Shown here in pieces: positions 1 to 64,000 of a stretch of DNA of 64,000 bases (position 1 is the first letter of the stretch; each line of letters opens with the position of its first letter). The DNA comes from Dehalococcoidia bacterium. Lineage in GTDB: Bacteria; Chloroflexota; Dehalococcoidia; UBA2979. The stretch is taken from NCBI GenBank assembly GCA_965219085.1, contig OZ244720.1, positions 352,001 to 416,000 on the forward strand, in the 5' to 3' direction. The notes under the pieces were generated by a model. It was not told the origin of the DNA. It saw only the letters and a program-made list of their open reading frames with translations, and did no database searches. The position numbers and the translations under genes were made by a program.

Positions 1-3000
1 ACGGTTTCGCCGCTCGTGTCGGTGGGCGCGCTCCAGACGACCGTCAACGACTGGTCGCCCGGCGTCAGTGAATCAATCGTGGCAGCGGCGGGTGTGCCGG
101 GGATTCCGATCACGCTGTCCGACCAGAGGCCGTCGCCGTCGTTGTTGACCGCCCGCACCTGCACGTCGTACGGGACCAAACCGCTGAGGCCGCTGATGGT
201 GTGCGCCAAGCCTTCCCCCGAATTCGTTGTCCATACGTCCGCTACAACGGTCCAGTTCGTGTCTACGGATTCGTCGGCGTCGGACTCGATGTAACGCAGG
301 TCGTAGGCGGTCAGGTCAGACGCGCCGACGTTGGCCGGGGCGGTCCAGGCCACGCTGAGCGCGTAGTCGCTGCTGCTCAGCGACGTAATCGCGGGGCGGC
401 CGGGAGAGCGCCTGTGGCCGTACACCGTCAGGCGCCAGGAAGTCAGGCTGGCGGTTGTCCCGCCTGTCAAGCGGTCGCTGACTCGCAGTTTCCAGTCGCC
501 GGCCGGGTCCTCACCAAGATGCCGAGCCGACCCGAAACGGAACTCGCCATTCAGACTACAGGCGCCACCACCCAGGAAGGCGGAAAGCCTCGCGCATTCG
601 CCGCTGGACCCGAGCGCCTTGGTCAACCGGGATACCGCGCCCGATGGCGAGACCAACTCCACACGCAGGTCGCGGAAGACCGGCGCCTCCAGGGTGACAT
701 CTATCGCGACGAACTCGGTGAACTGGATCTCTGGGCCCATGCTGATGCTGGTCTCGACCGTGGTAGGCGTGCCCGAGGACGGGTTGGGAATCGCCAGATC
801 GACAACGCCCGACTCTTCAGACATGGCAACAAAGTCCGCAAGCCGAGTCCAGTTGTCGGCCAGATCCATCGCCGCCTTGGCATCCACGACGCCGAAGCCG
901 TATTCGCGGTTGAAGTCGTAGTGCTCGGTCGTCGACCCGTACTCGAGTGCGCCCTGTTTCCAGCCGCTGTTTGTCGAGTCGTTCTTTCGCGCGGAGCCGG
1001 CAAGGATGAGCTTGACGTCCCGCCAGGTTAAGTCGTTGTGAGCGGCTCGCAACAGCGCGGCGACGCCGGAGACGATCGGGGCTGACACGGAAGTCCCGTT
1101 GAACTCTCGCGTATAGCCACTACCGCTGGTGGTGGTGGTGACTTCCTCATCGGAGACCCCGGGATCAGCGGACGGTGCGCAAACCCAAAGGTTGGCTCCG
1201 GTTTCCGAATACCCCGCCCGATCCCCTTTGTCGTTGACTGCGCAGACAGCGGTGGAACTGTAGTGGTTGGCGTATTCGTTGAGATTGGCGTACCCGCCGA
1301 TCCGATGAGCGTTGCCGGCTGCCCACACATAGAAGACGCCCTTGCCCCCGTAACCTTCAGTCACCCCCCGCTCCACGGCCAGCTCCCAGATCGCGGGTGC
1401 ATGAGCGTAGCCCCGTCCCCGCGTCGGACCCCAGCTGTTGTTGGAGACAGCGGTTGTGTCCATCGCGCGAGTCATCGCATCTGCTGTGTTCTGATCGGTC
1501 CGGTCCTCGGTCAGGTTGAGGCCGTAGATCTTCGACCGAGGCGCGACGCCTCTGACCCCAATCTCGTTGGCTGCTGCGGCGATGATGCCCGCCACGTTCG
1601 TGCCGTGGGAGAAGTCGGGGTCATCCAAGCCCAGCACGGCGGTGTAGTCGTGGTTGAGGTCGGCGATGACGTTGGCCTTCAGGTCCTTGTGCGTGTAATC
1701 CAGACCGTCGTCGACCACCGCTACGGTCGCGCCGTCCCCCAGCTTGCCGGCCGCCCACACCGCTTCCACGTTGATGTCTTCGCCCGCCGTGCCATCGAAT
1801 TGACCCGTGTTGCGCAAGTGCCACTGACAACCGAAGAGCGGGTCGCTGAGAGCAGTGGCGATCACCATGCAGGCGTCGAGAGAACTGTCGTAAGAGATCG
1901 CGTCAGTCAGGAGCACGACATAGCGTCCCGTTGCGCTGCCGCTTCCCTCAGCGGAGCTGGTCAGCTTCAGATAGTGGGTGCCGGCGTCGAGCCGATCCAG
2001 CAGCGTGACGGCGATGGTGTCGCCCTGGCCGTAGATGTCCGAGAACAGGTTTGCGTCGACCGCTTGGCCGTCCTCATCAAGCAAGGTCGCAGCGAGATCG
2101 ACTGCTGCTCCCGCGGCGGAGATACGGACGTGCATGGCCGCGTCCGTTTCGATTTGGAAGTAGTCGGCATCAGTGGCCGGATCGATGGCGCCTGAGACGG
2201 GTCGACCGAAAGGCAACGGCAGTGCAGTCTCCTTCGTGCCGCCGGGCTCTGTCACCTGTTCCAGACCTACGACGTATCCGCCGACCTGTGCGCCCGCTGC
2301 TGTCACTTTGAGGTAATATGTCCCCGCGTCGAGGGTGACCAGGGCCAGGAAGCTGGTACCCGGGAGGCTTAGCTCCTCGACATCGGAGACTGGCTCGACG
2401 GCGCTGTTGAGCAGCGAGCCCGTCGCATTGACAGCGCCGCTGGCATAGGCGATCAGCGTCGTCTGCTCACTCAGGGTGAACGTGTACCAGTCCTCATCGC
2501 TTCCCTGATCGATGATCCCGGTTCGGACAGCGGCGACTTCGATGGATTGGGCATCGGTCCGGGCGGTCGTGTCGACAATCGTCTCGGTGTGCAGGACGTA
2601 GCTACCCGTCGCGCCTCCATAGCTCGTGACTCTCACGTAGTAAGTCCCGGCATCCAGGGATGTTCCGATCAGGAAGTTCCCTCTTCCCGATGCGATGTTG
2701 CCGTCGTCATTCTCCAGAATCAGTTCGCCGTCCGCGTCCAGCAACTCACCCACGCTGTCCAGATCGCCGCTGGCGCGAATGACGATTCCGGTCGCCGTCG
2801 TCAGTTCGAATTTGAACAGATCGGCGTCGGTCGCCCGCTCAATCATCCCTCCCAGCGGCGTGTTCAGCGGCAGGGTCGAGGATGTGATCAGGGCGCCGCC
2901 AGGTTCAGCGGGTGTGACGCTGGATGTCGCGGACCAGGCCCCCGCGGCTCCGGCGAACGCGCGGAGCTGCACATCGTAGCTCGTGCTGTTGCTGAGTCCG

Positions 3001-3323
3001 GGCAGGACATAGAGCAACGGGCCGCTGCTCCAGATACCCGCAACGACGGTCCAGTTGGCGTCGCTCGTCTCATCGTCCGCGGTGGCGATGTAACGCAGGT
3101 CGTAGGCGGTGATCCCGGTGACGCCGGCGGGCGCCGTCCAGGCGATGGTCAATGATTCGTCACCTGGGGTCACGGAGGTGATGTTGGGGGCAGCGACGGG
3201 CGACTGCGCTCCTGCGTCGCCGGCCATGAATACGATCGCCAGCAGTGCGGCCAACAGCAAGCGGCCGCTCATCAACGCGGTATTCGCAGCGGGCGGCGCC
3301 CGCAGGGTCGTTGTCCTTCTCAA
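1..3323 (-). CDS. Secreted kexin/furin-like S8 serine protease with FN3, PPC-like and P-domains (3' end runs off window)
   Basis: Not in the ORF track (consistent with no stop in the window); translated by hand at several in-frame points: signal MSGRLLLAALLAIVFMAGDAGAQ (ATG 3272, or TTG 3323 overlapping the upstream stop), FN3 (AWTAP..AYDLRY), DPLFGCQWHL, triad VAVVDDG / SHGTNVAG / NGTSVSAP, oxyanion AAGN, P-domain (LVSPSG..GEDPAGDWKL), more FN3. Confidence 0.9.
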   Translation of the reverse strand, partial: MRRTTTLRAPPAANTALMSGRLLLAALLAIVFMAGDAGAQSPVAAPNITSVTPGDESLTIAWTAPAGVTGITAYDLRYIATADDETSDANWTVVAGIWSSGPLLYVLPGLSNSTSYDVQLRAFAGAAGAWSATSSVTPAEPGGALITSSTLPLNTPLGGMIERATDADLFKFELTTATGIVIRASGDLDSVGELLDADGELILENDDGNIASGRGNFLIGTSLDAGTYYVRVTSYGGATGSYVLHTETIVDTTARTDAQSIEVAAVRTGIIDQGSDEDWYTFTLSEQTTLIAYASGAVNATGSLLNSAVEPVSDVEELSLPGTSFLALVTLDAGTYYLKVTAAGAQVGGYVVGLEQVTEPGGTKETALPLPFGRPVSGAIDPATDADYFQIETDAAMHVRISAAGAAVDLAATLLDEDGQAVDANLFSDIYGQGDTIAVTLLDRLDAGTHYLKLTSSAEGSGSATGRYVVLLTDAISYDSSLDACMVIATALSDPLFGCQWHLRNTGQFDGTAGEDINVEAVWAAGKLGDGATVAVVDDGLDYTHKDLKANVIADLNHDYTAVLGLDDPDFSHGTNVAGIIAAAANEIGVRGVAPRSKIYGLNLTEDRTDQNTADAMTRAMDTTAVSNNSWGPTRGRGYAHAPAIWELAVERGVTEGYGGKGVFYVWAAGNAHRIGGYANLNEYANHYSSTAVCAVNDKGDRAGYSETGANLWVCAPSADPGVSDEEVTTTTSGSGYTREFNGTSVSAPIVSGVAALLRAAHNDLTWRDVKLILAGSARKNDSTNSGWKQGALEYGSTTEHYDFNREYGFGVVDAKAAMDLADNWTRLADFVAMSEESGVVDLAIPNPSSGTPTTVETSISMGPEIQFTEFVAIDVTLEAPVFRDLRVELVSPSGAVSRLTKALGSSGECARLSAFLGGGACSLNGEFRFGSARHLGEDPAGDWKLRVSDRLTGGTTASLTSWRLTVYGHRRSPGRPAITSLSSSDYALSVAWTAPANVGASDLTAYDLRYIESDADESVDTNWTVVADVWTTNSGEGLAHTISGLSGLVPYDVQVRAVNNDGDGLWSDSVIGIPGTPAAATIDSLTPGDQSLTVVWSAPTDTSGET

Positions 3324-5281
3324 TAGAGTGTGCTCTCAGTCCACCAGTTGGGGCTGGAGAGCACCACACCGTCCTGGCCGGTCAGCGCGTTTGCCAGGTC
3401 GAGCGAGGGGAAGCCCGGCTCGGTGTCGACGAAGAACCCATTCGGCAGCCAGCCGAGTTCCGATACCCGGCTCACGCCGATCTGATTGCGGACGAAGAAG
3501 TCGTCCACGGCGGCCTGGTCCCAGGCAGCGTCGAACACCAGCAGCACACCGCCGGGCAGCGTCATCAAGGCCCCGGACGGGGAGCGAAACACCGGGAACC
3601 CGCCACTCTTCTGAGCGGTATTGCTGCCGATGTCGCTTCTGACGATCGTCTCTCGCGAACTGATGCCGCCGTCTTTCGTCACGGTCAAATCCACTTGCAA
3701 CCGTGCCTGCAGCGTGCGATCGCCGTCGTCCCAGGTGTAGACGGCGCCCTGGCTCGACGGAAACGCCTCGAGTGTGGGTTGGGTGTTGGAGTCGGGAGTA
3801 TCGGTCTGGTCGCTTATCCCCTCTGGTTCCGACTGATCGACGGGGTCGGGCGGCAGCCTCAGCGCGGCCCGATTGGAGGCGCGGCTCTTCTCAGCGCCGC
3901 GCAGGGCCTTGACTTCGTAGCGGTAGGTCTCGCCCGCCTGAGTCGCGCCGGCGTCGATGTAGCTGGTGGCCACTGAGGCGCTGTTGGCCGGCAGCGTGGT
4001 CAACTGGCCCTGTCCGACGGCGCGCAGGACCTCGTAGCCGGTGACCCTGTCGGCGTCCTCCGCAGGGGCGCTCCAGCTCAGGTCGACCCCGCCGCCGTCA
4101 ACCGCCTCGGCGGTGAGGTCCGACGGGGCAAGGTCAACGGCGTCATGGGGGAGTTGGACCCGGGCCTGGCCGGACGCCTGGCTCCGGTCCTCGCCCCGGA
4201 TGGCCTTGACCTTATAGGCGTAGGTCTCCCCCGCCTCGGTTGCGGTGGTGTCGGTGTAGGCGGTCGCCGTGTTCCCGGTGTCGTCAACCAGGGTGGCAAG
4301 CTCCCCCTCGCCCACGGCGCGCAGTATCTCGTAGCCGGTGACGCTGCCGGCGTCCTCCGCCGGGGCGGTCCAGCTCAGACGAACGGAGGTTGAGGCGGTG
4401 GTGGTGGGGTCCTCCCCCACCAGCACCAGAGACGCGGTCAGGACCACGGCGGTCAGGCCGGTGGGGGCCAAGTCGACGGGGTCGTGGGGGACCTGGACCT
4501 GGGCCTGGCCGGATGCGTCGCTCCGGTCCTCCCCCCGGATGGCCTTGACCTGGTAGGCGTAGGTCTCCCCCGCCCCGGTGGCGGTGGCGTCGGTGTAGGT
4601 CGTGGCCGTTGATTCGGTGTCGGCCACCAGCGTCGCCAGGGAACTCTCGCCCTCGTAGGGCCGCCGGCGCAGAATCTCATAGCCGTCCACGGATTCGGCG
4701 TCCTCGTGAGGGGCGGTCCAGCTCAGGGTCACCTTGTTCCCGACCAGGCTGACCGTCAGGCCCGTGGGGGCCAGGTCTTCAGGGGCCGGCGTGGGTACCG
4801 GCTCCGGGGATGGTGTAGGAGTGGGAATGGGAGTGGGTTCCAGGGTCGAATCCGGCGCTGCCGGGGTCTCGGCCTTGACGTAGCCGGACCACTGGCTGAC
4901 GCCGGTGCGGCTGACCGCCTTCGCCCGGTAGATGTAGGTGCTCGACGCCGATACCGTGCCGTCGGTGTAGCTGGTTTCGGGACCGGCGTTGCTCTCGACA
5001 ACGTTGAAGACCTGGGATGCGTCGGTGTCCCGGTTGCGGCGCAGGATGGCGTAGTGGGTGACCGTCTGGTCCGTCGAGGCCATCCAGGTGAGGGTGACCG
5101 AATCGTGTACCGCCGAGGCCTGGACGCTGGTGGGCTTGGCCGGGGGGTTAGCGCCGGTGGCGGCCGCGGTGGCGGTCACCTCCTGGCTCTGGGCGTGAAC
5201 TGTCAGGGCCACGGCCAGGGTCAGGACCGCGAGTCCGGCAAGGAGCAGCAGGAGCGGCGCGAGACGCCGGGAGGCGATCAC
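3320..5281 (-). CDS. Secreted protein with four FN3 repeats and a conserved C-terminal putative S8 propeptide/chaperone-like domain
   Basis: Signal peptide, four LSW.AP..V.GYEILR..YTD..YAYxVKA-type repeats, PT linker; C-terminal ~140 aa homologous to the end of 19232..20377. Confidence 0.85.
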   Translation of the reverse strand: MIASRRLAPLLLLLAGLAVLTLAVALTVHAQSQEVTATAAATGANPPAKPTSVQASAVHDSVTLTWMASTDQTVTHYAILRRNRDTDASQVFNVVESNAGPETSYTDGTVSASSTYIYRAKAVSRTGVSQWSGYVKAETPAAPDSTLEPTPIPTPTPSPEPVPTPAPEDLAPTGLTVSLVGNKVTLSWTAPHEDAESVDGYEILRRRPYEGESSLATLVADTESTATTYTDATATGAGETYAYQVKAIRGEDRSDASGQAQVQVPHDPVDLAPTGLTAVVLTASLVLVGEDPTTTASTSVRLSWTAPAEDAGSVTGYEILRAVGEGELATLVDDTGNTATAYTDTTATEAGETYAYKVKAIRGEDRSQASGQARVQLPHDAVDLAPSDLTAEAVDGGGVDLSWSAPAEDADRVTGYEVLRAVGQGQLTTLPANSASVATSYIDAGATQAGETYRYEVKALRGAEKSRASNRAALRLPPDPVDQSEPEGISDQTDTPDSNTQPTLEAFPSSQGAVYTWDDGDRTLQARLQVDLTVTKDGGISSRETIVRSDIGSNTAQKSGGFPVFRSPSGALMTLPGGVLLVFDAAWDQAAVDDFFVRNQIGVSRVSELGWLPNGFFVDTEPGFPSLDLANALTGQDGVVLSSPNWWTESTLY

Positions 5282-6059
5282 GAGTTACCCCCGGCCTGCC
5301 AGCACCCACCACAATTCCGGGGGGTACGTATGTGCCAGGTCGCCCTGCACGGCAGACCCCAGCGCGGCGATCGCTTCAGGGGCCAGGAACTGGTCTGTCA
5401 CGCACAACCGGATGCCTTCCCAATTCCCAACCCGGAGTGGCCGGGGCCACCATCGAGCGCATTCCAGCCCGTGATTCGGGTCACATTCTTGACGCTCTCC
5501 CGACATCCTCGTAAGTGCCGGGCGGCACAATCGGCGAGTCATTTTGTTTGCTCGGAGGGGGGACGATTCCGCGACTGAGACAGGTACTGCTGTTGTGGCG
5601 GTCGCTTCGCGCGCGATGGCTGCCGGGTCGTGTGCGCACGGACGTTCCGTCCGCCGTCTCAGGTGCATGCACTGGACTCTCGAGCGCCACGCAAGTGCCT
5701 CCCGTACGAACGGGCCACGTCATGGGAGCGTAACCACCTGGCTCTGAACCTTCGGTAGAAATTGGCCCACGTTCGATGGCAGTTCGGTGACGATCTTCAA
5801 GAAGGGGCTACGGAAGTAACAAGACCATTCTTGCGTGAGTGCCGACCTTTTCCCCTGAGGCTACGTGAGGATTTACTGCATTCCGGGTATGCGCCTGCTC
5901 GCGGACCAGGCGGCGCCGTCAAGGAAGCCGTCCAGGGTGCCACTCCCACGCGCTGCAGGGGCTGCGCGGCTAAAACGACAAAAGGCCCGCACACATGGAC
6001 CGGCAAGGGGAGGCCACCGCAGCTGCTGCGATGGCCTCCCCTCTTGGTCCCGGCCTGGC

Positions 6060-6650
6060 ACCCCACGCCGGCCGGCACCGACTCCCGCTCCCGTTCCAGC
6101 GCCCACTCGAAGAGCGAGATGGACGCGGGCGCGGGCCTGCGGCTGCGGCGCCCAGGCTTCGCCGGCTCCTCCGCCATGAACTCCGCCCAGGAGAACAGCG
6201 ATCGCTGCCGCTCCGGGGTGTCGTCGTCACCGGCGTTGCCCCCAACCGGAACGGCGGTATGGCCGTTGCCGTGGGCGTGAACCTCGACGGCCACCGGCTC
6301 CGGCGCAGCCCACTCGGCGTCGACCAGCAGCGCCTCGGCCTCCGCCGCGACCTGCCGCGCCTGGGCGAAGACCGACTCGACCCAGCCGCCGTCTTCCTCG
6401 CCGGCGACGATCTTCCTGGCGAGCGCCAGCATGAGGTCGTCGCCGTCATCGCCGTAGGCGGCGAGCCCGTCCTCGGGCAGCTCGCCCTCGACGGCGAGGG
6501 AGCTTCGCAGCTTCTTCGCCACGAGCTTCAGGGCGTCGGCCCGCAGGGTGCTCCGGTAGGCCATGAAGACAACCTGCACGGGCTGCGTCTGGCCGATCCG
6601 CCAGGACCTGCGTGAGGCCTGCCGCATCGTGTACACGCTGTAATCGGCTC
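6060..6650 (-). pseudogene. C-terminal fragment of an ICE-type helicase
   Basis: YSVYTMRQASRRSWRIGQTQPVQVVFMAY resembles SF2 helicase motif VI; no N-terminus, begins abruptly at the recombinase 3' end. Confidence 0.7.
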
Positions 6651-8225
6651 CGGTTTGGCAATCGACACGAAATCCTCGTCGGCGGGGATGGCGAGCGTGA
6701 GGGTAACGTTGTTCTCGCCGTCGATCGTCGCCTCCTCCAGCAGCAGGTCCAGCACCTCGCGGCGCTCCGAGTCTGGCAGGCCGTCGAGGCCGCCGCCGGC
6801 GCGGCGCGCCCACTCCACGACCTGCTCCACCGCCACGCGCCGGTCGGCCCGCGCCGACGCCCCCGCCCGGAGCTCGTCGAGCCTCGCGCGGAGCCGCTCC
6901 AGCCGCTCGCCGATGAAGCGCCGCTGGTGGTCGAGTTGCTGCTCGCTGATCTTCCCGCTCACGTAGAGCCGGATCGCGCGGTCCTCCTCCGCCTGCACGC
7001 CCGCCAACTCGCGCTCGGTGCGCGCGGCATCGTCCGCCGCCCCGCCGTCCTCGTCCGGGTCCAGCGCCGCCAGCCCGGCCGCGATCAGGTCCGGGTCCTG
7101 GAGCACGCGCCTGACCTCGCCCCAGACCAGCTCCTCGAGCTGCTCGGCGCGGATGAACGGGTGCTCGCGGCAGCGCAGGCGGTAGGGCGCTCCCATCCCG
7201 TAGCAGCGGTAGTAGCGGCGCGGCGTCTTGAGCCTGTACGAGTACGTCTTGCCGCGGCGCCGCGTGCTCTGGCTGCGGACCACGCTGGGACCCATCAGCA
7301 TCCCGCACTCGCTGCAGTGCACGAGGTGCTGGAGCAGGTGGAAGGTCTTCGTGTTGCGCGGCGAGCGCGTCAGCCGCCGCTCGCGCAGCGTCTTCGCCCG
7401 CTCCCACGTCTCCTCGTCCACGAGCGGCGGGAACGGGACGCCGATCCAGGCGTCGCGGGGCTGCGCGTGCACGCGCGTGCCGGCGTCGGTGGCGGTGTGG
7501 CGGGCCTTGCCGTACCACCAGGTGCCCCGGTAGGCCTCATTGCGGAGGATGCGATTGATCTGCGTCGCGTGCCAGCTTGCGCCGGGCCTTGCCGTGGGGA
7601 CGCCGTCGTCCGTGAGCGCCGCGGCGATGGCCGGCGCGCCCAGGCCGTCGTGGACGTAGTGGCGGAAGATGCGGCGGATGACCTCGGCGCGCTCCTCGTC
7701 GACCTCGGGCGTGCGGGCCTCGGCGATGCGGTAGCCGTCGGGGACGTTGCTGACGGGGATGCGGCCCTGCTTGGCGGTGCCGCGCTTGCCCATCGAGGCG
7801 CGTTCGCGGAAGTTGTCGAGCTCGATCTTGCCGATCGCGGCCATGAGGCCGAAGGTCTTCATGTCGATCGCGTCCATGACGGCCTCGAGGCCGATGCCGT
7901 GCGCCTCGACGACCTCCATGAGGGCGGCAGCGGGGTACATGCCGCGGCTGAGGCGGTCGGACTTCCAGCAGACGATGACATCGAAGCGGCCGGAGGCGGC
8001 GTCGGCGAGCATGCGCTGGAACTCGGGGCGGCTCTTGGACCAGCCGCGCCCGACCTCCTGGTAGCGGGCGGTGATCTCAAGCCCGCGCTCCTCGCAGTAG
8101 GCCTCCATGTCGCTGATCTGCTCGCCGAGGGAGGTCTTGTCGTCCTCGGCCTGGCTCTTGTCGGAGACGCGCGCGTAGATGGCGGCGCGGCGTGTCCCGG
8201 GCTGGTGATGGTTCGTTCCCGGCAT
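6528..8225 (-). CDS. Large serine recombinase (resolvase + recombinase + Zn-ribbon domains)
   Basis: AAIYARVS catalytic motif, SRPEFQRML, DRLSR, Zn ribbon CSECG..YYRC, coiled coil; GAAGGAGG RBS before ATG 8225. Confidence 0.93.
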   Translation of the reverse strand: MPGTNHHQPGTRRAAIYARVSDKSQAEDDKTSLGEQISDMEAYCEERGLEITARYQEVGRGWSKSRPEFQRMLADAASGRFDVIVCWKSDRLSRGMYPAAALMEVVEAHGIGLEAVMDAIDMKTFGLMAAIGKIELDNFRERASMGKRGTAKQGRIPVSNVPDGYRIAEARTPEVDEERAEVIRRIFRHYVHDGLGAPAIAAALTDDGVPTARPGASWHATQINRILRNEAYRGTWWYGKARHTATDAGTRVHAQPRDAWIGVPFPPLVDEETWERAKTLRERRLTRSPRNTKTFHLLQHLVHCSECGMLMGPSVVRSQSTRRRGKTYSYRLKTPRRYYRCYGMGAPYRLRCREHPFIRAEQLEELVWGEVRRVLQDPDLIAAGLAALDPDEDGGAADDAARTERELAGVQAEEDRAIRLYVSGKISEQQLDHQRRFIGERLERLRARLDELRAGASARADRRVAVEQVVEWARRAGGGLDGLPDSERREVLDLLLEEATIDGENNVTLTLAIPADEDFVSIAKPEPITACTRCGRPHAGPGGSARRSPCRLSSWPTGAPCGPTP

Positions 8226-8239
8226 GGCTGCCTCCTTCG

Positions 8240-8277
8240 AATACAAACGGACCCGCCTCCCTGCGGGGGCGGGTCCG
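8240..8277 (-). terminator. Terminator-like hairpin directly upstream of the recombinase RBS
   Basis: Minus strand CGGACCCGCCCCC-GCA-GGGAGGCGGGTCCG followed by TTTGTATT, then the RBS. Confidence 0.5.
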
Positions 8278-8440
8278 CGAGCGGTAGCATGCGGCTCGCG
8301 TCACCTGTCCGCGGGTGGCGCCACGGCCCGGGGTGTTTGCGCACCGCCGGGCCACCTCGTCCCCCTCAGCGTAGCGGGGCTGCGGCGAGGCGGTCAAAGC
8401 AGGGCTGCGACGAGGCGCTTTCCCGGCGATGCACCCTTCC

Positions 8441-8635
8441 CTACGGGACCTCCGGGTGCTCCCCGTCGCCTGCGTGCGAGGCTGCCCGGGTCGCGTGGTT
8501 GAGCAGGATCGCGGCGATGCGGCGCAGCCGAGCCTCGGCGTCGGGGACGGGCCGGTACTCGATGGCGACCACGCGCGGCTCCGGGCCACTGTTGTGGCCG
8601 CGCCCGTTGCGCACTTGCTGCTTCGTCGATCGCAT
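8441..8635 (-). CDS. Small hypothetical protein upstream of recombinase (possible directionality factor)
   Basis: 64-aa ORF co-oriented with the recombinase, GGACGAG before ATG; function inferred from position only. Confidence 0.45.
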   Translation of the reverse strand: MRSTKQQVRNGRGHNSGPEPRVVAIEYRPVPDAEARLRRIAAILLNHATRAASHAGDGEHPEVP

Positions 8636-9347
8636 CTCGTCCGGCCCTCGTATGCCCGTTCCACGGGAAGAGCGTGATGGGCGGGAGCGCCGAACGTAAT
8701 CCCATGAAAGGGGGTTTCATCGGTGATACCTGCGGCCTGCGCTCGCCCGTCGTACTGCCTCTCGCCTCCCGCAAATCGGTGCTGTTGACGGCGATCGAGT
8801 GTGCGGCGGCGAACTCCCCGGCGGAATGCCCCATAGGGGAGGGCGCGCGTGGCAATATCGTCGGACCCGGCTTCGGGCTGCCCCGACGGGTGTCATGGGC
8901 GTGTACAGGGAAAAGACGTGAGTTCCGAGACACGGAAGTCCTCGAAGACGCAGGCAGGTCAAGGGGAAACGCGCCTACAGGACGTGCGGACGAACAAATT
9001 CGGTGGAAGGCCGTATTCCACCGCAAAACGCTGAAAGTTCCGTCGGAGGGAAGTCAAAAGCGGGCCGTAGATGTGCCAGGACGCCGGGTGAACGACGCCT
9101 GGGAGTCCGCACAGCGCCGTGAGGCGAGCTGTGCGCCGCGCTGCGGTCGCGCCCCGGTTTTGGCGCTCTGTCTGCTCACGCTCGGGCTGGGGGCGCTGGC
9201 GGGCTGCGAGTACGGCGATACCGATACCGCTAGGGTCTCGTCGCGAACGAAGGCGCCGGCGGCTGGCCACCGCGGCCGCACACCCCGGCAGGCCCGGTGC
9301 GATTTGCGGGATCAATCCGATGCGGGACCAAGCGCCTACCGTCGCGG

Positions 9348-12300
9348 TCAGTTGGCCGCGGCCGGTCCCTCGCTCCTGACAACCAGCGGCGTGAGGGCGG
9401 GCAGGCCGTCGGGGAACAGCTCAACGAAGCTCTCGTTCGCGAACTCCGGCGCCCCGGGGAGGTAGGACACCCACTCGCCGCCGACAAGGACATAGACGGC
9501 CGTGACGTGGCGGCTCTCCGCGCAGGCTACGAGATCCTCAACGCTGCCGCCCTCGAAGACGACGAGGCTGAAGCCGGGGGCGATCTCGCCGCGCAGGCAC
9601 TGCGGCCACGGCTGCCCGGCGGCTTCAAGGTCGCCGCCGAAGGGGTCCGCCGAGGGCGGTCCGTTGCTTGCGGCGAGCAGCGGCGTGATGGAGGGCAGGC
9701 CATCGGCGAACAGCTCGCGGAACGGCTCGTTCACGAAGTCAGGCGCGACGAGGAGGTAGGAGACGTAGACGCCCTCGTGCAGGGCGTAGAAGGCCACGAC
9801 GTCCCGGCGCTCCGCGCAGGCGGAGAGGTCGTCGACGCTGCCGCCCGCGAAGACGACGAGGCTGAAGCCCTCGGAGACGGCGCCGCGCAGGCAGTGTGGC
9901 CAGGGATCGCGGGCCGGGTCCCAGCCCGTCTCGGGGAAGCGCACGCGGTAGGTCTTCGTGCGGCTGTCGTCGGCCGAGGTGACGGTGACGGTGATCGCCT
10001 CGACTCCCTCGAGCGCCACCTGGTGGCCGTTCGCCTCGTTGTCGTCGGCGTCGGGCGGCTCGATGACGACGGTGGTGCGGCGCTGCATGGCCTCGGCCTC
10101 GACCGTCGTCGCCGTCACGCCCTCGTCGGCGACGCCGTCGTACTCCTCGCGGCCAGGCAGGAACTCGCCGATGTCGACGCCGCTCACCGTGAGCGACGCC
10201 AGCCGCGCGTCGATGGCGTCGGGCATGTTGTAGCTGTAGACCTTGTCGTCGCTCGCGTCCGCCACGTACATCACGTCACCGTCGGACCGGATGCCGCGCG
10301 GGCTGTTGTTGCTCGCCTTCGACAGCTCCGTGAACTCCTCGTCGCGGACGCGCTCAAGCTCCTTCCCGTCCGCATCGGCGTCCTCCACGTCCGAGTCCTC
10401 CGCTTCCTCCGGGAGGAGGGGCAGCCGGTAGGCGAAGAGGCGCTTGGCGCCGTCGTCGGAGACCCAGATCGTGACGCCGTCCGACCAGAGGCCGCGGGGG
10501 TCGCCGTTGGCGCTGTCGAGGGCGCACTCGGCGAGCAGCTCGCCGCTGGCGAGGTCGTAGGCGAAGAGGGCGTCGTCGCGGCCATCCAGCACCCACATCG
10601 TCTCGCCGTCGGACCAGATGCCGCGTGGGTCGTCGTTGTCGGGGTGCAGTGCGAAGTCCTCTGCGGCCAGGCGCTCGCCTGTGGCGAGGTCGTGGGCGAA
10701 GAGCTTGTCGCGGCCGCTGTCGGAGACCCAGATCACCGTGCCGTCCGACCAGAGGCCGCGCGGCGCGCGGTTGCGCTCGTCGAGCGCGAACTCGCGCTCC
10801 TCGACGCGTTCGCCCGTCTCGAGGTCGTAGGCGTAGACGCCGTCGCCGGCGCCGTCGGGGTTGTTGGCCACCCACAGCGTCTCGCCGTCGGACCAGACGC
10901 CGGTGGCGGCCGCGTTGGCGGCGGCGAGCGCCTCGATGTCGTGCTTCACGGTCCACTCGAAGTCGAGCTCGCTGGGCGAGGGACCGTAGGGCCCGCCGCC
11001 GCCGCCCGTGGGGCCGGGGCCGCCGGTGGGGCCGGCCGTGACGGTGATGGTCACCGCGACGTTCGCCGTGGCTCCGTTTTGGTCTTCGGCAGTGACAGTG
11101 ACCTCGTACGTGTCCTTCGACGCGATCTCGAAAGTGACGCCATCGCCAACCGTGATCTGACCGCTGTACAGATCGATGTCGAAGAAGGGCGCCTCACTCC
11201 CGAAGAGGCTGTACGTGAGCGTGTCACTGTCGTCGGCGTCGGTGGCCGTGACGGGAGCGCCGACCGTATCTCCTTCCCCGGCGCTAGCGGAGACGGAACG
11301 CTCGGCGGTGGCTGCCGGAAACTCGGGCCGGTCGTTCACCGGCCGGACGGTGACATTAACCGTGGCGGCGGCGGAGTAGAGGGCGCCATCGAACACCCGG
11401 TAGGTGAAGCTGTCCGCCCCGTGGTAGTCGGCGTTGGGCGTGTAGGTGATGGCGTTCGTCGCAGCATTGACCTCCGCGACGCCGTTGGCCGGCGGCGTGC
11501 GCACCGAGACGGTCAGGGTGTTGTTGGGATCGTCCTCGTCGGGGTCGTCGTCGTTCGCGATGACGTCGACGGTCAGCTCCATGTCCTCGTCGGTCGTACC
11601 CGAATCGTCCACAGCCTCCGGAGCCTCGTTCACGTCCGTGACGCTGATGCTGACGAAGATGATGGCCGATGCATTGGAGGGATCGGTGGCGGTCACCGTG
11701 ACGAAGTACACGGTTCCCGCCTCGTGATTGAGTGCCGCGCCCCGCGCGACCCGGATCTGGCCATCGTCGTCGATCGTGAAGGGGTCCGCAGCGAGCGCGT
11801 AGGTCAGCGTGTCGTCGTTGGCATCGGTGGCGCTGACCGGGTCGCCGACAGGCGTTCCCTCGGCCGCGTTCTCGGCGATGGAGCGCTCCGCCGTGGAGCC
11901 GGGGAACTCCGGTGGGTAGTTCACCGGGGGCGGCTCCTCGACGCGGTCGTCCGCCCTCTTCTGGATGCGCTTGTCTGGGCCGTGGCCGTCGGTGTAGTCG
12001 ACCGTCACCCGCAGGTAGTGGTTCAGGTCGGCATCGACCGGCGTGTAGCGCTCGCTCGCGCCGCCGCCGATCTCGCTCCAGGTGCAGGGTGGCCGTGAGG
12101 ACGGTCCCCACCAGCGGCTGCTCAGAGGAGAGGCCGAGCGTGCCCGGCTCCTCCTCGTTCGTGACGGTCACCATCACGTCGTGCGTCTCCATGTTCGAGC
12201 CGTCGGAGGCGCGCAGCCTCACCGAGTACTCGTTGTTGCGCCCTACGTCCGTCGGGGACTCGTAGTCCGGCGCCGCCTTGAACGCGAGCCTGCCGTTCGA

Positions 12301-12496
12301 GGAGGTGAACTCGAACCTGTCGCCGTCGCTCCCGCCGAGCGGTTGCCAGGCGATGGTGTCGCCCTCCGGGTCGCTGGCCCGGTACGTCCCGACGAGGAGC
12401 GAACCCTCCTCCTTGATGCCGGGAGTCGCGTCGCCGTTGATGGTGGGCGGCTCGTTGACGGGTCTGACCGTTACGGTGATGTCGATGCTGCCCCTA
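9348..12496 (-). pseudogene. 3' part of giant S8 protease-adhesin: cadherin/Ig-like repeats, WSDG propeller, beta-sandwich, duplicated C-terminal domain
   Basis: Continues the frame of 13679..19235 once IS5 is removed (AEDSAGL-RGSIDITVTVRPVNEP); additional frameshift near 12085; ORF 9348..12008 carries cadherin motifs (PVSATDAND, TDVNEAP). Confidence 0.85.
9360..11025 (-). repeat. Copy A of ~1.65-kb paralogous C-terminal module (inverted relative to copy B)
   Basis: GGPGPTGGGGGP..DFEWTVKHDIEAL..RSEGP nearly co-linear with 24125..25800. Confidence 0.9.
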
Positions 12497-13678
12497 GGGA
12501 TGGTCTGAACAACTCGCCTGAGCGGGTGAGCAGATGCGATCATGGGGCGACCCGGAGAGGGGCGCCCCATGCAGCAGCGTTCGTTCGGCAGCGTCGAGTA
12601 CGAGCACAAGAAGGTCAAGACGAGGCGGCAGGCGTTCCTCGAGCGCATGGACAGGCTCGTCCCCTGGGCTGAGCTGGAGCAGCGCATCGCGCCCGTCTAC
12701 CCGAAGCCGGGCCGCGGGCGCCGCCCCTACCCGCTGCGCGTGATGCTGCGCATCCACTGCCTCCAACTCTGGTTCAACCTCAGCGACCCTGGCATGGAGC
12801 AGGAACTCTACGACTCCCGTTCGATGCTCGAGTTCGCCGGTCTCAGCCTCTCCGAGCCGATTCCCGATGAGACGACGATCCTCAACTTCCGCCATCTGCT
12901 GGAGCGTCATCAGCTGGGAACGGCGCTGTTCGCGACGATCAACGCGCACCTCGCACGGCAGGGGCTGCAGGTGCGCGAGGGCACGATCGTGGACTCCACG
13001 ATCATCAGCGCGCCGTCATCGACGAAGAACCGCGAGCGTGCGCGCGACCCCGAGATGCACCAGACCAGAAAGGGCCGGCAGTGGTACTTCGGGATGAAGC
13101 TGCACACCGGCACGGATGCGCGGACGGGACTGGTCCACAGCGTGAGCACGACGGCGGCGAACGTCTCCGACGTGACCGAGGCGCATCACCTCTTGCACGG
13201 CGGCGAGACGGAGGCGTGGGGCGACGCCGGCTACCAGGGAGTGGAGAAGCGCCCGGAGCACGCGGGGTCGGAGGTGAGCTGGCAGGTGGCGCTGCGTCCG
13301 GGTCTCAGGCGGCAGCTGGCGCCGGGGGGCGCTGAGGCGCAGGCGGAGCGGCGCAAGGCCTCGGTGCGAGCGAAGGTTGAGCATCCGTTTCTCTACGTGA
13401 AGCGGCACTTCGGGTACGCGAAGGTCCGCTACCGGGGTCTTGAGAAGAACCGCGAGCGTCTCACGCTGCTGCTCGGTTTCACGAACCTGTTGCGAGCCGA
13501 GCCTCAGCTCGCGTGATCGCGGGAGCCGTGCGTCCCGAATCGCCCGCCGGAGCGCTTCCGGAGCGACATGGAGGCGAGACCACCCATGGACCGCGGTATC
13601 GGCCCCCGCAGCGCAGCGCAGCGCAGTACGCCGATCGACCCGCACCGCGCCCGATACGCCACCTGTTCAGACCATCCC
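12497..13678 (+). mobile_element. IS5-family insertion sequence
   Basis: Terminal inverted repeats GGGATGGTCTGAACA / TGTTCAGACCATCCC, TA on both flanks (CTAG/CTAA context). Confidence 0.95.
12542..13516 (+). CDS. IS5-family DDE transposase
   Basis: MLRIHCLQLWFNLSD, IPDETTILNFRH, IVDSTII, WYFGMKLH, GDAGYQG, RAKVEHPF. True start may be the second ATG (MQQRSF). Confidence 0.95.
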   Translation: MGRPGEGRPMQQRSFGSVEYEHKKVKTRRQAFLERMDRLVPWAELEQRIAPVYPKPGRGRRPYPLRVMLRIHCLQLWFNLSDPGMEQELYDSRSMLEFAGLSLSEPIPDETTILNFRHLLERHQLGTALFATINAHLARQGLQVREGTIVDSTIISAPSSTKNRERARDPEMHQTRKGRQWYFGMKLHTGTDARTGLVHSVSTTAANVSDVTEAHHLLHGGETEAWGDAGYQGVEKRPEHAGSEVSWQVALRPGLRRQLAPGGAEAQAERRKASVRAKVEHPFLYVKRHFGYAKVRYRGLEKNRERLTLLLGFTNLLRAEPQLA

Positions 13679-16600
13679 TAAGGCCCGCGCTGTCCTCGGC
13701 GCGCACCGTGATGTCGTAGACGTTGTCCCGCCCGGAGTCGGCCGGGTTGTCGGCGTCGGGGATGTTCTTGAACGCAAGCACGCCGGCCTCGCCGAGGTTG
13801 AAGTCGCCCGCGTCGGTTCCCGCCAGCGACCAGGTGTAGGTGAGGCCCGGCTCGTTCTCGGGGTCGCGTGCGCTGAAGGCGGCAAGCGTTCCGTCGTAGT
13901 TCTCGTCGACCGCGATGTCGTCCGCGGGGGTGATCTCCGGCGGTTCGTTGACGTCGCTGACCGTGACGGTCACGTCGAGGCGCCCGCTGAGGCTACCGTC
14001 GGACGCTTCGACGGTGACCTCGTAGTCGTTGTTTCCGTCCGAGTCGGCCCGCGCATCGTAGTCGGGGGGCTGGTCGAAGCTGAGCACGCCGCCGGAGATG
14101 GAGAAGTGACTCCGGTCGTCTCCCGAGAGTGACCACTCGACCGGCGCCTCCTCCGGATCGCTGGCGCGGTAGGTGGCCACGGAGGTCGTTGCGTTCTCCC
14201 GATAGTCCCTGGCCTCCGGCCCCGCGATGGCCGGCGGTTCGTCGAGGTCGGTGACGTGAATCTGCACGGTCGTGACGACCGGGCCGTCGGTGTCCGTGGC
14301 GGTGACGGTCACGCTGTGGCTGCCCTGTTCCTCGTGGTTGAAGGTTGCGCCCGCCTTCGTGCTCAGCTGGCCCGTCGCCTCGTCGAGGTCGAACGAGGCG
14401 GCGTCGGCGCCGCCGAGCGTGTAGCCGACCGCGCCATCGCTCGCCACGGGCGCGACCGGCGGCCCCAGGTCCACGACCCCGGCCGTGTTCTCGACGAGAC
14501 TGCGCGTGGTCTCGACCGACTGGAGCGTGAAGGTGAGGCCGGCGATCCGCTCGGTGGTGAACTTGCCCGTGCCGCGGATGCTCGTGATGACACCGCGCGT
14601 GGTGTCGACGCTGGGTTCGAGCGAGAAGTCGTCGCCCTCCTCGGTGCCGGCATCCCAGGGATAGAGCGGCAGCTCGTGCGAGCGCAGCCAGAGACCGGAG
14701 GCGTTGAGCAGCGGCAGACCGGAGACGCCGACGAACCAGTCGTGGCTGGGCGCGATCATGGTCGTCAGCGTGACCCGCGGGTGCGAGCCGGCGAGTTCGG
14801 CGGTCAGCGTCTTCGCGGTCGTCGGCCCGATGTTGTCGGTGTCGCCAACCAGGACCCCGAGCGCGTTCGCGCCGGCGTTCTGGACCTCGTCTCGCAGGCC
14901 CGTCCAGCCCCCGACCTCCGCCATCGACTCGACACCCGCACTGGCCCTCCCGCCGCTCTCGAGGAAGCTCACGCCGGCGTTGTGGACGCCGCCGATCAGG
15001 CGCGAGAAGTGCGCGCCCGAGGGCAGGCCCGCGGGCGTCACGGCGGTCCTCCAGTCACCCTGGAAGCGGATGCTGTAGGTCGCCGTGGAGGCGAACGGGG
15101 CGGACGGATCGCTTACCGCCGGCGTGAGCGACAGGTCTTCTTTGGTGCGCGTCACCGTGACGCGGTAGGTCCGCGTCGTGGTGCCGTCCTCGGCCGTCAC
15201 CCGTACCCGGATCACGTTCTCCCCGACCGACAGGTCGGCCTGGAAGCCGTTTGCGCTATCGGCGTCGGCGTCGCTGAGTGACATGCCGTTACCGTCGAGG
15301 TACGCGACTGTGGCGTCGCCGTCGCTCCGCGCCGCCTCGACCGTGACCCGCCGCACCGTGTACCCCACGGCCGCCGCGTACTCGGTCGTCTCGCTCGCGA
15401 ACGCGGGCGCCAGCCGCACCCCGGGCAGCTGCAGGCCGCTGAGCGTGGCATCCTCCGAGGGGAGGGTCTGGCCGGTGCCGCTGGCCGACCAGAGGCCCGC
15501 GCCGACCGTGTTCAGCGCCCGCACCTGCACGTCGTAGCCGGCGCCGTCCTCGAGGCCGGTGATGGTTGCGCGGAGGGTGTCGCCGGGGGTCCATGCGACC
15601 GGGGCGGGAGACCACCGGGCGGCGCTCTTGTCCGCGGCGTCGCTGCGGATGTACTGCATGGCATAGGAGCTGATGGCCGCGCCGACGCCGCCGGCGGGCG
15701 CGCTCCACGCGACCGTGAGACTGCGCCGGCCCCCGCTCACCGTCTCGACCGCCGGCGCCCCCGGCACCGTGCGCGGGGTTCCCTCGGATATCGCCGACCA
15801 GTCGCCCGCCCCGACCCGGTTGACCGCCCGCACCTGCACGTCGTAGGAGACGCCGTTGCTCAGTCCCGTGAGCCTGTGTTCGAGCGCGCCTGACGTCCAC
15901 GCGCCGGCGGAGGGAGTCCAGTTGGCGTCCACGGTCTCGTCGGCGCTGGTCGCGATCGAGCGCACGTCGTAGGAGGTGATCGCCGCCCCGCCGTCGTGGG
16001 CCGGCGCTGTCCAGTTCAGCTTGAGCGCGGCGTTGCCGGGTTCGACCTGCGTAATCGCGGGCGCCTCCGGCGCGACCGCCTCGGTCGCCGCCTCCAGGCT
16101 CTCCGACCAGGGACCGGGGCCGGCCTCATTGACCGCCCGCAGCTGCAGTTCGTAGCGCCCGCCCGCGACCAACCCCTCGAGCTGATACGACAACGATAAC
16201 GATCCCGAGGACCAGACGCCGCTCCGCTCCGTCCACCCGCCGCCCTCCGCCTGGCCCGCCGCGTCGCTGCGCCGGTAGCGCAGGTCGTAGGAGCTGACGG
16301 CCGTTGCGCCGGTGTCGGTCGGCGCCTCCCAGACGACGAGGATCGCACGGTCGCGGGCCGCGACCGCGCGCAGCTCGGCGAAGCCCGGGTTGTAGCCGTG
16401 GCCGTAGGCGGTCAGCTTCCAGGAATGGAGTGTTGCGGGACCAACGACTCCCTCGTTGACGATTTCCAGGGTCCATTCGCCGGCCGCGTTCTCGCCCAGG
16501 TGCTTGGCCGAACCGAAGCGCGGCGTCGCCTTCACCCAGGGCTCGATCTCACCTCTGATGGTGAGCGGAAAGACGAGGGTGGATGTCTCCCCGCTGGGAG

Positions 16601-19235
16601 AGGTCAGCTTGATCCGCAGATGCCGGTAGTAGAGGTGGCTGATTTCGAGTTCGACGGCGACGAACTCGACGAAGTCCACATGGGGATCGAGCGTGATGCT
16701 GCTGCTACCGGTCTCGCCGCTGCCAAACACGATCTGCTCGTTGGAGGTCGCGCTGAGTTCGCGCCAGGCGGGCGGGCTGGTCCAGTCGTCGGCCAGCGCC
16801 ATCGCCGCCCCGGCGTCGACCACGCCGAAGCCGTAACTGTGGCTGAACCAGTAACGCTCGTCGGTCGAGCCGTACTTCAGCGCGCCCTCTTCCCAGTGGC
16901 TGTGTCCAGGGTCGTTGCGGCGCGCCGAGCCGGCCAGGATCAGCTTCAGATCGCGCCAGCTCAGCTCGCGATGGGCGGCGCGCAGCAGCGCCGCCACCCC
17001 GGCGACAATCGGCGCCGTGGCCGAGGTCCCGCCGAAGATATGTGTGTAGCGATTGGAGTTGTCAGTCGTGGTGATTCGCGGGAGAAAGCTGAAACCGCCG
17101 GGCGAGGACGGAGCGCAGACCCAGAGGTTGGCGCCCAGCTCCGAGTAGCCCGACCGCGCGTCTAGGTAATCGACGGCGCAGGCCGCCGTGATCCCGTAGT
17201 GATTCGCCTTTGAGTCATAGTTGGCGGTGTCGCCAAAAGCGGAGCCGTTGCCGGCGGCCCAGACGTAGAAAACGCCCTTGCCGCCGTAGCCTTCGTGCAC
17301 CCCGCGCTCGACCGCCATCTCCCAGGGCCTCCCCGCGTAGTGGTACTGGCCATTGTCCTCGAAACCGTAACTGTGGTTCGAGACCGCGACCTCCGCCATC
17401 TGGTGCACCAGCGCGTCGATCCGATCCGCCCCTGTGCCCAGCAGCGCGCGATAGCTGTAGAGCGTCGCTCTGGGCGCGATTCCGCGAACGCCGAGGGCGT
17501 TGTCGCGGGCGCCGATCACGCCGCCCACATACGTGGAATGCCAGTCGGTCCTGCTATCCCAGGGCACCTCCGGCGTGTAGTCGTGACTGCCCTCCAGGCT
17601 GATGTTTGCGCTCAGGTCTTCGTGATCGAGGTCCAGCCCATCGTCGACCACGGCCACGTTGACGCCCGCGCCCTTGTTGGTCGCCCAGATCTCCTCGACA
17701 TTGATGTCCTGCCCCGCTCCACGGCCGTACTGCCCGGTGTTGTTGAGGTACCACTGGCAGCCGTACAGGGGGTCGCTCTGTGAGGAGCCGCGGGACAGGC
17801 AGTCCCGCTCCATTTCTCTCGTCTCCGGATCGAGCTGGGCCGCGAGCGTGTACGCTTCTGTCCGATCGCCGCTCATCGTCACGCGCAGGTGGTAGACGCC
17901 CGCGCCCAGGCGGATCATGCTCGCGACGCTGGATGGGCCCAGTGCATATAAGCCGCAGCCTATCCCCCGCGTGACGCTGATCCCGACGGGGTTCCCGTCC
18001 GCGTCGGACAGCGCCATGTTGAGCCGGAACCGCTCGCGGTCGAATTTGAGGGCGCATAGCGTCACTTCGCCAGGCGTGGGCACGCTGAGGCTGAAGTAGT
18101 CTTCGTCGCCGGCCGGTTCGATCCGGCCGGCTGCCGGCAGGTCGAACCTGAGTGGGGTGGCGGCAGCGATCGAGTCGCCGGGATCGCCCGCCGCCGCCGT
18201 GTAGAGGATGTAGGGCCCCTCCTCTCGGGCAGCGAAGCCCTCGACCCGGATGTAATAGGTACCCGCATCAACTTGTGCGCGAAGGTTGAACCCGAGGTAG
18301 TTCCCGGGCAGCGAGCCGTCGTCTGAATCGGCGATCGGTTCGTCGTCGGCGTCATATAGCCCGCCCACCGTATCGGTCGCGCCGATCGACATCACCCAGA
18401 GGTCGGTGGCTTCGGTCAGCACAATCCTGAATCGGTCGACCCAACCGTTCCGGACCAGGCGAGCAGGCGTCAGCGAGCCCAGCTCGACCCTCTTCGAGGT
18501 GCTGCTGCCCACGGCCTGCACCGCGGCGGCGTGCAGCCGGTAGTCGACCGGCGCTGCGCCCTGTTGGCCGCGAACGATCACGTAGTAGGTTCCGGCGTCA
18601 ACTACCTCGCGCAAAGAGAAGTTGCGCGGATTGGGCGGCAGCTGGCCGTCGCCATTCGAATGCAACACCGTGCCGCCTCGGGTCAGTTCGCCCGCGGTAT
18701 CTGCCTCGCCCGTCGTATAGAGCCACAGATCGGTCTGCTCTTGGAGTACGATCCTGAAGCGATCCTCGTCGCCGCCGGTGTCGATCCGTCCCGGGAGTGA
18801 CCTACCCAGCGCCAGCTTCGTGGCCGTCGCGTCGGTGCCGCCGTGGTCGCTGGTCGACGCCGATGTCGTGGCCGACCACTCGCCGGGACCGACGCTGTTG
18901 ACGGCCCGCAGCCGCACGTCGTAGGCGACCCCGTCCAGCAGCTCCGCGAGCGTGTAGCTGAGTTCGCCATCGCTCCAGACGCGCGTCACGAGTGTCCACT
19001 TGTCATCGGCCTTGTCCGTCGCGGCGCTCTCGATGTAGTGCAGGTCGTAGAACGTGATCGGTGAGTCGCCGTCACTCGCCGGCACGGTCCAGCCGACGCT
19101 GAGCGAGTTCGTCGTGGCCGTCAGCATGATCCCGGTCGGCGCCGCCGGCACGGCCTGGGCGCGCGCCTCATTGGCCGCCACCCAAGCCACCAGCGCGCAG
19201 GCAATGATGACCGCGACCGCGACCCAAGCTCTCAT
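13679..19235 (-). pseudogene. 5' part of giant secreted kexin-like S8 protease-adhesin (FN3, PPC-like, S8, P-domain, FN3 x3, beta-sandwich, Spondin_N, cadherins), interrupted by IS5
   Basis: ATG 19235 (MRAWVAVAVIIACALVAW) overlaps the upstream stop; VAVVDDG / WHSTYVGG / GGTSATAP; MIAPSHDWFVG..YPWDAGT spondin motif; frame reads into IS5 and stops at 13479. Confidence 0.9.
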
Positions 19236-20377
19236 CGCAGCGTGATCTGCGATCGCCAGTTGGGACTGGCGATCAGCACGCCGTCCTGCTCGGCCAGCGC
19301 GTTGGCCAGCTCCAGCGAGGCCCAGCCGGGCTCGGTCGCAACCAGGAAGGCGTTGTCGGCGAAGGCCTGCGCCGTGACGCGGTCCGGCTTGATCGCGTTG
19401 ACCGAAAAGAAGCGGTTGATCCGGGTCTCGTCCCAACCCGGATCGAGCACCAGCAGCACACCGCCGGGCAGCGTCACGAGCGATCCGCCTTCATTTCGGA
19501 AGACCGGCGGCCCGCCCTCGGCGTGCCGCGCGCGGCGCTCGACGATGCTCTCGCGCCCGTCGTCGTGCAGGACCACATCGTCCTTGGCGTTCGCGCTGCT
19601 GCGCTGCAGGACGAGGTGGGGCTGCAGCCGGGCGCGCCTCGTGCGGTCGCCGTCCCGCCAGGTGTAGGGCACGCCCGCGTCAGCGTCCGTCGGCGCCGGC
19701 TTGGAGACGGTTGTCGCGTTCCCGGCCGGATCGGCGGGCGCCTGCCGGGCGCCCCCGCTCGGCGCGCGGGCCCCGCTGGGCGCGGCGGGCCGCTCCGTGC
19801 CTGCGGAGGACGCAGGCGTGCCCGAGGCGTCGGCCTCCGGGGACGGAGTGGTGGCGCTCGCCGTAGCTGGAGCAGGGGTGGTCGCCGCGGCTGGCGTAGG
19901 GGCGGTCGGCGTGGTGGCGGTTGCCGTGGCCGGACTGGTGGCGGTTGCCGCGGCTGGCGTGGTGGCGGTTGCCGCAGCTGGCGTGGTGGCGGTCGCCGTG
20001 GCCGGACTGGTGGCGGTTGCCGCGGCCGGACTGGTGGCGGTCGCCGTGACGGGAGCGGTGGTGGTCGCCGGCTGTGAGCGCGCCCCGACCGCGGCCTGCG
20101 TCGCGATTACGGCGGGGCTGGCGGTCTCCGCGGTCGCGGGGCTGCCCGCATGGGGCTCGCGCACTCCGCCGTCTCCACAGGCGAGGAGGACCGCTGCCCA
20201 CACGGCCAGCAGCACAAGCGCCGACCCGCCGGCCCCCGGGGCAGGCCAGCGCCACGCTGGCGGAAGACGGCGTGGGATCGGCGGCCGACGCCGTGCCGCG
20301 CGCCGTATGCCCACCGCCGGCACAGCGTCACCCGCCTGGCGGACGCCCCCTCCGAGAAGTGCTCGCATCCCGTGCAT
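19232..20377 (-). CDS. Lipoprotein with Thr/Ala/Pro stalk and conserved C-terminal putative S8 propeptide/chaperone-like domain
   Basis: Lipobox VLLA-C, TATATSPA repeats, C-terminal YTWRDGDRT..PVFR..TLPGGVLLVLD..SLELANAL..SPNWRSQITLR. Start codon uncertain. Confidence 0.8.
   Translation of the reverse strand: MHGMRALLGGGVRQAGDAVPAVGIRRAARRRPPIPRRLPPAWRWPAPGAGGSALVLLAVWAAVLLACGDGGVREPHAGSPATAETASPAVIATQAAVGARSQPATTTAPVTATATSPAAATATSPATATATTPAAATATTPAAATATSPATATATTPTAPTPAAATTPAPATASATTPSPEADASGTPASSAGTERPAAPSGARAPSGGARQAPADPAGNATTVSKPAPTDADAGVPYTWRDGDRTRRARLQPHLVLQRSSANAKDDVVLHDDGRESIVERRARHAEGGPPVFRNEGGSLVTLPGGVLLVLDPGWDETRINRFFSVNAIKPDRVTAQAFADNAFLVATEPGWASLELANALAEQDGVLIASPNWRSQITLR
19903..20048 (-). 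repeat. Coding 24-bp tandem repeat, about 6 copies ([T/A]ATAT[S/T]PA)
   Basis: Visible in both translation and DNA (GTGGCGGT[T/C]GCCG units). Confidence 0.85.
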
Positions 20378-20530
20378 CGGCCATAGGGAGCGCGGGGCGC
20401 GGGGAGGGTGTCAATGGGATAAGGGGGCTTGGTCAACAGCGCCGAACACGAGCGTGGAGGCGACCGTCCGTGGCGGCTCCCGCCGCGCTCCGGGCGTCGT
20501 GACGCGCGCGCTCACCGACGGTGCATGCAC

Positions 20531-20690
20531 TGTCGGCGTCCAGCGATCATGTCACCTCAACTCCTCAGCGAATGTCTCACTCGAGGCGGAGGTCTCGACC
20601 CGGGACGATGTAGCGGAGGGCGTCGCGGAGGCGGGGCATCGGCGAGGACGTACCTCCGGAACGGTGTGGCGGGAGATGCCGAGGAGCGCC
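20531..20690 (-). mobile_element. Right-end remnant of an IS481-like element
   Basis: LLGISRHTV/RRYVLA matches the C-terminus of the 58342 transposase (LLGISRVTVSNYV); the end TGACATGATCGCTGGACGCCGACA matches its right end TGACAGAATCGCTGCACGTCGACA. Confidence 0.75.
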
Positions 20691-21250
20691 TGCAGGTAGG
20701 TCGCGAGCAGCCGCCGCGAGCCCTTCGAGACTGCGGCGGGGGCGAGCCCCGGTTGCTCCCGCACGACCTTCCGGTACTTGCGGCGGCGGCTCGTGCACCC
20801 GTCCTCCCCGGCCGCGTCGTCGTCGCGGCCGATCGTGTGCTCGACGAAGCCGTAGCGCTCGATCCAGCGGCTTTCCTCCCCCCGCCCGAACGCGGTCCGG
20901 ATCTGCGGGTTGAACCGGTGAGCAGGTGGAAGAGGGCCGAGGAGTCGCCGCCCGTGAGCGTGCCCGCTGAGGCTGAGCGACCTGCCGCGGGCGGCGCCGA
21001 GCATGCCGGGGGCGATGCCTCGCGCTGGAGGAGCGGCACGCCGTCCACGTCCACGATCTGCGCATGACAGTCCGGGCAGCACGGCATGCGGAAGGGCGCG
21101 CCCGTCTCCTCGTGGCGCACGAGCCCGCGCGCGGTGGTCGCCCGGCGCTGGACGACCGCGGGCTGCCAGCGGCAGGAGAGCTTCGCCCGTTCGCGCGCCA
21201 GGATCGCGAGGAGCGGTCCGGGCCCCGCGGAGACGCTCCACGTCGGTGAT
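20680..21250 (-). pseudogene. Degraded central fragment of ICE-type helicase
   Basis: Across frames: KLSCRWQPAV, CPDCHAQIVDVDGVPL, GTLTGG..LFHLL, RWIERYGF..RRRKYRKVVREQPGLAPAA, GSRRLLATYLQALL. Confidence 0.6.
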
Positions 21251-21329
21251 CGTTAGCTCACCGAGGCGTGCGCGCTGTCGTCACATGGCGGATGCCCTGG
21301 GGGTGCCCAGCGGCGTGCTGGGCCCTGGG

Positions 21330-22259
21330 TCAGCGTGCTCGCGTTGGATGCGCGGGGGATCGGGCCTGACGGAGGATCCACTGGCGGAAGGCCTGGACCT
21401 CGGGCTTGCGCCGGGAGGCTGCGGTGGTGATGAGGCAGCAGCGCTCGGGGGCGTCGGCCTGCTGCTCCAAGACGGGGACAAGCACCCCACTCGCGAGCTC
21501 GTCCGCAATCAGCGCCGGGCGCCCGATCGCGGCCCCGAGCCCCTGGCCGGCGGCGTCGACCACCATGCTGTAGAGGCGGAAGCCCGAGGCCCGCGAGAGG
21601 TCCGGCGCGGGCTCGTGCTGGCAGGCGGACCAGTACGCCCAGTCGGTGTCCCAGCCCAGGTCGTAGAGCAGGGGCCAGCCGTCCAGCTCGACCGCGCCGC
21701 GGGGCTGCCCGCGCGCCGCGAGCAAGGCCGGGCTGCAGACCGGAAGCAGCTGCTCCTCGTAGAGCGTCTCCTCGATCAGCGTGTCGACGCGCCGCGTGGC
21801 CGGGTGCGGCGCCGCGGTCGCGCCGGTGTAGGCGATCCAGGCGTCGAAGTCGCGGCTGCCGGGGTCGACACCGCGGTGGTTGGTCTCCAGCTCGATGGCG
21901 ATGCCGGGATGGGCCGCCTCGAGGGCGGCCAGCCTCGGCAGCAGCCACTTCTCAGCGACCGCCTCCACCGAGATGATGCGGACACGGCGCGGCTGGCGGC
22001 TGTGGCGCTCGGAGACGCCGTGGAACTCGGCGAGGATGCGCTGCACCTCCTGCAGGTAGGCCCGCCCCCGGGCATTGAGGAGCACGCCCCGCTGGCGGCG
22101 TTCGAAGAGCGCGGCGTCGAGATGCTCCTCGAGGGCTCGCACGCGGTAGGCGACAGCCGCCGCGGTGACGCCCAGTTCGGACGCGGCGCGCGCGAAGCTC
22201 CCATGGCGGGCCGCGGCCTCGAAGAAGCGCAGGCTCTCAAGGGGAGGCAGGCGCGACAC
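21330..22259 (-). CDS. LysR-family regulator (GcvA-like)
   Basis: LPPLESLRFFEAAARHGSFARAASELGVT HTH plus substrate-binding domain. Confidence 0.93.
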   Translation of the reverse strand: MSRLPPLESLRFFEAAARHGSFARAASELGVTAAAVAYRVRALEEHLDAALFERRQRGVLLNARGRAYLQEVQRILAEFHGVSERHSRQPRRVRIISVEAVAEKWLLPRLAALEAAHPGIAIELETNHRGVDPGSRDFDAWIAYTGATAAPHPATRRVDTLIEETLYEEQLLPVCSPALLAARGQPRGAVELDGWPLLYDLGWDTDWAYWSACQHEPAPDLSRASGFRLYSMVVDAAGQGLGAAIGRPALIADELASGVLVPVLEQQADAPERCCLITTAASRRKPEVQAFRQWILRQARSPAHPTRAR

Positions 22260-22384
22260 GATATCGAGTGTCCATGGCGGATCCCTGGGCGGGTAGTACC
22301 GTGCCCGAAGCAGATTATGCCATAGCGAGCCCTGTGTTAGGGATAGTCTCGCTATTGGTAAGAGAGGATTCTATTATTGCTCGA

Positions 22385-22790
22385 TTGCCTTTGGATTGGA
22401 CAATAACCCCAGTCATTATCCATTCCTGGAATGTCATTCGATGAACGAATCGGATGTTCCTCCACCGGCGTCCCGAACTCCTGCTGCCTGCGAGTGCGGG
22501 TGCCGTCGCGCGTGACCCCCGCCGGAGAGCCGCACTCCCTCCTACAGTTCTGAATCGTGCCGGAATGGGCCGACACCACTCATGCTGTACAAGCCATAAT
22601 GACACTAGTTCTTTGATGCCAATAGATTATCTCTAGATCTGCCTTGAATGTAAGGCAATAGCCCCTCTTTTGGCGTATCTATTGTTGAATGTCATTCGAT
22701 GAACGAGTGGGACGTTCCTCACCGGCTCGCGAACTCGTGCCCGCCTCGAGTGGGGCTCCGTTGCGCGTAAGCCGCCGTAGAGCTGCACCG
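22385..22790. repeat. Two imperfect direct repeats 258 bp apart in an AT-richer intergenic region
   Basis: GAATGTCATTCGATGAACGA at 22429 and 22687, followed by ~90 bp of similar sequence in each copy. Confidence 0.85.
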
Positions 22791-22888
22791 ACTGCGGTGC
22801 TGCGGGACCCGCTGCGCCGCGCCCTAGGTTTCAGGGGGAACCGTCTGAAGAGCGGCGCCTAGCTGCGACGTGATTGGGGGTCTGGACA

Positions 22889-25840
22889 ATGACGCGACTG
22901 CTGATGACGTCCATCGGCACGCTTCTGGCTCTGCTCGCCGGCGCGCTGCCCGGCCTGCAGGCGCAGAGGGCGCCTTCAATCTCGTTCGAGCTGTCGCCGG
23001 GTCACAGCGCGCCGTGGGACATGCCCCTCACCGCCACCATCACCCTTGAGTACCTGGACTTCGCCAGCTATTCCTCCGTCGTGTTCCATGCCGACATCAC
23101 CGGGCACGAGGACAAGACACGGGAGTGCTTTGGGCAGGACACCGAACGCGACATGACCATCGAGGTAGACGAGAGCGAGGAGGTCTTCACCGTGCGCCTG
23201 TTCACGCCCTGCAACCATTCCCCCGGCGTGGGAGGTTCCTACTACTACACGCTCGATCTCAGCGTGCTCCAGATTGTTCGCGGACCGCCGGAGCAGAGGC
23301 TCGAGTTGGCGACAGTGCGTACCGCGTTCCTGACGACGGAGTACCTCACGCCGGGAGAGGCGGTAGCCCCCCCGGAGGCCGGTGCGCTGCTCTGGATGGA
23401 CCCGGAGCCCCGAACCGTCGACATCCACGTTCATGGGTGGTACCAATTCCGCTTTCGCGGCGACATCCCGGCCTATGACGCCGACCACCTGGGCGTGTAC
23501 TTCAGCCCCAATGACCACGGTCTCCTGTTGGGCGTCGGCAGCGGCTCGCTTCCTCCGGAACGGCCGCCTGAGGAATCCTGTCGCGAGCAAGAGGACCAGC
23601 TGTCGTCGTGGCGCCGCGCGGTCCATCAGTCACTCTGGGTGACCGCCTGTCGAACGGGCGAGGCGGTTATCCAGTTGCGGCACGAAACCAGACCGTTGGG
23701 GCCCCTCTACGAGTACACGCTGTCCATCACCTCCGACGCCACGGGCAATCGTGCTCCGGAGTTCCCCGCCCGCGTCGTCAGGATCGGCATGCCCCAGGAT
23801 GCCGTCGCCGGAACTCCGTTCGGCGAACCGGTCACGGCCTCGGACGCCGACGGCGATCCGTTGACCTATTCGCTCGCCGGAGGAGCCACCGAGTACTTCG
23901 AGATTGATCGGTCCACGGGACAGATGACCCTGGGGAGCGCCCCTCTCGCGAATATCGAAATCGGAGCCACCTATGTCCTGCGCGTCGCCGCCATGGATCC
24001 GGTCAATCGCACCGACACCACCATCGTGCGGATCGCGGTCACGGAGCCGGGGACCCTGCCCCCCGACGGCGACGAAGACGGCGACCCGCCTACAGACGAT
24101 CCCACCCCCGGCCCCGGCCCCGGCGGCGGGCCCGGGCCCACGGGCGGCGGTGGCGGTCCCTCCGGCCCCTCGCCCAGCGAGGCGGACTTCGAGTGGACGG
24201 TGAAGCACGACATCGAGGCGCTCGACGCCGCCAACGCCGCCGCCACCGGCGTCTGGTCCGACGGTGAGACGCTGTGGGTGGCCAACAACCCCGACGGCGC
24301 CGGCGACGGCGTCTACGCCTACGACCTCGCGACCGGTGAACGCATCAAGGAGCGTGAGTTCGAGCTCGACGAGAAGAACCGCGCCCCGCGCGGCGTCTGG
24401 TCCGACCGCATCACGATGTGGATCTCGGACAGCGGCCAGAACCGCCTTTTCGCCCACGACCTCGCCAGCGGCGAGCGCCTCCCCGAACGCGACCTCGCGC
24501 TCGACAGGCGCAACAGCGCCTCGCGCGGCATCTGGTCCGACGGCGAGACGATGTGGGTGCTCGATGGCGGCAGGAGAGACGCCCTCTTCGCCTACGACCT
24601 CGCCAGCGGCCAGTTGCTCGCCGAGTGCGCCCTCGACAGCGCCAACGGCGACCCCCGCGGCCTCTGGTCGGACGGCGTCACCATCTGGGTCTCCGACCAC
24701 GGCGCCAAGCGCCTCTTCGCCTACCGGCTGCCCCTCCTCCGGGACGAAGCGGAGGACTCGGACGTGGAGGACGCCGATGCGGACGAGAAGGAGCTCGAGC
24801 GCGTCCGCGACGAGGAGTTCGGAGAGTCCAGGGAACTGTCGAAGGCCAGCAACAACAGCCCGCGCGGCATCTGGTCCGACGGCGACGTGATGTACGTGGC
24901 GGACGCGAGCGACGACAAGGTCTACAGCTACAACATGCCCGACGCGATCGACGCGCGCCTCGCCTCGCTCTCCCTCAGCGGCGTCGACATCGGCGAGTTC
25001 CTGCCTGGCCGGGAGGAGTACGAGGGCGTCGCGGGTGAGGGCGTGACGGAAACGACGGTCGAGGCCGAAGCGATGCAACGCAGTACAACTAGTGTCGTCA
25101 TCGACCCGCCCGACGCCGACGAGGAGGCCGAAGGCCACCAGGTGGCGCTGGAGGAAGTCGAGGCGATCACCGTCACCGTTATTTCGGCCGGCGGCAGCCG
25201 CGAGCTCGTCTACCGGGTGCGCTTCCCCGAGACGGGGTGGGACCCGGCCCGCGATCCCTGGCCACACTGCCTGCGCGGCGCCCTCTCCGAGGGCTTCAGC
25301 CTCGTCGTCTTCGAGGGGGGCAGCGTCGAGGAGCTGATCACCTGCGCGGAGAGCCGGGACATCGTGGCCTTCTACGCCCTCCATGAGGGCGTCTACGTCT
25401 CCTACATCCTCGGCGCGCCGGGCTTCGTCAACCGCGCGTTCGGGGAGCTCTTCCCCGACGGGCTCCCGGTCATGGCGCCGCTGGTCGCCGGCAGCAACGG
25501 ACCGCCCTCGGGAGACCCGTTCGGAGATGACCCTGACGACGCTGGGCAGCCGGGGCCGGCGTGCCTGCGCGGCGAGATCGCCCCCGGTTTCAGCCTCGTC
25601 GTCTCCGCGGGCGGCAGTGTCGAGGACCTCGTCGCCTGCGCGGAGAGCCGGCACGTCGCGGCCCTCTACGCCTTGCATGACGGCGTCTGGATCTCCTACA
25701 CCCTCGCAGCGCAGGAGTCCGCGAACCGGCCCTTCCGCGAGCTGTACGCCGACGGCCTGCCCTCCATCACGCCACTGGTCGCCAGGAGCGAGGGGCCGCC
25801 CGCAGGTGGCGCGGACTGGGACGGCTCGGCAAGCAATTGA
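22889..25840 (+). CDS. Secreted surface protein: unique N-terminus, cadherin, WSDG propeller, beta-sandwich, duplicated C-terminal domain
   Basis: Signal peptide MTRLLMTSIGTLLALLAGALPGLQA; NRAPEF..PVTASDADGDPLTYSL cadherin; five GxWSD blades. Confidence 0.9.
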   Translation: MTRLLMTSIGTLLALLAGALPGLQAQRAPSISFELSPGHSAPWDMPLTATITLEYLDFASYSSVVFHADITGHEDKTRECFGQDTERDMTIEVDESEEVFTVRLFTPCNHSPGVGGSYYYTLDLSVLQIVRGPPEQRLELATVRTAFLTTEYLTPGEAVAPPEAGALLWMDPEPRTVDIHVHGWYQFRFRGDIPAYDADHLGVYFSPNDHGLLLGVGSGSLPPERPPEESCREQEDQLSSWRRAVHQSLWVTACRTGEAVIQLRHETRPLGPLYEYTLSITSDATGNRAPEFPARVVRIGMPQDAVAGTPFGEPVTASDADGDPLTYSLAGGATEYFEIDRSTGQMTLGSAPLANIEIGATYVLRVAAMDPVNRTDTTIVRIAVTEPGTLPPDGDEDGDPPTDDPTPGPGPGGGPGPTGGGGGPSGPSPSEADFEWTVKHDIEALDAANAAATGVWSDGETLWVANNPDGAGDGVYAYDLATGERIKEREFELDEKNRAPRGVWSDRITMWISDSGQNRLFAHDLASGERLPERDLALDRRNSASRGIWSDGETMWVLDGGRRDALFAYDLASGQLLAECALDSANGDPRGLWSDGVTIWVSDHGAKRLFAYRLPLLRDEAEDSDVEDADADEKELERVRDEEFGESRELSKASNNSPRGIWSDGDVMYVADASDDKVYSYNMPDAIDARLASLSLSGVDIGEFLPGREEYEGVAGEGVTETTVEAEAMQRSTTSVVIDPPDADEEAEGHQVALEEVEAITVTVISAGGSRELVYRVRFPETGWDPARDPWPHCLRGALSEGFSLVVFEGGSVEELITCAESRDIVAFYALHEGVYVSYILGAPGFVNRAFGELFPDGLPVMAPLVAGSNGPPSGDPFGDDPDDAGQPGPACLRGEIAPGFSLVVSAGGSVEDLVACAESRHVAALYALHDGVWISYTLAAQESANRPFRELYADGLPSITPLVARSEGPPAGGADWDGSASN
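24125..25800 (+). repeat. Copy B of paralogous C-terminal module
   Basis: Homologous to the reverse complement of 9360..11025. Confidence 0.9.
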
Positions 25841-26856
25841 GCGTCTGATCCGGGCTGGCACAGGTCTCAGATCGAGATCGCCCGGCGGAAAGTTCGCAGT
25901 ACGGTGTGTAGCCTCGCCATTTCCAGCATGACGCACGGTACTGCAGGCTGATTCCGCGACTGCGCACCGAACACGAGCCCGCCGACCTCCCTGTCGATCT
26001 CGCGCTGAAACAGGGAGCCGGGGACAGGACCGGTGGCGCGTCTAGGAGCAGTTGGCGCTGCTCGACCTCGTCGTCGCAGAGTGGCTGCTGGAGGGCGTCA
26101 GTGACGCACGCAGACTTCAACGAAGCAGCGTGGATCGAGCGCCGGCCGCCGCCCTCGAACACTGTGGCGGCGGAGGCGCGACTGTCTTACTTACTCCCCG
26201 CTCCCGCCTGACATGCCCCGGTCCGGTCCAATCGACGAGTATTGGTCAGTTCTCCATCGCCGATACCGCGACCTCGCGGCGCGGGCGAAACACGATCCGA
26301 ACGCCTCGCTCCCAGTTCAATGAGTCGCACTTGTGGGTTCGCACGGATCCCGCCGAAGCGAGTGCCATCCTGCGGGAGCATCCTCTTCTGAAGCTGGCGC
26401 TGGCGGGCTCGGGCGAGAACAAAGGGTATGACTCAGGATTCTCAGCAGATCGTTTCCCTCAGACCTGAAGTCGCTCGTGTCGTCTCTCGCAAAGCTCTCC
26501 GTCAAGGAAGGAGGCGCAGAGGCTGCTCGGCGCCTGCACCGCTACCTGACCGCCCGGGGCGAATGGGACCATCCTGGCAAACGAGACTACGGTCCTTCAC
26601 GGATTGGTCGTGAGAGAGCGCTCCAATCTTGACGCAGGTGCCTGCCCGGCCTCGTTATGCGGACGCCAGAGAGGAGTTCGGCCTGCCCGATGAACCTGAG
26701 CCGCTGTCGAAGACGAGCTTCCCAGACGCGGCCGTACTCGTGCGCCGCCTCGACTACGGTCCCGGCGTCGTGCCACATTCCCCAGAGAGTGCAACGCTCG
26801 CTTCCATGTCCTGTCGACGCTTGGCGAGGCGCACTGCCGAAGCGTGGTAGTCACGG

Positions 26857-27770
26857 TCAGCCGCAGCGACGGCCTCTGCGGAGCGGCGCCTCGGGCCGGA
26901 GAGTTGCGGTCCCTCCGCGTAGAACCGCGCGGATCCTCGCCGCCAGCTCCGTGGGGGCGAAGGGCTTGACGACGTAGTCGGCAGCTCCCCTGTCGATGGC
27001 CCTGTCGATGACCTCCTCCTGGCGGTAGGCGGACAGGAAGATGACGGGCGCGTCGACTGTCTCCCGGATGGTCTCCATCAGCTCGATGCCGTCGGTGCCG
27101 GGCAACATCAGGTCCAGCAGGACGAGCTGGGGCTCGTACTCCCCGGCAACGCGGAGAGCCTCTTCCGGGTCGCCGGTGACAATGGGCGCGTAGCCCGCTT
27201 GGAGAGGGCGTCGCGCACACGCCTGAGGCGTCTGCGGGTCGTCGCCCACCATGAGAATGCGCGCCAGCTCCTCCGCCCTGCCCCGCGAGTGGGCGTCCGG
27301 CCGCCCGGGGGCGGCGACGCCTCTTCGGCCGCTGGGATGGTGAAGGTGAACCGCGCTCCCAGGTCGCGCCCCTCGCTCTCGGCCCAGATGCGACCTCCGT
27401 GGGCCTCCACGATGCCCCTGCCGATGGCCAGATCCAAGCCCGAGCCCGGGAGGTCGCCCTCCCGGTTCCCTCCTTCGGGACGGCTGTACTTCCCGAACAG
27501 GTGCGGGAGCCGATCGGCCGCAATACTCCTGCCCTCGTCGGCAACGGAGAAGGCGACGTGGATCTCCTTCTCGACGGCAGTCAGCCGGATGGAAGAAGAC
27601 GGCGGCGCGTGTCTGGCCGCGTTGGAGAGGAGGTTGCTCAGCACCTGAACGACGCGTCGCCGGTCCGCCATGACCGGAGGCAGGTCTTGCGGGATGTCGA
27701 TGTGGAGGTTCTCCCTGCCCACCGCGTCCAGGAACGCGTTCCTAGCCTCATGGACGAGGCGGCTGTTGCG
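26857..27770 (-). pseudogene. Hybrid histidine kinase/response regulator remnant (HATPase_c + REC)
   Basis: QVLSNLLSNAARH, GSGLDLAI..IVEAHGGRIW, then frameshifted LLDLMLPGTDG..DYVVKPF; no N-terminus. Confidence 0.85.
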
Positions 27771-27863
27771 ATCGCTCACGATCGAGGCCAAGTGATCGGA
27801 ACAGGTAGGCAAATGAGCCCCTATACTCCCACGCCGAAGTACCTGCCTGACGAAGGAGCTCCC

Positions 27864-28307
27864 ATGAGCCTGCTCGATCGCATCCTCCGCCCGTCCCGCA
27901 CCGCCTCGGCGCACTGCGATGGCCCCTGCGGCGTCTACGATCCCGCCTCGGCGCGCATCGCCGCCGAAGCTGTTCTCTCAATGGCCAGGAAGCTGGTCGC
28001 GACCGCAGGCCACGACCTCGCCACCGAGCACCCCCGCAGCCGCTTCATCGCCATCAAGGAAGAGCAGGCCCAGGTCGCCAAGCAGGAACTGCTCATCCTC
28101 TGGACCGACTACTTCAATCCCTCCCACCTCGAAGCCAACCCCGACCTCCATACCATGTTCTGGAACGCGGCCAAGCTCTGCTCGCAGAACAAGGTCGAGG
28201 TGAACGTCGAAGCCGCCCAGGCTCTCGTCGATGCCGTCGCCGGCATCCACAACATCTTCTGGGCCTCCAAGAACCGCGATGACGTTCCCTTCTACACGGC
28301 CGGCTAG
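27864..28307 (+). CDS. sodN: Nickel superoxide dismutase precursor
   Basis: Short leader then Ni-hook HCDGPCGVYDP; GAAGGAG RBS. Confidence 0.96.
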   Translation: MSLLDRILRPSRTASAHCDGPCGVYDPASARIAAEAVLSMARKLVATAGHDLATEHPRSRFIAIKEEQAQVAKQELLILWTDYFNPSHLEANPDLHTMFWNAAKLCSQNKVEVNVEAAQALVDAVAGIHNIFWASKNRDDVPFYTAG

Positions 28308-28317
28308 CCGCAACACG

Positions 28318-28704
28318 CTGGTCCGTAGCGCCTTCGTTCTCGCCGCTGCGGGCGCGGCGTTCGTCGCGGTCGTCCTCTGGCGTCTGTCTCGCTACGCCAT
28401 TACGGGCGAGAGCATGACCCCGACGCTCGGCCCCGGCGACTACGTCGTCGTCGATACCCGCGCCTACATCTGCCGGGCGCCCTCCCCCCGCGAGCTCGTG
28501 CTCGCCCGCGATCCACGTGAGCCATCGCGCGTGATCGCCAAGCGTGTCGCTGGCCCGGACGGAGCGGATGGCGTGGTGCTCCTGGGGGACAACCGCGTTC
28601 AGAGCACCGATAGTCGCACCTTCGGCTCCGTCTCCCGTGGCGACCTCGCCGGCCGCGTCGTCTGGTGTTATTGGCCTCCTGCGCGCTTCGGCCCCGTCCG
28701 CTAG
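28318..28704 (+). CDS. sodX: NiSOD maturation protease (S26 family)
   Basis: GESMTPTL..KRV..LGDN..STDSRTFG directly after sodN; start codon uncertain. Confidence 0.85.
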   Translation: MVRSAFVLAAAGAAFVAVVLWRLSRYAITGESMTPTLGPGDYVVVDTRAYICRAPSPRELVLARDPREPSRVIAKRVAGPDGADGVVLLGDNRVQSTDSRTFGSVSRGDLAGRVVWCYWPPARFGPVR

Positions 28705-28949
28705 ACCGTATCGAGTAATCGACTCCCGGTTCGCGAACTCGCGGGTTCGGACGCGAAGGCTGTACAGCAAGCCAGGGCGATGACGCGGCTCGCGCGGCGC
28801 CTCAATCGCGAGGCGACGGGTCCGGTGGGTGGCCCGGTGCGAGGCGAGGCCCAGGGGCTTCGCGCTACGGCGGCAGCTCGATGCCAAGGGCGCAGCGGCG
28901 GATGATCGCCCCGGAGGCCAGGCTGGCCCTCTCGCTCACCGACAAGGTC

Positions 28950-29227
28950 GCCGTGCCGGGCAGGCGCACCGAACGGTTCGCTGCGGGACAGTTCGCCGCC
29001 GCATTCCAGGGATTCGAACCAGCAGGCGTCCAGGCGGCTCGCGATCCTGAACGCGGCCCCCACGCTGAACGTGCTGAGGGCGCTGCCGAGCAACCGTTTC
29101 GAAGCTCTCAGCGGAGACCGGGTTGGGACAGTACTCCATCTGGATCAACCGGCAGTGGCGGATCTGCTTCGCTTGGTCCGGCGGCCCGGGGCCGACCGAC
29201 GTCGAGATCGTCGACTACCATCCGTGA
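28950..29227 (+). pseudogene. higB: HigB/RelE-type toxin, frameshifted
   Basis: Across frames: TERFAAG..RRLAILNAA..LPSNRFEALSGDR..QYSIWINRQWRICF..VEIVDYH. Confidence 0.8.
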
Positions 29228-29500
29228 CGGAAGCGCTACGCAGGAGGGCATCGGCTTGTTCAGGCGGGCGGTTCATCCCGGCGAGGTCCTGAGAGAGGAA
29301 CTGGAGTTCGGCGTGAGTCCGACGGCGTCCGCCCGCCAAATCAACGTACCGCCTAACCGGGTCAGCCAGATCATCACCGGCAAGCGCTCGGTGACGGGCG
29401 ATACCGCACTGCGGTTCGGGCGCTGATTCGGCGTTGACCCCCAGTTCTGGATGAACCTCCAGGCCCAGTTCGACCTCGCCGCGGCCGACGGGTACGCCGA
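29224..29500 (+). pseudogene. higA: HigA antitoxin with internal stop
   Basis: VHPGEVLREEL..VPPNRVSQIITGKRSVTGDTALRFGR*FGVDPQFWMNLQAQFDL. Confidence 0.85.
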
Positions 29501-29670
29501 GCGCCATGTGACGCTTTTGCGGCACTCGAGCGCATCCGTCCAGAGTCAGCGTATCTCGCGGACCCGGTGTTTGGCGGGCTCGGCGGACGTGCGATCGCGG
29601 ATCGTATCCGCGGGGCGGCCCGGGCCGCGGGCCTCGATGGCGACTTCTCGGGGCACTCCCCGCGGATCGC

Positions 29671-29785
29671 ATGGCGCGCGACCTCGCCGCGTCCGGCGCC
29701 AACACCACCGCGCTGATGCTGGCCGGATGCTGGCGTTCCGAGCGCATGCCTGCCCTGCATGCCCGCGGCGAGCTCGCCGGCAGGT
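29671..29785 (+). pseudogene. C-terminal fragment of a tyrosine recombinase
   Basis: MARDLAASGA..LMLAGCWRSERMP resembles the box II region of Cre-like integrases. Confidence 0.5.
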
Positions 29786-29789
29786 ACCA

Positions 29790-29985
29790 AGAGGTCATTC
29801 GACGCTACATCTCGCAAGCCAACGGGCACGCACCCTGTCAACTGGTTGGACCCGAGCGACAGCGATATCAGGTTGGAGAGGTCGCCCAGCTCGGCAGGGA
29901 TCGGCCGCGTCAACTCGTTGCGCGAGAGGGCCAGCCATTTCAGGTTGGTGAGGTTGCCCAGCTCGGCCGGGATCGGCCCGTCAGC
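29790..29985 (-). pseudogene. Leucine-rich repeat fragment (plant-type LRR consensus)
   Basis: LTGPIPAELGNLTNLKWLALSRNELTRPIPAELGDLSNLISLSLGSNQLTGCVP. Confidence 0.85.
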
Positions 29986-29989
29986 TGGT

Positions 29990-30325
29990 TGGCGGCGCGC
30001 GCTCGACCTCGTAGCCGCGCAGCGTCTCGGGCACCGTCACCGGCGCCGACGGCTGGGCCGCGGCGAGCAGACGCTGCACGGCCAGTTCGTCGAAGGTTCC
30101 GCTGGCGAGTGCCTGCTCCAACACCTCGCGCACCCGCTCATCGCCGTGCTCGTCCACGCTGCGCAGCAGCCGCGCGAAGGTGCGCGCCCTCTCCTGGGCG
30201 CCCTGCTCGCGTTCCAGCCGCGTCCAGAGCAGCCCGAAGGGCTCGCCCAGCGCCGCGGCCAGCTCAGCGCCGCCTGCCGCACCGCCTGCGGCTTGCATGC
30301 CAGCTCGGCGAGGTAGTGGCGGTAT
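29990..30325 (-). pseudogene. IS21-family IstA C-terminal fragment
   Basis: YRHYLAELACKPQAVRQAA..LGEPF..VPETLRGYEVE. Confidence 0.6.
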
Positions 30326-30329
30326 GCGG

Positions 30330-30922
30330 GTGGCCACCTGGATGGCCCGGCCACCCAGGCGCGATTCCGCGACCCCACCGCCCTCGCCTTCGATCATGAG
30401 GGCAACCTGCTCATCGTCGAGCGGGGCAACAGCCGTATCCGCATGCTCTCTCCCGACGGCAATGTCTCGACGGTTGCGGGCGCGACTCCGCTGCCGCGAG
30501 AGGGGCGGTCGCAGGGGAACTACGGGAGCAGCGACGGCTCCGCTCGCAGAGCTCTCTTCTTCTCGCCCGACGGAATGGCGATCGATCACGAGGGCAACAT
30601 CTTCTTCACGGAATACGGGGGCATTCGCATGATCGACGAAGGGCGCTACGTCTCGACCGTGCTTCGGACCCCCCATATCCGACTTGGGGGCGAACTCTCG
30701 CTCTCCATTGATGGGATCACCGTGGGTGCCGACCGGGCGCTGCACGTCGCTGACCCATACTACGGCAGGGTCGTGCGGGTCACCCGCGATGGCATGCTGG
30801 CCATCGTCGCGGATGGACTGTCGAGCCCCAGGCGGATCCTTGCGCTTCCCGACGGGGCCCTTCTCGTCACGGATAGCGGCGACAATGTCATCCGGAAGAT
30901 CACGTTTGACGACGAGCGCTAG
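30330..30922 (+). pseudogene. N-truncated NHL-repeat protein
   Basis: DGPATQARFRDPTALAFDHEGNLLIVERGNSRIRML..VTDSGDNVIRKI. Confidence 0.75.
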
Positions 30923-30992
30923 CGCAGCACACAGAAACGTAGCTGCGGCTCGTCGAGGTGGTCAGTCCAGCTCACTGAGGTCCGGCTCAGCG

Positions 30993-32171
30993 CTACTCGG
31001 AGCCCCCGGGGCCGGTGTCCTCGCCCGGCTTGCGCGTCGGCGCGAGGTAGCGCAGGGCGATCACGCCGACGAACGCGCCGATGAGCAGCGCGACCACGAC
31101 GATCGTGCCGAGCACCATGGTCAGCACGCGCTGGATGCCGACGTCCGTGCCGCCTCCGCCGACCCAGATGCCGACCGCGATCGCGAGCGCGATCGCCGCG
31201 CCCGCTCCCAGCACGCCTCCGGTGGGGATGAAGATCTCCAGCACGATGAGCGCTGCCGCCAACCCGACGAGCGCGAGCGCCGCCTCGCCCGGCAGCAGCG
31301 TGCCGAGCCCGAGGAACGCGAGCAGCAGCGCGATCGCCCCGGCGGTACCGGGCAAGAACGACCCCGGTGCGAAGAACAGCTCCGTGCCGATCCCGATGAG
31401 CCCGATGACAAGCAGCAACGACACGATCAGCGGGTCGCTGACGATCGCCAGCACGCGCTCGTAGGGGTTGAACGCGTTCTCGACGCGCGGCGCGGTCGTG
31501 AGCTGTAACTCCACGGTGCGCCCGCCGATCAGCTCCACCTCCCACCCCTCGATGGCCTCGAGGAGGTTGGCCTCGGTAGCGGCGACGAGGTCGACGACGT
31601 TGAGTTCGACGGCCTCGTCGGGCGTCGCGGAGCGCGCCGTGCGGACGGCGTCCTCGGCCCAATCGGCGTTGCGGCCATGGAACTCGGCGACGCCCCGCGC
31701 GAACGCGACGGCGTCATTGGTGACCTTGCGTCCGAGCGCACCCTCGACATCCTCGCCGGTGGCGGCGATGGGCGTGGCCGCGCCGATCGTGGTGCTGGGC
31801 GCCATCGCGGCGACGTGGCCGGCCATCGCGACGAACGTGCCGGCCGAGACCGCCTGCGCACCCGCCGGCCCGACGTAGGTGATGACGGGCGTATCGGCGT
31901 TCTCGATGCGCCCCACGATCGCCTTCATCGCCCCGATCTCCCCGCCCGGCGTGTCGATGCGCAGCAGCACGGCGCGTGCGTTGGTCTCCTCGGCGTGGTC
32001 GAGTGCGCGGTCGATGTAGCGCTCGAGGACGAAGTTGACCTGCCGGTCGATGGTGACGACGTGGAGCGCCCCGGTAGTGTCAGCGGGCGCGCAGGCGGCG
32101 GCGAGCGCGGCGAGGACGAGCAGCGGGGCGGACAGGAGTGCGAGTGAGCGCCGCGGAACCGAGCGAGCCAT
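30993..32171 (-). CDS. NfeD-like membrane-bound ClpP-class serine protease
   Basis: IDTPGG, AVSAGTF, AAMAPSTTIGAATPI followed by TM helices; no C-terminal OB domain apparent. Confidence 0.88.
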   Translation of the reverse strand: MARSVPRRSLALLSAPLLVLAALAAACAPADTTGALHVVTIDRQVNFVLERYIDRALDHAEETNARAVLLRIDTPGGEIGAMKAIVGRIENADTPVITYVGPAGAQAVSAGTFVAMAGHVAAMAPSTTIGAATPIAATGEDVEGALGRKVTNDAVAFARGVAEFHGRNADWAEDAVRTARSATPDEAVELNVVDLVAATEANLLEAIEGWEVELIGGRTVELQLTTAPRVENAFNPYERVLAIVSDPLIVSLLLVIGLIGIGTELFFAPGSFLPGTAGAIALLLAFLGLGTLLPGEAALALVGLAAALIVLEIFIPTGGVLGAGAAIALAIAVGIWVGGGGTDVGIQRVLTMVLGTIVVVALLIGAFVGVIALRYLAPTRKPGEDTGPGGSE

Positions 32172-32274
32172 CGGAGCCTCCGTGGCGGCGTCGACCGCCG
32201 CTACCACGATAACCCGGACGCGCCGGCGTCAGAGTTCGCGCGCGATATCCGTCACGGCCGAGGGCGCGGGTTCT

Positions 32275-32322
32275 ACAACAAAATACCCGCCAGTGCGGTT
32301 CCCGAAAGAACCGGACGGCGGG
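32275..32322 (-). terminator. Intrinsic terminator after ktr operon
   Basis: CCCGCC..CGGTTC-TTTCGG-GAACCG..GGCGGG followed by TATTTTGTTGT on the minus strand. Confidence 0.55.
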
Positions 32323-32386
32323 GAACATTGGGGCTCTCGCCCGCCGCGAGTGTCGCACGCGGCGGCCCATAGTCAAGCGCCACCCG

Positions 32387-33019
32387 TCAGAGTTCGCGTG
32401 CGAGATCCTCGTCGCGGCCGGCGAAGACCAGGGCGTCGCCGGGCCCGATCACGCGGTCGCGGACAGGGTTCAGCTCGATCCGGCCGTCGCGCACGACGAT
32501 CAGCAGCCGCCGCGTCGTGTCGCCCTCATCGAGGGCGCTCACGGTCTGCCCGTGCAGGTGCGGCGGCGCCGGGTAGACGCCGATGCCGTAGTCCGCGCTG
32601 AGCGAGAGGTAGTCGCGCGCGCCGATCACGCGCAGCAGGTGGGCGAAGCGCTCGCCGCCCTCCTGCTCCGGCTGCACCACGCGGCTGACGCCGATGCGTT
32701 CGAGGATCGAGGCGTGGAGGTCTGTAGAGGCCTTGGCGTAGACCGCCTCGACACCCAGCGCCTGCACGTTCATCGCCGCGAGCACGCTCGCTTCGAGCAC
32801 GCCCGTGGCGACGACGGCCGCGTCCATGCCGCCGACGCCGAGGTCACGCAGGGCCAGCTCGTCGGTGATGTCGGCGACGGCCGCCTTCGTGCAGTGCGGC
32901 GCTGTCCGCTGCACGCGGCCCTCGTTGCTGTCGACCGCGAGCACCTCGTGGTCGAGGTTGCCGAGTTCGCGGACGAGCTGCGAGCCGAAGCGGCCCAGCC
33001 CGAGCACGGCGATCTGCAT
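32387..33019 (-). CDS. ktrA: K+ uptake RCK subunit (KtrA/TrkA family)
   Basis: MQIAVLGLGRFG nucleotide-binding motif, VVQPE, RCK_C domain. Confidence 0.9.
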   Translation of the reverse strand: MQIAVLGLGRFGSQLVRELGNLDHEVLAVDSNEGRVQRTAPHCTKAAVADITDELALRDLGVGGMDAAVVATGVLEASVLAAMNVQALGVEAVYAKASTDLHASILERIGVSRVVQPEQEGGERFAHLLRVIGARDYLSLSADYGIGVYPAPPHLHGQTVSALDEGDTTRRLLIVVRDGRIELNPVRDRVIGPGDALVFAGRDEDLAREL

Positions 33020-33045
33020 GGTGCGCTCCTCTCGCTGCGGCCCGG

Positions 33046-34449
33046 CTACCCGATCCGCACCTGCCCGTGCGCGTAACGGTAGCGCTCCTGCGGGCGGTCG
33101 GGGATCGAGAACGCCACGATCATCGGCCCGAGACGCCCGATGAACATCAGGATGGTCGCAAGAACCACGCTCGGGGTAGACAGATCCGGGGTGATGCCGA
33201 GCGTCCAGCCGATGTTGGCGAGAGCAGACATGGTCTCGAATAGCACGGGCAGCAGCGGCCGGTCCTCGAGCAGCAGCATCACCCACACGCCGAGGCCGAG
33301 GAAGAGCACGCCCAACGACGTGACCGCGACCGCGCGCAGCACGATCGCCTGCGGGATCTCGCGGCCGAACGCCTGGGCGCTGTGACGTCCTCGCAGCGCG
33401 GAGATCATGGCGAGGATGGTGATCATGAAGGAGCCGACCTTGATCCCGCTCGCGCTGGACGTCGAGGCGCCGCCGATGAACATCATCGGCAGGAGCAACG
33501 TGATGCTCGACACGTGCAGCGTCCCAATGTCCACGGTGGTCATGCCGGTGGTCCGATTGGCGGCCATGAAGAACACGTTCGCGAACGCGTGGACCGGGGT
33601 GAGCTCGCTGATCGGGTCGTGCTCGATCCACTCGGAGACCGCGAACATCAGCATCCCGACCACCTGTAGCGACACCATCCCGATCACGACGAGCCGCGTG
33701 TCGAGCGCCCAGCGCCGCGGGCGGCTACGCAGGTTCAAGACGGTGACGAACGAGAGCGCGCCGATGAACGTCGAGACGCCCATCACGACGATCGGATAAG
33801 GCTCGTCGATCTGCCCGGTGAAGCTGCGCGTCCCGCCCATGAGGTCAAAACCGGCGCAGTTGGCCGCGGAGAGCGCGTGGAAGAAGGCGTGCCACACCGC
33901 GGTCGCCGGGTCCGACTTCGTGAGCGACCACGGGAGCAGCAGCAGGAACGTCGTGACCTCGAGCGTGAGCATGAACAGTGCGGCGCGGCGCATCAGGCGT
34001 CGCACGTCGCGATCGCCGTCGCCGATCAGCTCGATGCCGAAGAAGTCGCGGCCGCCCAGGCCGAACTGGCCGCCGACGAGCAGGATGAGCATGCCGGCGT
34101 AGATGGTCACGCCAAGACCACCGAGCTGGATCAGGGCGAGGATCACGGCCTCGCCGAAGAGGCTGAAGTGCTCGGCCGTGTCGAAGCGGACGAGCCCGGT
34201 GACGCACAGCGCGGATGTCGAGGTGAAGAGCGCATCCCAGCCGTTGGTCCACTCGCGCGACTCGGACGCGATGGGCAGCGCGAGCAGCAGCGCGCCGACG
34301 GCGATCAGCAGCGCGAACGCCCCCGGCACCATCCACGGCCGCGGGCGGAAGCGGCGGCGGCGGGTGAGCGAGACGCGCACCGTCTCCGGGCGCTGGCGGC
34401 GACGCCGAACGACGACGTTGCCGGGGAGCCGCTGACCGAGTCGTTGCAT
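33046..34449 (-). CDS. ktrB: K+ uptake membrane subunit (KtrB/TrkH family)
   Basis: ALFTSTSALCVTGL, LIQLGGLG, MFIGG..GIKV, LFETMSA, MFIGRLGP. Confidence 0.92.
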   Translation of the reverse strand: MQRLGQRLPGNVVVRRRRQRPETVRVSLTRRRRFRPRPWMVPGAFALLIAVGALLLALPIASESREWTNGWDALFTSTSALCVTGLVRFDTAEHFSLFGEAVILALIQLGGLGVTIYAGMLILLVGGQFGLGGRDFFGIELIGDGDRDVRRLMRRAALFMLTLEVTTFLLLLPWSLTKSDPATAVWHAFFHALSAANCAGFDLMGGTRSFTGQIDEPYPIVVMGVSTFIGALSFVTVLNLRSRPRRWALDTRLVVIGMVSLQVVGMLMFAVSEWIEHDPISELTPVHAFANVFFMAANRTTGMTTVDIGTLHVSSITLLLPMMFIGGASTSSASGIKVGSFMITILAMISALRGRHSAQAFGREIPQAIVLRAVAVTSLGVLFLGLGVWVMLLLEDRPLLPVLFETMSALANIGWTLGITPDLSTPSVVLATILMFIGRLGPMIVAFSIPDRPQERYRYAHGQVRIG

Positions 34450-34573
34450 CCCAGCCTCGCGTAGACCCGCCGTAAGACAGCCTACGCCCGCGCCGGACCG
34501 CGCGCAGCACGTATCCCCGCTCCAGGCGGCGCCACGGACGACGTCGTGTGAGCGGCAGCCCGGCGGGCTCGAA

Positions 34574-34753
34574 CTACTGCACGGTCACCGTCGTCGCTGC
34601 CACCGGCTTGCCGTTGCGCGCGTAGCCCTGGTGGGTGTTCGCGTTGAGCGTCACGCGCACCTCGTGCTCCCCGGGCGTGAGCCCGCCGAGGAAGAACCAC
34701 GGGCCGTAGACGCGGCCGATCTTCGCGCCGTCGACGTAGATGTGGGCGTGACC
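34574..34753 (-). pseudogene. C-terminal fragment of a His-motif beta-sandwich protein
   Basis: GHAHIYVDGAKIGRVYGPWFFLGGLTPGEHEVRVTLNANTH; no start codon, lies in frame directly after the TAG of 34754..35008. Confidence 0.65.
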
Positions 34754-35008
34754 CTAGATGAGGCGTACCAGGACGGCCGCAGCGCCGAGGGCAACGCTCA
34801 TCCCAACACTGGCGAGAGCAAGCGCGTACCCGAAGAACCAGCGGAAGTTGTGGATGTCGCGCTCGACGGAACTGAGCCGCTGCTCGACATTCCGCAGCCG
34901 TCCGTCCATCGCGTCGAGCCGTGCGTCGAGACGCGACTCGACACCTGCGAGTTGGGTCTGCAGCGTCTGGATGGAGGCCTGGAGTATCTCGAACTGCGAG
35001 TCGGTCAC
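34754..35008 (-). CDS. Small coiled-coil protein with C-terminal TM helix
   Basis: Heptad repeats then a hydrophobic tail; AGGAG RBS. Confidence 0.7.
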   Translation of the reverse strand: MTDSQFEILQASIQTLQTQLAGVESRLDARLDAMDGRLRNVEQRLSSVERDIHNFRWFFGYALALASVGMSVALGAAAVLVRLI

Positions 35009-35192
35009 ATGGTCTCCTGGCTACTGCGTCCCGGGGCGAGCGCCATGCGCATTCAGCAGCGACGAGTGGTGGGGTAGACCGGTTGCGCGACAATCATACG
35101 CCCTCGGAGAGCGCGCAGCGCATCAAATATTGGATATCACAAAGGTGTGCCAACAGCTCTCGTATACTCGGAGGGACGCGGGGAGGACCGGC

Positions 35193-36017
35193 ATGTTCAG
35201 GACGATCGGACACACCTTCGAGTTGATGAAGATGAGCTGGCGCGTGCTCATGCTGGACCGCGAGCTGATCCTGTTCCCGATCATGTCGGGCATCGCGCTG
35301 CTGGTGCTCGTGGGGGCGATGCTCGGGATCGGCGGGGCGACGGGAACCCTCGACCGCGTCAGCGAGGGGTCGTCCGAGTCGGTCGGGGCCGTCGACGCCA
35401 TCCTCGGGGCGGGGTTCGTCTTCGTCTCCTCGGCGATCGTGATCTTCTTCAACGCGGCGCTCATCGCCGCCGCCCTGGAACGGCTGCGGGGCGGCGACCC
35501 GAACATCGGCTCGGGCCTGCGGGCCGCGAGCGCGCGCCTGCCGCAGATCCTCGCGTGGGCGCTGATCACGGTGATCGTCTCGCTGATCCTGCAGGCGCTG
35601 CGCGAGCGCGGCGGTATCGCCGGGAGCATCGCGTCGATGATCGGCGGCGTGGCGTGGGGCCTCGCGACGTTCTTCGTGATCCCCGTGCTGGTGTCCGAGG
35701 GCGTCGGGCCGATCGAGGGGATCAAGCGCTCGGCCGGGCTGCTGGGGCAGACGTGGGGACGCCAGGTGACGGCCAACTTCGGCTTCATGATCGTGGGGCT
35801 GCTCGGGGTCCTCGTGGCGATCGTGCCGGCAGCGCTGCTCTTCTTCGTGCACCCGCTGCTCGGCATCGCCGTCGGCGTGCCGCTGGTGGCGCTGGCGATC
35901 GGCACCGTGCAGGCGCTCGAGGGCATCTTCAAGGCCGCGCTCTACGACTACGCGCGCGGCGAGCAGCCCCACGGCTTCGACCGCGACACTCTGGCGGGCG
36001 CCTACCGCTCGATGTAG
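35193..36017 (+). CDS. Conserved membrane protein (DUF6159-like)
   Basis: SWRVL..DRELILFP, W.LATFFVIPVLV.E..GP..IKRS..TWG; GGAGG RBS. Confidence 0.8.
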   Translation: MFRTIGHTFELMKMSWRVLMLDRELILFPIMSGIALLVLVGAMLGIGGATGTLDRVSEGSSESVGAVDAILGAGFVFVSSAIVIFFNAALIAAALERLRGGDPNIGSGLRAASARLPQILAWALITVIVSLILQALRERGGIAGSIASMIGGVAWGLATFFVIPVLVSEGVGPIEGIKRSAGLLGQTWGRQVTANFGFMIVGLLGVLVAIVPAALLFFVHPLLGIAVGVPLVALAIGTVQALEGIFKAALYDYARGEQPHGFDRDTLAGAYRSM

Positions 36018-36053
36018 CCCTCGACGCGCCTCGTGGCGCCCGTCAGTCGGGCG

Positions 36054-36533
36054 TCAGCTGCCCGGGATCAGGTCGCGCGTGAGTTCGGCGTGCCCGAGGT
36101 GGGTCGCGACGTGGGTGGCGGTGGCGATCAGCAGTTGCCGCCCGCTCTCCGGCCCGCGTATCGGGTGCTCGTGGTTCGCGAGCAGCGCGGTCGCCGGGAG
36201 ACGCGAGAGCGACGCCGGGATGCGCTCGCGCAGCGATGCCCAGCGTGCCTCGAGCGCCTCGGAGGTCGGCCCCGACGACGCGAACTCCGCCTCGCGGTCA
36301 CGCTCGCCGGGCTCGCCGCACAGCATGAACAGCGTCGCCTGCTCCGCAACGCCGAGGGCGTGCGAGGCGAGGATGTAGAGGCTGTTGGCGCCCTCGGCGG
36401 CGTGGGGGCCGGTCGTCGGTCGCCAGTTGAGCCGGTCGCCGTCGAGGCCGCTCGTGAGGCCCACGAGCTGGTCGAGCGCGCTTTGCAGCTGCCCCCAGGC
36501 GGTCTCGATCTCGTCGCTGGCGAAGTCCGGCAT
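36054..36533 (-). CDS. DinB/DUF664-like four-helix protein
   Basis: LNWRP..NSLYILASH..HVATHLGHAELTRD. Confidence 0.8.
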   Translation of the reverse strand: MPDFASDEIETAWGQLQSALDQLVGLTSGLDGDRLNWRPTTGPHAAEGANSLYILASHALGVAEQATLFMLCGEPGERDREAEFASSGPTSEALEARWASLRERIPASLSRLPATALLANHEHPIRGPESGRQLLIATATHVATHLGHAELTRDLIPGS

Positions 36534-36545
36534 GGTCGATTCCTT

Positions 36546-36648
36546 ACGCGGGGATGCGCCGCTGCCTGGCCTCTACGCGGGGATACCCCGCTGTCCTCCT
36601 CTACGCGGGGATACCCCGCCGGCTTTCCTCGACGCGGGGATACCCCGC
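36546..36648. repeat. Four tandem palindromic units (ACGCGGGGATACCCCGC), period 28-29 bp
   Basis: Copies at 36546 (degenerate), 36575, 36603, 36632. Confidence 0.85.
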
Positions 36649-36690
36649 TGGCTCCCTGTACGCCCCTCAGCAGTCTAGTAGCATGTCCCC

Positions 36691-36885
36691 ATGCCGATCG
36701 CGCGCTGTCAGTTCTGCACTGCCCAGCCTCTCGAAGAGGTCGCCGTCTCGCGGTGGCGCGACGATCCTGATGATCGCGAACGGCTCACCATCGAGCTGTG
36801 CCGGAAACACCTCCGCCGGCTGCGCAAAGCGCCGGCCGCCGGCTTCGCCCACCGGGGCCTGCGCTACAGCGCCGGGTTCTGGTAG
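36691..36885 (+). CDS. Small putative Zn-binding protein
   Basis: 64 aa with CQFC..CRKH; fills an intergenic gap. Confidence 0.5.
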   Translation: MPIARCQFCTAQPLEEVAVSRWRDDPDDRERLTIELCRKHLRRLRKAPAAGFAHRGLRYSAGFW

Positions 36886-37039
36886 CGCACCACTCGCACA
36901 ACCTCGATCGAGCCCGACCGAGCGGTGGGGCGCCCTTCCCCATCCTGCTCCCAGCTCGCTCACAGCCGTCCATACTGCACGTGGAATCCGCACGATTCGC
37001 GGCGCGCGGGCAGCGCGCGGGAAGGGATCGAGGTGGCGC

Positions 37040-38320
37040 ATGCCAGGACCACTCGCGGGAATCAAGGTCTTCGAGGTCTCGCAGATCTACGCGGGACCCT
37101 ACGCCGGCCAGACGCTCGCCGACCTCGGCGCGGACGTGGTGAAGTGCGAGCCTCCGGGCGGCGAGGCCGTCCGGCTCTGGGCCCAGTTCGCGCCAGGGGA
37201 GAGCAAGGACTTCCACACGCTCAATCGTGGCAAGCGCAGCCTCGTCCTGGATCTTGGGACCGAGGCGGGCCAGGCCGCCGTCCACCGGCTCATCCCGGAC
37301 TTCGACGTCTTCCTGATCAACGCTCGGCCCGGCGTGCCGCAGCGCCTGAACATCGACTACGACACGCTGATCCAGCACCGCCCGGACCTCATCTACGTCG
37401 AGAACAGCGGGTTCGGCGACCGCGGGCCGAGCGCGACGCGCTCCGGCTCGGACGTCATCGCGCAGGCCTACAGCGGGCTGATGGCAGCCGACGGCAAGAT
37501 CGACGAATACGGCGCGCCGGAGTTCATCACCGCGAGCGCGTTTGCCGACTACCACGCCGGACTCGGCGCGGCGCTGGGCGTCGTGGCTGCGATCTACCAT
37601 CGGACGCAGAGCGGCGAGGGCCAGCGCATCTCGAGTTCCCTGCTGTCCGCCAGTCTCAACCTCGCGAGCCCCTTCGTGAGCAAGGTGCCGGTGTTCGACG
37701 CGATGGTGACGGACGTGGTGATGGCCCGCGTCCAGGAGGCGCGCAGCCGGGGTGCGAGCTACCGCGAACAGCTCGCCGCCAAGGGCGACCTGTTCGAGAC
37801 GTTTGGTAAGGCAGCCCGGCTCTACTACGGCGGGTACAACGCGAAGGACGGCGCGGTCATCCTCGGCGCGCTCACGCCCGCCAACCAGGACCAGTTCCGG
37901 CGCGCCCTCGGCGTCGAGGACGACCCGACGGCCGCCGAGGACTTCAATGCGCTCGACCCAGAGAGCGACGCGGTTGCCGAGGAGATGCTGGAGCGCATCC
38001 GCAACATCATGCTGACGAAGACGGTGGACGAGTGGCTCGAGATCTTCGACGCCGTCGGTGCGCCGGCCTCGAGCGTCCACTTCGCCGAGGAGCTGGCGGA
38101 CGACCCGCAAGTGGAGGCGATGGGCTACATGCTGGACCTGGAGCACGAGTTGACGGGTCCGGAGCGCATGGTCGGTCCGATCGTCCAGATGTCGAAGACG
38201 CCGACAGGCACGGACAGAGCCTCACCGCCCCTCGGTCGTCACACCGAGGAGCTCCTACGCGAGCACGGCTACAGCGACACGGAGATCGCCGAGCTGCGAG
38301 CAGCAGGCGGAACCGACTAG
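37040..38320 (+). CDS. Family III CoA-transferase (CaiB/BaiF)
   Basis: AGPYAGQTLADLGADVVKCEPPGG, NRGKRSLVLDL, PPLGRHTEELL. Confidence 0.93.
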   Translation: MPGPLAGIKVFEVSQIYAGPYAGQTLADLGADVVKCEPPGGEAVRLWAQFAPGESKDFHTLNRGKRSLVLDLGTEAGQAAVHRLIPDFDVFLINARPGVPQRLNIDYDTLIQHRPDLIYVENSGFGDRGPSATRSGSDVIAQAYSGLMAADGKIDEYGAPEFITASAFADYHAGLGAALGVVAAIYHRTQSGEGQRISSSLLSASLNLASPFVSKVPVFDAMVTDVVMARVQEARSRGASYREQLAAKGDLFETFGKAARLYYGGYNAKDGAVILGALTPANQDQFRRALGVEDDPTAAEDFNALDPESDAVAEEMLERIRNIMLTKTVDEWLEIFDAVGAPASSVHFAEELADDPQVEAMGYMLDLEHELTGPERMVGPIVQMSKTPTGTDRASPPLGRHTEELLREHGYSDTEIAELRAAGGTD

Positions 38321-39198
38321 CGAGCGGCCGAGGGCTCGCGAGCGGCGTCGGCAGGCTCCTCGCCGGGCCCCTCGTCTGCCGCGACGCGGCCGAGCAGCAG
38401 GGCGAGCGGCGAACGGCCGACGCCGATCTCGCGGCGCTCGAAGGCGGCGAGGGCGAGCGCGGCGCAGGCCAGCGCTGCGACGAGCAGCACGGCCTGGTGC
38501 CACCACACGACGCCCTCGGTCAGCACGCGCTGGGCGTCGGCGTAGTGGTAGGGGGTCAGGAAGTGTAGCCAGTCGAGCGAGGTGACGAGGTCGGCAGTGA
38601 TGTTCAGCGCGTAGGCCACGAAGGCGCCGGCTGTCATCAGCGCCGCCGCCCGTCCGCGCGTCGGCGTGAGGGTGGCGGCGAGGACCGTCGCCGCGAGCGC
38701 GAACCACGTGAACGGCAGCAGCGAGAAGGGTGCGATCGCCAGCTCACCCGCGGTCACCGCGCCCTTGAGATCGACCCACGGGGCCGTGAGCAGGAAGCCG
38801 AGCCCGGCGAGCGCGAGGATCCCTACTACGGCGATCGCGACGCCGGCGAGCTTGCCGAGGAACAGCGCCCGACGCGTGAGCGGCTGCGAGAGCAGCAGCT
38901 CGAGGGTGCCCGCACCCTCCTCGCCAGCCAGCAGCGCGCCGCCGGCGATGATCGCAAAGACTGTCATGAGCACCGGTGACCACGTGAAGAACTCGACCTG
39001 GAAGAACTGGCGCGGGTCCGAGAGGTCCTGGATCTCCCCGAAGCCGATGTTCTCCATCTCGACGCCCTCGAACTGCGCGGCGATGGCGGGGTAGAGCAGC
39101 ACGAGCATCGCGGCCAGGCCCGCGAGGCCCAGGCCCCAGCCGACGACCTGCCAGCGCAGGTCGCGCAGCGTCTTGCGCACGATCGTGCGGTCAGGCAC
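38317..39198 (-). CDS. ABC-2 type permease
   Basis: AGEEGAGTLELLLSQPLTR motif, multiple TM helices. Confidence 0.9.
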   Translation of the reverse strand: MPDRTIVRKTLRDLRWQVVGWGLGLAGLAAMLVLLYPAIAAQFEGVEMENIGFGEIQDLSDPRQFFQVEFFTWSPVLMTVFAIIAGGALLAGEEGAGTLELLLSQPLTRRALFLGKLAGVAIAVVGILALAGLGFLLTAPWVDLKGAVTAGELAIAPFSLLPFTWFALAATVLAATLTPTRGRAAALMTAGAFVAYALNITADLVTSLDWLHFLTPYHYADAQRVLTEGVVWWHQAVLLVAALACAALALAAFERREIGVGRSPLALLLGRVAADEGPGEEPADAAREPSAAR

Positions 39199-40105
39199 GT
39201 GACACCGCCCCGGAAGGCTCCTCGTAGTACGACAGGAAGAGCTCCTCGAGCGTGACCTCGTGGGTTTCGAGGGTCTGCACGCGGTGCGTGGCGAGCGCCT
39301 GGATCAGCGCGTGCATCGCGTCGTGCGTCTCGAACACGGCGTCTCGGCCCTCCAGCGAGACGAGGCGCACGCCGGGCAGCCGCTCGAACGCCGAGGGCGG
39401 CGGGGCCTCCTCGAACGTCACGGACACGCAGCGCGGCGCGAGGCGGCGTTGCTCGGCGAGGTCGCTGACGGCGACGATGCGGCCCTCGCGCAGCATTGCC
39501 ACACGGCGCGCGAGCTGCTCCACCTCGGCGAGGACGTGCGACGAGAAGAAGACGGTGCGCCCCTCGGCGACCGCCTCGCGCAGGATCGCCTCGACCTCCT
39601 CCTGCACGAGCGGGTCGAGGGCGTTCGTCGGCTCGTCCAGCACGAGCACGTCGGGCTTCGCCATGAGCGCGATCACGAGGCCGGCCTTCTGGTAGTTGCC
39701 GCGCGACAGGTCGCCGACGCGGCGGTCGCGGTCGAGGCGCAGCCGATCGACGAGCTCCTCGCGGTAGCGCCGGTCGACGCCGCCGCGCAGCGATGCGACG
39801 AGGTCGAGGCAGGCGTCGACGGAGAGCGAGTCGTAGAGCGCGAGGTCGCCGGGGAGGTAGCCGCAGCGGCGGCGCACCTCGATCGAGTCGCGCTGGGCGT
39901 CGAGGCCGAGCACCTCGGCGCGGCCGGCGTTGGGGCGGATCAGGTCCATGAGGACGCGGATGGCGGTGGTCTTGCCAGCGCCGTTGGGGCCGAGGAAGCC
40001 GAACACCTCGCCGCGCGGCACGTCGAGGTCGATGCCGTCGAGGGCGCGCACGTCGCCGTACGACTTCACGAGGCCCTCGAAGCGGATTGCCGGTGTGTCG
40101 CTCAT
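39191..40105 (-). CDS. ABC transporter ATP-binding protein
   Basis: GPNGAGKTT, LSRGN, VLDEPT, SSH. Confidence 0.95.
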   Translation of the reverse strand: MSDTPAIRFEGLVKSYGDVRALDGIDLDVPRGEVFGFLGPNGAGKTTAIRVLMDLIRPNAGRAEVLGLDAQRDSIEVRRRCGYLPGDLALYDSLSVDACLDLVASLRGGVDRRYREELVDRLRLDRDRRVGDLSRGNYQKAGLVIALMAKPDVLVLDEPTNALDPLVQEEVEAILREAVAEGRTVFFSSHVLAEVEQLARRVAMLREGRIVAVSDLAEQRRLAPRCVSVTFEEAPPPSAFERLPGVRLVSLEGRDAVFETHDAMHALIQALATHRVQTLETHEVTLEELFLSYYEEPSGAVSRA

Positions 40106-40265
40106 CGCCGTCCCGCAGTCAGCACCCCGTACAGCGTAGCGGACGCAGCACACAGCGCCTCAATCACGTTCGCCTCTGACACGGCGTATCATCGATCTGC
40201 CGGCACACCTTGATCGACCCGGGCCCGGCACAGCTACCCCGCGGCAGATCGGGAAGGGGCACGCC

Positions 40266-41507
40266 ATGAACCACACGTGGGCGCGCATGCGACGTCGAAT
40301 CGGCCTGCTCGTGGCAATGGTCGCCGTCGCAGGCCCGGCAGCGTGCGGGGGAGGGGACGAAGCCGAACCCCTGAAGATCGGCTTCCTCGGGGACTTCTCC
40401 GGCCCGCTGGCCGAGTACGGCGCCGTCATCCAGACCGGCGCGGAGCTCGCCATCAAGCACGTCAACGAGGCCGGTGGCGTCAACGGCAGCGACGTGGTCC
40501 TGGCCGTTGGCGACACGCGCGTGGACCCGGAGCAGGCGATCGCGGAGGCGCGCCGCCTCGTCGACGACGAGGAGGTACACGCCTTCGTCGGGCCGTTCGT
40601 CAGCACGCAAGTCCTCGCCGTGGCCGACAGCGTCAGCAGGCCGGACGGGATTCCGACCATCTCGCCCTCGGCGACCGCGCCGGCGCTGACCGATGCCGGC
40701 GACGACGGTTACCTGTTCCGCACTACCGGCTCCGACGCCGTGCAGGGCATCGTGCTTGCGCGGCTCGTGGAGCGCGAGGGCCATCACAACGTCGGCGTGA
40801 TCTTCCGCGACGACACCTGGGGCCAGGGGCTCTCGGAGGTCTTCGCCGCGAACTTCAGCGGTACCGCGACCCTCGCCTCGTACGCAGCCGAGGGACAGGC
40901 CAGCTACCTCGCCGAACTGCAGCAGGCTGCTGCCAACGGCGCCGAGGTACTGGTGGCGATGGGTTTCTCGGAGACCGCAGCCTTCATCCTCGAGTCGATC
41001 GAACACGACGTCTTCACGCGCTTCATCTTCACCGACGGGAACCGGAGCGAGGACCTGATCGGGCAAATCGGGGCGGGAAACCTCGAAGGCAGCGTGGGTA
41101 CGGCGCCGGGCAGCGACCCCGAGAACGCCTCGACGAAGGCATGGAACGCCGCCTACGTGGCGGAGTACGGCGCGCTGCCGGCGCTCTCGTTCGTGCGCGA
41201 GGCCTACGACGCCGTGATCGCGATTGCCCTCGCCGCCGAGGCCGCCGGTTCAACCGACGGCGCCGCCATCCGCGACCAGCTCGCGCGCATCGCCGGGCCT
41301 CCGGGCGAGGCGTATGTGGCCGGCCCCGAGGGCGTCCGGGCCGCACTCGAGGCGATCCGCGACGGCGGCGACATCAACTACGAGGGTGCGGCAACGCCGA
41401 TCGACTGGAACGCGGCCGGCGACGTGACCTCGGGCTTCATGGAGATCTATGGCTACCGCGACGGCGCGCTCGTGACCATCGAGGTGCAGCCCTTCACCCT
41501 TGAGTAG
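40266..41507 (+). CDS. Branched-chain amino acid-type ABC substrate-binding lipoprotein
   Basis: Lipobox PAA-C, LKIGFLGDFSGPLA, NEAGGVNG, YLFRT, AYDA. Confidence 0.9.
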   Translation: MNHTWARMRRRIGLLVAMVAVAGPAACGGGDEAEPLKIGFLGDFSGPLAEYGAVIQTGAELAIKHVNEAGGVNGSDVVLAVGDTRVDPEQAIAEARRLVDDEEVHAFVGPFVSTQVLAVADSVSRPDGIPTISPSATAPALTDAGDDGYLFRTTGSDAVQGIVLARLVEREGHHNVGVIFRDDTWGQGLSEVFAANFSGTATLASYAAEGQASYLAELQQAAANGAEVLVAMGFSETAAFILESIEHDVFTRFIFTDGNRSEDLIGQIGAGNLEGSVGTAPGSDPENASTKAWNAAYVAEYGALPALSFVREAYDAVIAIALAAEAAGSTDGAAIRDQLARIAGPPGEAYVAGPEGVRAALEAIRDGGDINYEGAATPIDWNAAGDVTSGFMEIYGYRDGALVTIEVQPFTLE

Positions 41508-41650
41508 TCCAAGGCTGGCCCGGAATGACGGCAGGCCGGAGGTGGCAATCCGGACGTGGCAGTCCGGATGCAGCCCGGAGGCGAAGTGCCGCCCTCGGCG
41601 CGTGCGTGCGATGCTGCACGCGCAGGCGTGAGGGAGCGGCAGGAGCGTCC

Positions 41651-42382
41651 ATGACCTTTCGCGACGCAGGCATCGAGGCGGTCGTGTTCGACTGGGGCGG
41701 CACGCTTTCCACACACGCCACCTCGGTGCGCGTCGAGGAGCTCTGGAGGCCGGCAGCCGCGGCGATCGAGGCGCACACTTCGCACTCGGGCGAAGAGATC
41801 TGGGCCTGCCTCGCGGCCACCGAGGACGACTTCTGGCAGCGCACCGCCACCCACCAGCGCGCCGGCACGCTCGCGGACATCGTCGCCGAGGCGCACGAAC
41901 GGCTCGGCGCGGACGTGCCACTGGAGGCGCTGGACGCGGCCGCGCGCGCATACCTCGACGCGTGGGCGCCGCACATCGAGCACGACACCGGGGCCGCCGC
42001 CACGCTCGAGGCGTTGCGGGCGGCCGGGCTGCGCACGGCGATGCTCTCCAACACACACTGGCCGCGCGAGTACCACGAGCGCTTCCTCGAACGCGATGGG
42101 CTGGCGCACCTGCTCGACGCGCGCGTCTACACGTGCGAGCTCGACTACATGAAGCCGCACCGCGCGGCGTTCGAGGCGGCCCTCGCCGCCGTCGGCGTGA
42201 GCGACCCGTCGCGCGCGGTGTTCGTCGGCGACCGGCCGTGGGACGACATCTTCGGCGCGCAGCGCGCGGGGCTGCGCACGGCGCTGCGCACCAACCCGCT
42301 CGTGCCTGCGTACGACGTGGTGCCGGACGTCGAGATCGGCGGGCTGCCGGAGCTGCTCGTGCACCTCGGACTCGGCGGGTAG
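41651..42382 (+). CDS. HAD-superfamily hydrolase
   Basis: VVFDWGGTL, LSNT, KPH, FVGDRPWDDI. Confidence 0.9.
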   Translation: MTFRDAGIEAVVFDWGGTLSTHATSVRVEELWRPAAAAIEAHTSHSGEEIWACLAATEDDFWQRTATHQRAGTLADIVAEAHERLGADVPLEALDAAARAYLDAWAPHIEHDTGAAATLEALRAAGLRTAMLSNTHWPREYHERFLERDGLAHLLDARVYTCELDYMKPHRAAFEAALAAVGVSDPSRAVFVGDRPWDDIFGAQRAGLRTALRTNPLVPAYDVVPDVEIGGLPELLVHLGLGG

Positions 42383-42486
42383 GTCGCCGGCGTCCTCCGG
42401 CCCGGGGCACATCGCCGTCCGGCTGCGTGTACAGTCTGACAAACGTGCATCACCCGGGGCTGTCGTCCCGCATCGAGGACTGAGCA

Positions 42487-43341
42487 TTGCACCTCATCGC
42501 CCCGCGGCCCTTCCGCCTGGAACGCAGTTGGCTCGAAGCGCAGGCCTTCCGCTGGACTGAGCATGACGACGGTTGGTGCTACGGGTTCGTGAAGGGCAGC
42601 CTGATCAAGGTCCGGCTGTCCGGCGGCGGGATCGAGTTCCAGAGCGAGACGTCCGAGGAGTCACTCGCGCCCCACGTCCGGGACTACTTCCGGCTCGACC
42701 AGGACATCAAGCCGGTCTACCGCGAGCTGCGAGACCTCGGCGTCCCCATGCCCGCGCTGGTCGAGACGTACCGGGGTCTGCGGGTGCTACGCCAGGATCC
42801 GTGGGAGTGCCTGGTCGCCTACATCTGCTCGTCGAACTCCAGCGTCCCGCACATTACCGCGATGGTGAACGAGCTGGCGGATCGCTTCGGCGAGCCCCAG
42901 ACCCTCGATGACGTCACCCGCAACTCTGTGCCGTCGGCGGAGCAGCTCGTTGAGGCCGGCGAGGACAAACTGGAGGCTCTAGGCCTCGGGCTGGACAGGG
43001 GCAAGCGCCTCTACACTGCCGCCACGGCCGTCGCCGACAGCCGCCTGAAGCTCGACGACTTGTCCAGCGCGTCCTACGCGGCGGCCCGAGCCGAGCTCAG
43101 GGAGTTGCCTGGCGTCGGACCGAAGATCGCCGACTGCGTCTGCCTGTTCTCACTCGACAAGTCCGAGGCGTTTCCCGTTGACAGGCACATCCGAAACGGT
43201 CTGCAGCAGCACTATCACGACCAGGTAGGCACCGGTGCGACCTACGCGAGGCTCTCCAGGTGGGCGCGCGACTACTTCGGCGAGCACGCGGGATACGCCG
43301 GCCAACTCCTGTTCCTCGACCGACTCCAGCAAGCCCGCTGA
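42487..43341 (+). CDS. 8-oxoguanine DNA glycosylase (OGG1-like, HhH-GPD)
   Basis: GLRVLRQDPWECL, LPGVGPKIADC, AFPVDRH, AGYAGQLLF. Confidence 0.9.
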   Translation: MHLIAPRPFRLERSWLEAQAFRWTEHDDGWCYGFVKGSLIKVRLSGGGIEFQSETSEESLAPHVRDYFRLDQDIKPVYRELRDLGVPMPALVETYRGLRVLRQDPWECLVAYICSSNSSVPHITAMVNELADRFGEPQTLDDVTRNSVPSAEQLVEAGEDKLEALGLGLDRGKRLYTAATAVADSRLKLDDLSSASYAAARAELRELPGVGPKIADCVCLFSLDKSEAFPVDRHIRNGLQQHYHDQVGTGATYARLSRWARDYFGEHAGYAGQLLFLDRLQQAR

Positions 43342-43381
43342 CGGCCGCGCGTAGCGGCGTGAGCCCGGTCGCACCGATGCG

Positions 43382-43906
43382 CTACTCGCCCGGTACCGGG
43401 ACGCCCTCGTGCGCCAGCATCCAGCGCTTGCGGTCGAGGCCTGAGGCGTAGCCGCCGAGCGAGCCGTCCGCGGCGATCACGCGATGGCACGGCACGACGA
43501 TCGAGAGCGGGTTGCGGCCCACCGCTCCACCGACGGCGCGCGCCGCGCCCGGCCGGTCGATCTCGAACGCGAGCTCGCCGTACGAGGTCGTCGACCCGGT
43601 CGGGATGGTGCGCAGGCGCTCCCAGACGCGCTGCTGGAACGCCGTCCCGCGCGGCGCAAGCCGCAGGTCGGCGAGTGGGTCGGGCTCGCGGTCGGCGTCC
43701 TCGAACCACGCGGCGAGGGCTTCGACGGCCGGGGCGGCGGCGTCCGGGTCGTGCGCGACGGGCTCGCCACTGTCCGCCTCGAGGCTGTGCACCTTGTCGT
43801 CCAGCGTGCGTCGGTCGGTGACGAAGTTGATGCGATGCACGCCCGCGTCGGAGCCGCCGACGAAGAGCGAGCCGAGCTCGGTGTCGAGGATGTCGTACCA
43901 GGCCAT
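43382..43906 (-). CDS. ogt: Methylated-DNA-protein-cysteine methyltransferase
   Basis: [19 protein letters not shown] active site. Confidence 0.95.
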
Positions 43907-44084
43907 GCGGGGACCTCGAAGGTTCCGGGGGGAGCGGCGTCATCGTAGCGCGCGGGGCGCGTTGGTGGCGCGGGAGCGAGGATTCGAGGGTGTCGCTGGC
44001 GCGCGATTCCGGTAGTGGCCCCGGCCACCGTAGAGTGTGTCCCTGCATCGATCCCGTGCGGCCAGCATCCCCGGAGAGCCCCGT

Positions 44085-45863
44085 ATGACGACAGCAACCG
44101 AACAGGCCCGCAGTTGGCTCGGCGACTTTGGCGACGCCCTCGAGCGCGGTGACGCCGACGGCGTTGCAGCGTTGTTCCACGCCGAATCCTACTGGCGCGA
44201 CCTCGTCGCGTTCACGTGGAACATCACCACCACCGAGGGCCCGGACGACATCGCCGCGATGATCGAGGCCAGCGGCGTGGCTGCGGCCCCCAGCGCCGTT
44301 CGGCTCGACGGCGAGCCCTCCGAGGCGGACGGCGTCACCGAGGCCTGGTTCACCTTCGAAACGGCGGTCGGCCGCGGCAAGGGCTGCGTGCGCCTGCGCG
44401 ACGGTCGCTGCTGGACGCTGCTCACCACCTTGCAGGAGTTGAAGGGCTTCGAGGAGGAGCAGGGCCCGTCGCGCCCGCTCGGGCTGGAGCTCGGCGCCGT
44501 GAAGGACCGCGTCACCTGGCAGGAACGCCGCGAGCGCGAGGAGGCGGAGCTCGGCTACGCGATGCAGCCATACGTCGTGATCGTCGGGGGCGGACAGGGC
44601 GGGATCGGCCTCGGCGCCCGGCTCAAGCGGCTGGGCGTGCCGGCGATCATCGTCGAGCGCAGCGCGCGGCCCGGCGACTCGTGGCGCAACCGCTACGAGT
44701 CGCTCACGCTCCACGACACGGTGTGGTTCGACCACATGCCATACATCCCGTTCCCCGATCACTGGCCCGTCTACACCCCCAAGGAGCAGATGGGCGACTG
44801 GCTGGAGATGTACACGAAGATCATGCAGCTCAACTTCTGGGGCGGCGCCGCGTGCACGAGCGCCAGCTACGACGAGGCCGCCGGAGAATGGCGCGTCACC
44901 GTCGTGCGCGACGGCTCGGCGGTCGTGCTCCGGCCGCGGCACCTCGTGCTGGCCACGGGCATGTCCGGGCTGCCGAACATCCCCGACATCCCGGGCGCGG
45001 ACACGTTCGAGGGCGACCTGTACCACTCGAGCCGCTACCGCGCGGGCGAGCCGTACCGTGGCAAGCACTGCGTCGTGCTCGGCTCGAACAACTCCGCGCA
45101 CGACATCGCGCAGGACCTCTGGGAACACGACGCCGACGTGACCATGATCCAGCGCTCGTCCACGACCGTTGTCCGGGGCGGCAGGGGCGGGGCCGGCCTC
45201 TACTCCGAGTCGGCGGTCGAGCGGGGGATCACGACCGAGACCGCGGACCTGCTCGCTGCGTCGACGCCGTACCGGGTGGCGCCGGCGGCCGGCATCGAAG
45301 CGACGAAACGCATGCGCGAGGCCGAGGCGGAATACTACGGCCGGCTCGAGGGCGCGGGCTTCCTGCTCGACTTCGGCGAGGACGAGAGCGGCGTCGGCAT
45401 GAAGTACCAGCGCCGGGGGTCCGGGTACTACATCGATGTCGGTGCGTCGGAGCTCATCGTGAGTGGCGAAATCGAGCTCCGCACCCGTGTCAGCATCGAG
45501 CGCCTCACCCCGCGCTCCGTCGTGCTCACGGACGGGTCCGAGTTGCCCGCCGACCTCGTCGTCTATGCCACGGGCTACGGCTCGATGAACGGCTGGGCCG
45601 CCGCGCTGATCTCGCAGGAGGTCGCCGACCGCGTGGGCAAGGTCTGGGGCCTGGGCTCCGACACGGCTCTGGACCCGGGGCCGTGGGAGGGTGAGCTACG
45701 CAACATGTGGAAGCCGACGCAGCAGCCGGGGCTGTGGTTCCACGGCGGGAATCTCGCCCAGTCACGGCACTACTCGAAGTACCTCGCGCTCCAGCTCAAG
45801 GCCCGCCACGAGGGCATTCCCACCCCGGTCTACCGGCTTCCTCCGGTGCATCACCTGCAATAG
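44085..45863 (+). CDS. Flavin-containing monooxygenase with N-terminal SnoaL-like domain
   Basis: GGGQGG, WRNRY, LATG, FEGDLYHSSRY fingerprint, GSNNSAHD, ATGY. Confidence 0.9.
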   Translation: MTTATEQARSWLGDFGDALERGDADGVAALFHAESYWRDLVAFTWNITTTEGPDDIAAMIEASGVAAAPSAVRLDGEPSEADGVTEAWFTFETAVGRGKGCVRLRDGRCWTLLTTLQELKGFEEEQGPSRPLGLELGAVKDRVTWQERREREEAELGYAMQPYVVIVGGGQGGIGLGARLKRLGVPAIIVERSARPGDSWRNRYESLTLHDTVWFDHMPYIPFPDHWPVYTPKEQMGDWLEMYTKIMQLNFWGGAACTSASYDEAAGEWRVTVVRDGSAVVLRPRHLVLATGMSGLPNIPDIPGADTFEGDLYHSSRYRAGEPYRGKHCVVLGSNNSAHDIAQDLWEHDADVTMIQRSSTTVVRGGRGGAGLYSESAVERGITTETADLLAASTPYRVAPAAGIEATKRMREAEAEYYGRLEGAGFLLDFGEDESGVGMKYQRRGSGYYIDVGASELIVSGEIELRTRVSIERLTPRSVVLTDGSELPADLVVYATGYGSMNGWAAALISQEVADRVGKVWGLGSDTALDPGPWEGELRNMWKPTQQPGLWFHGGNLAQSRHYSKYLALQLKARHEGIPTPVYRLPPVHHLQ

Positions 45864-45940
45864 CGGGGAGTCGCTCGCGTGGCATCACGCCTGGCGTACG
45901 ATCGCGCCGGCGCGGGGCGAGCGATGCACGGGAGGACACC

Positions 45941-47507
45941 ATGCCACGATGGGTGACGGTCATGCGGGTCGAGGAGCTGCCGCCGGACCGGCCGGTGACC
46001 GTGCGCGTGAACGAGCGCGACATCGCCCTGGCGCGCTGCGGGGAAGGTGGCGAACCGCACGCCCTCGACAACCACTGCCCGCACCGCGGCGGCCAGTTCG
46101 GCGACGGCACGATCAGCGGCGAGGACCTCATCTGCCCGCTGCACGGCTATGACTTCGACCTGCACACCGGCATCTCGCGCTTCGCGCCGATGGAGCGCGT
46201 CGACGTCTACCCATCGCGCATCCACCGCGGCGAGGTGCAGATCGACGCTGACGCGATACCAGCGCTGCCCGAGCACCACGACACCGGCTACCTCGACCGC
46301 TGGACGCGCCGCCACGACGAGCAGGAGCCGTACTACGGCTACCTGCAGGGGTTGCAGTACGGCCCGCCGGTGAGCGCGATGCGCACGCGCAAGCAGCTCA
46401 CGCCGCAGTGGGACGACATCCTGTTGCTGCCGGGCCAACTCGCGCACCCGCCGCGCCTCGCGAGCGAGCCGCTCGCTGCGCACTGTGATCGGGCGGCGAG
46501 CGGAGCGGCCGCTGGTGCTCGACGTGCCGTTCTTCGTCTCGCACATGTCGTTCGGCGCGCTGTCGGCGAGCGCGAAGACGGCGCTGGCGGGTGTCTCGGC
46601 GGACCTCGGGACGGCGATCGGTTCGGGCGAGGGCGGGATGCTCGACGAGGAGCGGGCCCACGCCTCGAAGGAGATCCTGGAGATGGCGAGCGGCTACTTC
46701 GGCTGGTCGCCGGAGCAGATCGCGCGCGCCGACGCCGTCGAGATCAAGATCGGCCAGTCGGCGAAGGCGGGCTCGGGCGGCCTGCTGCCCGCCGACAAGG
46801 TCACGGCGCGCATCGCCGAGGTGCGCGGCCTGGAGGAGGGTGAGGCCGCCCACTCACCGGCGCGCTTCACCGACATCCACTCGCTCGCCGATCTGCGAAC
46901 ACGCATCGAGGAGATCCGCGAGCACCTCGACGGCGGCCCGGTGGGGATCAAGTTCGCGGCCGGGCGCGTAGAGGAGGACCTCGACGCGGCGATCGAGGCG
47001 GGCGTGGACTTCGTCACGATCGACGGCCGCGGCGGCGGCACGGGCGCCGCGCCCGAGGTGCTGAAGGACCACCTGACGGTGCCGATCCAGTACGCGCTGC
47101 ACCGCGCAACGACGCACCTCGCGGCGCGGGGTATTGACGACCTCGACACATCGTGGCGACCGGCCACTTCCGGATTCGCGGCCGACGTGACGAAGGCGAT
47201 CGCGATGGGCGCGACGGCGGTGGCGCTGGCGACCGCCTCGATGGTCGCGATCGGGTGCCCGCAGTACCTCGCGTGTCACACCGGCAACTGCCCGGTCGGC
47301 ATCGCGACGCAGCGTGCGGACCTCGAGGCACGCTTCGACATTGAACAGTCGAGCGAGCGCGGACTCCGCACGTTCGAGGCCTTCCGCGAGGAGATCGAGC
47401 TGCTGTGCCGTGCGGTCGGCGTCGCCGACGTCCACGAGCTGACGACGTCACACCTCGCCACCCTCGACTCGGAGATCGCGGCCCACACGTCGATCCGTCA
47501 CGCGTGA
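45941..47507 (+). pseudogene. Rieske [2Fe-2S] + FMN glutamate-synthase-like fusion, frameshifted
   Basis: CPHRGG..CPLHG, then MSFGALS, GSGEGG, EIKIGQSAK, DGRGGGTGAAP, GCPQYLACHTGNCPVGIATQ; frameshift ~46475 and a compensating pair ~47148-47175. Confidence 0.85.
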
Positions 47508-48412
47508 GGCTGTGAGGCACCCTCCGGCATCGACGCCGACTCATAGCTCATTACGGCCAACTCGTCGACGGGGCCACGTCCGTCGCCCTGCGAGTTGATC
47601 ATGCGGCGCGCGGGGATGCGCTCGATCACGTAGCGGCTGCCCTCGTACAGGCCGACCACCCACTCGTGCGGTGAGTTCGAGAGCAGCACTGGCACCTCGC
47701 GCTCGCGCAGTGCGTCGATGCGCCACTTCAGCCTGAGCTGGTCGTCGCGGTCGAAGTCCCTGCCGGTGTACGCCGTGAAGCTCGACGTCTCCGAGAGCGG
47801 ATAGAACGGCGGGTCCAGGTAGACGAAGTCGTCCGGGCCCGCGCCCTCGCACGCCTCCTCGAAGTCCACGCTGTGCAGCTCGGCCGTCGTGAGGGCGTCC
47901 GAGGCGGCGCGCAGGCCGGGCTCGTCGAGGATGCGGGGGCGCACGTAGCGCCCGTGGGGCACGTTGAACTGCCCGCTCCGGTTGACGCGATAGAGGCCGT
48001 TGAAGCAGGTCTTGTTCAGGAAGATGAGCAGCGCCGCGAGGTCGAGATCGGCCGCGCCGTCTGCGGCGACGAGCTCCCGATACTCCTCGCGCACCTCGTA
48101 GTAGCGGTCGTTGCGGCCGTCGGGATCAAGGTCGACGTAGGCGCGCTCCAGGTCGGCGAGCTGCTCGATGAGCGATTCGACGTCGTCGCGGACGGCGCGG
48201 AAGGTAGCCATCAGCTCGGCGTTGAGGTCGTTGAGGACGGCGCGGCGGGGCCGACGGTCCGGGTCCGCGGCCAGACGGAAGAAGAGCGCGGCGCCGCCGA
48301 CGAACAGCTCGTAGTAGGTGTCGATGCGAGCGGGTGCGAGCGCGGCGAGCTTATCGACGATCTGCGTCTTGCCGCCGGCCCATTTCACGAACGGGCGCGC
48401 CTCGACACGCAC
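47498..48412 (-). CDS. Dam-family (D12 class) DNA adenine methyltransferase
   Basis: PFVKWAGGKTQ, ELFVGGAA, CFNGLYRVN..FNVP.G, YLDPPF; start codon uncertain. Confidence 0.92.
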   Translation of the reverse strand: MRVEARPFVKWAGGKTQIVDKLAALAPARIDTYYELFVGGAALFFRLAADPDRRPRRAVLNDLNAELMATFRAVRDDVESLIEQLADLERAYVDLDPDGRNDRYYEVREEYRELVAADGAADLDLAALLIFLNKTCFNGLYRVNRSGQFNVPHGRYVRPRILDEPGLRAASDALTTAELHSVDFEEACEGAGPDDFVYLDPPFYPLSETSSFTAYTGRDFDRDDQLRLKWRIDALREREVPVLLSNSPHEWVVGLYEGSRYVIERIPARRMINSQGDGRGPVDELAVMSYESASMPEGASQPHA

Positions 48413-48556
48413 GCGGGTCTTCGCGTGGTCGGTCGGCGTCTGGCCGTTGGCCGCAGGCGTGGCGATGCGTCTCGCTCCGGGCCGGGGGGAGATGAAGTGA
48501 TGATAGGCGCGCGCCTGCGTGAAGGCATCCACAGGCCTGTCCACTCCCACTGATGC

Positions 48557-48594
48557 GCAATGTGTTGGAAATACAGTGGTAAACCTCACGTAAC
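48557..48594 (+). promoter_or_regulatory. GlnR-box-like array of four pentamers at 11-bp period
   Basis: GCAAT-n6-GAAAT-n6-GTAAA-n6-GTAAC upstream of amtB. Confidence 0.6.
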
Positions 48595-48651
48595 ACACCG
48601 GAAGCATGCTGCACGGAGCCACTACTCGGGTGGTGCGGAAAGGAGGCGAAG

Positions 48652-49917
48652 GTGGATACGGGCGATAGTGCCTGGCTACTCATGAGCGCGGCACTCGTAC
48701 TGTTCATGACGCCTGGGCTTGCGTTGTTCTACGGAGGCATGGTGCGGGGGCGGAACGTCCTCGCGATGCTGATGAAGAACTACGTGGCCATGGGCGTGGT
48801 GACGATCACATGGGTCGTCATCGGCTACTCGCTGGCCTTCAGCGGGGACGCGGGGGGACTCGGCCTGATCGGGAACCTCGAGCTCTTCGCGCTCGGCGAA
48901 CTCGGCTTCGGCACGGAGCTGGGCATGGGCAACGAGATACAGGGGACGACGTTCCCCGACTCGGTGCACCTGCTGTTCCAGCTCATGTTCGCGATCATCA
49001 CGCCCGCGCTGATCTCGGGCGCGATCGCGGAGCGCATGAAGTTCACGTCGTGGGTCGTGTTCGTCGCGATCTGGTCGATCGTCGTCTACGCGCCGATCGC
49101 CCACTGGGTCTGGGGCGGCGGCTTCATCGGTGGACCACTCGGCGAGACTGAGATCCCCAGCCTGCAGGCGATCGACTTCGCCGGCGGCCTGGTAGTGCAC
49201 ATCAACGCTGGTGTCGCGGCGCTCGCGCTGGTGCTGGTGCTGGGTCCGCGGCTCGGCTGGCGGCGCGAAATCATTCGCCCGCACTCGCTGCCGCTGTCGG
49301 TGCTTGGCGCCGGCATCCTGTGGTTCGGCTGGTTCGGCTTCAACGCGGGTTCGGCCTTCGCGGCCGACGGCGCGGCCGGCAATGCGTTCCTCACGACGCA
49401 GATCGCGGCATCCGCCGCGGCGATCGCGTGGGTGCTGTCCGAGCAAGTGATGCACGGACGGCCGACGACGCTGGGGTTCGCCACGGGCATCGTCGCCGGG
49501 CTGGTGGCAATCACGCCCGCGGCCGGCTTCGTGAGCCCGCTCTGGGCGGGCGTCATCGGCGTCGCGGCCGGCGTGGTCTGCTTCGCTGCACTGCAGATCA
49601 AGTTCCGGTTCAACTTCGACGACTCGCTCGACGTGGTCGCGGTCCACATGGTGGGCGGCATCGTCGGTGCGCTGTTGCTGGGGCTGTTCGCGGAAGCGGC
49701 GATCGGTGGAGTTGACGGGGCGTTCTTCGGGGCGGCCGGGCAGTTCCTGCGCCAGGCGGCCTCGATCGTGATCGCACTCGCCTTCTCGTTCGTGGCAACG
49801 TACGTGATCGCGATTATCATCGACCGCACGATGGGTCTGCGCGTCTCCGAGGACGAGGAGCGGCGCGGCCTCGACATTACCCTGCACGAAGAGCAGGGTT
49901 ACGTGCTGACGGAGTAG
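48652..49917 (+). CDS. amtB: Ammonium transporter
   Basis: MTPGLALFYGG, FQLMFAIITPALISGA, DFAGG..VH, WFGWFGFNAGS, DDSLDV..H. Confidence 0.97.
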   Translation: MDTGDSAWLLMSAALVLFMTPGLALFYGGMVRGRNVLAMLMKNYVAMGVVTITWVVIGYSLAFSGDAGGLGLIGNLELFALGELGFGTELGMGNEIQGTTFPDSVHLLFQLMFAIITPALISGAIAERMKFTSWVVFVAIWSIVVYAPIAHWVWGGGFIGGPLGETEIPSLQAIDFAGGLVVHINAGVAALALVLVLGPRLGWRREIIRPHSLPLSVLGAGILWFGWFGFNAGSAFAADGAAGNAFLTTQIAASAAAIAWVLSEQVMHGRPTTLGFATGIVAGLVAITPAAGFVSPLWAGVIGVAAGVVCFAALQIKFRFNFDDSLDVVAVHMVGGIVGALLLGLFAEAAIGGVDGAFFGAAGQFLRQAASIVIALAFSFVATYVIAIIIDRTMGLRVSEDEERRGLDITLHEEQGYVLTE

Positions 49918-49923
49918 CCGAAG

Positions 49924-50262
49924 ATGAAAATGATCATCGCCTACATCAATCCGTTCAGGCTGAACGAGATCCGCGACGCTCTCCGTGAGGCGGGCGTGAC
50001 GGGACTCTCGGCCGGCAACATCCAGGGTTTCGGCCGCCAGGCCGGCCACACGGAGACCTACCGTGGGGCCGAGTACGAGGTCGAGTTCCTGCCCAAGGTC
50101 CGCATCGAGGTGCTTGTCGACGACTCGCTGGCGCCCACGGTCATCTCGACCATCGAGGAGACCGCGCGGACAGGTTCCATCGGCGACGGTAAGATCGCCG
50201 TGTTGCCGCTGGAAGACGTCGTGCGCATCCGCACCGGCGAGCGGGGGGTGGACGCCCTCTAG
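49924..50262 (+). CDS. glnK: PII nitrogen regulatory protein
   Basis: GFGRQ..ETYRGAEY T-loop, TGSIGDGKI, RIRTGE; follows amtB. Confidence 0.95.
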   Translation: MKMIIAYINPFRLNEIRDALREAGVTGLSAGNIQGFGRQAGHTETYRGAEYEVEFLPKVRIEVLVDDSLAPTVISTIEETARTGSIGDGKIAVLPLEDVVRIRTGERGVDAL

Positions 50263-50300
50263 CGTATCCAGCGGTCTGGAATGGGCCGGAGAACCGCGGA

Positions 50301-52712
50301 ATGGTTGACGTTGCAGCGCTACGACCATTCCTGGAGGCGCGCTCGGCAGTAGCCGGGCGCGCCTTCGGGCGTCCGCCCGCCGAGGCCGGCCTCGCGCTCT
50401 CCAACGGCCTGAGCGACGCGCTCGACGTGTGCCTGCGCGACCTCGCCGAACCGGTCGCGGGGAGCGGCGCGGCTGTCGTCGCGCTCGGCAGCTATGGCCG
50501 GCGCGAACTCTGCCGGCACTCCGACGTCGACCTCATGCTGCTGTTCGCGGGCGAGCCCGATCAGGACGTCGTCAACCGCGTGCTCTACCCGCTGTGGGAC
50601 AGCGGCCTGCAGGTGGGGCACTCGACGCGCAGGCTTCAGCAGGTGGTTCCGGCCGCGCGCGACAACGTGCAGACCTGCACCTCACTCCTCGACGCGCGGC
50701 TCGTCTCGGGTGACGAGACGCTGTTCCGGCGGTTCCGGAACGAGTTCCGCAACTTCGTGCGACGTCGCCGCCCGTGGATGCACGAACAGCTCGCCACGGG
50801 CCGCGAGGCGCAGCTGCGGCGCGAGCCGTGGCAGCCGCAGGAGCCCGACGTGAAGACGGGCCGCGGCGGGTTGCGGTCGCTGCAGACCGTGCACTGGCTG
50901 GACCTCTCGCAGGCCCTCGCCGACGACCGCGAAGTGGCGTGGCTCACTCCCGAACTCGCCGAGGCGCGCGAGCTGCTGCTCGCCACGCGCAACGCGCTGC
51001 ACGCACTCGACGAGCGAGCGAACGACCGACTGCGGCGTGACGTCATCGACCGCGTCGCCGACAGCCTCGGCACGACCCGGCGCGACTGGAGCCGCAGCGT
51101 CACGGAGGCGATGCGCGTGGTCGACGCGGCCGCGGCCGAGGCGCTGCGCGCGGGCGACTCGGCGGCGGCCGGGCCGCGATGGCGGCTGCCGGTCCCATGG
51201 CGACGGCGTCGCGCCGAGGACGGAGAGGAGGCCACGGCCGCCGCGGCGGGGAGCAGCGACTTCGACCGGCTGGTGGAGGCCCTACAGGGCCTCGGCCCCG
51301 GCGGGCCGCTCGACCCGCTGCCCGCGAGCGAATGGCTGGAGCGCGTCCTGCCCGAGTGGGGAGGACTGCGCTACGAGCCACACGTCACGCTCTTCCACAC
51401 GCATCCCGTCGACGTGCACATCTGCCGCACCGTCGTCGAGGCGAGGGCGGCGATGGAGACGGACGACTTCAACGCCGGCACGCCCGAGGCCGCGGCCGGC
51501 ATCGGCGACCCGCGCGAGTTGCTCCTCGCGGCGTTCCTGCACGACATCGGCAAGGGGCGCGAGGGCCAGCACAGCGGGCGCGGCGCCATGATGGCGGAGC
51601 GCTTCGCCGTCCGCGCCGGCCTGGGCGACGAGGCCGCGCAGCGCCTGGCCCACGCGGTGCAGCACCACCTGCTGCTGCCGGACGTGGCGACGCGACGTGA
51701 CATCTCCGACGAGCGCGTGATCCGCGAGGTCGCCGACACCGTGGGCGACATGCGGACGCTCAACCTGCTCTACGTCCTCTCCGTCGCCGACGCGCGTGCG
51801 TGCGGTTCGGACGTGTGGAACGCCTGGAAGGCGCAGCTCATGCGCTCGCTCTACCTGCGCGTGTCCGAGGAGCTCTCGGGCGTCTCGCTGCGGACCCCGG
51901 CCGTGCGCCGAGACGCGGCGGTGCGCGAGCTGTCCGGCCGGGTCGAGGCGCAGGCCGTCGAGGCGCACCTCCAGCAGATGCCAATCGGCTACCTGCTCTC
52001 CATGGAGCCCGAGGCTATTGGGCGGCACATCGAGCTGATCGAGAGCGGGGTCACGTCGCGACAGGAGGCGGGCGGCGGCGGTCCGATCGCACCAGTGCTC
52101 CACCACGACCAGCTCGGCAGCCTCGACCGGCTCACGATCGTCACGGGCGACCGGCCCGGTATCCTGCAGGCCGTAGCAGGGTCGCTGGCGGTGCATAACG
52201 TGAACGTCCTCGGCGGCACCGCCTACACGCGCGACGACGGGGTGGCGATCGACGTCATGCACGTCGGCGGCGCGCGTGGCCGCGCCATCGACGAGCAGCG
52301 CTGGGAGCGCATCTTCGACTCGATGAGCAGCGCGCTCATCGGCGAGTTCCCCATCGAGGCGCGCCTCGCCGCGGCGCGGGCTTCGTACGGGGCGGAGCCC
52401 GCGGCCGCGCTCCCCACCACCGTCGACGTCGACAACGCCAGCTCCGACGAGTACTCGATCGTCGAGGTGCATGCCGCCGACCGGCTCGGCTTGCTCTACA
52501 CGATCACCACGGCGCTGCGGGACATGTCGCTCGACATCCACATGGCGAAGGTGAACACCTTCGGCAACGAGATCGTCGACGCGTTCTACGTGCGGCGTGA
52601 GAACGGCCTTCGCATCGAGGCCGGCGACGAGATCGAGCGGCTCGTGGCGCGCGTCACGTCGGCGGTCGCAGCGCTCGACGGGGACGGCGCCGGGTCGGCC
52701 CGCGCGCCGTAG
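50301..52712 (+). CDS. glnD: PII uridylyl/adenylyl-transferase
   Basis: ALGSYGRREL..SDVD NTase, EPDVKTGRGGLR, LHDIGKG HD domain, two ACT domains (DRPG, DRLGLL). Confidence 0.93.
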   Translation: MVDVAALRPFLEARSAVAGRAFGRPPAEAGLALSNGLSDALDVCLRDLAEPVAGSGAAVVALGSYGRRELCRHSDVDLMLLFAGEPDQDVVNRVLYPLWDSGLQVGHSTRRLQQVVPAARDNVQTCTSLLDARLVSGDETLFRRFRNEFRNFVRRRRPWMHEQLATGREAQLRREPWQPQEPDVKTGRGGLRSLQTVHWLDLSQALADDREVAWLTPELAEARELLLATRNALHALDERANDRLRRDVIDRVADSLGTTRRDWSRSVTEAMRVVDAAAAEALRAGDSAAAGPRWRLPVPWRRRRAEDGEEATAAAAGSSDFDRLVEALQGLGPGGPLDPLPASEWLERVLPEWGGLRYEPHVTLFHTHPVDVHICRTVVEARAAMETDDFNAGTPEAAAGIGDPRELLLAAFLHDIGKGREGQHSGRGAMMAERFAVRAGLGDEAAQRLAHAVQHHLLLPDVATRRDISDERVIREVADTVGDMRTLNLLYVLSVADARACGSDVWNAWKAQLMRSLYLRVSEELSGVSLRTPAVRRDAAVRELSGRVEAQAVEAHLQQMPIGYLLSMEPEAIGRHIELIESGVTSRQEAGGGGPIAPVLHHDQLGSLDRLTIVTGDRPGILQAVAGSLAVHNVNVLGGTAYTRDDGVAIDVMHVGGARGRAIDEQRWERIFDSMSSALIGEFPIEARLAAARASYGAEPAAALPTTVDVDNASSDEYSIVEVHAADRLGLLYTITTALRDMSLDIHMAKVNTFGNEIVDAFYVRRENGLRIEAGDEIERLVARVTSAVAALDGDGAGSARAP

Positions 52713-52716
52713 GAGG

Positions 52717-53184
52717 CTACTGGCGGTTCACCCACGCCGCGAGGCGGTCCTCGACGCCGTCCGGGAACGCCTGATGCGTCCCCGCCAGCACCTCGGCCAG
52801 CGGCAGCCAGCGCGCGGTGAACGGGGCGTCACCCTCGATCGCGGTCATCGGCTCCAGGTCCGGCGGGGCGTGGCCCGGCGCGAAGGTGGCGAGGTACTCG
52901 AAGACGATCTCGTGGCCCGGCACGCCCTCGAGGGTGAAACGGTTCTCGATCACACCCAGCAGGTCGCGCATGACCACGTCGCGGCCGAGCTCCTCGCGCA
53001 GCTCGCGGACGGCGGCCTCGGCGGCCGACTCGCCAAACTCCACCTCGCCGCCGAGGGCGCGGTAGAAGGTGAGGTCGCGCAAGGAGTCGTGGCCCTCGGC
53101 CATGAGCAGGTGGTCGTCGTGGAGCACGAGGCAGATGGCGATGACGCGGATGCGCGGCGGCGGAGGCTGGCTGGCTTCCGGCAC
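52717..53184 (-). CDS. NUDIX hydrolase
   Basis: GGEVEFGESAAEAAVRELREELG. Confidence 0.9.
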   Translation of the reverse strand: MPEASQPPPPRIRVIAICLVLHDDHLLMAEGHDSLRDLTFYRALGGEVEFGESAAEAAVRELREELGRDVVMRDLLGVIENRFTLEGVPGHEIVFEYLATFAPGHAPPDLEPMTAIEGDAPFTARWLPLAEVLAGTHQAFPDGVEDRLAAWVNRQ

Positions 53185-53343
53185 GTCCGGCCCCGTTCCG
53201 CCCGCCCGAGGTGATACGTGGTGCGCCGAAGGGGAATCGGGTGTCCTCGGCGCGAGTCCCTGCGGCGCGCGCAGTGTAGGATACGCGGGCCCGGTCGCAG
53301 ACGGCGGCCTGCTGGGGCAATCGGATGCTGGAGGATAAGCGAA

Positions 53344-54591
53344 GTGGCCAACGAGATTTACGAGGTCGGCGAAGCGCCCCCGGTTGGGGAAGTGCCGCCG
53401 AAGATGTACGCCAGCCTGATCCGCGAGAGCCGGTTCGGCCCGCCTCGCGACGCGTTCCAGATCGAGGCGATCGACACGCCGACGCCGGGACCGCGCCAGG
53501 TGCTGGTCTATGTGATGGCCGCGGGCACCAACTACAACAACGTGTGGGCGGCGCTCGGCTATCCGGTCAACGTGATCGGCGCGCGCCAGCGCCAGGGCGC
53601 CGAGGAAGACTTCCACATCGGCGGCTCGGACGCCTCGGGCATCGTCTACGCGGTGGGCGACGAGGTCACGAACGTCAAGGTCGGCGACGAGGTCGTGCTC
53701 TCGTGCGGCATGTGGGACGAGAACGCCCCGGACATCGTCGCCGGCGGTGACCCGATCATGTCGTCGAGCAACAAGATCTGGGGCTACGAGGAAAACTGGG
53801 GCTCGTTCGCCCAGTTCACGCTCGTCGACCACTACCAGTGCTACCCCAAGCCGGAGCACCTGACGTGGGAGGCCGCGGCCGCCTACATGCTCGTCGGCGC
53901 GACGGCGTGGCGGATGCTACGCGGCTGGGCGCCGAACGTCGTCGAGGAAGGCGACCCGGTGCTGATCTGGGGCGGCGCGGGCGGCCTCGGGTCGATGGCG
54001 ATCCAGATCACGCGCGAGTTCGGCGGCCTGCCGATCGCCGTGGTCTCCGACGAGTCCAAGTACGAGTTCTGCCTGCAGTTGGGCGCGAAGGGCGTGATCA
54101 ACCGCCGCGACTTCGACCACTGGGGCCGGCTTCCCGATGTCGACGACGCCGAGGCGTTCGGCGCGTGGGCGGGCGGGGCGCGCCTGTTCGGCCGCGCATT
54201 CTGGGACGCGCTCGGTGAACGCCGCAACCCGAAGATCGTCTTCGACCACCCGGGCGAGGCGACGATCCCGACCTCGATCTTCCTGGTCGACAACGGCGGG
54301 ATGGTGGTGATCTGCGCCGGCACGTCGGGCTACAACGCCGACGTGGACCTGCGCTACCTGTGGATGCGCCAGAAGCGCTTCCAGGGCTCGCACTTCGCCA
54401 ACGTCGAGGAGTGCACCGAGTTCAACGACATGGTGGCCCAGGGCCGCATCGAACCGGCGCTGTCACGCGTCTTCCAGTTCGGCGAGGTCGGCGAGAGCCA
54501 CCAGCTCATGTACGAGAACGCGCACCCGCCGGGGAACATGGCGATCCTGGTTGGCGCCAGGGAGGAAGGCCACACCGACTTCCCGTTCTAG
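53344..54591 (+). CDS. ccr: Crotonyl-CoA carboxylase/reductase
   Basis: [41 protein letters not shown]. Confidence 0.92.
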
Positions 54592-54607
54592 GGAGTAAGC
54601 TCACTAG

Positions 54608-55609
54608 ATGGGGAAGGTCTACGGCGAGCGGTGGGAAACGCTGGCCTCCCTCGGTGAGGGAGGCCAGGCGCGCGCGTTCCACGTCAGGGACCTGCAGAGT
54701 CCGGATGGCGACGAGCGCTGGGTCCTCAAACGACTGAAGAACACGCAACGGATCGGGCGCTTCGAGGACGAGATCAAAGCGCTGCTCACAATCGAGTCTC
54801 CGAGGATCCCCCGAGTGGAGGATTACTCCCTCGGCGATCCTGCGTACCTCGTGTACCCATACATCGGTCCGTCACTCGACCAAGTCGCGGACACGCTCTC
54901 CTTCGATCAGGCACTCGACTTGTACTGGGATGTCGCGGAGGCAGTGAGTGCCGCGCACTATCACAATGTCGTGCATCGTGACCTGAAGCCGCAGAACATC
55001 GTGGTCGACGAGAACCCGGACGGCAGACGCGCCTACCTCATCGACTTCGGGATCTGCCAGATCGAGGACGGGCACGCCTTTACCGTCACCGAGGAGCCTC
55101 TCGGGAGCCGGAGCTTCGCGGCACCGGAACTAGAAGCAGGGTCTCCTGTTGCGGTCGGGCCGAAGAGCGATGTCTATAGCTTGGGGAAGCTGCTGTATTG
55201 GATGGTCACGCAGGGCAAGATGTTCGCCCGGGAGAACTTCGGCGCGGCGATTCAGTCCGTGCCCGTCGAACGGGGTGTAGAGCGATCGTACGTTCGGAAT
55301 CTGCTGTCACGCACTGTCCTCATCGACCCTACAGAACGGATCTCGGCTCAGACCCTCACCAGCGACGTCAAGGTCGCTAGACGCCTTATCCGGCTAGGAG
55401 TGAACCTGATCGGGGCCAGTGATCAGATCTGCCCGGTCTGCCGCGAGGGCACCCTTCGGCGCCGGACCGGAACAGACATCCGGAACACGGGTTTCAACCC
55501 TACAGGCGATCCGGACGAGTGGTTCCGACTCCTCCACTGCGACTACTGCGGTTACCTCCAACTGCACGACATTAGCGGTACCGGGGCGCGGGATCTTTGG
55601 GAGATCTAG
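54608..55609 (+). CDS. Hanks-type Ser/Thr kinase with C-terminal Zn ribbon
   Basis: LGEGGQ, VLK, HRDLKPQN, DFG, APE, SDVYSLG; CPVC..CDYC. Confidence 0.9.
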   Translation: MGKVYGERWETLASLGEGGQARAFHVRDLQSPDGDERWVLKRLKNTQRIGRFEDEIKALLTIESPRIPRVEDYSLGDPAYLVYPYIGPSLDQVADTLSFDQALDLYWDVAEAVSAAHYHNVVHRDLKPQNIVVDENPDGRRAYLIDFGICQIEDGHAFTVTEEPLGSRSFAAPELEAGSPVAVGPKSDVYSLGKLLYWMVTQGKMFARENFGAAIQSVPVERGVERSYVRNLLSRTVLIDPTERISAQTLTSDVKVARRLIRLGVNLIGASDQICPVCREGTLRRRTGTDIRNTGFNPTGDPDEWFRLLHCDYCGYLQLHDISGTGARDLWEI

Positions 55610-55665
55610 CGACCCAAAGTCGCCAGCAAGCCAGCAGATCGTTGCCGCGCGAGACGAACACACCA

Positions 55666-55693
55666 GCGGCCGATCGCACATGCGATCGGCCGC
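55666..55693. terminator. Perfect 13-bp inverted repeat between convergent genes
   Basis: GCGGCCGATCGCA-CA-TGCGATCGGCCGC. Confidence 0.5.
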
Positions 55694-55725
55694 CGTCGTT
55701 GCGGCGTCGCGTGTGCGAGGCCTCG

Positions 55726-56616
55726 CTAACGCAGCAGCGAGGCGAAGGCGCTTTCGATATCGGGCTGGGCGAACTCGAAGCCGGAGGCGGTGAGCGCCTG
55801 CGGGACGATGCGCTGGCTCGCGAAGAGCTCGGCCGGATCCTGCCCGAACGCGAGCCGGTAGGCGAACATCGGCACCGGGAACAGCGTCGGGCGGCGCAGC
55901 GCTCGGCCAAGGGCCTTCGTGAACCCGGCGTTGGTCACCGCGTCCGGCGCGGCGACGTTGACCGCGCCGCTCACATCGTTCGTCAGCGCGTGCTCGATTG
56001 AGCGCACCTCGTCCTCGAGCGTGACCCACGGCATCCACCAGCGGCCGTTGCCGAGGTTGCCGCCGACGCCGAGGCGGAACGGGAGCAGCAGCCGCGAGAG
56101 CGGCGCGCCTTCCCGCGAGAGCACGATCGCCGAGCGGTGACGGACCGTACGGATGCCGTGCTCCTCGGCGCGTGTCGCCTCGCGCTCCCACGCGATGACG
56201 AGGTCGGCGAGGAAGCCCGTGCCGGGCGCTGCGGTCTCGGTCAGCTCCTCGTCGCCGCGCTCGCCGTAGTAGCCGACGGCGGACTGGCCGACCAGCACCT
56301 CGGGGCGATCCTCGCTCGGCAGCGAACCGAGGTGTTCGACGAGCGTGCGGGTCGAGTCGATGCGGCTGCTGTGCAGCAGGTCGCGGCGCGCGGCCGACCA
56401 TCGACCCTCGCCGATGCTGGCGCCGCTGAGGTGGACCACGGCGTCGTAGCTGGCGAACGCGCCATCGCGCACCCAGCCGGCGGCGGGATCCCATTGCGAG
56501 GCCGGATCGCTCTCCGGACCGCGGCGGATGGCGGCCGCCTCGTGGCCGGCGGCCGCGAGTCGCTCGCGCAGGGCCGAACCGATGAGCCCGGTCCCCCCGG
56601 TGATCGCAATGCGCAT
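55726..56616 (-). CDS. TIGR01777-family NAD-dependent epimerase/oxidoreductase
   Basis: IAITGGTGLIG, SRIDST, SAVGYYG, GGNLGNG.WWMPW. Confidence 0.92.
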   Translation of the reverse strand: MRIAITGGTGLIGSALRERLAAAGHEAAAIRRGPESDPASQWDPAAGWVRDGAFASYDAVVHLSGASIGEGRWSAARRDLLHSSRIDSTRTLVEHLGSLPSEDRPEVLVGQSAVGYYGERGDEELTETAAPGTGFLADLVIAWEREATRAEEHGIRTVRHRSAIVLSREGAPLSRLLLPFRLGVGGNLGNGRWWMPWVTLEDEVRSIEHALTNDVSGAVNVAAPDAVTNAGFTKALGRALRRPTLFPVPMFAYRLAFGQDPAELFASQRIVPQALTASGFEFAQPDIESAFASLLR

Positions 56617-56876
56617 GGCTACCGTCCTCTCGTGCACTGGGAGCGGTATCTCTGCCTACCATGATATGGCGGGCGCCTCGACAGTGACGAGGCTTCATAA
56701 CGAACGGGCGTAACTCGGCCCGCGCACCCGAATCGGGCGTGGACGCCCCGCAGCCGCTTCGGATATTGGCTAGAATGGGAGGCGCGGCGGGGCTTCCAGC
56801 CCCGGTACTCACAACGCGCCCAGGCAGGCCTTGCCTGCCGGGGGTCGTTGTGCGAGCGGTGACTGGAGGTCTTGCC

Positions 56877-58184
56877 ATGACGCTTGCAACGCCGGTATCC
56901 ACCGACGTAGCCACGCTGACGGTCGACGGCGCCACCTACGAGCTGCCCATCATCGAGGGTACCGAGGGTGAGCGCGCCATCGACATCTCGCAGCTGCGGG
57001 CAAGCTCCGGGCTCATCACCTACGACTCGGGCTACGCCAACACGGGCAGCACGCTGAGCGACATCACATTTGTCAACGGCGAGGAGGGCATCCTCCGTTA
57101 CCGCGGCTATCCGATCGAGCAGCTCGCGGAGCGGAGCACATTCCTCGAGACCTCCTACCTCGTGCTCCACGGCGAGCTGCCGTCGCAGGTGCAGCTCGAC
57201 GCGTTCACCGACCGCATCACGAACCACTCGCTCATCCACGAGAAGATCCTGCGGATGTACGACGCGTTCCCGCTGGACGCGCACCCGATGGCGGTGACCG
57301 CGGCGGTGGTGGGCTCGCTCTCGACCTTCTACCAGGACTCGCTTGACCCGCTCGACCCCGAGCAGGTGGACATCTCGACGTACCGGCTGCTGGCGAAGCT
57401 GCCGACGATCTGTGCGTTCGCCTTCAAGTACGCCATGGGCCAGCCGTTCAACTACCCGCGCAACGACCTCAGCTACGCCGAAAACCTGCTGTGGATGACA
57501 TTCGGGGTGCCCACCGAGGAGTACAAGCTCAGCGACGCGAACGTACGGGCCCTCGAGACCCTGCTGATCCTCCACGCCGACCACGAACAGAACTGCTCGA
57601 CGAGCACCATGCGGATGGTGGGCAGCTCGCGCGCCAACATCTACGCCTCCGCCTCGGCGGCCATCATGGCGCTGTGGGGTCCCCTCCACGGTGGCGCCAA
57701 CCAGGCCGTGATCGATATGCTCGAGGACATCGCCGCCGTCGAGGGCAGCGCGAAGGCGTTCCTCGAGAAGACCAAGGACACCAACGACACCACGCGGCTG
57801 ATGGGCTTCGGCCACCGCGTCTACAAGAACTTCGACCCGCGCGCCACGATCCTCAAGCGCCACGCCTACGAGGTGATCGAGCAGCTCGGACACTCGCCGC
57901 GGCTGCTCGAGATCGCGCTCGAACTCGAGAATCTCGCGCTCAACGACGACTACTACGTGCAGCGCCAGCTGTACCCGAACGTGGACTTCTACAGCGGCAT
58001 CATCTACGAGGCGCTCGGCGTGCCGAAGAACGGCTCCACGCCGCTCTTCGCCCTCGGCCGCATGCCGGGGTGGATCGCGCACTGGCGCGAGCACCACAGC
58101 GACACGAAGAACCGGCTCGGCCGGCCGCGCCAGATCTACACCGGCCCGACCACGCGGAACTACATCCCGATGGCGGAACGCTAG
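56877..58184 (+). CDS. gltA: Citrate synthase
   Basis: LRYRGYPI, HADHEQNCST, GPLHGGAN, GFGHRVYK, PNVDFYSG. Confidence 0.97.
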   Translation: MTLATPVSTDVATLTVDGATYELPIIEGTEGERAIDISQLRASSGLITYDSGYANTGSTLSDITFVNGEEGILRYRGYPIEQLAERSTFLETSYLVLHGELPSQVQLDAFTDRITNHSLIHEKILRMYDAFPLDAHPMAVTAAVVGSLSTFYQDSLDPLDPEQVDISTYRLLAKLPTICAFAFKYAMGQPFNYPRNDLSYAENLLWMTFGVPTEEYKLSDANVRALETLLILHADHEQNCSTSTMRMVGSSRANIYASASAAIMALWGPLHGGANQAVIDMLEDIAAVEGSAKAFLEKTKDTNDTTRLMGFGHRVYKNFDPRATILKRHAYEVIEQLGHSPRLLEIALELENLALNDDYYVQRQLYPNVDFYSGIIYEALGVPKNGSTPLFALGRMPGWIAHWREHHSDTKNRLGRPRQIYTGPTTRNYIPMAER

Positions 58185-58206
58185 CCCGCAGCGGCCGCTC
58201 ACGCAC

Positions 58207-58243
58207 AGACCCGCCGTCGCGCGTTGCGCACGGCGGGTTTCTG
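58207..58243 (+). terminator. Putative terminator after gltA
   Basis: ACCCGCCGT..ACGGCGGGT stem followed by TTCTGT. Confidence 0.5.
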
Positions 58244-58268
58244 TGGCCCATAACCATAGCCTTGGCCT

Positions 58269-59895
58269 TGTCGTTGAGCAGCGATTCGGTCAGTAGTTAA
58301 CGGAGCAGCGATTCTGTCAGTCCCCAGCCAGCGAGCAGGGGGTGACAGTGCAGCAGTCCGAAGAAGCACGACGCTACGTACTCGACAGGGTGATGGCCGG
58401 AGATCTGCGAGCCTCTCAGGCCGCCGAGATCCTGAGCATCAGCGAGCGACACGCGTGGCGGCTCCTCGCCGCCTACCGCGCGCGCGGAGCCGCGGCGTTG
58501 GAGCACGGCAACCGCGGGCGCCGTCCGCACAACGCCGTCCCGGCCGACGTCGCCTCGGCCGTGGTGCGCTTCGCCACCACCCGCTACCCGGGAGCGAACC
58601 ACACCCACCTCGCCGAGTTGCTCTGGGAGCACGAGGGCCTGGACGTGAGCAGTTGGACCGTCCGCCGGATCCTGGCGCGGGCCGGCATCGCGAGTCCCCG
58701 CCGGCGCCGGCCGCCCGAGCACCGTGTCCGGCGTGAGCGGATGCCCCGCGAGGGGATGCTGCTCCAGGTCGACGGCAGCCACCACGCCTGGCTCGAGCAG
58801 CGCGGCCCGCGCTCCGCCCTGCTGCTCGCCGTTGACGATGCGACCGGCGCAGCCGTGCACGCCCTCTTCCGCCCCGTCGAGGACGCGCGCGGCTACTTCC
58901 TGTTGCTGGAGGAGATCGTCCGGCGCTGCGGCATCCCGCTCGCCCTCTACAGCGACCGCCACGGCGTCTTCAAAGCCTCCTCCGACGGACGGCGGGGCCT
59001 GAAGGTCGCAACCCAATTCGCACGGGCGATGCGGGAACTCGGGATCACCCAGATCTTCGCCCGCTCACCGCAGGCCAAGGGCCGCGTGGAACGTGCCGCG
59101 GGGACGTTCCAGGACCGCCTGGTGACCGAACTCAGCGACGCCTCGGCCTCCACCATCGCCGAGGCCCAGACCGTGCTCGAGCGCTTTCTGCCGCGCTTCA
59201 ACGCCCGCTTCCGGGTCCCGGCAGCCGAGCCCGCGGTGGCCTACCGCCCGCTCGACCCCGCGCTCCCGCTCGCCTCCATCCTCAGCTTCCGGCACCCCCG
59301 CAGCGTCGCCCGCGACAACACGGTCAAGTACCGCTGGCGCACGCTCCAGCTGCTGCCCGGGCCCGAGCGGACCAGCTACGCCGGGGCGCAGGTCGAGGTG
59401 GTGGAACGGCCGGGCGGCGAGCTCTCCGTCCTGCACCAGGGGGAGACGATCCCCTCGCGCGAGGCACCGCCGCGCGCCGGGGTGCTGAGGGCGGCGCGCT
59501 CCGAGCTGGCCCGGAACCCCGACCACGAGCGCATCGCCTCAGGGCTCGGTTCCGGAGGAGCACCCCGGCGACTCCCCGTGGCGCCCGCCGTCCTGGCGGC
59601 GGAGGGTGCGCCCAACGGGGCCGCCGTGAAGCCCGAGCCCGGGAGCAAGCAGCTCCGCCCACCCACGCCCCGACAGCTCGCCCGCTGGAAGGCCATCCAG
59701 CAGGCGCAGTTGCAGGGGCTCTCGATGCGGGCGACTGCCAGGCTGCTCGGTATCTCCCGTGTGACCGTCAGCAACTACGTCCGCGCCAACGGGGTGCCTG
59801 GACGCCGGAACGGCGCTACGGCACCCTCCGGCGGCCAGCGCGGTACTGACAAAGTCGCTGCTCCGTTGGACTGACAGAATCGCTGCACGTCGACA
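58269..59895 (+). mobile_element. IS481-like (ISNCY) insertion sequence
   Basis: TGTCG..CGACA ends with doubled GCAGCGA..GTCAG subterminal repeats; perfect 7-bp flanking duplication TTGGCCT. Confidence 0.93.
58342..59874 (+). CDS. rve-type DDE transposase with extra C-terminal HTH
   Basis: HGNRGR, LQVDGSHH, VDDATG, LYSDRH, SPQAKGRVER, QDRL. Confidence 0.93.
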   Translation: MTVQQSEEARRYVLDRVMAGDLRASQAAEILSISERHAWRLLAAYRARGAAALEHGNRGRRPHNAVPADVASAVVRFATTRYPGANHTHLAELLWEHEGLDVSSWTVRRILARAGIASPRRRRPPEHRVRRERMPREGMLLQVDGSHHAWLEQRGPRSALLLAVDDATGAAVHALFRPVEDARGYFLLLEEIVRRCGIPLALYSDRHGVFKASSDGRRGLKVATQFARAMRELGITQIFARSPQAKGRVERAAGTFQDRLVTELSDASASTIAEAQTVLERFLPRFNARFRVPAAEPAVAYRPLDPALPLASILSFRHPRSVARDNTVKYRWRTLQLLPGPERTSYAGAQVEVVERPGGELSVLHQGETIPSREAPPRAGVLRAARSELARNPDHERIASGLGSGGAPRRLPVAPAVLAAEGAPNGAAVKPEPGSKQLRPPTPRQLARWKAIQQAQLQGLSMRATARLLGISRVTVSNYVRANGVPGRRNGATAPSGGQRGTDKVAAPLD

Positions 59896-59944
59896 TTGGC
59901 CTGCGCGGCCCTAAGATTCTGCAACGTCGCGGTTCGGCTTGTAT

Positions 59945-60295
59945 TCATCCGGCAGCGACTTCTCGAATGACTCGAACACGGTGCCGATGGGCTTCGGCTT
60001 GGGCCCTCCTTCGGGGGATTTCCGTGTACTTCGCCTCTACGCGCCTTCTCCTTGGCCGAGATAGCTTCCTGAAGAGCTCGCTCAGGTTGTGATTGCGCCC
60101 ATGCCACACGCCGTCGTCGTCGAGTGCATATTTGAGGAGCAGCTCTGCCAGATACAAGCCGATCACCTGACGGCCCACTCTGAAACCAAGAAGCCTTGGA
60201 TCGTCCGAGTCATGCGGGAAAGGCGCGTTGAAGTAGTCAAGCACGCCTTCCAGCCACACAATTGACGGCTTCGCTTTCGGGTCTCGTTTAGTCAT
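59945..60295 (-). pseudogene. Truncated HEPN-like protein
   Basis: ELLLKYAL..RNHNLSELFRKL; lower GC; frame degenerates next to the IS. Confidence 0.45.
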
Positions 60296-60432
60296 ATGGA
60301 TTCTCGCGATCCGTCGGGAGGCTAGCAGGACGATGGTAGCACGCGCGTTCTGTAAGCGTCGGGCATTGGCAGCTACTACGACGTCTGGCCTGTGGCGCGG
60401 TATCGTGCGAGTGCGGAGCGAAGGACGCGCGC

Positions 60433-60996
60433 ATGACACAGTTGCCGGACCTGCCCCCGGGCACCCCCGACCGCAAGGAACTCGACCCCATCGAGATGGC
60501 GATGCACGAGCTGGCGTACGGCGTCTACGTCGTCGGGTCGGTCGAGGATGGCCAGGCGAACGGGATGATCGCGGACTGGGTGATGCAGGTCTCATTCGAG
60601 CCGCGCCTGCTCGTCGTGGCGTTCGAGGACGACTCGCGCAGCCTGGAGCGCATCCGCAACAACCGCGCGTTCACCGTCAATGTCCTGGAGGAAGGGCTGG
60701 ACGGCATGGCGCTCGCGCGCGAGTTCCTGCAGCCGTTCGACGCCTCGAAGATCCAGGGCCGGAGCGAGGCTGCGTCGGCGCAGCGCTACCACAAGCTGGA
60801 CGAGGTGGAGCACACGCTGCGCCCCTCGGGCTGCCCAGTGCTGGATGACGCACTGGCATGGATCGAGTGCGAGGCGGAGCAGTTCATCGAGGTGGGCGAC
60901 CACGTGCTCGTGATCGGCCGTGTGCTCGACGGCGAGGTCGTCGGCTCCGGGGACCCGCTGACCTCGGTCTACACGGGGTGGACGTACAGCGGGTAG
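60433..60996 (+). CDS. Flavin reductase-like protein
   Basis: YGVYVVGS, QVSFEP, GCPVLDDALAWIEC, GDHVLVIG. Confidence 0.9.
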   Translation: MTQLPDLPPGTPDRKELDPIEMAMHELAYGVYVVGSVEDGQANGMIADWVMQVSFEPRLLVVAFEDDSRSLERIRNNRAFTVNVLEEGLDGMALAREFLQPFDASKIQGRSEAASAQRYHKLDEVEHTLRPSGCPVLDDALAWIECEAEQFIEVGDHVLVIGRVLDGEVVGSGDPLTSVYTGWTYSG

Positions 60997-61050
60997 ACGC
61001 GGCCGAGCCGCCTTGTCGGCGCCGCCGCCGGCTGTGCGGGTGGAGCCTGG

Positions 61051-61408
61051 TTGCAATCGGCCGCTGCCGTACATTGCAATCAGCCGAAGGTAACACTTGC
61101 AATTGGACGACCTATAACATTGCAATCGGCCGAGTGGATACCTGGAGTCTCACGGCCCGTGCGCGGCGTGCGTTGCGGTCTGCGCTGCTGAAGCTGGATT
61201 TGCAATTGGACGGGTCGTAACCTTGCAATTGGACGACCAGTAACGTTGCAATCGGCCGAAGTGCGGATCTCCAATGTCACGGCCGGTACGGAGCGTGCGC
61301 TGCGGTCGGCGCCGCTGAACCACGGCTTGCAATTGGACACACGGTAACATTGCAATCGGACGGGCCCTAACATTGCAATTGGCCGAACCAGGGCCTTACA
61401 ATTGGCCG
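61051..61408 (+). repeat. Eleven copies of TTGCAATYRGMC at exact 23-bp period in 4+3+4 blocks
   Basis: Starts at 61051, 61074, 61097, 61120; 61200, 61223, 61246; 61327, 61350, 61373, 61396 (last copy TTACAAT). Confidence 0.92.
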
Positions 61409-62845
61409 ATGAACGCGACGCTCCATCGGAGACTCATCGCACCGCGGTTCGCCGAGGCACTCGAGGACTCGCCGGTCGTGCTCATCGAGGGTCCGCGGCA
61501 GTGCGGCAAGACCACGTTCGCGCAGATGATGTGCGCGCCGGCGTTCCTGCCCGAGGGCGCACCGCGGGCCGATGCCGCGGACGCGAGCTACACCTACCTC
61601 AACTTCGATGACAACGTCGTCCGGGCCGCCGCGGAGGCCGACCCGATGGGCTTCATCGCCGACCTGCCTGAGCGCGTCGTCCTCGACGAGGTGCAGCGCG
61701 TGCCGGGGCTCTTTACGGCCTTGAAGCTGGCCGTTGACCGGCGGCGCACGCCGGGCCGCTTCGTGCTCACCGGCTCGACGCAGGTGCTGGCGATCCCGGC
61801 CCTCGCGGACTCGCTGGCGGGCCGCATCGAGACTGTCCGGCTGCACCCGCTCGCGCAGCGTGAGTTACACCCGGAGGCCCCTGCCGGCCCCGCCGGCGAA
61901 GGGTTCATCGCCGGCCCCGCCGGCGAAGGGTTCATCGACGGCCCCGCCGGCGAAGGGTTCATCGACGGCCCCGTCGGCGAAGGGTTCATCGCCGACCCCG
62001 CCGGCGAAGGGTTCATCGACGGCCCCGTCGGCGAGGGGTTCATCGACGGCCTGTACGGCGATGGCTTTCCGCCGCGGCAGACGGAGCGCCTGGGAGCCGA
62101 GCTTGCTGAGCGCATCGTCGCCGGAGGCTACCCGCCCGCACTTGCACGTCCGTCCGGACGCCGCCGTGCGAACTGGTACCGCAACTTCATCGAGGCGCAG
62201 GTGCAGCGCGACGTCGGCGAGCTCGCGCGCATCGCGAGCCTCGACGCCCTGCCGCGATTGCTCACCCTCGCGGCGACGCAGACGGCGCGCCTGTTCAACC
62301 TGAGCAGCCTCGCCTCACGGTTCCAGCTCAGCCGTCCGACGATCGGGAGCTACATGACGCTGCTGCAGCGGGTGTACCTGCTGGAGCAGCTACCGCCGTG
62401 GTACAGCAACCGCGGAAAGCGCCTGATCAAGACACCGAAGCTTCACCTCGGCGACACCGGGCTGGCGTGCGCGCTGCTCGGCGTCTCCGCCGCGGCGCTC
62501 CGCAACGACCGCCCGCTGCTCGGGCATCTGCTCGAAACCTTCGTCTTCCAGGAGCTGCGACGGCAGGCGACGTGGCACGACGACCCGGTGGAGTTCTTCC
62601 ACTACCGCGACAAGGACCGCGTCGAGGTCGACATCGTCCTGGAGTCGGGCGGCCGCGTCGCGGGGGTCGAGGTCAAGGCGGGCGGCACCGTGACGGCCTC
62701 GGACTTCCGCGGGCTGCGCAAGCTGCGGGACGCGTCCGGGGACCACTTCGCGGCGGGCGTCGTGCTCTACGACGGCGAGACGAGCGTCGGCTTCGGCGAC
62801 CGTCTCTACGCCGTGCCCGTGCGTCTGCTGTGGGAGGGGCGCTGA
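61409..62845 (+). CDS. AAA+ ATPase (AAA_14) with HTH and DUF4143 PD-(D/E)xK-like domain
   Basis: GPRQCGKTT, LDEVQR, LTGS, SLAGR, GGYP, KTPK..DTGL, EVDIVLE..GVEVK. Confidence 0.92.
   Translation: MNATLHRRLIAPRFAEALEDSPVVLIEGPRQCGKTTFAQMMCAPAFLPEGAPRADAADASYTYLNFDDNVVRAAAEADPMGFIADLPERVVLDEVQRVPGLFTALKLAVDRRRTPGRFVLTGSTQVLAIPALADSLAGRIETVRLHPLAQRELHPEAPAGPAGEGFIAGPAGEGFIDGPAGEGFIDGPVGEGFIADPAGEGFIDGPVGEGFIDGLYGDGFPPRQTERLGAELAERIVAGGYPPALARPSGRRRANWYRNFIEAQVQRDVGELARIASLDALPRLLTLAATQTARLFNLSSLASRFQLSRPTIGSYMTLLQRVYLLEQLPPWYSNRGKRLIKTPKLHLGDTGLACALLGVSAAALRNDRPLLGHLLETFVFQELRRQATWHDDPVEFFHYRDKDRVEVDIVLESGGRVAGVEVKAGGTVTASDFRGLRKLRDASGDHFAAGVVLYDGETSVGFGDRLYAVPVRLLWEGR
61886..62047 (+). repeat. 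In-frame 27-bp tandem repeat x6 (GPAGEGFID)
   Basis: GGCCCCGCCGGCGAAGGGTTCATCG[A/C]C units. Confidence 0.95.
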
Positions 62846-62880
62846 GCGCCATCCACCCCGCTCGCTCGGCAACGCCCCGG

Positions 62881-63849
62881 TCAGAATGTCGCGATCGGGT
62901 TGACCGGCGACCCTGTGCCGCGCTCCAGGCGGAGCGGGTTGAGCGTGAAGCAGAACTCCCAGCGGCTGCGTTCCGCGCACGCCTCGGCAAGGCGTTCGAG
63001 GTGCGCGTTGTCGATCAGCCGCAGGCCCATCGCCACGAGCGCGATCTCGTGCACCGGCAGGCGCGTCTTCGGGTAGGGCCGGTCTGTCATGTCGTTCACC
63101 ACGTCGGAGGCGAGCAGCGCGACGCCGCGCTCGCGGATCCACGGCATGCACGCCACGTGGTAGCCGGAGTGCTCCTCGGGCGGCTCCTCACCGGCGGCCA
63201 TCGCCGCCTCCACCTGCGCGCCGTAGCCGGTGCGCAGCAGCAGCACGTCGCCCTCCTCCACGCGCACGCCCTGCGCCTTCTCGGCAGCCTCGATGTCCTC
63301 GGGGAAGACGCCATCCATCGGGTCGAGTGACTCGACGCCGCGCAGGCGGGCGATGTCGAGCAGCACGCCGCGCGCCATGATGCCGTCGCGCATGACGTCC
63401 GAGGTCTGCTCGAGCGCGCCGTCCGAGGTCCGGATCAGCGCGGCCGAGCGGCCGTTGTACATCTGGCCACGGAAGAAGACGTGCCCGAGGCCGTCGATGT
63501 GCGTGAAGATGCTGCCGTGGAAGATGAAGGAGAGCCGCTCGCCCGCCCACTGCAGCGCGTTCTCGCCCGGGAAGTCCGGGTCGGGCGCCTCGTCGCCGAG
63601 GGCGTAGCGCTCGCCGCTCTGCGCCATCGTGATGGTCGGGTTGGACCCGGCGAGCGCGGGGCCGGGCCACCGGATCACGCGCGAGCAGGAGACACTGACG
63701 CCGTCCCGCACGAGCGAGGCTGCCTGGCGGCGCTTCTCGGGCGTGATCAGGTTGAGCGTGCCGAGCGTGTCGTCGTCGCCCCAGCGGCCCCAGTTACTGA
63801 GCGTGTCGAACCAGGCCAGCACCTCGTCCTGCGTCGGCGTCTCCGGCAC
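62881..63849 (-). CDS. Cyclase-family metal-dependent hydrolase
   Basis: NWGRWG.DD.LGTLN, HG..FTHIDGLGH, GDVLLLRTG, GTGSPVNP. Confidence 0.92.
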   Translation of the reverse strand: MPETPTQDEVLAWFDTLSNWGRWGDDDTLGTLNLITPEKRRQAASLVRDGVSVSCSRVIRWPGPALAGSNPTITMAQSGERYALGDEAPDPDFPGENALQWAGERLSFIFHGSIFTHIDGLGHVFFRGQMYNGRSAALIRTSDGALEQTSDVMRDGIMARGVLLDIARLRGVESLDPMDGVFPEDIEAAEKAQGVRVEEGDVLLLRTGYGAQVEAAMAAGEEPPEEHSGYHVACMPWIRERGVALLASDVVNDMTDRPYPKTRLPVHEIALVAMGLRLIDNAHLERLAEACAERSRWEFCFTLNPLRLERGTGSPVNPIATF

Positions 63850-64000
63850 GTTGTCACCTCCCCGCGCGAGACTGTACTACGAACCCTTGCGTTCGGCGGA
63901 GTGCCGAGAGCGGTCGGCCCGGTTGCACTTGCAGTGGGGTGATATTGGACTCTAGAACGTGCGACAGAAGCGCAGTGTTGTGAATGGTCGGATCGTATGA

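Follow-up and report, generated by a model that had tools for sequence, protein, structure and literature searches.

Subtilases are the textbook example of proteins that fold via an intramolecular chaperone. How, then, might an S8 protease fold when the prodomain is missing from its own chain? The question is posed by two gene pairs in a 64,000-nucleotide stretch of a Dehalococcoidia bacterium genome (the window), in each of which such a protease follows the gene of a secreted partner protein. We judge it likely (probability about 0.7) that the prodomain of each S8 protease is encoded and exported separately, as the final ~150 residues of the upstream protein.

Gene pairs and their shared domain

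Both pairs lie on the minus strand and couple a secreted upstream protein to an S8/P-domain protease: partner gene 1 (3320–5281) with protease gene 1 (3–3323), and partner gene 2 (19232–20377) with protease gene 2 (13681–19235). Partner 1 (653 amino acids from a GTG start at 5281) comprises a signal peptide, four FN3 domains (Pfam), a Pro/Thr linker and a C-terminal domain, and partner 2 (at most 381 amino acids, its start uncertain between 20377 and 20314) a hydrophobic segment with a putative LLAC lipobox, a Thr/Ala/Pro-rich stalk and a C-terminal domain, much as the first-pass annotation had described them. By BLASTP, the C-terminal domain is all that the two have in common (65 of 146 residues identical, 45%, E = 1e-36; P0001 residues 512–652 against P0002 residues 235–380), their N-terminal parts being unrelated, which confirms the earlier description of a shared terminal domain of ~140 amino acids. 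The aligned spans, on the minus strand at 3323–3748 in partner 1 and 19235–19675 in partner 2, mark the putative detached prodomains, which had no match in Pfam. In partner 1, an N-terminal beta part with the motif YTWxDGDRT precedes a C-terminal beta-alpha-beta-beta-alpha-beta part, and the domain ends in SPNW followed by the seven residues WTESTLY, a final Tyr being atypical for the family; in partner 2 it ends in SPNW and RSQITLR, with a family-typical Arg.

The starts of several of these genes bear on how the proteins are exported. Pair 2 has an ATGA overlap, and its ATG at 19235 opens a good signal peptide (MRAWVAV...). In pair 1 a TTGA is present, but an alternative ATG at 3272 (MSGRLLLAALL...), 48 nt past the partner stop, yields a more canonical signal peptide, so that of the two 4-nt overlaps previously proposed the first is uncertain and the second stands. 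Partner 1 may be released, given a signal peptide with a likely cleavage site between VHA and QS. The LLAC of partner 2 follows a 15-residue hydrophobic run and would act as a lipobox only if the start lies at residues 1–22 of the open reading frame; its database twin is called at 310 amino acids, without the hydrophobic LLAC segment.

As far as their sequences tell, both proteases are kexin-like (MEROPS S8B-like), with a Peptidase_S8 domain (PF00082; E = 4.7e-42 and 5.7e-33 for proteases 1 and 2, respectively) followed by a proprotein-convertase P-domain (PF01483; E = 2.7e-13 and 2.4e-16); in protease 2 the Asp/His/Ser triad and the oxyanion Asn are D43, H78, S250 and N175, in columns conserved in 39 sequences. 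The window holds the N-terminal 1107 amino acids of the 3075-amino-acid protease 1, which probably starts at ATG 3272 and encodes a signal peptide, FN3 (~2904–3191), three PPC-like repeats (1839–2906), S8 (960–1739), the P-domain (426–713) and FN3, and continues outside the window with FN3, cadherin-like, Spondin_N, cadherin and Big_9 domains. Protease 2, starting at ATG 19235, has a signal peptide, FN3, three PPC-like repeats (17772–18854), S8 (16905–17672) and the P-domain (16410–16667), then three FN3, a cadherin-like, a Spondin_N and cadherin domains. The spacer between FN3 and the catalytic domain thus consists of three PPC-like repeats in both (PF04151 matches three of three segments in protease 1 and two of three in protease 2, some matches falling below the curated cut-off), and no Pfam prodomain family matched it in either protein, in agreement with the earlier view that FN3 and PPC-like domains stand where a propeptide would be expected.

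Three features had been overlooked in the first-pass annotation: an insertion sequence in protease gene 2, a duplication of pair 2 and the presence of ~15 such proteases in the genome. The insertion sequence (12494–13680, plus strand, 1187 bp; DDE transposase open reading frame at 12542–13516) interrupts protease gene 2, whose frame enters it at ~13680, and has ~15 more copies in the genome at 92–97% identity. Beyond it, minus-strand open reading frames with cadherin and Big_9 repeats (9348–12687) are probably the severed C-terminal tail of protease 2.

Family, C-terminus and neighbourhood

The first-pass annotation took the shared domain for a detached propeptide and proposed a neighbourhood survey, a fold prediction and a complex prediction as checks. 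We searched 1.84 billion representatives with a profile of 40 members and recovered at least 1050 clusters at 50% identity (E ≤ 1e-3; 333 at E ≤ 1e-30), and 301 genome loci with the putative split design were counted, so by sequence criteria this is a large, common and unnamed family. It occurs in uncultured bacteria with sponge-related names from at least five phyla, among them Chloroflexota, Actinomycetota and Acidobacteriota, and the proteases are multi-domain proteins of 2000–4700 amino acids. At 77 of the 80 genome loci surveyed, an S8 and P-domain followed on the same strand no more than 6 kb downstream (as one unbroken match at 70), these 77 including three single-frame fusions and seven loci with broken protease frames. 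At the other three loci, the domain gene is followed by a convergent MFS gene (L005), by an M19 dipeptidase and an RCC1-repeat protein (L046), or by a cadherin/FN3 giant with no S8 seen within 5.3 kb (L078).

The C-terminus of the family is sharply defined and would mimic a cleaved P1 residue. The domain forms the protein C-terminus in 145 of the best 150 members, and at all 77 unfused genome loci the stop falls exactly seven residues past the invariant SPNW, the last residue being Lys at 59, Arg at 15 and Gln, Ser or Tyr at one each (Lys or Arg at 74 of the 77). Fused forms, with the domain N-terminal to the PPC-like repeats in one chain, were found at 3 of 80 loci, in four long proteins and in five of the best 150 members, and S8 and P-domain were confirmed in the four long proteins and in two of the four best-150 forms that were scanned. 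Fused L025 and L031 read SPNWWREVGTR-QDP, keeping an Arg where the split forms end, and fused P0085 and P0087 have no signal peptide past the domain, unlike both window proteases. On a midpoint-rooted tree of 306 rows without an outgroup, 13 fused forms fell into two clades, requiring at least two changes.

What precedes the domain is far more variable. A lipobox-like motif is present in 27 of 80 relatives; a further 49 have a different hydrophobic segment, often with an AxA cleavage motif, so these may be soluble. The surface tether proposed earlier is one of the weaker parts of that proposal: it is consistent with partner 2, depending on its start, and with about a third of the relatives, and probably does not apply to partner 1, given its VHA–QS site.

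The same pattern recurs in the genome itself (3.3 Mb), where pair 2 has a second copy and all 11 domain-profile matches lie 1.15–1.5 kb upstream of an S8 catalytic domain. The partner tails here vary, ending in R (four), Y (two), H, S, T and Q. Four of the ~15 proteases have no detectable partner and four partners are remnants; with the 3 of 80 loci lacking a downstream S8 gene, this means that the partner cannot be strictly required as a neighbour in cis. Two columns near the putative S1 loop might be related to the tail residue: column 176, beside the oxyanion Asn, differs in all four proteases with non-basic partners, and column 181, an Asp in 32 of the 34 proteases paired with a basic tail, deviates in three of the four non-basic ones, these cases being few and related; within the genome itself the picture is uneven (one Tyr tail, for instance, goes with Gly and Asp at columns 176 and 181). 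In four RNA runs, 5–7% of sampled words were present, and the contigs, short (~100 nt, mostly at 90–99% likeness), lay over the FN3 repeats at 4011–5400, with almost none on the prodomain or the junction, and are uninformative on transcription, co-transcription and habitat.

Fold and predicted complex

AF2 models of both copies (pLDDT 81.5 and 87.5) place a beta-alpha-beta-beta-alpha-beta fold in the C-terminal half of the domain, as expected of a prodomain. In a comparison with 48161 chains, the furin-bound PC1/3 prodomain (9fid_D) ranked first for copy 1 (Z 6.7, rmsd 2.1, 69 amino acids) and second for copy 2 (Z 6.3, rmsd 2.5, 67 amino acids), and pro-subtilisin E, EpiP, CspC, POIA1 and Aspergillus alkaline-protease propeptide chains were also listed; ASP ORF2 and fervidolysin were absent among the 50 matches listed in each of four fold searches. 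These scores are modest (Z < 8) and are equalled by those of RRM, ribosomal protein S6 and FtsX domains, and neither model had a Foldseek match at E ≤ 0.001 (best E no better than 0.02), so the ferredoxin-like fold is consistent with a prodomain and not diagnostic of one.

Profile comparisons point faintly in the same direction. Aligned by hhalign to 25 PF22148 prodomains from the same phylum, the domain scored 20.7 over 89 columns (P = 0.0074, with a probability of only 5%; reversed control, P = 0.57), in a register that puts PGGVLLVLD on PGqvLVkFk and GVxxSSPNW on nVeYAEPNY. As a lead only, language-model neighbours of both copies carry PF22148 (0.95 and 0.94) and PF18492, ORF_2_N (0.87–0.88). 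The family HMMs PF05922, PF22148 and PF18492 did not match the shared domain; no Pfam prodomain family matched P0001 or P0002 at E ≤ 0.1 or any of 40 family members at E ≤ 10, and neither PF22148 nor PF18492 had a match at E ≤ 10 in the whole genome. When solved structures were searched by sequence, neither one protein nor two profiles retrieved anything relevant, a weak NqrC match in the PDB search being rejected as due to the low-complexity N-terminal columns of A1.

For pair 2, partner 2 was modelled with the catalytic and P-domains of protease 2 and docked at an ipSAE of 0.92 in three runs (best of three controls, 0.00), a score that may stem from the model's memory of solved subtilase–prodomain complexes, the alignments being self-built. 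For calibration, 58 of 80 solved complexes reached that ipSAE mark, as did 2 of 110 mismatched pairs. Contacts agreed between runs to at least 94%, and partner pLDDT was at least 88. The modelled interface brings protease His78, Asn175 and Gly248-Thr249-Ser250 together with partner residues 145–153, the whole tail to the terminal Arg. The model thus predicts that the shared domain binds the protease at its catalytic domain, the C-terminal tail lying along the substrate cleft over the catalytic His, Asn and Ser.

Function, alternatives and known systems

The best reading, by analogy with ORF2 and its protease ASP, is that the detached prodomain acts in trans as a chaperone and temporary inhibitor. 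Partner and protease would cross the membrane separately, each on its own signal peptide, and outside the cell the beta-sheet of the prodomain would pack on two surface helices of the nascent catalytic domain, the seven-residue tail lying in the substrate cleft with its free C-terminal Lys or Arg (Tyr in pair 1) filling S1, much like the P1 residue of a cleaved propeptide. Docked in this way, the prodomain would serve as a folding template and hold the enzyme inactive until its own degradation or release. We infer folding help and inhibition from the known roles of prodomains and of ASP ORF2; a need for the chaperone, tethering and release are likewise proposed parts of the model. The N-terminal half of the partner would vary (lipoprotein anchor, signal-anchor, cleavable signal, FN3 modules, or Pro/Thr/Ala stalks), so that some partners may keep the complex bound to the cell surface, whereas others probably are soluble. 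Computational results support the detached-propeptide proposal: the family, its fixed Lys/Arg C-terminus, the neighbourhood, the fusions, the fold, the predicted interface and a weak profile register. Counted against it were the Tyr end of partner 1, the varied own-genome tails, the lack of an HMM match, the low hhalign probability, the modest fold scores, the possible memory effect in the complex score, and the loci without an S8 gene and proteases without a partner. A bolder version, which we regard as doubtful, would have the lipid- or membrane-tethered prodomain fold a giant protease-adhesin, dock it to the surface through its C-terminal P1-mimic and hold it latent there until contact or proteolysis; the ~15 paralogues with diverse tails (R, Y, H, S, T, Q) and the spread over at least five phyla might then reflect a horizontally shared toolkit for remodelling host matrix.

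Docking and tail placement would fit equally well if the enzyme folded alone and the domain were a dedicated inhibitor and anchor at its active site, a membrane-tethered, prodomain-like cap that keeps the protease-adhesin latent on the producer's surface. This is made more attractive by the lipobox-like anchors of 27 of the 80 partners, by the existence of free I9-type inhibitors such as POIA1 and by the paralogues without a partner (4 of ~15) or with remnants (4), which suggest that folding may not need a cognate neighbour. We nevertheless consider it improbable, since both window proteases lack a cis prodomain, many partners carry cleavable signals that would preclude anchoring, and the studied propeptide-less subtilases with a separate partner need it for maturation (ASP/ORF2; PMC5638518).

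Two further explanations are less probable still. Ties with RRM and S6 and the silence of the prodomain-family HMMs could mean that it is an unrelated C-terminal module (an adaptor, a substrate or a cell-wall binder) with a generic ferredoxin-like fold, and merely an operon neighbour; this we hold to be very unlikely, given a stop seven residues past SPNW in 77 of 77 cases with a basic end in 74, the N-terminal prodomain position of the domain in fused forms, the register shared with classical prodomains (hhalign) and a predicted complex that scores 0.92 (controls, 0.00) and sets the tail upon the catalytic triad. That the two-gene layout is an artefact, one pre-pro-protease gene split by sequencing error or a recent nonsense mutation, might be suspected from the fused forms and the broken protease frames at 7 of 77 loci, but is scarcely credible and already contradicted by the counts: the split falls at the same codon in all 77 unfused loci, which come from five or more phyla, the domain closes the protein in 145 of the best 150 members, and the window proteases start with their own signal peptides whereas fused P0085 and P0087 have none past the domain.

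If the partners do supply a prodomain in trans, an annotation is gained for a large set of 'hypothetical' proteins, the fused and split versions with their varied tethers offer a natural series on why prodomains sometimes detach, and a way is opened to study the giant proteases with FN3, cadherin, Spondin and LRR domains in uncultured bacteria, whose targets may include host matrix. Literature searches, with supplements and subscription journals outside their scope, returned no description of this family.

The only studied natural exception to intramolecular chaperoning in the literature we found is the serine protease ASP of Aeromonas sobria, for which, according to PMC5638518, the separately encoded ORF2 is required for maturation and also inhibits the enzyme, its C-terminal Lys lying at the catalytic Ser. 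The design described here is probably a second one, unrelated to ASP/ORF2 in sequence. Both systems place a separate gene next to a propeptide-less, kexin-like S8 protease with a P-domain and bring a basic C-terminal residue to the catalytic centre (here, an Arg modelled at His78, Asn175 and Ser250), but the partner gene is upstream here, whereas that of ORF2 is downstream of asp (PMC5638518). ORF2 carries PF18492 (ORF_2_N) with PF22148, neither of which the partners match; these bear lipobox or signal-anchor segments, stalks or FN3 arrays and accompany proteases of 2000–4700 amino acids, fused forms are known, and instead of the Aeromonas, Vibrio and Shewanella group it is uncultured Chloroflexota, Actinomycetota, Acidobacteriota and other bacteria that harbour them.

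With classical cis prodomains (I9, PF05922; Fervidolysin_NPro-like, PF22148; PC1/3 in 9fid/9fie), the domain shares a beta-alpha-beta-beta-alpha-beta fold of ~80 residues, the closing motif V-x-x-x-x-P-N-[YW] with a short tail leading up to the cleavage point, contact with the catalytic domain through packing and a cleft-bound tail (here predicted) and, in fused relatives only, the N-terminal position. It differs in being, in the window, a separate gene with its own export signal, in its extra ~60-residue beta part (YTWxDGDRT) ahead of the fold, in the three PPC-like repeats that fused forms place before the catalytic domain, and in lying below HMM detection (profile–profile P = 0.0074). POIA1 (1v5i_B; Z 5.2, rmsd 3.5, 68 amino acids) is likewise a free-standing, prodomain-like subtilase binder, and yeast PBI2 is a stand-alone I9-type subtilisin inhibitor; to our knowledge, such inhibitors are not found in an operon with a propeptide-less target and have no tether or extra domains. 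The lipase-specific foldase Lif of Pseudomonas and Burkholderia is a private, membrane-anchored steric chaperone encoded beside its secreted enzyme, and although its fold and enzyme class are unrelated to those of the partners described here, it offers an analogy in concept.

Two partner–protease pairs

Four open reading frames in the window, all on the minus strand, are arranged as two pairs, each with a partner gene upstream of a protease gene: partner P0001 (3320-5281, 653 aa) precedes protease P0003 (3-3323, continuing past the window edge; 3075 aa for the complete gene in the genome), and partner P0002 (19232-20377) precedes protease P0004 (ATG start at 19235). The two-pair arrangement reported in the first-pass annotation is real, and only the C-terminal ends of the partners align by BLASTP (65/146 identities, E 1e-36); the N-terminal portion is a signal peptide and four FN3 domains in P0001, and a hydrophobic segment ending in LLAC plus a Thr/Ala/Pro stalk in P0002. 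Both proteases carry Peptidase_S8 and a proprotein-convertase P-domain, with catalytic Asp, His, Asn and Ser all present. They had been described as lacking a propeptide, with FN3 and PPC-like domains ahead of the catalytic domain, and this holds: no cis prodomain was detected in either by Pfam, and neither PF22148 (Fervidolysin_NPro-like) nor PF18492 (ORF_2_N) had a match in this genome at E<=10. Three PPC-like repeats occupy the span from the N-terminal FN3 to the catalytic domain in both (PF04151 matching 3 of 3 segments in P0003 and 2 of 3 in P0004), so that there is no space for a cis prodomain. The 4-nt overlaps proposed for both junctions fared unequally, as ATGA is a credible coupled start in pair 2, whereas in pair 1 the TTGA is present but an ATG at 3272 yields a better signal peptide.

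At the C-terminal end of protease 1 (L114:1096-1995, minus strand, in the stretch holding this gene), the last ~200 residues comprise a duplicated ~90-residue unit in which two Cys are conserved (pattern WP.CLRG...GFSLVVYEGGSVEEL..C...), for which no Pfam family was listed at E<=1e-5 and which may be a wall- or host-binding module. Protease gene 2 is interrupted by a 1187-bp insertion sequence (12494-13680; plus-strand transposase ORF at 12542-13516 with DDE_Tnp_1 and DUF772), which the protease frame enters at about 13680, finishing in a little over 60 unrelated residues; the element has about 15 other copies (92-97% identity) across the genome. The whole pair 2 region with the insertion sequence (11001-22275) recurs, inverted, about 480 kb away on the genome contig (G000:C1:852997-864315; 98% identity over 11.3 kb), reflecting a recent segmental duplication or else a duplicate in the assembly. 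Between the two pairs lies a large serine recombinase gene (6528-8246, minus strand; Resolvase, Recombinase and Zn_ribbon_recom domains), and this stretch may be mobile DNA. Cadherin or cadherin-like repeat proteins at 22874-25840 (plus strand) and 9348-12008 (minus strand) gave weak matches to NCH3 (NACHT C-terminal helical domain 3), with no stretch passing alone; an identical weak match at residues 2649-2678 of protease 1 accompanies them, and these probably mark a common repeat, not a NACHT module.

The shared domain and its genomic neighbours

For the shared C-terminal domain (about 150 residues; copies 1 and 2 in P0001 and P0002), a word-based search found 80 relatives of 209-667 aa, none with a Pfam domain on record; the few named by their sources are all labelled hypothetical proteins. 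A profile of 40 domain-only sequences (alignment A4), searched against 1.84 billion representatives, matched 1050 clusters at E<=1e-3, of which 715 pass E<=1e-10 and 333 pass E<=1e-30. Among its best 150 matches, the domain reaches the last residue of the protein in 145 and lies near the N-terminus in 5 (proteins of 783-5724 aa). A species-level genome collection holds 301 stretches that encode a relative; the locus counts given here come from the 80 that were examined. All 77 unfused copies have an invariant SPNW followed by a stop exactly 7 residues on; Lys is the final residue in 59 of them and Arg in 15, and Gln, Ser and Tyr occur once each. Partner 2 ends in ...SPNWRSQITLR and partner 1 in ...SPNWWTESTLY, a Tyr end atypical for the family. 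In the window's own genome the final residue of the partner copies is R in four, Y in two, and H, S, T or Q in one each; set beside K or R at 74 of 77 loci elsewhere, these varied tails may reflect paralogous proteases that diverged in P1 preference.

A survey of the neighbourhoods of domain homologues, which the first-pass annotation had proposed as a check, bore out the association with proteases: of the 80 loci, 77 have an S8 and P-domain no more than 6 kb downstream and on the partner's strand, 70 of them as a single unbroken match to the full 475-residue query. A start codon at the 4-nt overlap position occurs in 15 of the 74 unfused loci having a downstream S8, and many of the remainder have their first downstream start at most about 200 nt from the partner stop. 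Two of the three loci without S8 hold orphan partners that keep the complete domain and end in K or R, one (L005) followed by an opposite-strand MFS transporter gene and the other (L046) by an M19 dipeptidase, with no protease within 6 kb downstream of either; in the third (L078) the next gene encodes a cadherin and FN3 giant without S8 in the 5.3 kb covered.

Domain and protease form one open frame in three loci (L009, L025 and L031), and screening for longer proteins added four fused forms, arranged as signal, FN3 or PPC-like, the shared domain, PPC-like repeats, S8, P-domain and adhesin-type tail. Of another four fused forms that were scanned, two likewise carry S8 and P-domain. Since L025 and L031 read SPNWWREVGTR-QDP at the domain end, the terminal Arg of the split proteins is retained at the same spot within fused forms; the fused P0085 and P0087 have Ser there. 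A midpoint-rooted tree of 306 domain sequences places the 13 fused forms in two clades, requiring at least two changes between the split and fused states.

The genome itself (3.3 Mb, single contig, about 70% G+C, 92.7% completeness) gave 17 matches to the catalytic query, which represent about 15 giant kexin-like protease genes (open frames 1982-4735 aa); five of these genes cluster at 589-687 kb. A profile census placed the domain at 11 sites, each 1.15-1.5 kb upstream of a catalytic domain on its own strand. Four of these are remnants (profile positions 63-149, 88-148, 99-148 and 123-149), remnant partner genes lying at 587-690 kb and elsewhere, and four proteases (catalytic domains at 305943, 326833, 1931823 and 3095651) had no partner detectable in the census. 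Related loci come from MAGs labelled Dehalococcoidia, Tepidiformaceae, Acidimicrobiia (including Candidatus Poriferisodalis, Aldehydirespirator and Spongiisociaceae), Candidatus Multivorans (Acidobacteriota), Holophagales, Candidatus Binatia and Thermodesulfobacteriota; to judge by name alone, some of these hosts may be associated with sponges. The available portion of a study of sponge Actinobacteriota (PMC11706023) reports that eukaryote-like domains, cadherin, LRR, fn3 and Calx-beta among them, are enriched in sponge symbionts, and does not mention proteases.

Predicted fold, complex and tether

AlphaFold2 models run with alignments (copy 1, full 156 residues, pLDDT 81.5; copy 2, last 94 residues, pLDDT 87.5) predict a C-terminal beta-alpha-beta-beta-alpha-beta unit of ~80 residues, preceded by ~60 residues of beta hairpins with the YTWxDGDRT motif. 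Foldseek gave no match at E<=0.001 for either model. When the models were aligned exhaustively to 48161 representative chains, the PC1/3 prodomain in complex with furin (9fid_D) was the top match of copy 1 (Z 6.7, with 69 residues at rmsd 2.1 A) and the second match of copy 2 (Z 6.3, with 67 residues at rmsd 2.5 A). Lower in both lists are pro-subtilisin E, EpiP, CspC and an Aspergillus alkaline-protease propeptide chain, with POIA1 and a PAM protease chain in that of copy 1 only. The Z values of these matches tie with RRM, S6 and FtsX domains; the predicted fold agrees with a prodomain but alone does not identify one.

No Pfam model matches the shared domain, either in the two partners or in 40 family members. 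Against 25 classical prodomains (PF22148 matches from 18 of 81 genomes in this phylum), hhalign with A4 gave P 0.0074 (score 20.7, probability only 5%; reversed control, P 0.57), with 89 columns in register spanning the entire beta-alpha-beta-beta-alpha-beta unit and pairing PGGVLLVLD with PGqvLVkFk and GVxxSSPNW with nVeYAEPNY. By protein language model, both copies have as neighbours clusters in which 11-16% of members carry PF22148 (scores 0.95 and 0.94), PF18492-bearing clusters standing farther down (0.87-0.88); such neighbourhoods are leads towards prodomains, not proof.

The predicted complex of pair 2 spoke for the proposed pairing. With the partner 2 domain (153 aa, alignment A3) and the protease 2 catalytic and P-domain (460 aa, alignment A2) as input, ipSAE was 0.92 in all three runs, and the highest-scoring of three controls reached 0.00. 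Of 80 solved complexes, 58 attained this 0.92 mark, as did 2 of 110 mismatched pairs. The three runs share at least 94% of contacts, with partner pLDDT at least 88. On the partner side the modelled interface includes all of 145-153, the tail through the terminal Arg, and on the protease side His78, 172, 174-175 (Asn175) and 248-250 (Gly-Thr-Ser250), together with 110-125 and 134-156; the tail is predicted to contact His78, Asn175 and Ser250. Docking of the tail in the active site is the binding mode of cleaved subtilase prodomains. A pass of this kind can also reflect model memory of solved complexes, and the alignments supplied to the prediction were our own.

Surface tethering, claimed for both partners, fits part of the family. 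An N-terminal hydrophobic segment is present in 76 of 80 partner ORFs, followed by 13-197-residue linkers rich in Pro, Thr, Ala, Ser, Gly and Glu; 27 of the 76 have a lipobox-like motif, and many of the other 49 have AxA-type cleavage motifs. The lipobox of partner 2 is valid only if translation starts at ORF residue 1-22, and in partner 1 cleavage is likely at VHA|QS. Given this mixed picture, tethering is plausible for part of the family, judging from sequence motifs, and not general.

Comparison with ASP and ORF2

Of the explanations for the shared domain, a detached prodomain that acts in trans has the best support, and we put its probability at about 70%; within that idea of the first-pass annotation, the need for a chaperone, inhibition and tethering are putative parts, the first two by analogy with a known system. 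In Aeromonas, according to PMC5638518, the kexin-like protease ASP requires ORF2, separately encoded just downstream; the ORF2 C-terminal region binds around the ASP catalytic site, its terminal Lys at residue 336, ORF2 inhibits ASP (IC50 84 nM), and homologous operons occur in Vibrio, Shewanella, Chromobacterium and Pseudoalteromonas. By analogy, the system in the window would work like ASP and ORF2. It differs in that its partners fail the sequence test for the ORF2 family (PF18492) and lie upstream of the protease, a reversal of the gene order described for asp; each partner also brings a variable N-terminal half of its own, the proteases are multi-domain giants, fused domain–protease forms exist, and the hosts are not those of ASP and ORF2.

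Follow-up and report, generated by a model that had tools for sequence, protein, structure and literature searches.

A probable trans-encoded propeptide of kexin-like subtilases whose last residue appears to follow the S1 pocket only loosely

Subtilases generally need a prodomain for folding. In subtilases of the kexin/furin type the S1 pocket is acidic and is formed by furin D258, D301 and D306; the propeptide of subtilisin BPN' ends in Tyr, which sits in S1. In the ASP-ORF2 system of Aeromonas sobria (PDB 3wqb), the partner of the protease comes from a separate gene. PMC5638518 describes ORF2 as a chaperone and temporary inhibitor of ASP, places its C-terminal Lys at the catalytic centre of ASP and cites Kobayashi et al. 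2015, J Biol Chem 290:11130, for the system. Here we analysed two gene pairs in a 64,000-nucleotide stretch of DNA from a Dehalococcoidia bacterium (the window). In each pair, the last ~145 residues of the partner are probably the trans-supplied propeptide of the kexin-like subtilase encoded immediately downstream.

Two protease-partner pairs in the window

We searched the window for the motifs of both pairs. The two S1 motifs of each protease and the tails of both partners, each followed by a stop codon, were found on the minus strand where the first-pass annotation had put them. The features are:

1-3323, minus strand: protease 1 (pair 1), a kexin-like subtilase cut off by the window start; signal peptide, fn3, three PPC-like repeats, S8, P domain, more fn3
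about 1739-960, minus strand: S8 catalytic domain of protease 1 (Peptidase_S8, 4.6e-42)
1278-1436, minus strand: S1-pocket segments of protease 1, with R at the furin-258 column, G at 301 and N at 306
1436-1419, minus strand: SWGPTR of protease 1
1316-1278, minus strand: GNAHRIGGYANLN of protease 1
about 713-426, minus strand: P domain of protease 1 (P_proprotein, 2.6e-13)
3320-5281, minus strand: partner 1, 653 aa plus stop; signal peptide, four fn3 domains, linker, C-terminal prodomain-like module
3742-3323, minus strand: prodomain-like module of partner 1
3355-3320, minus strand: SPNWWTESTLY plus stop of partner 1
3323-3346, minus strand: tail of partner 1, WWTESTLY, the invariant Trp plus seven residues, Tyr last
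12494-13680: IS copy that overruns the 3' end of protease 2
13479-19235, minus strand: protease 2 (pair 2), start ATG and partner stop overlapping as ATGA; signal peptide, fn3, three PPC-like repeats, S8, P domain, then fn3, cadherin-like, Spond_N and cadherin domains
about 17672-16905, minus strand: S8 domain of protease 2 (Peptidase_S8, 5.6e-33)
17214-17372, minus strand: S1-pocket segments of protease 2, with Asp at furin columns 258, 301 and 306
17372-17355, minus strand: SYGFED of protease 2
17252-17214, minus strand: GNGSAFGDTANYD of protease 2
about 16667-16410, minus strand: P domain of protease 2 (P_proprotein, 2.2e-16)
19232-20377, minus strand: partner 2, up to 381 aa, true start uncertain; hydrophobic leader with a lipobox-like LLAC, Pro/Thr/Ala-rich linker, prodomain-like module
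19675-19235, minus strand: prodomain-like module of partner 2
19267-19232, minus strand: SPNWRSQITLR plus stop of partner 2
19235-19258, minus strand: tail of partner 2, WRSQITLR, the invariant Trp plus seven residues, Arg last

Both proteases carry the Asp-His-Ser triad in subtilase order together with the oxyanion Asn (motifs VVDDG, HGT/HST, GNx and GTS), and in both the P (homo-B) domain directly follows the catalytic domain. Against solved chains, protease 1 matched kexin at 2.5e-41 and furin at 1.4e-37 and protease 2 matched them at 8.1e-49 and 4.8e-43, in alignments that extend through the P domain. Both proteases are also related in sequence to the solved ASP chains 3hjr and 3wqb (E 1e-34, 1e-31). 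Pfam also detected PPC and fn3 in protease 1. A Pfam search between the signal peptide and the catalytic domain of the proteases found no prodomain of their own: fn3 and three PPC-like repeats fill the space before the catalytic domain, with no room for a prodomain after the PPC repeats. The partner genes stop at TGA (3322-3320 and 19234-19232), and protease 1 starts either at a TTG at 3323, which overlaps the partner stop as TTGA, or at an ATG at 3272. From a sponge metatranscriptome run, one 179-nt contig maps to protease 1 (2343-2521) with one difference, and the remaining RNA-run contigs fall on fn3 repeats with many differences; these contigs are thin material and do not demonstrate transcription of the pair.

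The pockets had been aligned to furin by eye in the first-pass annotation, and HMMER reproduced that alignment with solved furin and kexin chains. Kexin SWGPADDGR / GNGGTRGDNCNYD aligned to protease 2 SYGFEDNGQ / GNGSAFGDTANYD, and furin swgpedd / gnggrehdscncd aligned to protease 1 swgptrg / gnahriggyanln. We take furin numbering to be the chain index plus 107, which puts the oxyanion Asn at 295 and is consistent. At the D258, D301 and D306 columns protease 1 has R, G and N; thus protease 2 (D, D, D) has an acidic S1 pocket and protease 1 does not. The C-terminal module is common to both partners (45% identity over 146 residues, E 1e-36). Two pairs alone cannot demonstrate more than chance.

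The partner module and its kinship to prodomains

The module of ~145 residues is unannotated: it returned 962 representative clusters at E<=0.001 with no Pfam family, and the source names seen for these proteins were all 'hypothetical'. Pfam gave no family match to the last ~140 residues of partner 1 and no family to partner 2. Specifically, Inhibitor_I9, S8_pro-domain, Fervidolysin_NPro-like and ORF_2_N were not found on the partners at E<=0.01, the same four families were found in 0 of 71 module members at E<=10, and PF22148 and PF18492 gave nothing against the window's genome at E<=10. Searching PDB sequences with the profile of the partner module (A1) returned two chance-level rows only and no solved prodomain or ORF2. 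Language-model similarity in the Atlas pointed to clusters carrying Fervidolysin_NPro-like and ORF_2_N (0.95-0.88), which is a lead only; PF22148 occurs in 11% of the cluster members at 0.95 and 0.93.

Kinship emerged from fused homologues. The A1 profile matched the domain directly N-terminal to S8 within one long frame in L113-L115 (E 5e-13 to 6e-14). In closer homologues, PPC domains link the module to S8 and P (P0128, P0133, P0144, P0145, P0152, P0226, L022, L032, L044), and L145 and L146 are also fused via PPC domains. Judged by sequence, the partner module is a homologue of the cis N-terminal prodomains of related subtilases. One propeptide occurs in three states in this family: in cis, in cis with domains between, and in trans.

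The unfused forms end at a fixed point. Among 139 newly returned representatives that were read, all 133 unfused ones stop exactly at Trp plus seven residues (130 counted by script and 3 PDW variants by eye), and in the loci at an earlier stage the module ended there in 146 of 160 instances. The tail consensus is W-x-x-E-x-T-[TP]-[KR], which is monobasic. In the fused homologues the chain continues beyond this point, with R or K at it in P0128, P0133, P0144, L032 and L044. It had been proposed that the stop codon replaces the propeptide cleavage site, and this claim is well supported by the homology to cis prodomains, by the position of the ends and by a predicted complex in which the tail lies in the catalytic cleft. 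Because the trans form breaks exactly at the predicted cleavage site, it would be a clear example from nature of a gene split at a processing site.

We modelled the module of partner 2 with AF2 (pLDDT 89.8, pTM 0.78). The model has a beta subdomain followed by a beta-alpha-beta-beta-alpha-beta subdomain. The top structural match was the furin-bound PC1/3 prodomain (9fid; Z 6.4-6.5, rmsd 3.5, 71-72 residues), aligned to the C-terminal subdomain up to the last residue of the PC1/3 prodomain. The ORF2 chain 3wqb_B aligned over both subdomains (Z 5.9, rmsd 3.5, 91 of 99 residues, model residues 1-147), and weaker matches were the subtilisin BPN' propeptide (3bgo_P, Z 4.8) and POIA1 (1v5i_B, Z 4.7). 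These Z values are modest (4.6-6.5), with RRM and ribosomal protein S6 folds within 1 Z unit of the PC1/3 prodomain, and Foldseek of the model against the PDB gave nothing at E<=0.001.

The complex was predicted for pair 1 in three runs with 3 controls. Docking reached an ipSAE of 0.92 in 3/3 runs, versus 0.00 for the best of the 3 controls, with contact agreement of at least 89% and partner pLDDT of at least 80; 116 of 157 solved complexes pass the docking tool's mark, as do 2 of 215 mismatched pairs. As had been suggested, the model places the tail of partner 1 in the active site: residues 136-146 contact D53/54, H88, S145-156, 183-186 (the oxyanion Asn) and G258-S260. Partner residues 144-145 pair with W146 and G147 of the protease, the arrangement predicted for a P1 at partner residue 146. 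The protease 1 equivalents of 301 and 306 (G192, N197) are absent from the confident contact list. Solved structures exist for furin-prodomain and ASP-ORF2 complexes, so likeness to them may be all that the docking pass reflects.

In the window's genome, each of the 11 copies of the partner domain is followed, 1.2-1.5 kb downstream and on the same strand, by a protease catalytic domain. Across the set of pairs at that stage, the protease frame starts at most 60 nt from the partner stop or overlaps it in 95 of 136, with 4-nt NTGA overlaps in 32 of those 95. No S8 gene lies downstream in the fetched locus for 19 of 240 partner-domain instances, where the neighbour is, for example, a Diphthami_syn_2/AraC-type protein (L144), IS21 IstB (L149), a Peptidase_M19 (L046) or a Trypsin_2 protein (L024). 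A metagenome contig scan yielded 8 loci only. The module adjoins giant surface proteases in uncultured genomes, many of them labelled as sponge-associated lineages.

Taken together, the homology to cis prodomains, the gene adjacency, the Trp-plus-seven tail and the predicted fold and docking point to a trans-encoded propeptide in a system of the ASP-ORF2 type. The partner would be exported through a signal peptide or a lipoprotein-type leader, with fn3 domains or low-complexity linkers that vary. After export, its module would bind the catalytic domain of the propeptide-less downstream protease, the seven-residue tail lying along the substrate cleft in a product-like manner with its C-terminal residue in S1. 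In the cleft, the module may act as a folding chaperone and a temporary inhibitor, as Aeromonas ORF2 does for ASP, and the stop codon would stand at the position of the cis cleavage site. We infer the chaperone and inhibitor roles of the module, as we do any change of P1 specificity.

The last residue of the partner and the S1 pocket

The first-pass annotation had also claimed that the last residue co-varies with the pocket of its own protease, and that the pairs are cognate-specific. We compared many pairs, 185 in the final test, taking the pocket residues from profile-HMM match columns. MAFFT column calls were unstable for 258: they gave an acidic residue in 121/166 basic and 6/18 non-basic pairs, the latter having moved from 3/18 between data sets. 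The profile-HMM columns show an acid at 258 in 121 of 165 pairs with K/R tails versus 3 of 20 non-basic pairs, the rows being related, and in 80/102 versus 3/13 when only intact pairs are counted. All three pocket acids are present in 107 of the 185 pairs, and 105 of these 107 end in K or R; conversely, the pocket is short of at least one acid in 18 of 20 pairs with non-basic tails.

The raw association is strong, but the phylogenetically independent contrasts were too few and gave no significant signal. Six pairs on supported branches had a median sign-test p of 1 (about 1.7 contrasts in the same direction, 0.2 opposite and 4.1 unchanged), and earlier trees gave the same picture. Of the 12 inferred changes of tail class, 9 fell on branches already non-acidic at 258, a state that covers 37% of tree length (P 0.009 in a cruder binomial test).

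One possible, still tentative, reading is that each tail and its cognate pocket evolve together in mutually specific pairs, that the last residue mirrors P1 preference and that protease 1 prefers an aromatic P1. Partner 1 ends TESTLY beside an R-G-N pocket; its closest homologues, L011 and L013, end TESTTR beside E-D-E and D-D-E pockets. The Tyr tail arose twice in the window's genome (own0 and own1, both with N at 306 and R or H at 258) and persists in three different proteins (partner 1, P0122 and P0123). L157 (Q tail, Q-G-D pocket) stands beside L153 (R tail, D-E-D pocket), and the fused L146 has Asp at W+7 with Arg at column 306. Counter-examples run in both directions. Basic tails occur with a non-acidic 258 in 44 of 165 pairs (for example L073, a K tail with a V-A-N pocket), among three orthologues one and the same D-D-E pocket goes with N in L175, Q in L176 and R in L177, a G-D-S pocket goes with Q in L193 and with K in L196, and the fused L145 has Val at W+7 with Arg at 306. 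Read by eye, close relatives that share a pocket switch back and forth between K and R. With these exceptions and counts that depend on the alignment, cognate-specific pairing and strict co-variation are not established.

Alternatively, non-basic tails might reflect drift under relaxed constraint, pocket and tail both wandering in recently expanded or decaying paralogues; we regard this too as a tentative possibility. The window's genome has 11 partner copies, versus 1-6 in the other genomes searched; 4 of its 10 distinct copies are truncated remnants, three of these with T, H and S tails, and the loci and their surroundings contain IS copies and a 10.2-kb duplication. Moreover, tail class differs between the near-identical orthologues L175 and L177 (tree distance 0.03), and the oxyanion Asn is lost in the downstream proteases of L017, L028 and L053. 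Against drift, protease 1 and most non-basic pairs retain the complete catalytic triad and oxyanion motifs, partner 1 is not truncated and its Tyr tail recurs, and the association persists in intact pairs. Gln is strongly over-represented among non-basic tails, unlike the expectation for random drift: it accounts for 12 of 20 in the loci, and Asn and Gln for 14 of 25 among representatives, a set that includes five E-tailed members and one D-tailed. In L166, the only E-tailed locus reached, the downstream gene encodes an FMN-dependent dehydrogenase and S8 is absent.

It is doubtful, though conceivable, that the paralogues form a natural library: up to eleven per genome with diversified S1 pockets, giving orthogonal propeptide-protease pairs in which the accepted P1 (Arg, Lys, Gln, Asn, Tyr or Glu) would be written at the upstream stop. 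If so, specificity would be legible from sequence and the paralogues would be spared cross-inhibition.

Rather than strict pairing, we favour a permissive, one-directional relation within the trans-propeptide reading. The last residue would be K or R in about 85-90% of pairs because the ancestral enzyme was kexin-like with an acidic S1. Once the pocket loses at least one of its three acids, the last residue would be free, or selected, to change, and Q, N, Y and others could appear. Pockets lacking an acid thus likely allow non-basic tails with no strict pairing, and on present alignments the last residue appears to track the specificity pocket only loosely.

Finally, it is unlikely that the partner serves solely as a surface-anchored inhibitor or docking protein, like the stand-alone I9 inhibitors, and is dispensable for folding: the match to the free-standing inhibitor POIA1, the lipoprotein-type leaders (87 of 253 partners by a rough regex) or fn3 arrays, and the orphan partner genes would suit it, but the proteases have no other prodomain while subtilases generally need one, and a propeptide origin agrees with the close coupling in operons and with the cis-fused homologues.

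Comparison with known systems

POIA1, yeast PBI2 and the subtilisin BPN' propeptide belong to the beta-alpha-beta-beta-alpha-beta fold class predicted for the module, and in I9-type inhibitors and the BPN' propeptide the C-terminal tail is the inhibitory element, as proposed for the module. We found no sequence similarity between them and the partner module, and genes of stand-alone I9-type inhibitors do not lie beside a cognate propeptide-less protease.

In furin, PC1/3 and kexin, the catalytic and P domains are homologous to those described here and a basic residue precedes the break; among solved structures, the modelled C-terminal subdomain matches the PC1/3 prodomain best. Unlike in these enzymes, the prodomain here is a separate gene product, so that no autocleavage is needed. 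Proprotein convertases also have R-X-K/R-R where the tail here is monobasic, and the partner module has an extra N-terminal beta subdomain and no Pfam prodomain match.

ASP-ORF2 is alike in pairing a propeptide-less kexin-like bacterial subtilase with a P domain and an adjacent co-oriented gene for a partner, whose C-terminal basic residue is at the catalytic centre in ASP; ORF2 also aligns over both subdomains of the partner model. No sequence homology was detected between ORF2 and the partner module, and the gene order differs, with the partner upstream here versus ORF2 downstream of ASP. The hosts here are uncultured genomes of several phyla, not Aeromonas, Vibrio or Shewanella. Here larger exported proteins, bearing fn3 arrays or lipoprotein linkers, carry the module at their C-terminal end, and its family, unlike ORF2, is found in cis, either directly or across intervening domains, as well as in trans. 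The analysis gives a putative function to an unannotated module. Its tail, Trp plus seven residues, is non-basic in 11-19% of members, which are candidates for kexin-fold enzymes with altered P1 specificity and of interest for protease engineering.

Two partner-protease pairs and their surroundings

The first-pass annotation had picked out four protease motifs and two partner tails from the sequence alone; all were found exactly where it placed them, on the minus strand. They belong to two gene pairs, each a partner gene and a downstream kexin-like protease, with a recombinase, a cadherin/Big_9 protein, and an IS between them:

3320-5281, minus: partner 1, 653 aa, C-terminus ...SPNWWTESTLY, then TGA
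Start at a TTG overlapping the partner 1 stop (TTGA) or at ATG 3272, extending beyond the window, minus: protease 1
6531-8300, between the pairs: large serine recombinase (Resolvase, Recombinase, Zn_ribbon_recom)
9351-12167, between the pairs: cadherin/Big_9 protein, with a 98.7% copy at genome 811569-814287
12494-13680, between the pairs: IS copy, with a DDE_Tnp_1 + DUF772 transposase ORF at 12530-13513, plus
Start at an ATG overlapping the partner 2 stop as ATGA, minus: protease 2
19232-20377, minus: partner 2, C-terminus ...SPNWRSQITLR, then TGA
12088-22275: 10.2-kb inverted segmental duplication, 99.7% identical to genome 852997-863184

Both proteases carry fn3, PPC, Peptidase_S8, and P_proprotein domains (Pfam). 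Their best relatives of solved structure are kexin (E 8e-49 with protease 2, 2.5e-41 with protease 1) and furin (5e-43 and 1.4e-37, respectively). HMMER alignments bore out the residues first assigned by eye to the three furin S1-pocket Asp positions (columns 258, 301, and 306): D, D, D in protease 2 and R, G, N in protease 1. Partner 1 has four fn3 domains, and the last ~140 residues of each partner gave no Pfam match. This C-terminal module is the only part common to the two partners (45% identity over 146 residues, E 1e-36). The pair 1 junction is present in DNA runs from two other studies; one contig from such a run covers 2851-3762, its listed differences sparing both the Tyr codon and the stop codon of partner 1. 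The protease 1 region (window 1-4000) has 64.5% G+C, versus 68-71% in the remaining window.

The IS runs over the 3' end of protease 2, whose reading frame continues into the element for its final ~66 codons; the genome has at least eight further IS copies at other sites (95-97% identity). The cadherin/Big_9 protein may once have formed the C-terminus of protease 2 and been cut off by the IS. Within the duplication lie protease 2 with partner 2, the IS, and a LysR gene, so the genome contains pair 2 twice.

The window's genome holds 11 module copies (10 distinct), each 1.2-1.5 kb upstream of a protease catalytic-domain match on the same strand. In all, 16 such protease matches were counted, of which 15 are full length, one is partial, and five stand without a partner. 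Of the partner copies, four are remnants, 5'-truncated or frame-broken (at 654, 596, 632, and 684 kb, with open frames of 114, 60, 214, and 72 aa, respectively). All four retain an SPNW-type tail and precede intact-looking proteases.

Scanning one genome per species yielded 245 module relatives; the titles of the records holding the best 80 include Dehalococcoidia, Acidimicrobiia, Holophagales, Binatia, and 'Candidatus Multivorans', among others. Of 1.84 billion representative proteins scanned, 962 matched at E<=0.001, and 307 reached E<=1e-30. None of the 120 homologues listed has a Pfam domain, and their few source names read 'hypothetical protein'. Genomes whose titles name at least six different higher taxa carry modules that match partner 1 at 51-65% identity across the best aligned segment (loci L011-L090), and only 9 of the 18 other genomes of the window's genus have the module. 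Because its spread across taxa is patchy, the distribution suggests horizontal transfer among co-habiting sponge-associated bacteria.

At L024 (7268-12424) the partner-domain gene is followed by a 1719-aa Trypsin_2 (S1 family) + Big_9 + PKD protein, with no S8 protease there. At L017, L028, and L053 the first protease downstream of the partner (about 8.1-8.5 kb) looks like a pseudo-protease because GGG or G-G replaces the oxyanion GNG; a second kexin-like catalytic domain lies ~3 kb further, at about 11.2 kb.

The module as a probable trans-supplied propeptide

Homology to cis prodomains, a fixed tail length, and structure make it well supported that the module is a propeptide supplied in trans and ending at P1. 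The module profile matches the domain directly N-terminal to S8, in one long frame, at loci L113-L115 (E about 5e-13). Closer homologues are fused with PPC, S8, and P domains in a single protein (representatives P0128, P0133, P0144, P0145, P0152, and P0226; loci L022, L032, L044, L145, and L146). In P0128, P0133, P0144, L032, and L044, R or K stands at W+7, the seventh residue after the invariant Trp of the tail, and the chain then runs into Q(D/E)PGE, with no second signal peptide. Unfused representatives end exactly at W+7 in 133 of the 133 read (130 counted with a script and 3 PDW variants by eye), as did 146 of the 160 module instances in the loci gathered at that stage. Fused L146 has Asp at W+7 and Arg at the furin-306 column, which could be a charge reversal; fused L145 also has Arg at 306, yet Val at W+7.

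In an AF2 model of the module (pLDDT 89.8), a beta subdomain precedes a beta-alpha-beta-beta-alpha-beta domain. Compared with 48,161 chains, the model came closest to the furin-bound PC1/3 prodomain (Z 6.4, rmsd 3.5, 71/71 residues), and subtilisin, PCSK9, and fungal prodomains and POIA1 follow at Z 4.6-5.0. RRM and S6 folds tie with these Z values and with that of ORF2 (below), and Foldseek returned no match at E<=0.001, so the predicted fold favours the propeptide reading without deciding it.

We modelled the complex of the protease 1 catalytic and P domains (501 aa) with the 146-aa module, in three runs and with three controls. The score was 0.92 in 3/3 runs, versus 0.00 for the best control, on a scale whose docking mark is reached by 116/157 solved complexes and 2/215 mismatches. 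Contact agreement was at least 89% and partner pLDDT at least 80. The first-pass annotation had placed the partner's last residue in the S1 pocket. In the predicted complex the confident interface comprises, on the partner side, residues 136-146, the entire SPNWWTESTLY tail, and on the protease side the catalytic Asp (residues 53-54) and His (88), the SWGPTR rim (145-156), the oxyanion Asn segment (183-186), and GTS (258-260). Protease residues W146 and G147 pair with partner residues 144-145, the register expected if Tyr 146 of the partner were P1. The tail is predicted to lie in the active site; G192 and N197, the 301 and 306 equivalents of protease 1, are absent from the confident contacts. 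Since furin-prodomain and ASP-ORF2 complexes are already solved, the docking pass shows likeness to known complexes and is no proof of binding.

Tail residue and S1 pocket

The first-pass annotation had also proposed, from the two pairs, that the tail residue co-varies with the S1 pocket of its own protease. The partner-protease loci analysed came from the genome of the window, genomes of its genus, and five further sets of genomes. Among 240 partner-domain instances, 8 were fused, 7 lacked W+7 followed by a stop, 19 had no downstream S8 gene in the locus, 11 had only a partial protease, and 11 were duplicates. The 185 distinct pairs, read in profile-HMM match columns, have tails K (99), R (66), Q (12), Y (2), N (2), T (1), H (1), S (1), and M (1). 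Among the representative proteins, 25 have a non-basic tail: P0126, P0173, P0215, P0222, P0224, and P0090 end in E and P0253 in D, alongside groups ending in N and Q.

Acidity of the pocket by tail class (185 pairs; Fisher p uncorrected, rows are kin)
Column 258 acidic: K/R tails 121/165, non-basic tails 3/20, p 5.7e-7
All three columns acidic: K/R tails 105/165, non-basic tails 2/20, p 4.1e-6

The strength of the 258-tail association varies with how the sequences are aligned: when nearly the same data were read in MAFFT columns, the counts were 121/166 K/R versus 6/18 non-basic (p 0.002). Earlier, smaller pair sets gave 84/114 versus 1/14 and 88/118 versus 3/18, and restriction to intact partners with proteases retaining the oxyanion Asn gave 80/102 versus 3/13.

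Kinship was addressed on a quick IQ-TREE tree (LG+G4), for which 184 catalytic domains were used after their S1 columns had been taken out. Tail class changed at least 12 times, and only 6 independent pairs lay on supported branches. In these the pocket differed in the same way in ~1.7, in the opposite way in 0.2, and not at all in 4.1 (median sign-test p 1); earlier trees gave the same picture. A cruder test (parsimony, midpoint root, binomial on branch length) placed 9/12 tail changes on branches already non-acidic at 258, which make up 37% of tree length (P 0.009), and 10/12 on branches where not all three columns were acidic, 48% of tree length (P 0.015).

Some loci fit the proposal. L011 and L013, the nearest homologues of partner 1, end in TESTTR and have acidic pockets, and the Tyr tail arose twice in the window's genome, both times with N at 306 and R or H at 258. 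P0122 and P0123 share the TESTLY ending with partner 1. Others run counter to it: 44/165 basic tails go with a non-acidic 258, the orthologous 4-nt-overlap operons L175, L176, and L177 have N, Q, and R tails on a single D-D-E pocket, and a G-D-S pocket is common to L193 (Q tail) and L196 (K tail). Co-variation across many pairs held as a raw association; its strict form was not established.

The best-supported reading of the aligned pairs is a one-directional rule: non-basic tails arise almost only once the pocket has lost an acid, and acid loss does not force a non-basic tail. Fully acidic pockets go with a K or R tail in 105/107 pairs. Non-basic tails may mark new specificities or relaxed constraint.

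Relation to the ASP-ORF2 system

Our literature search returned only ASP/ORF2 papers and none on the module family. No sequence relation of the module to ORF2 or to any Pfam prodomain family was found; a language-model search from the module points to clusters with Fervidolysin_NPro-like and ORF_2_N (scores 0.95-0.88), which we treat as a lead only. ASP is described as a kexin-like protease whose maturation requires the product of the adjacent gene orf2, and ORF2 is a temporary inhibitor with its C-terminal Lys at the catalytic centre (PMC5638518). One system is therefore already known to follow the principle in which a stop codon takes the place of the cleavage site and the final residue sits in S1. 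On a second look, the module model matched Aeromonas ASP ORF2 (3wqb_B) at Z 5.9, rmsd 3.5, over 91/99 residues, with both subdomains covered. The mechanism described here is a variation on the principle known from ASP-ORF2.
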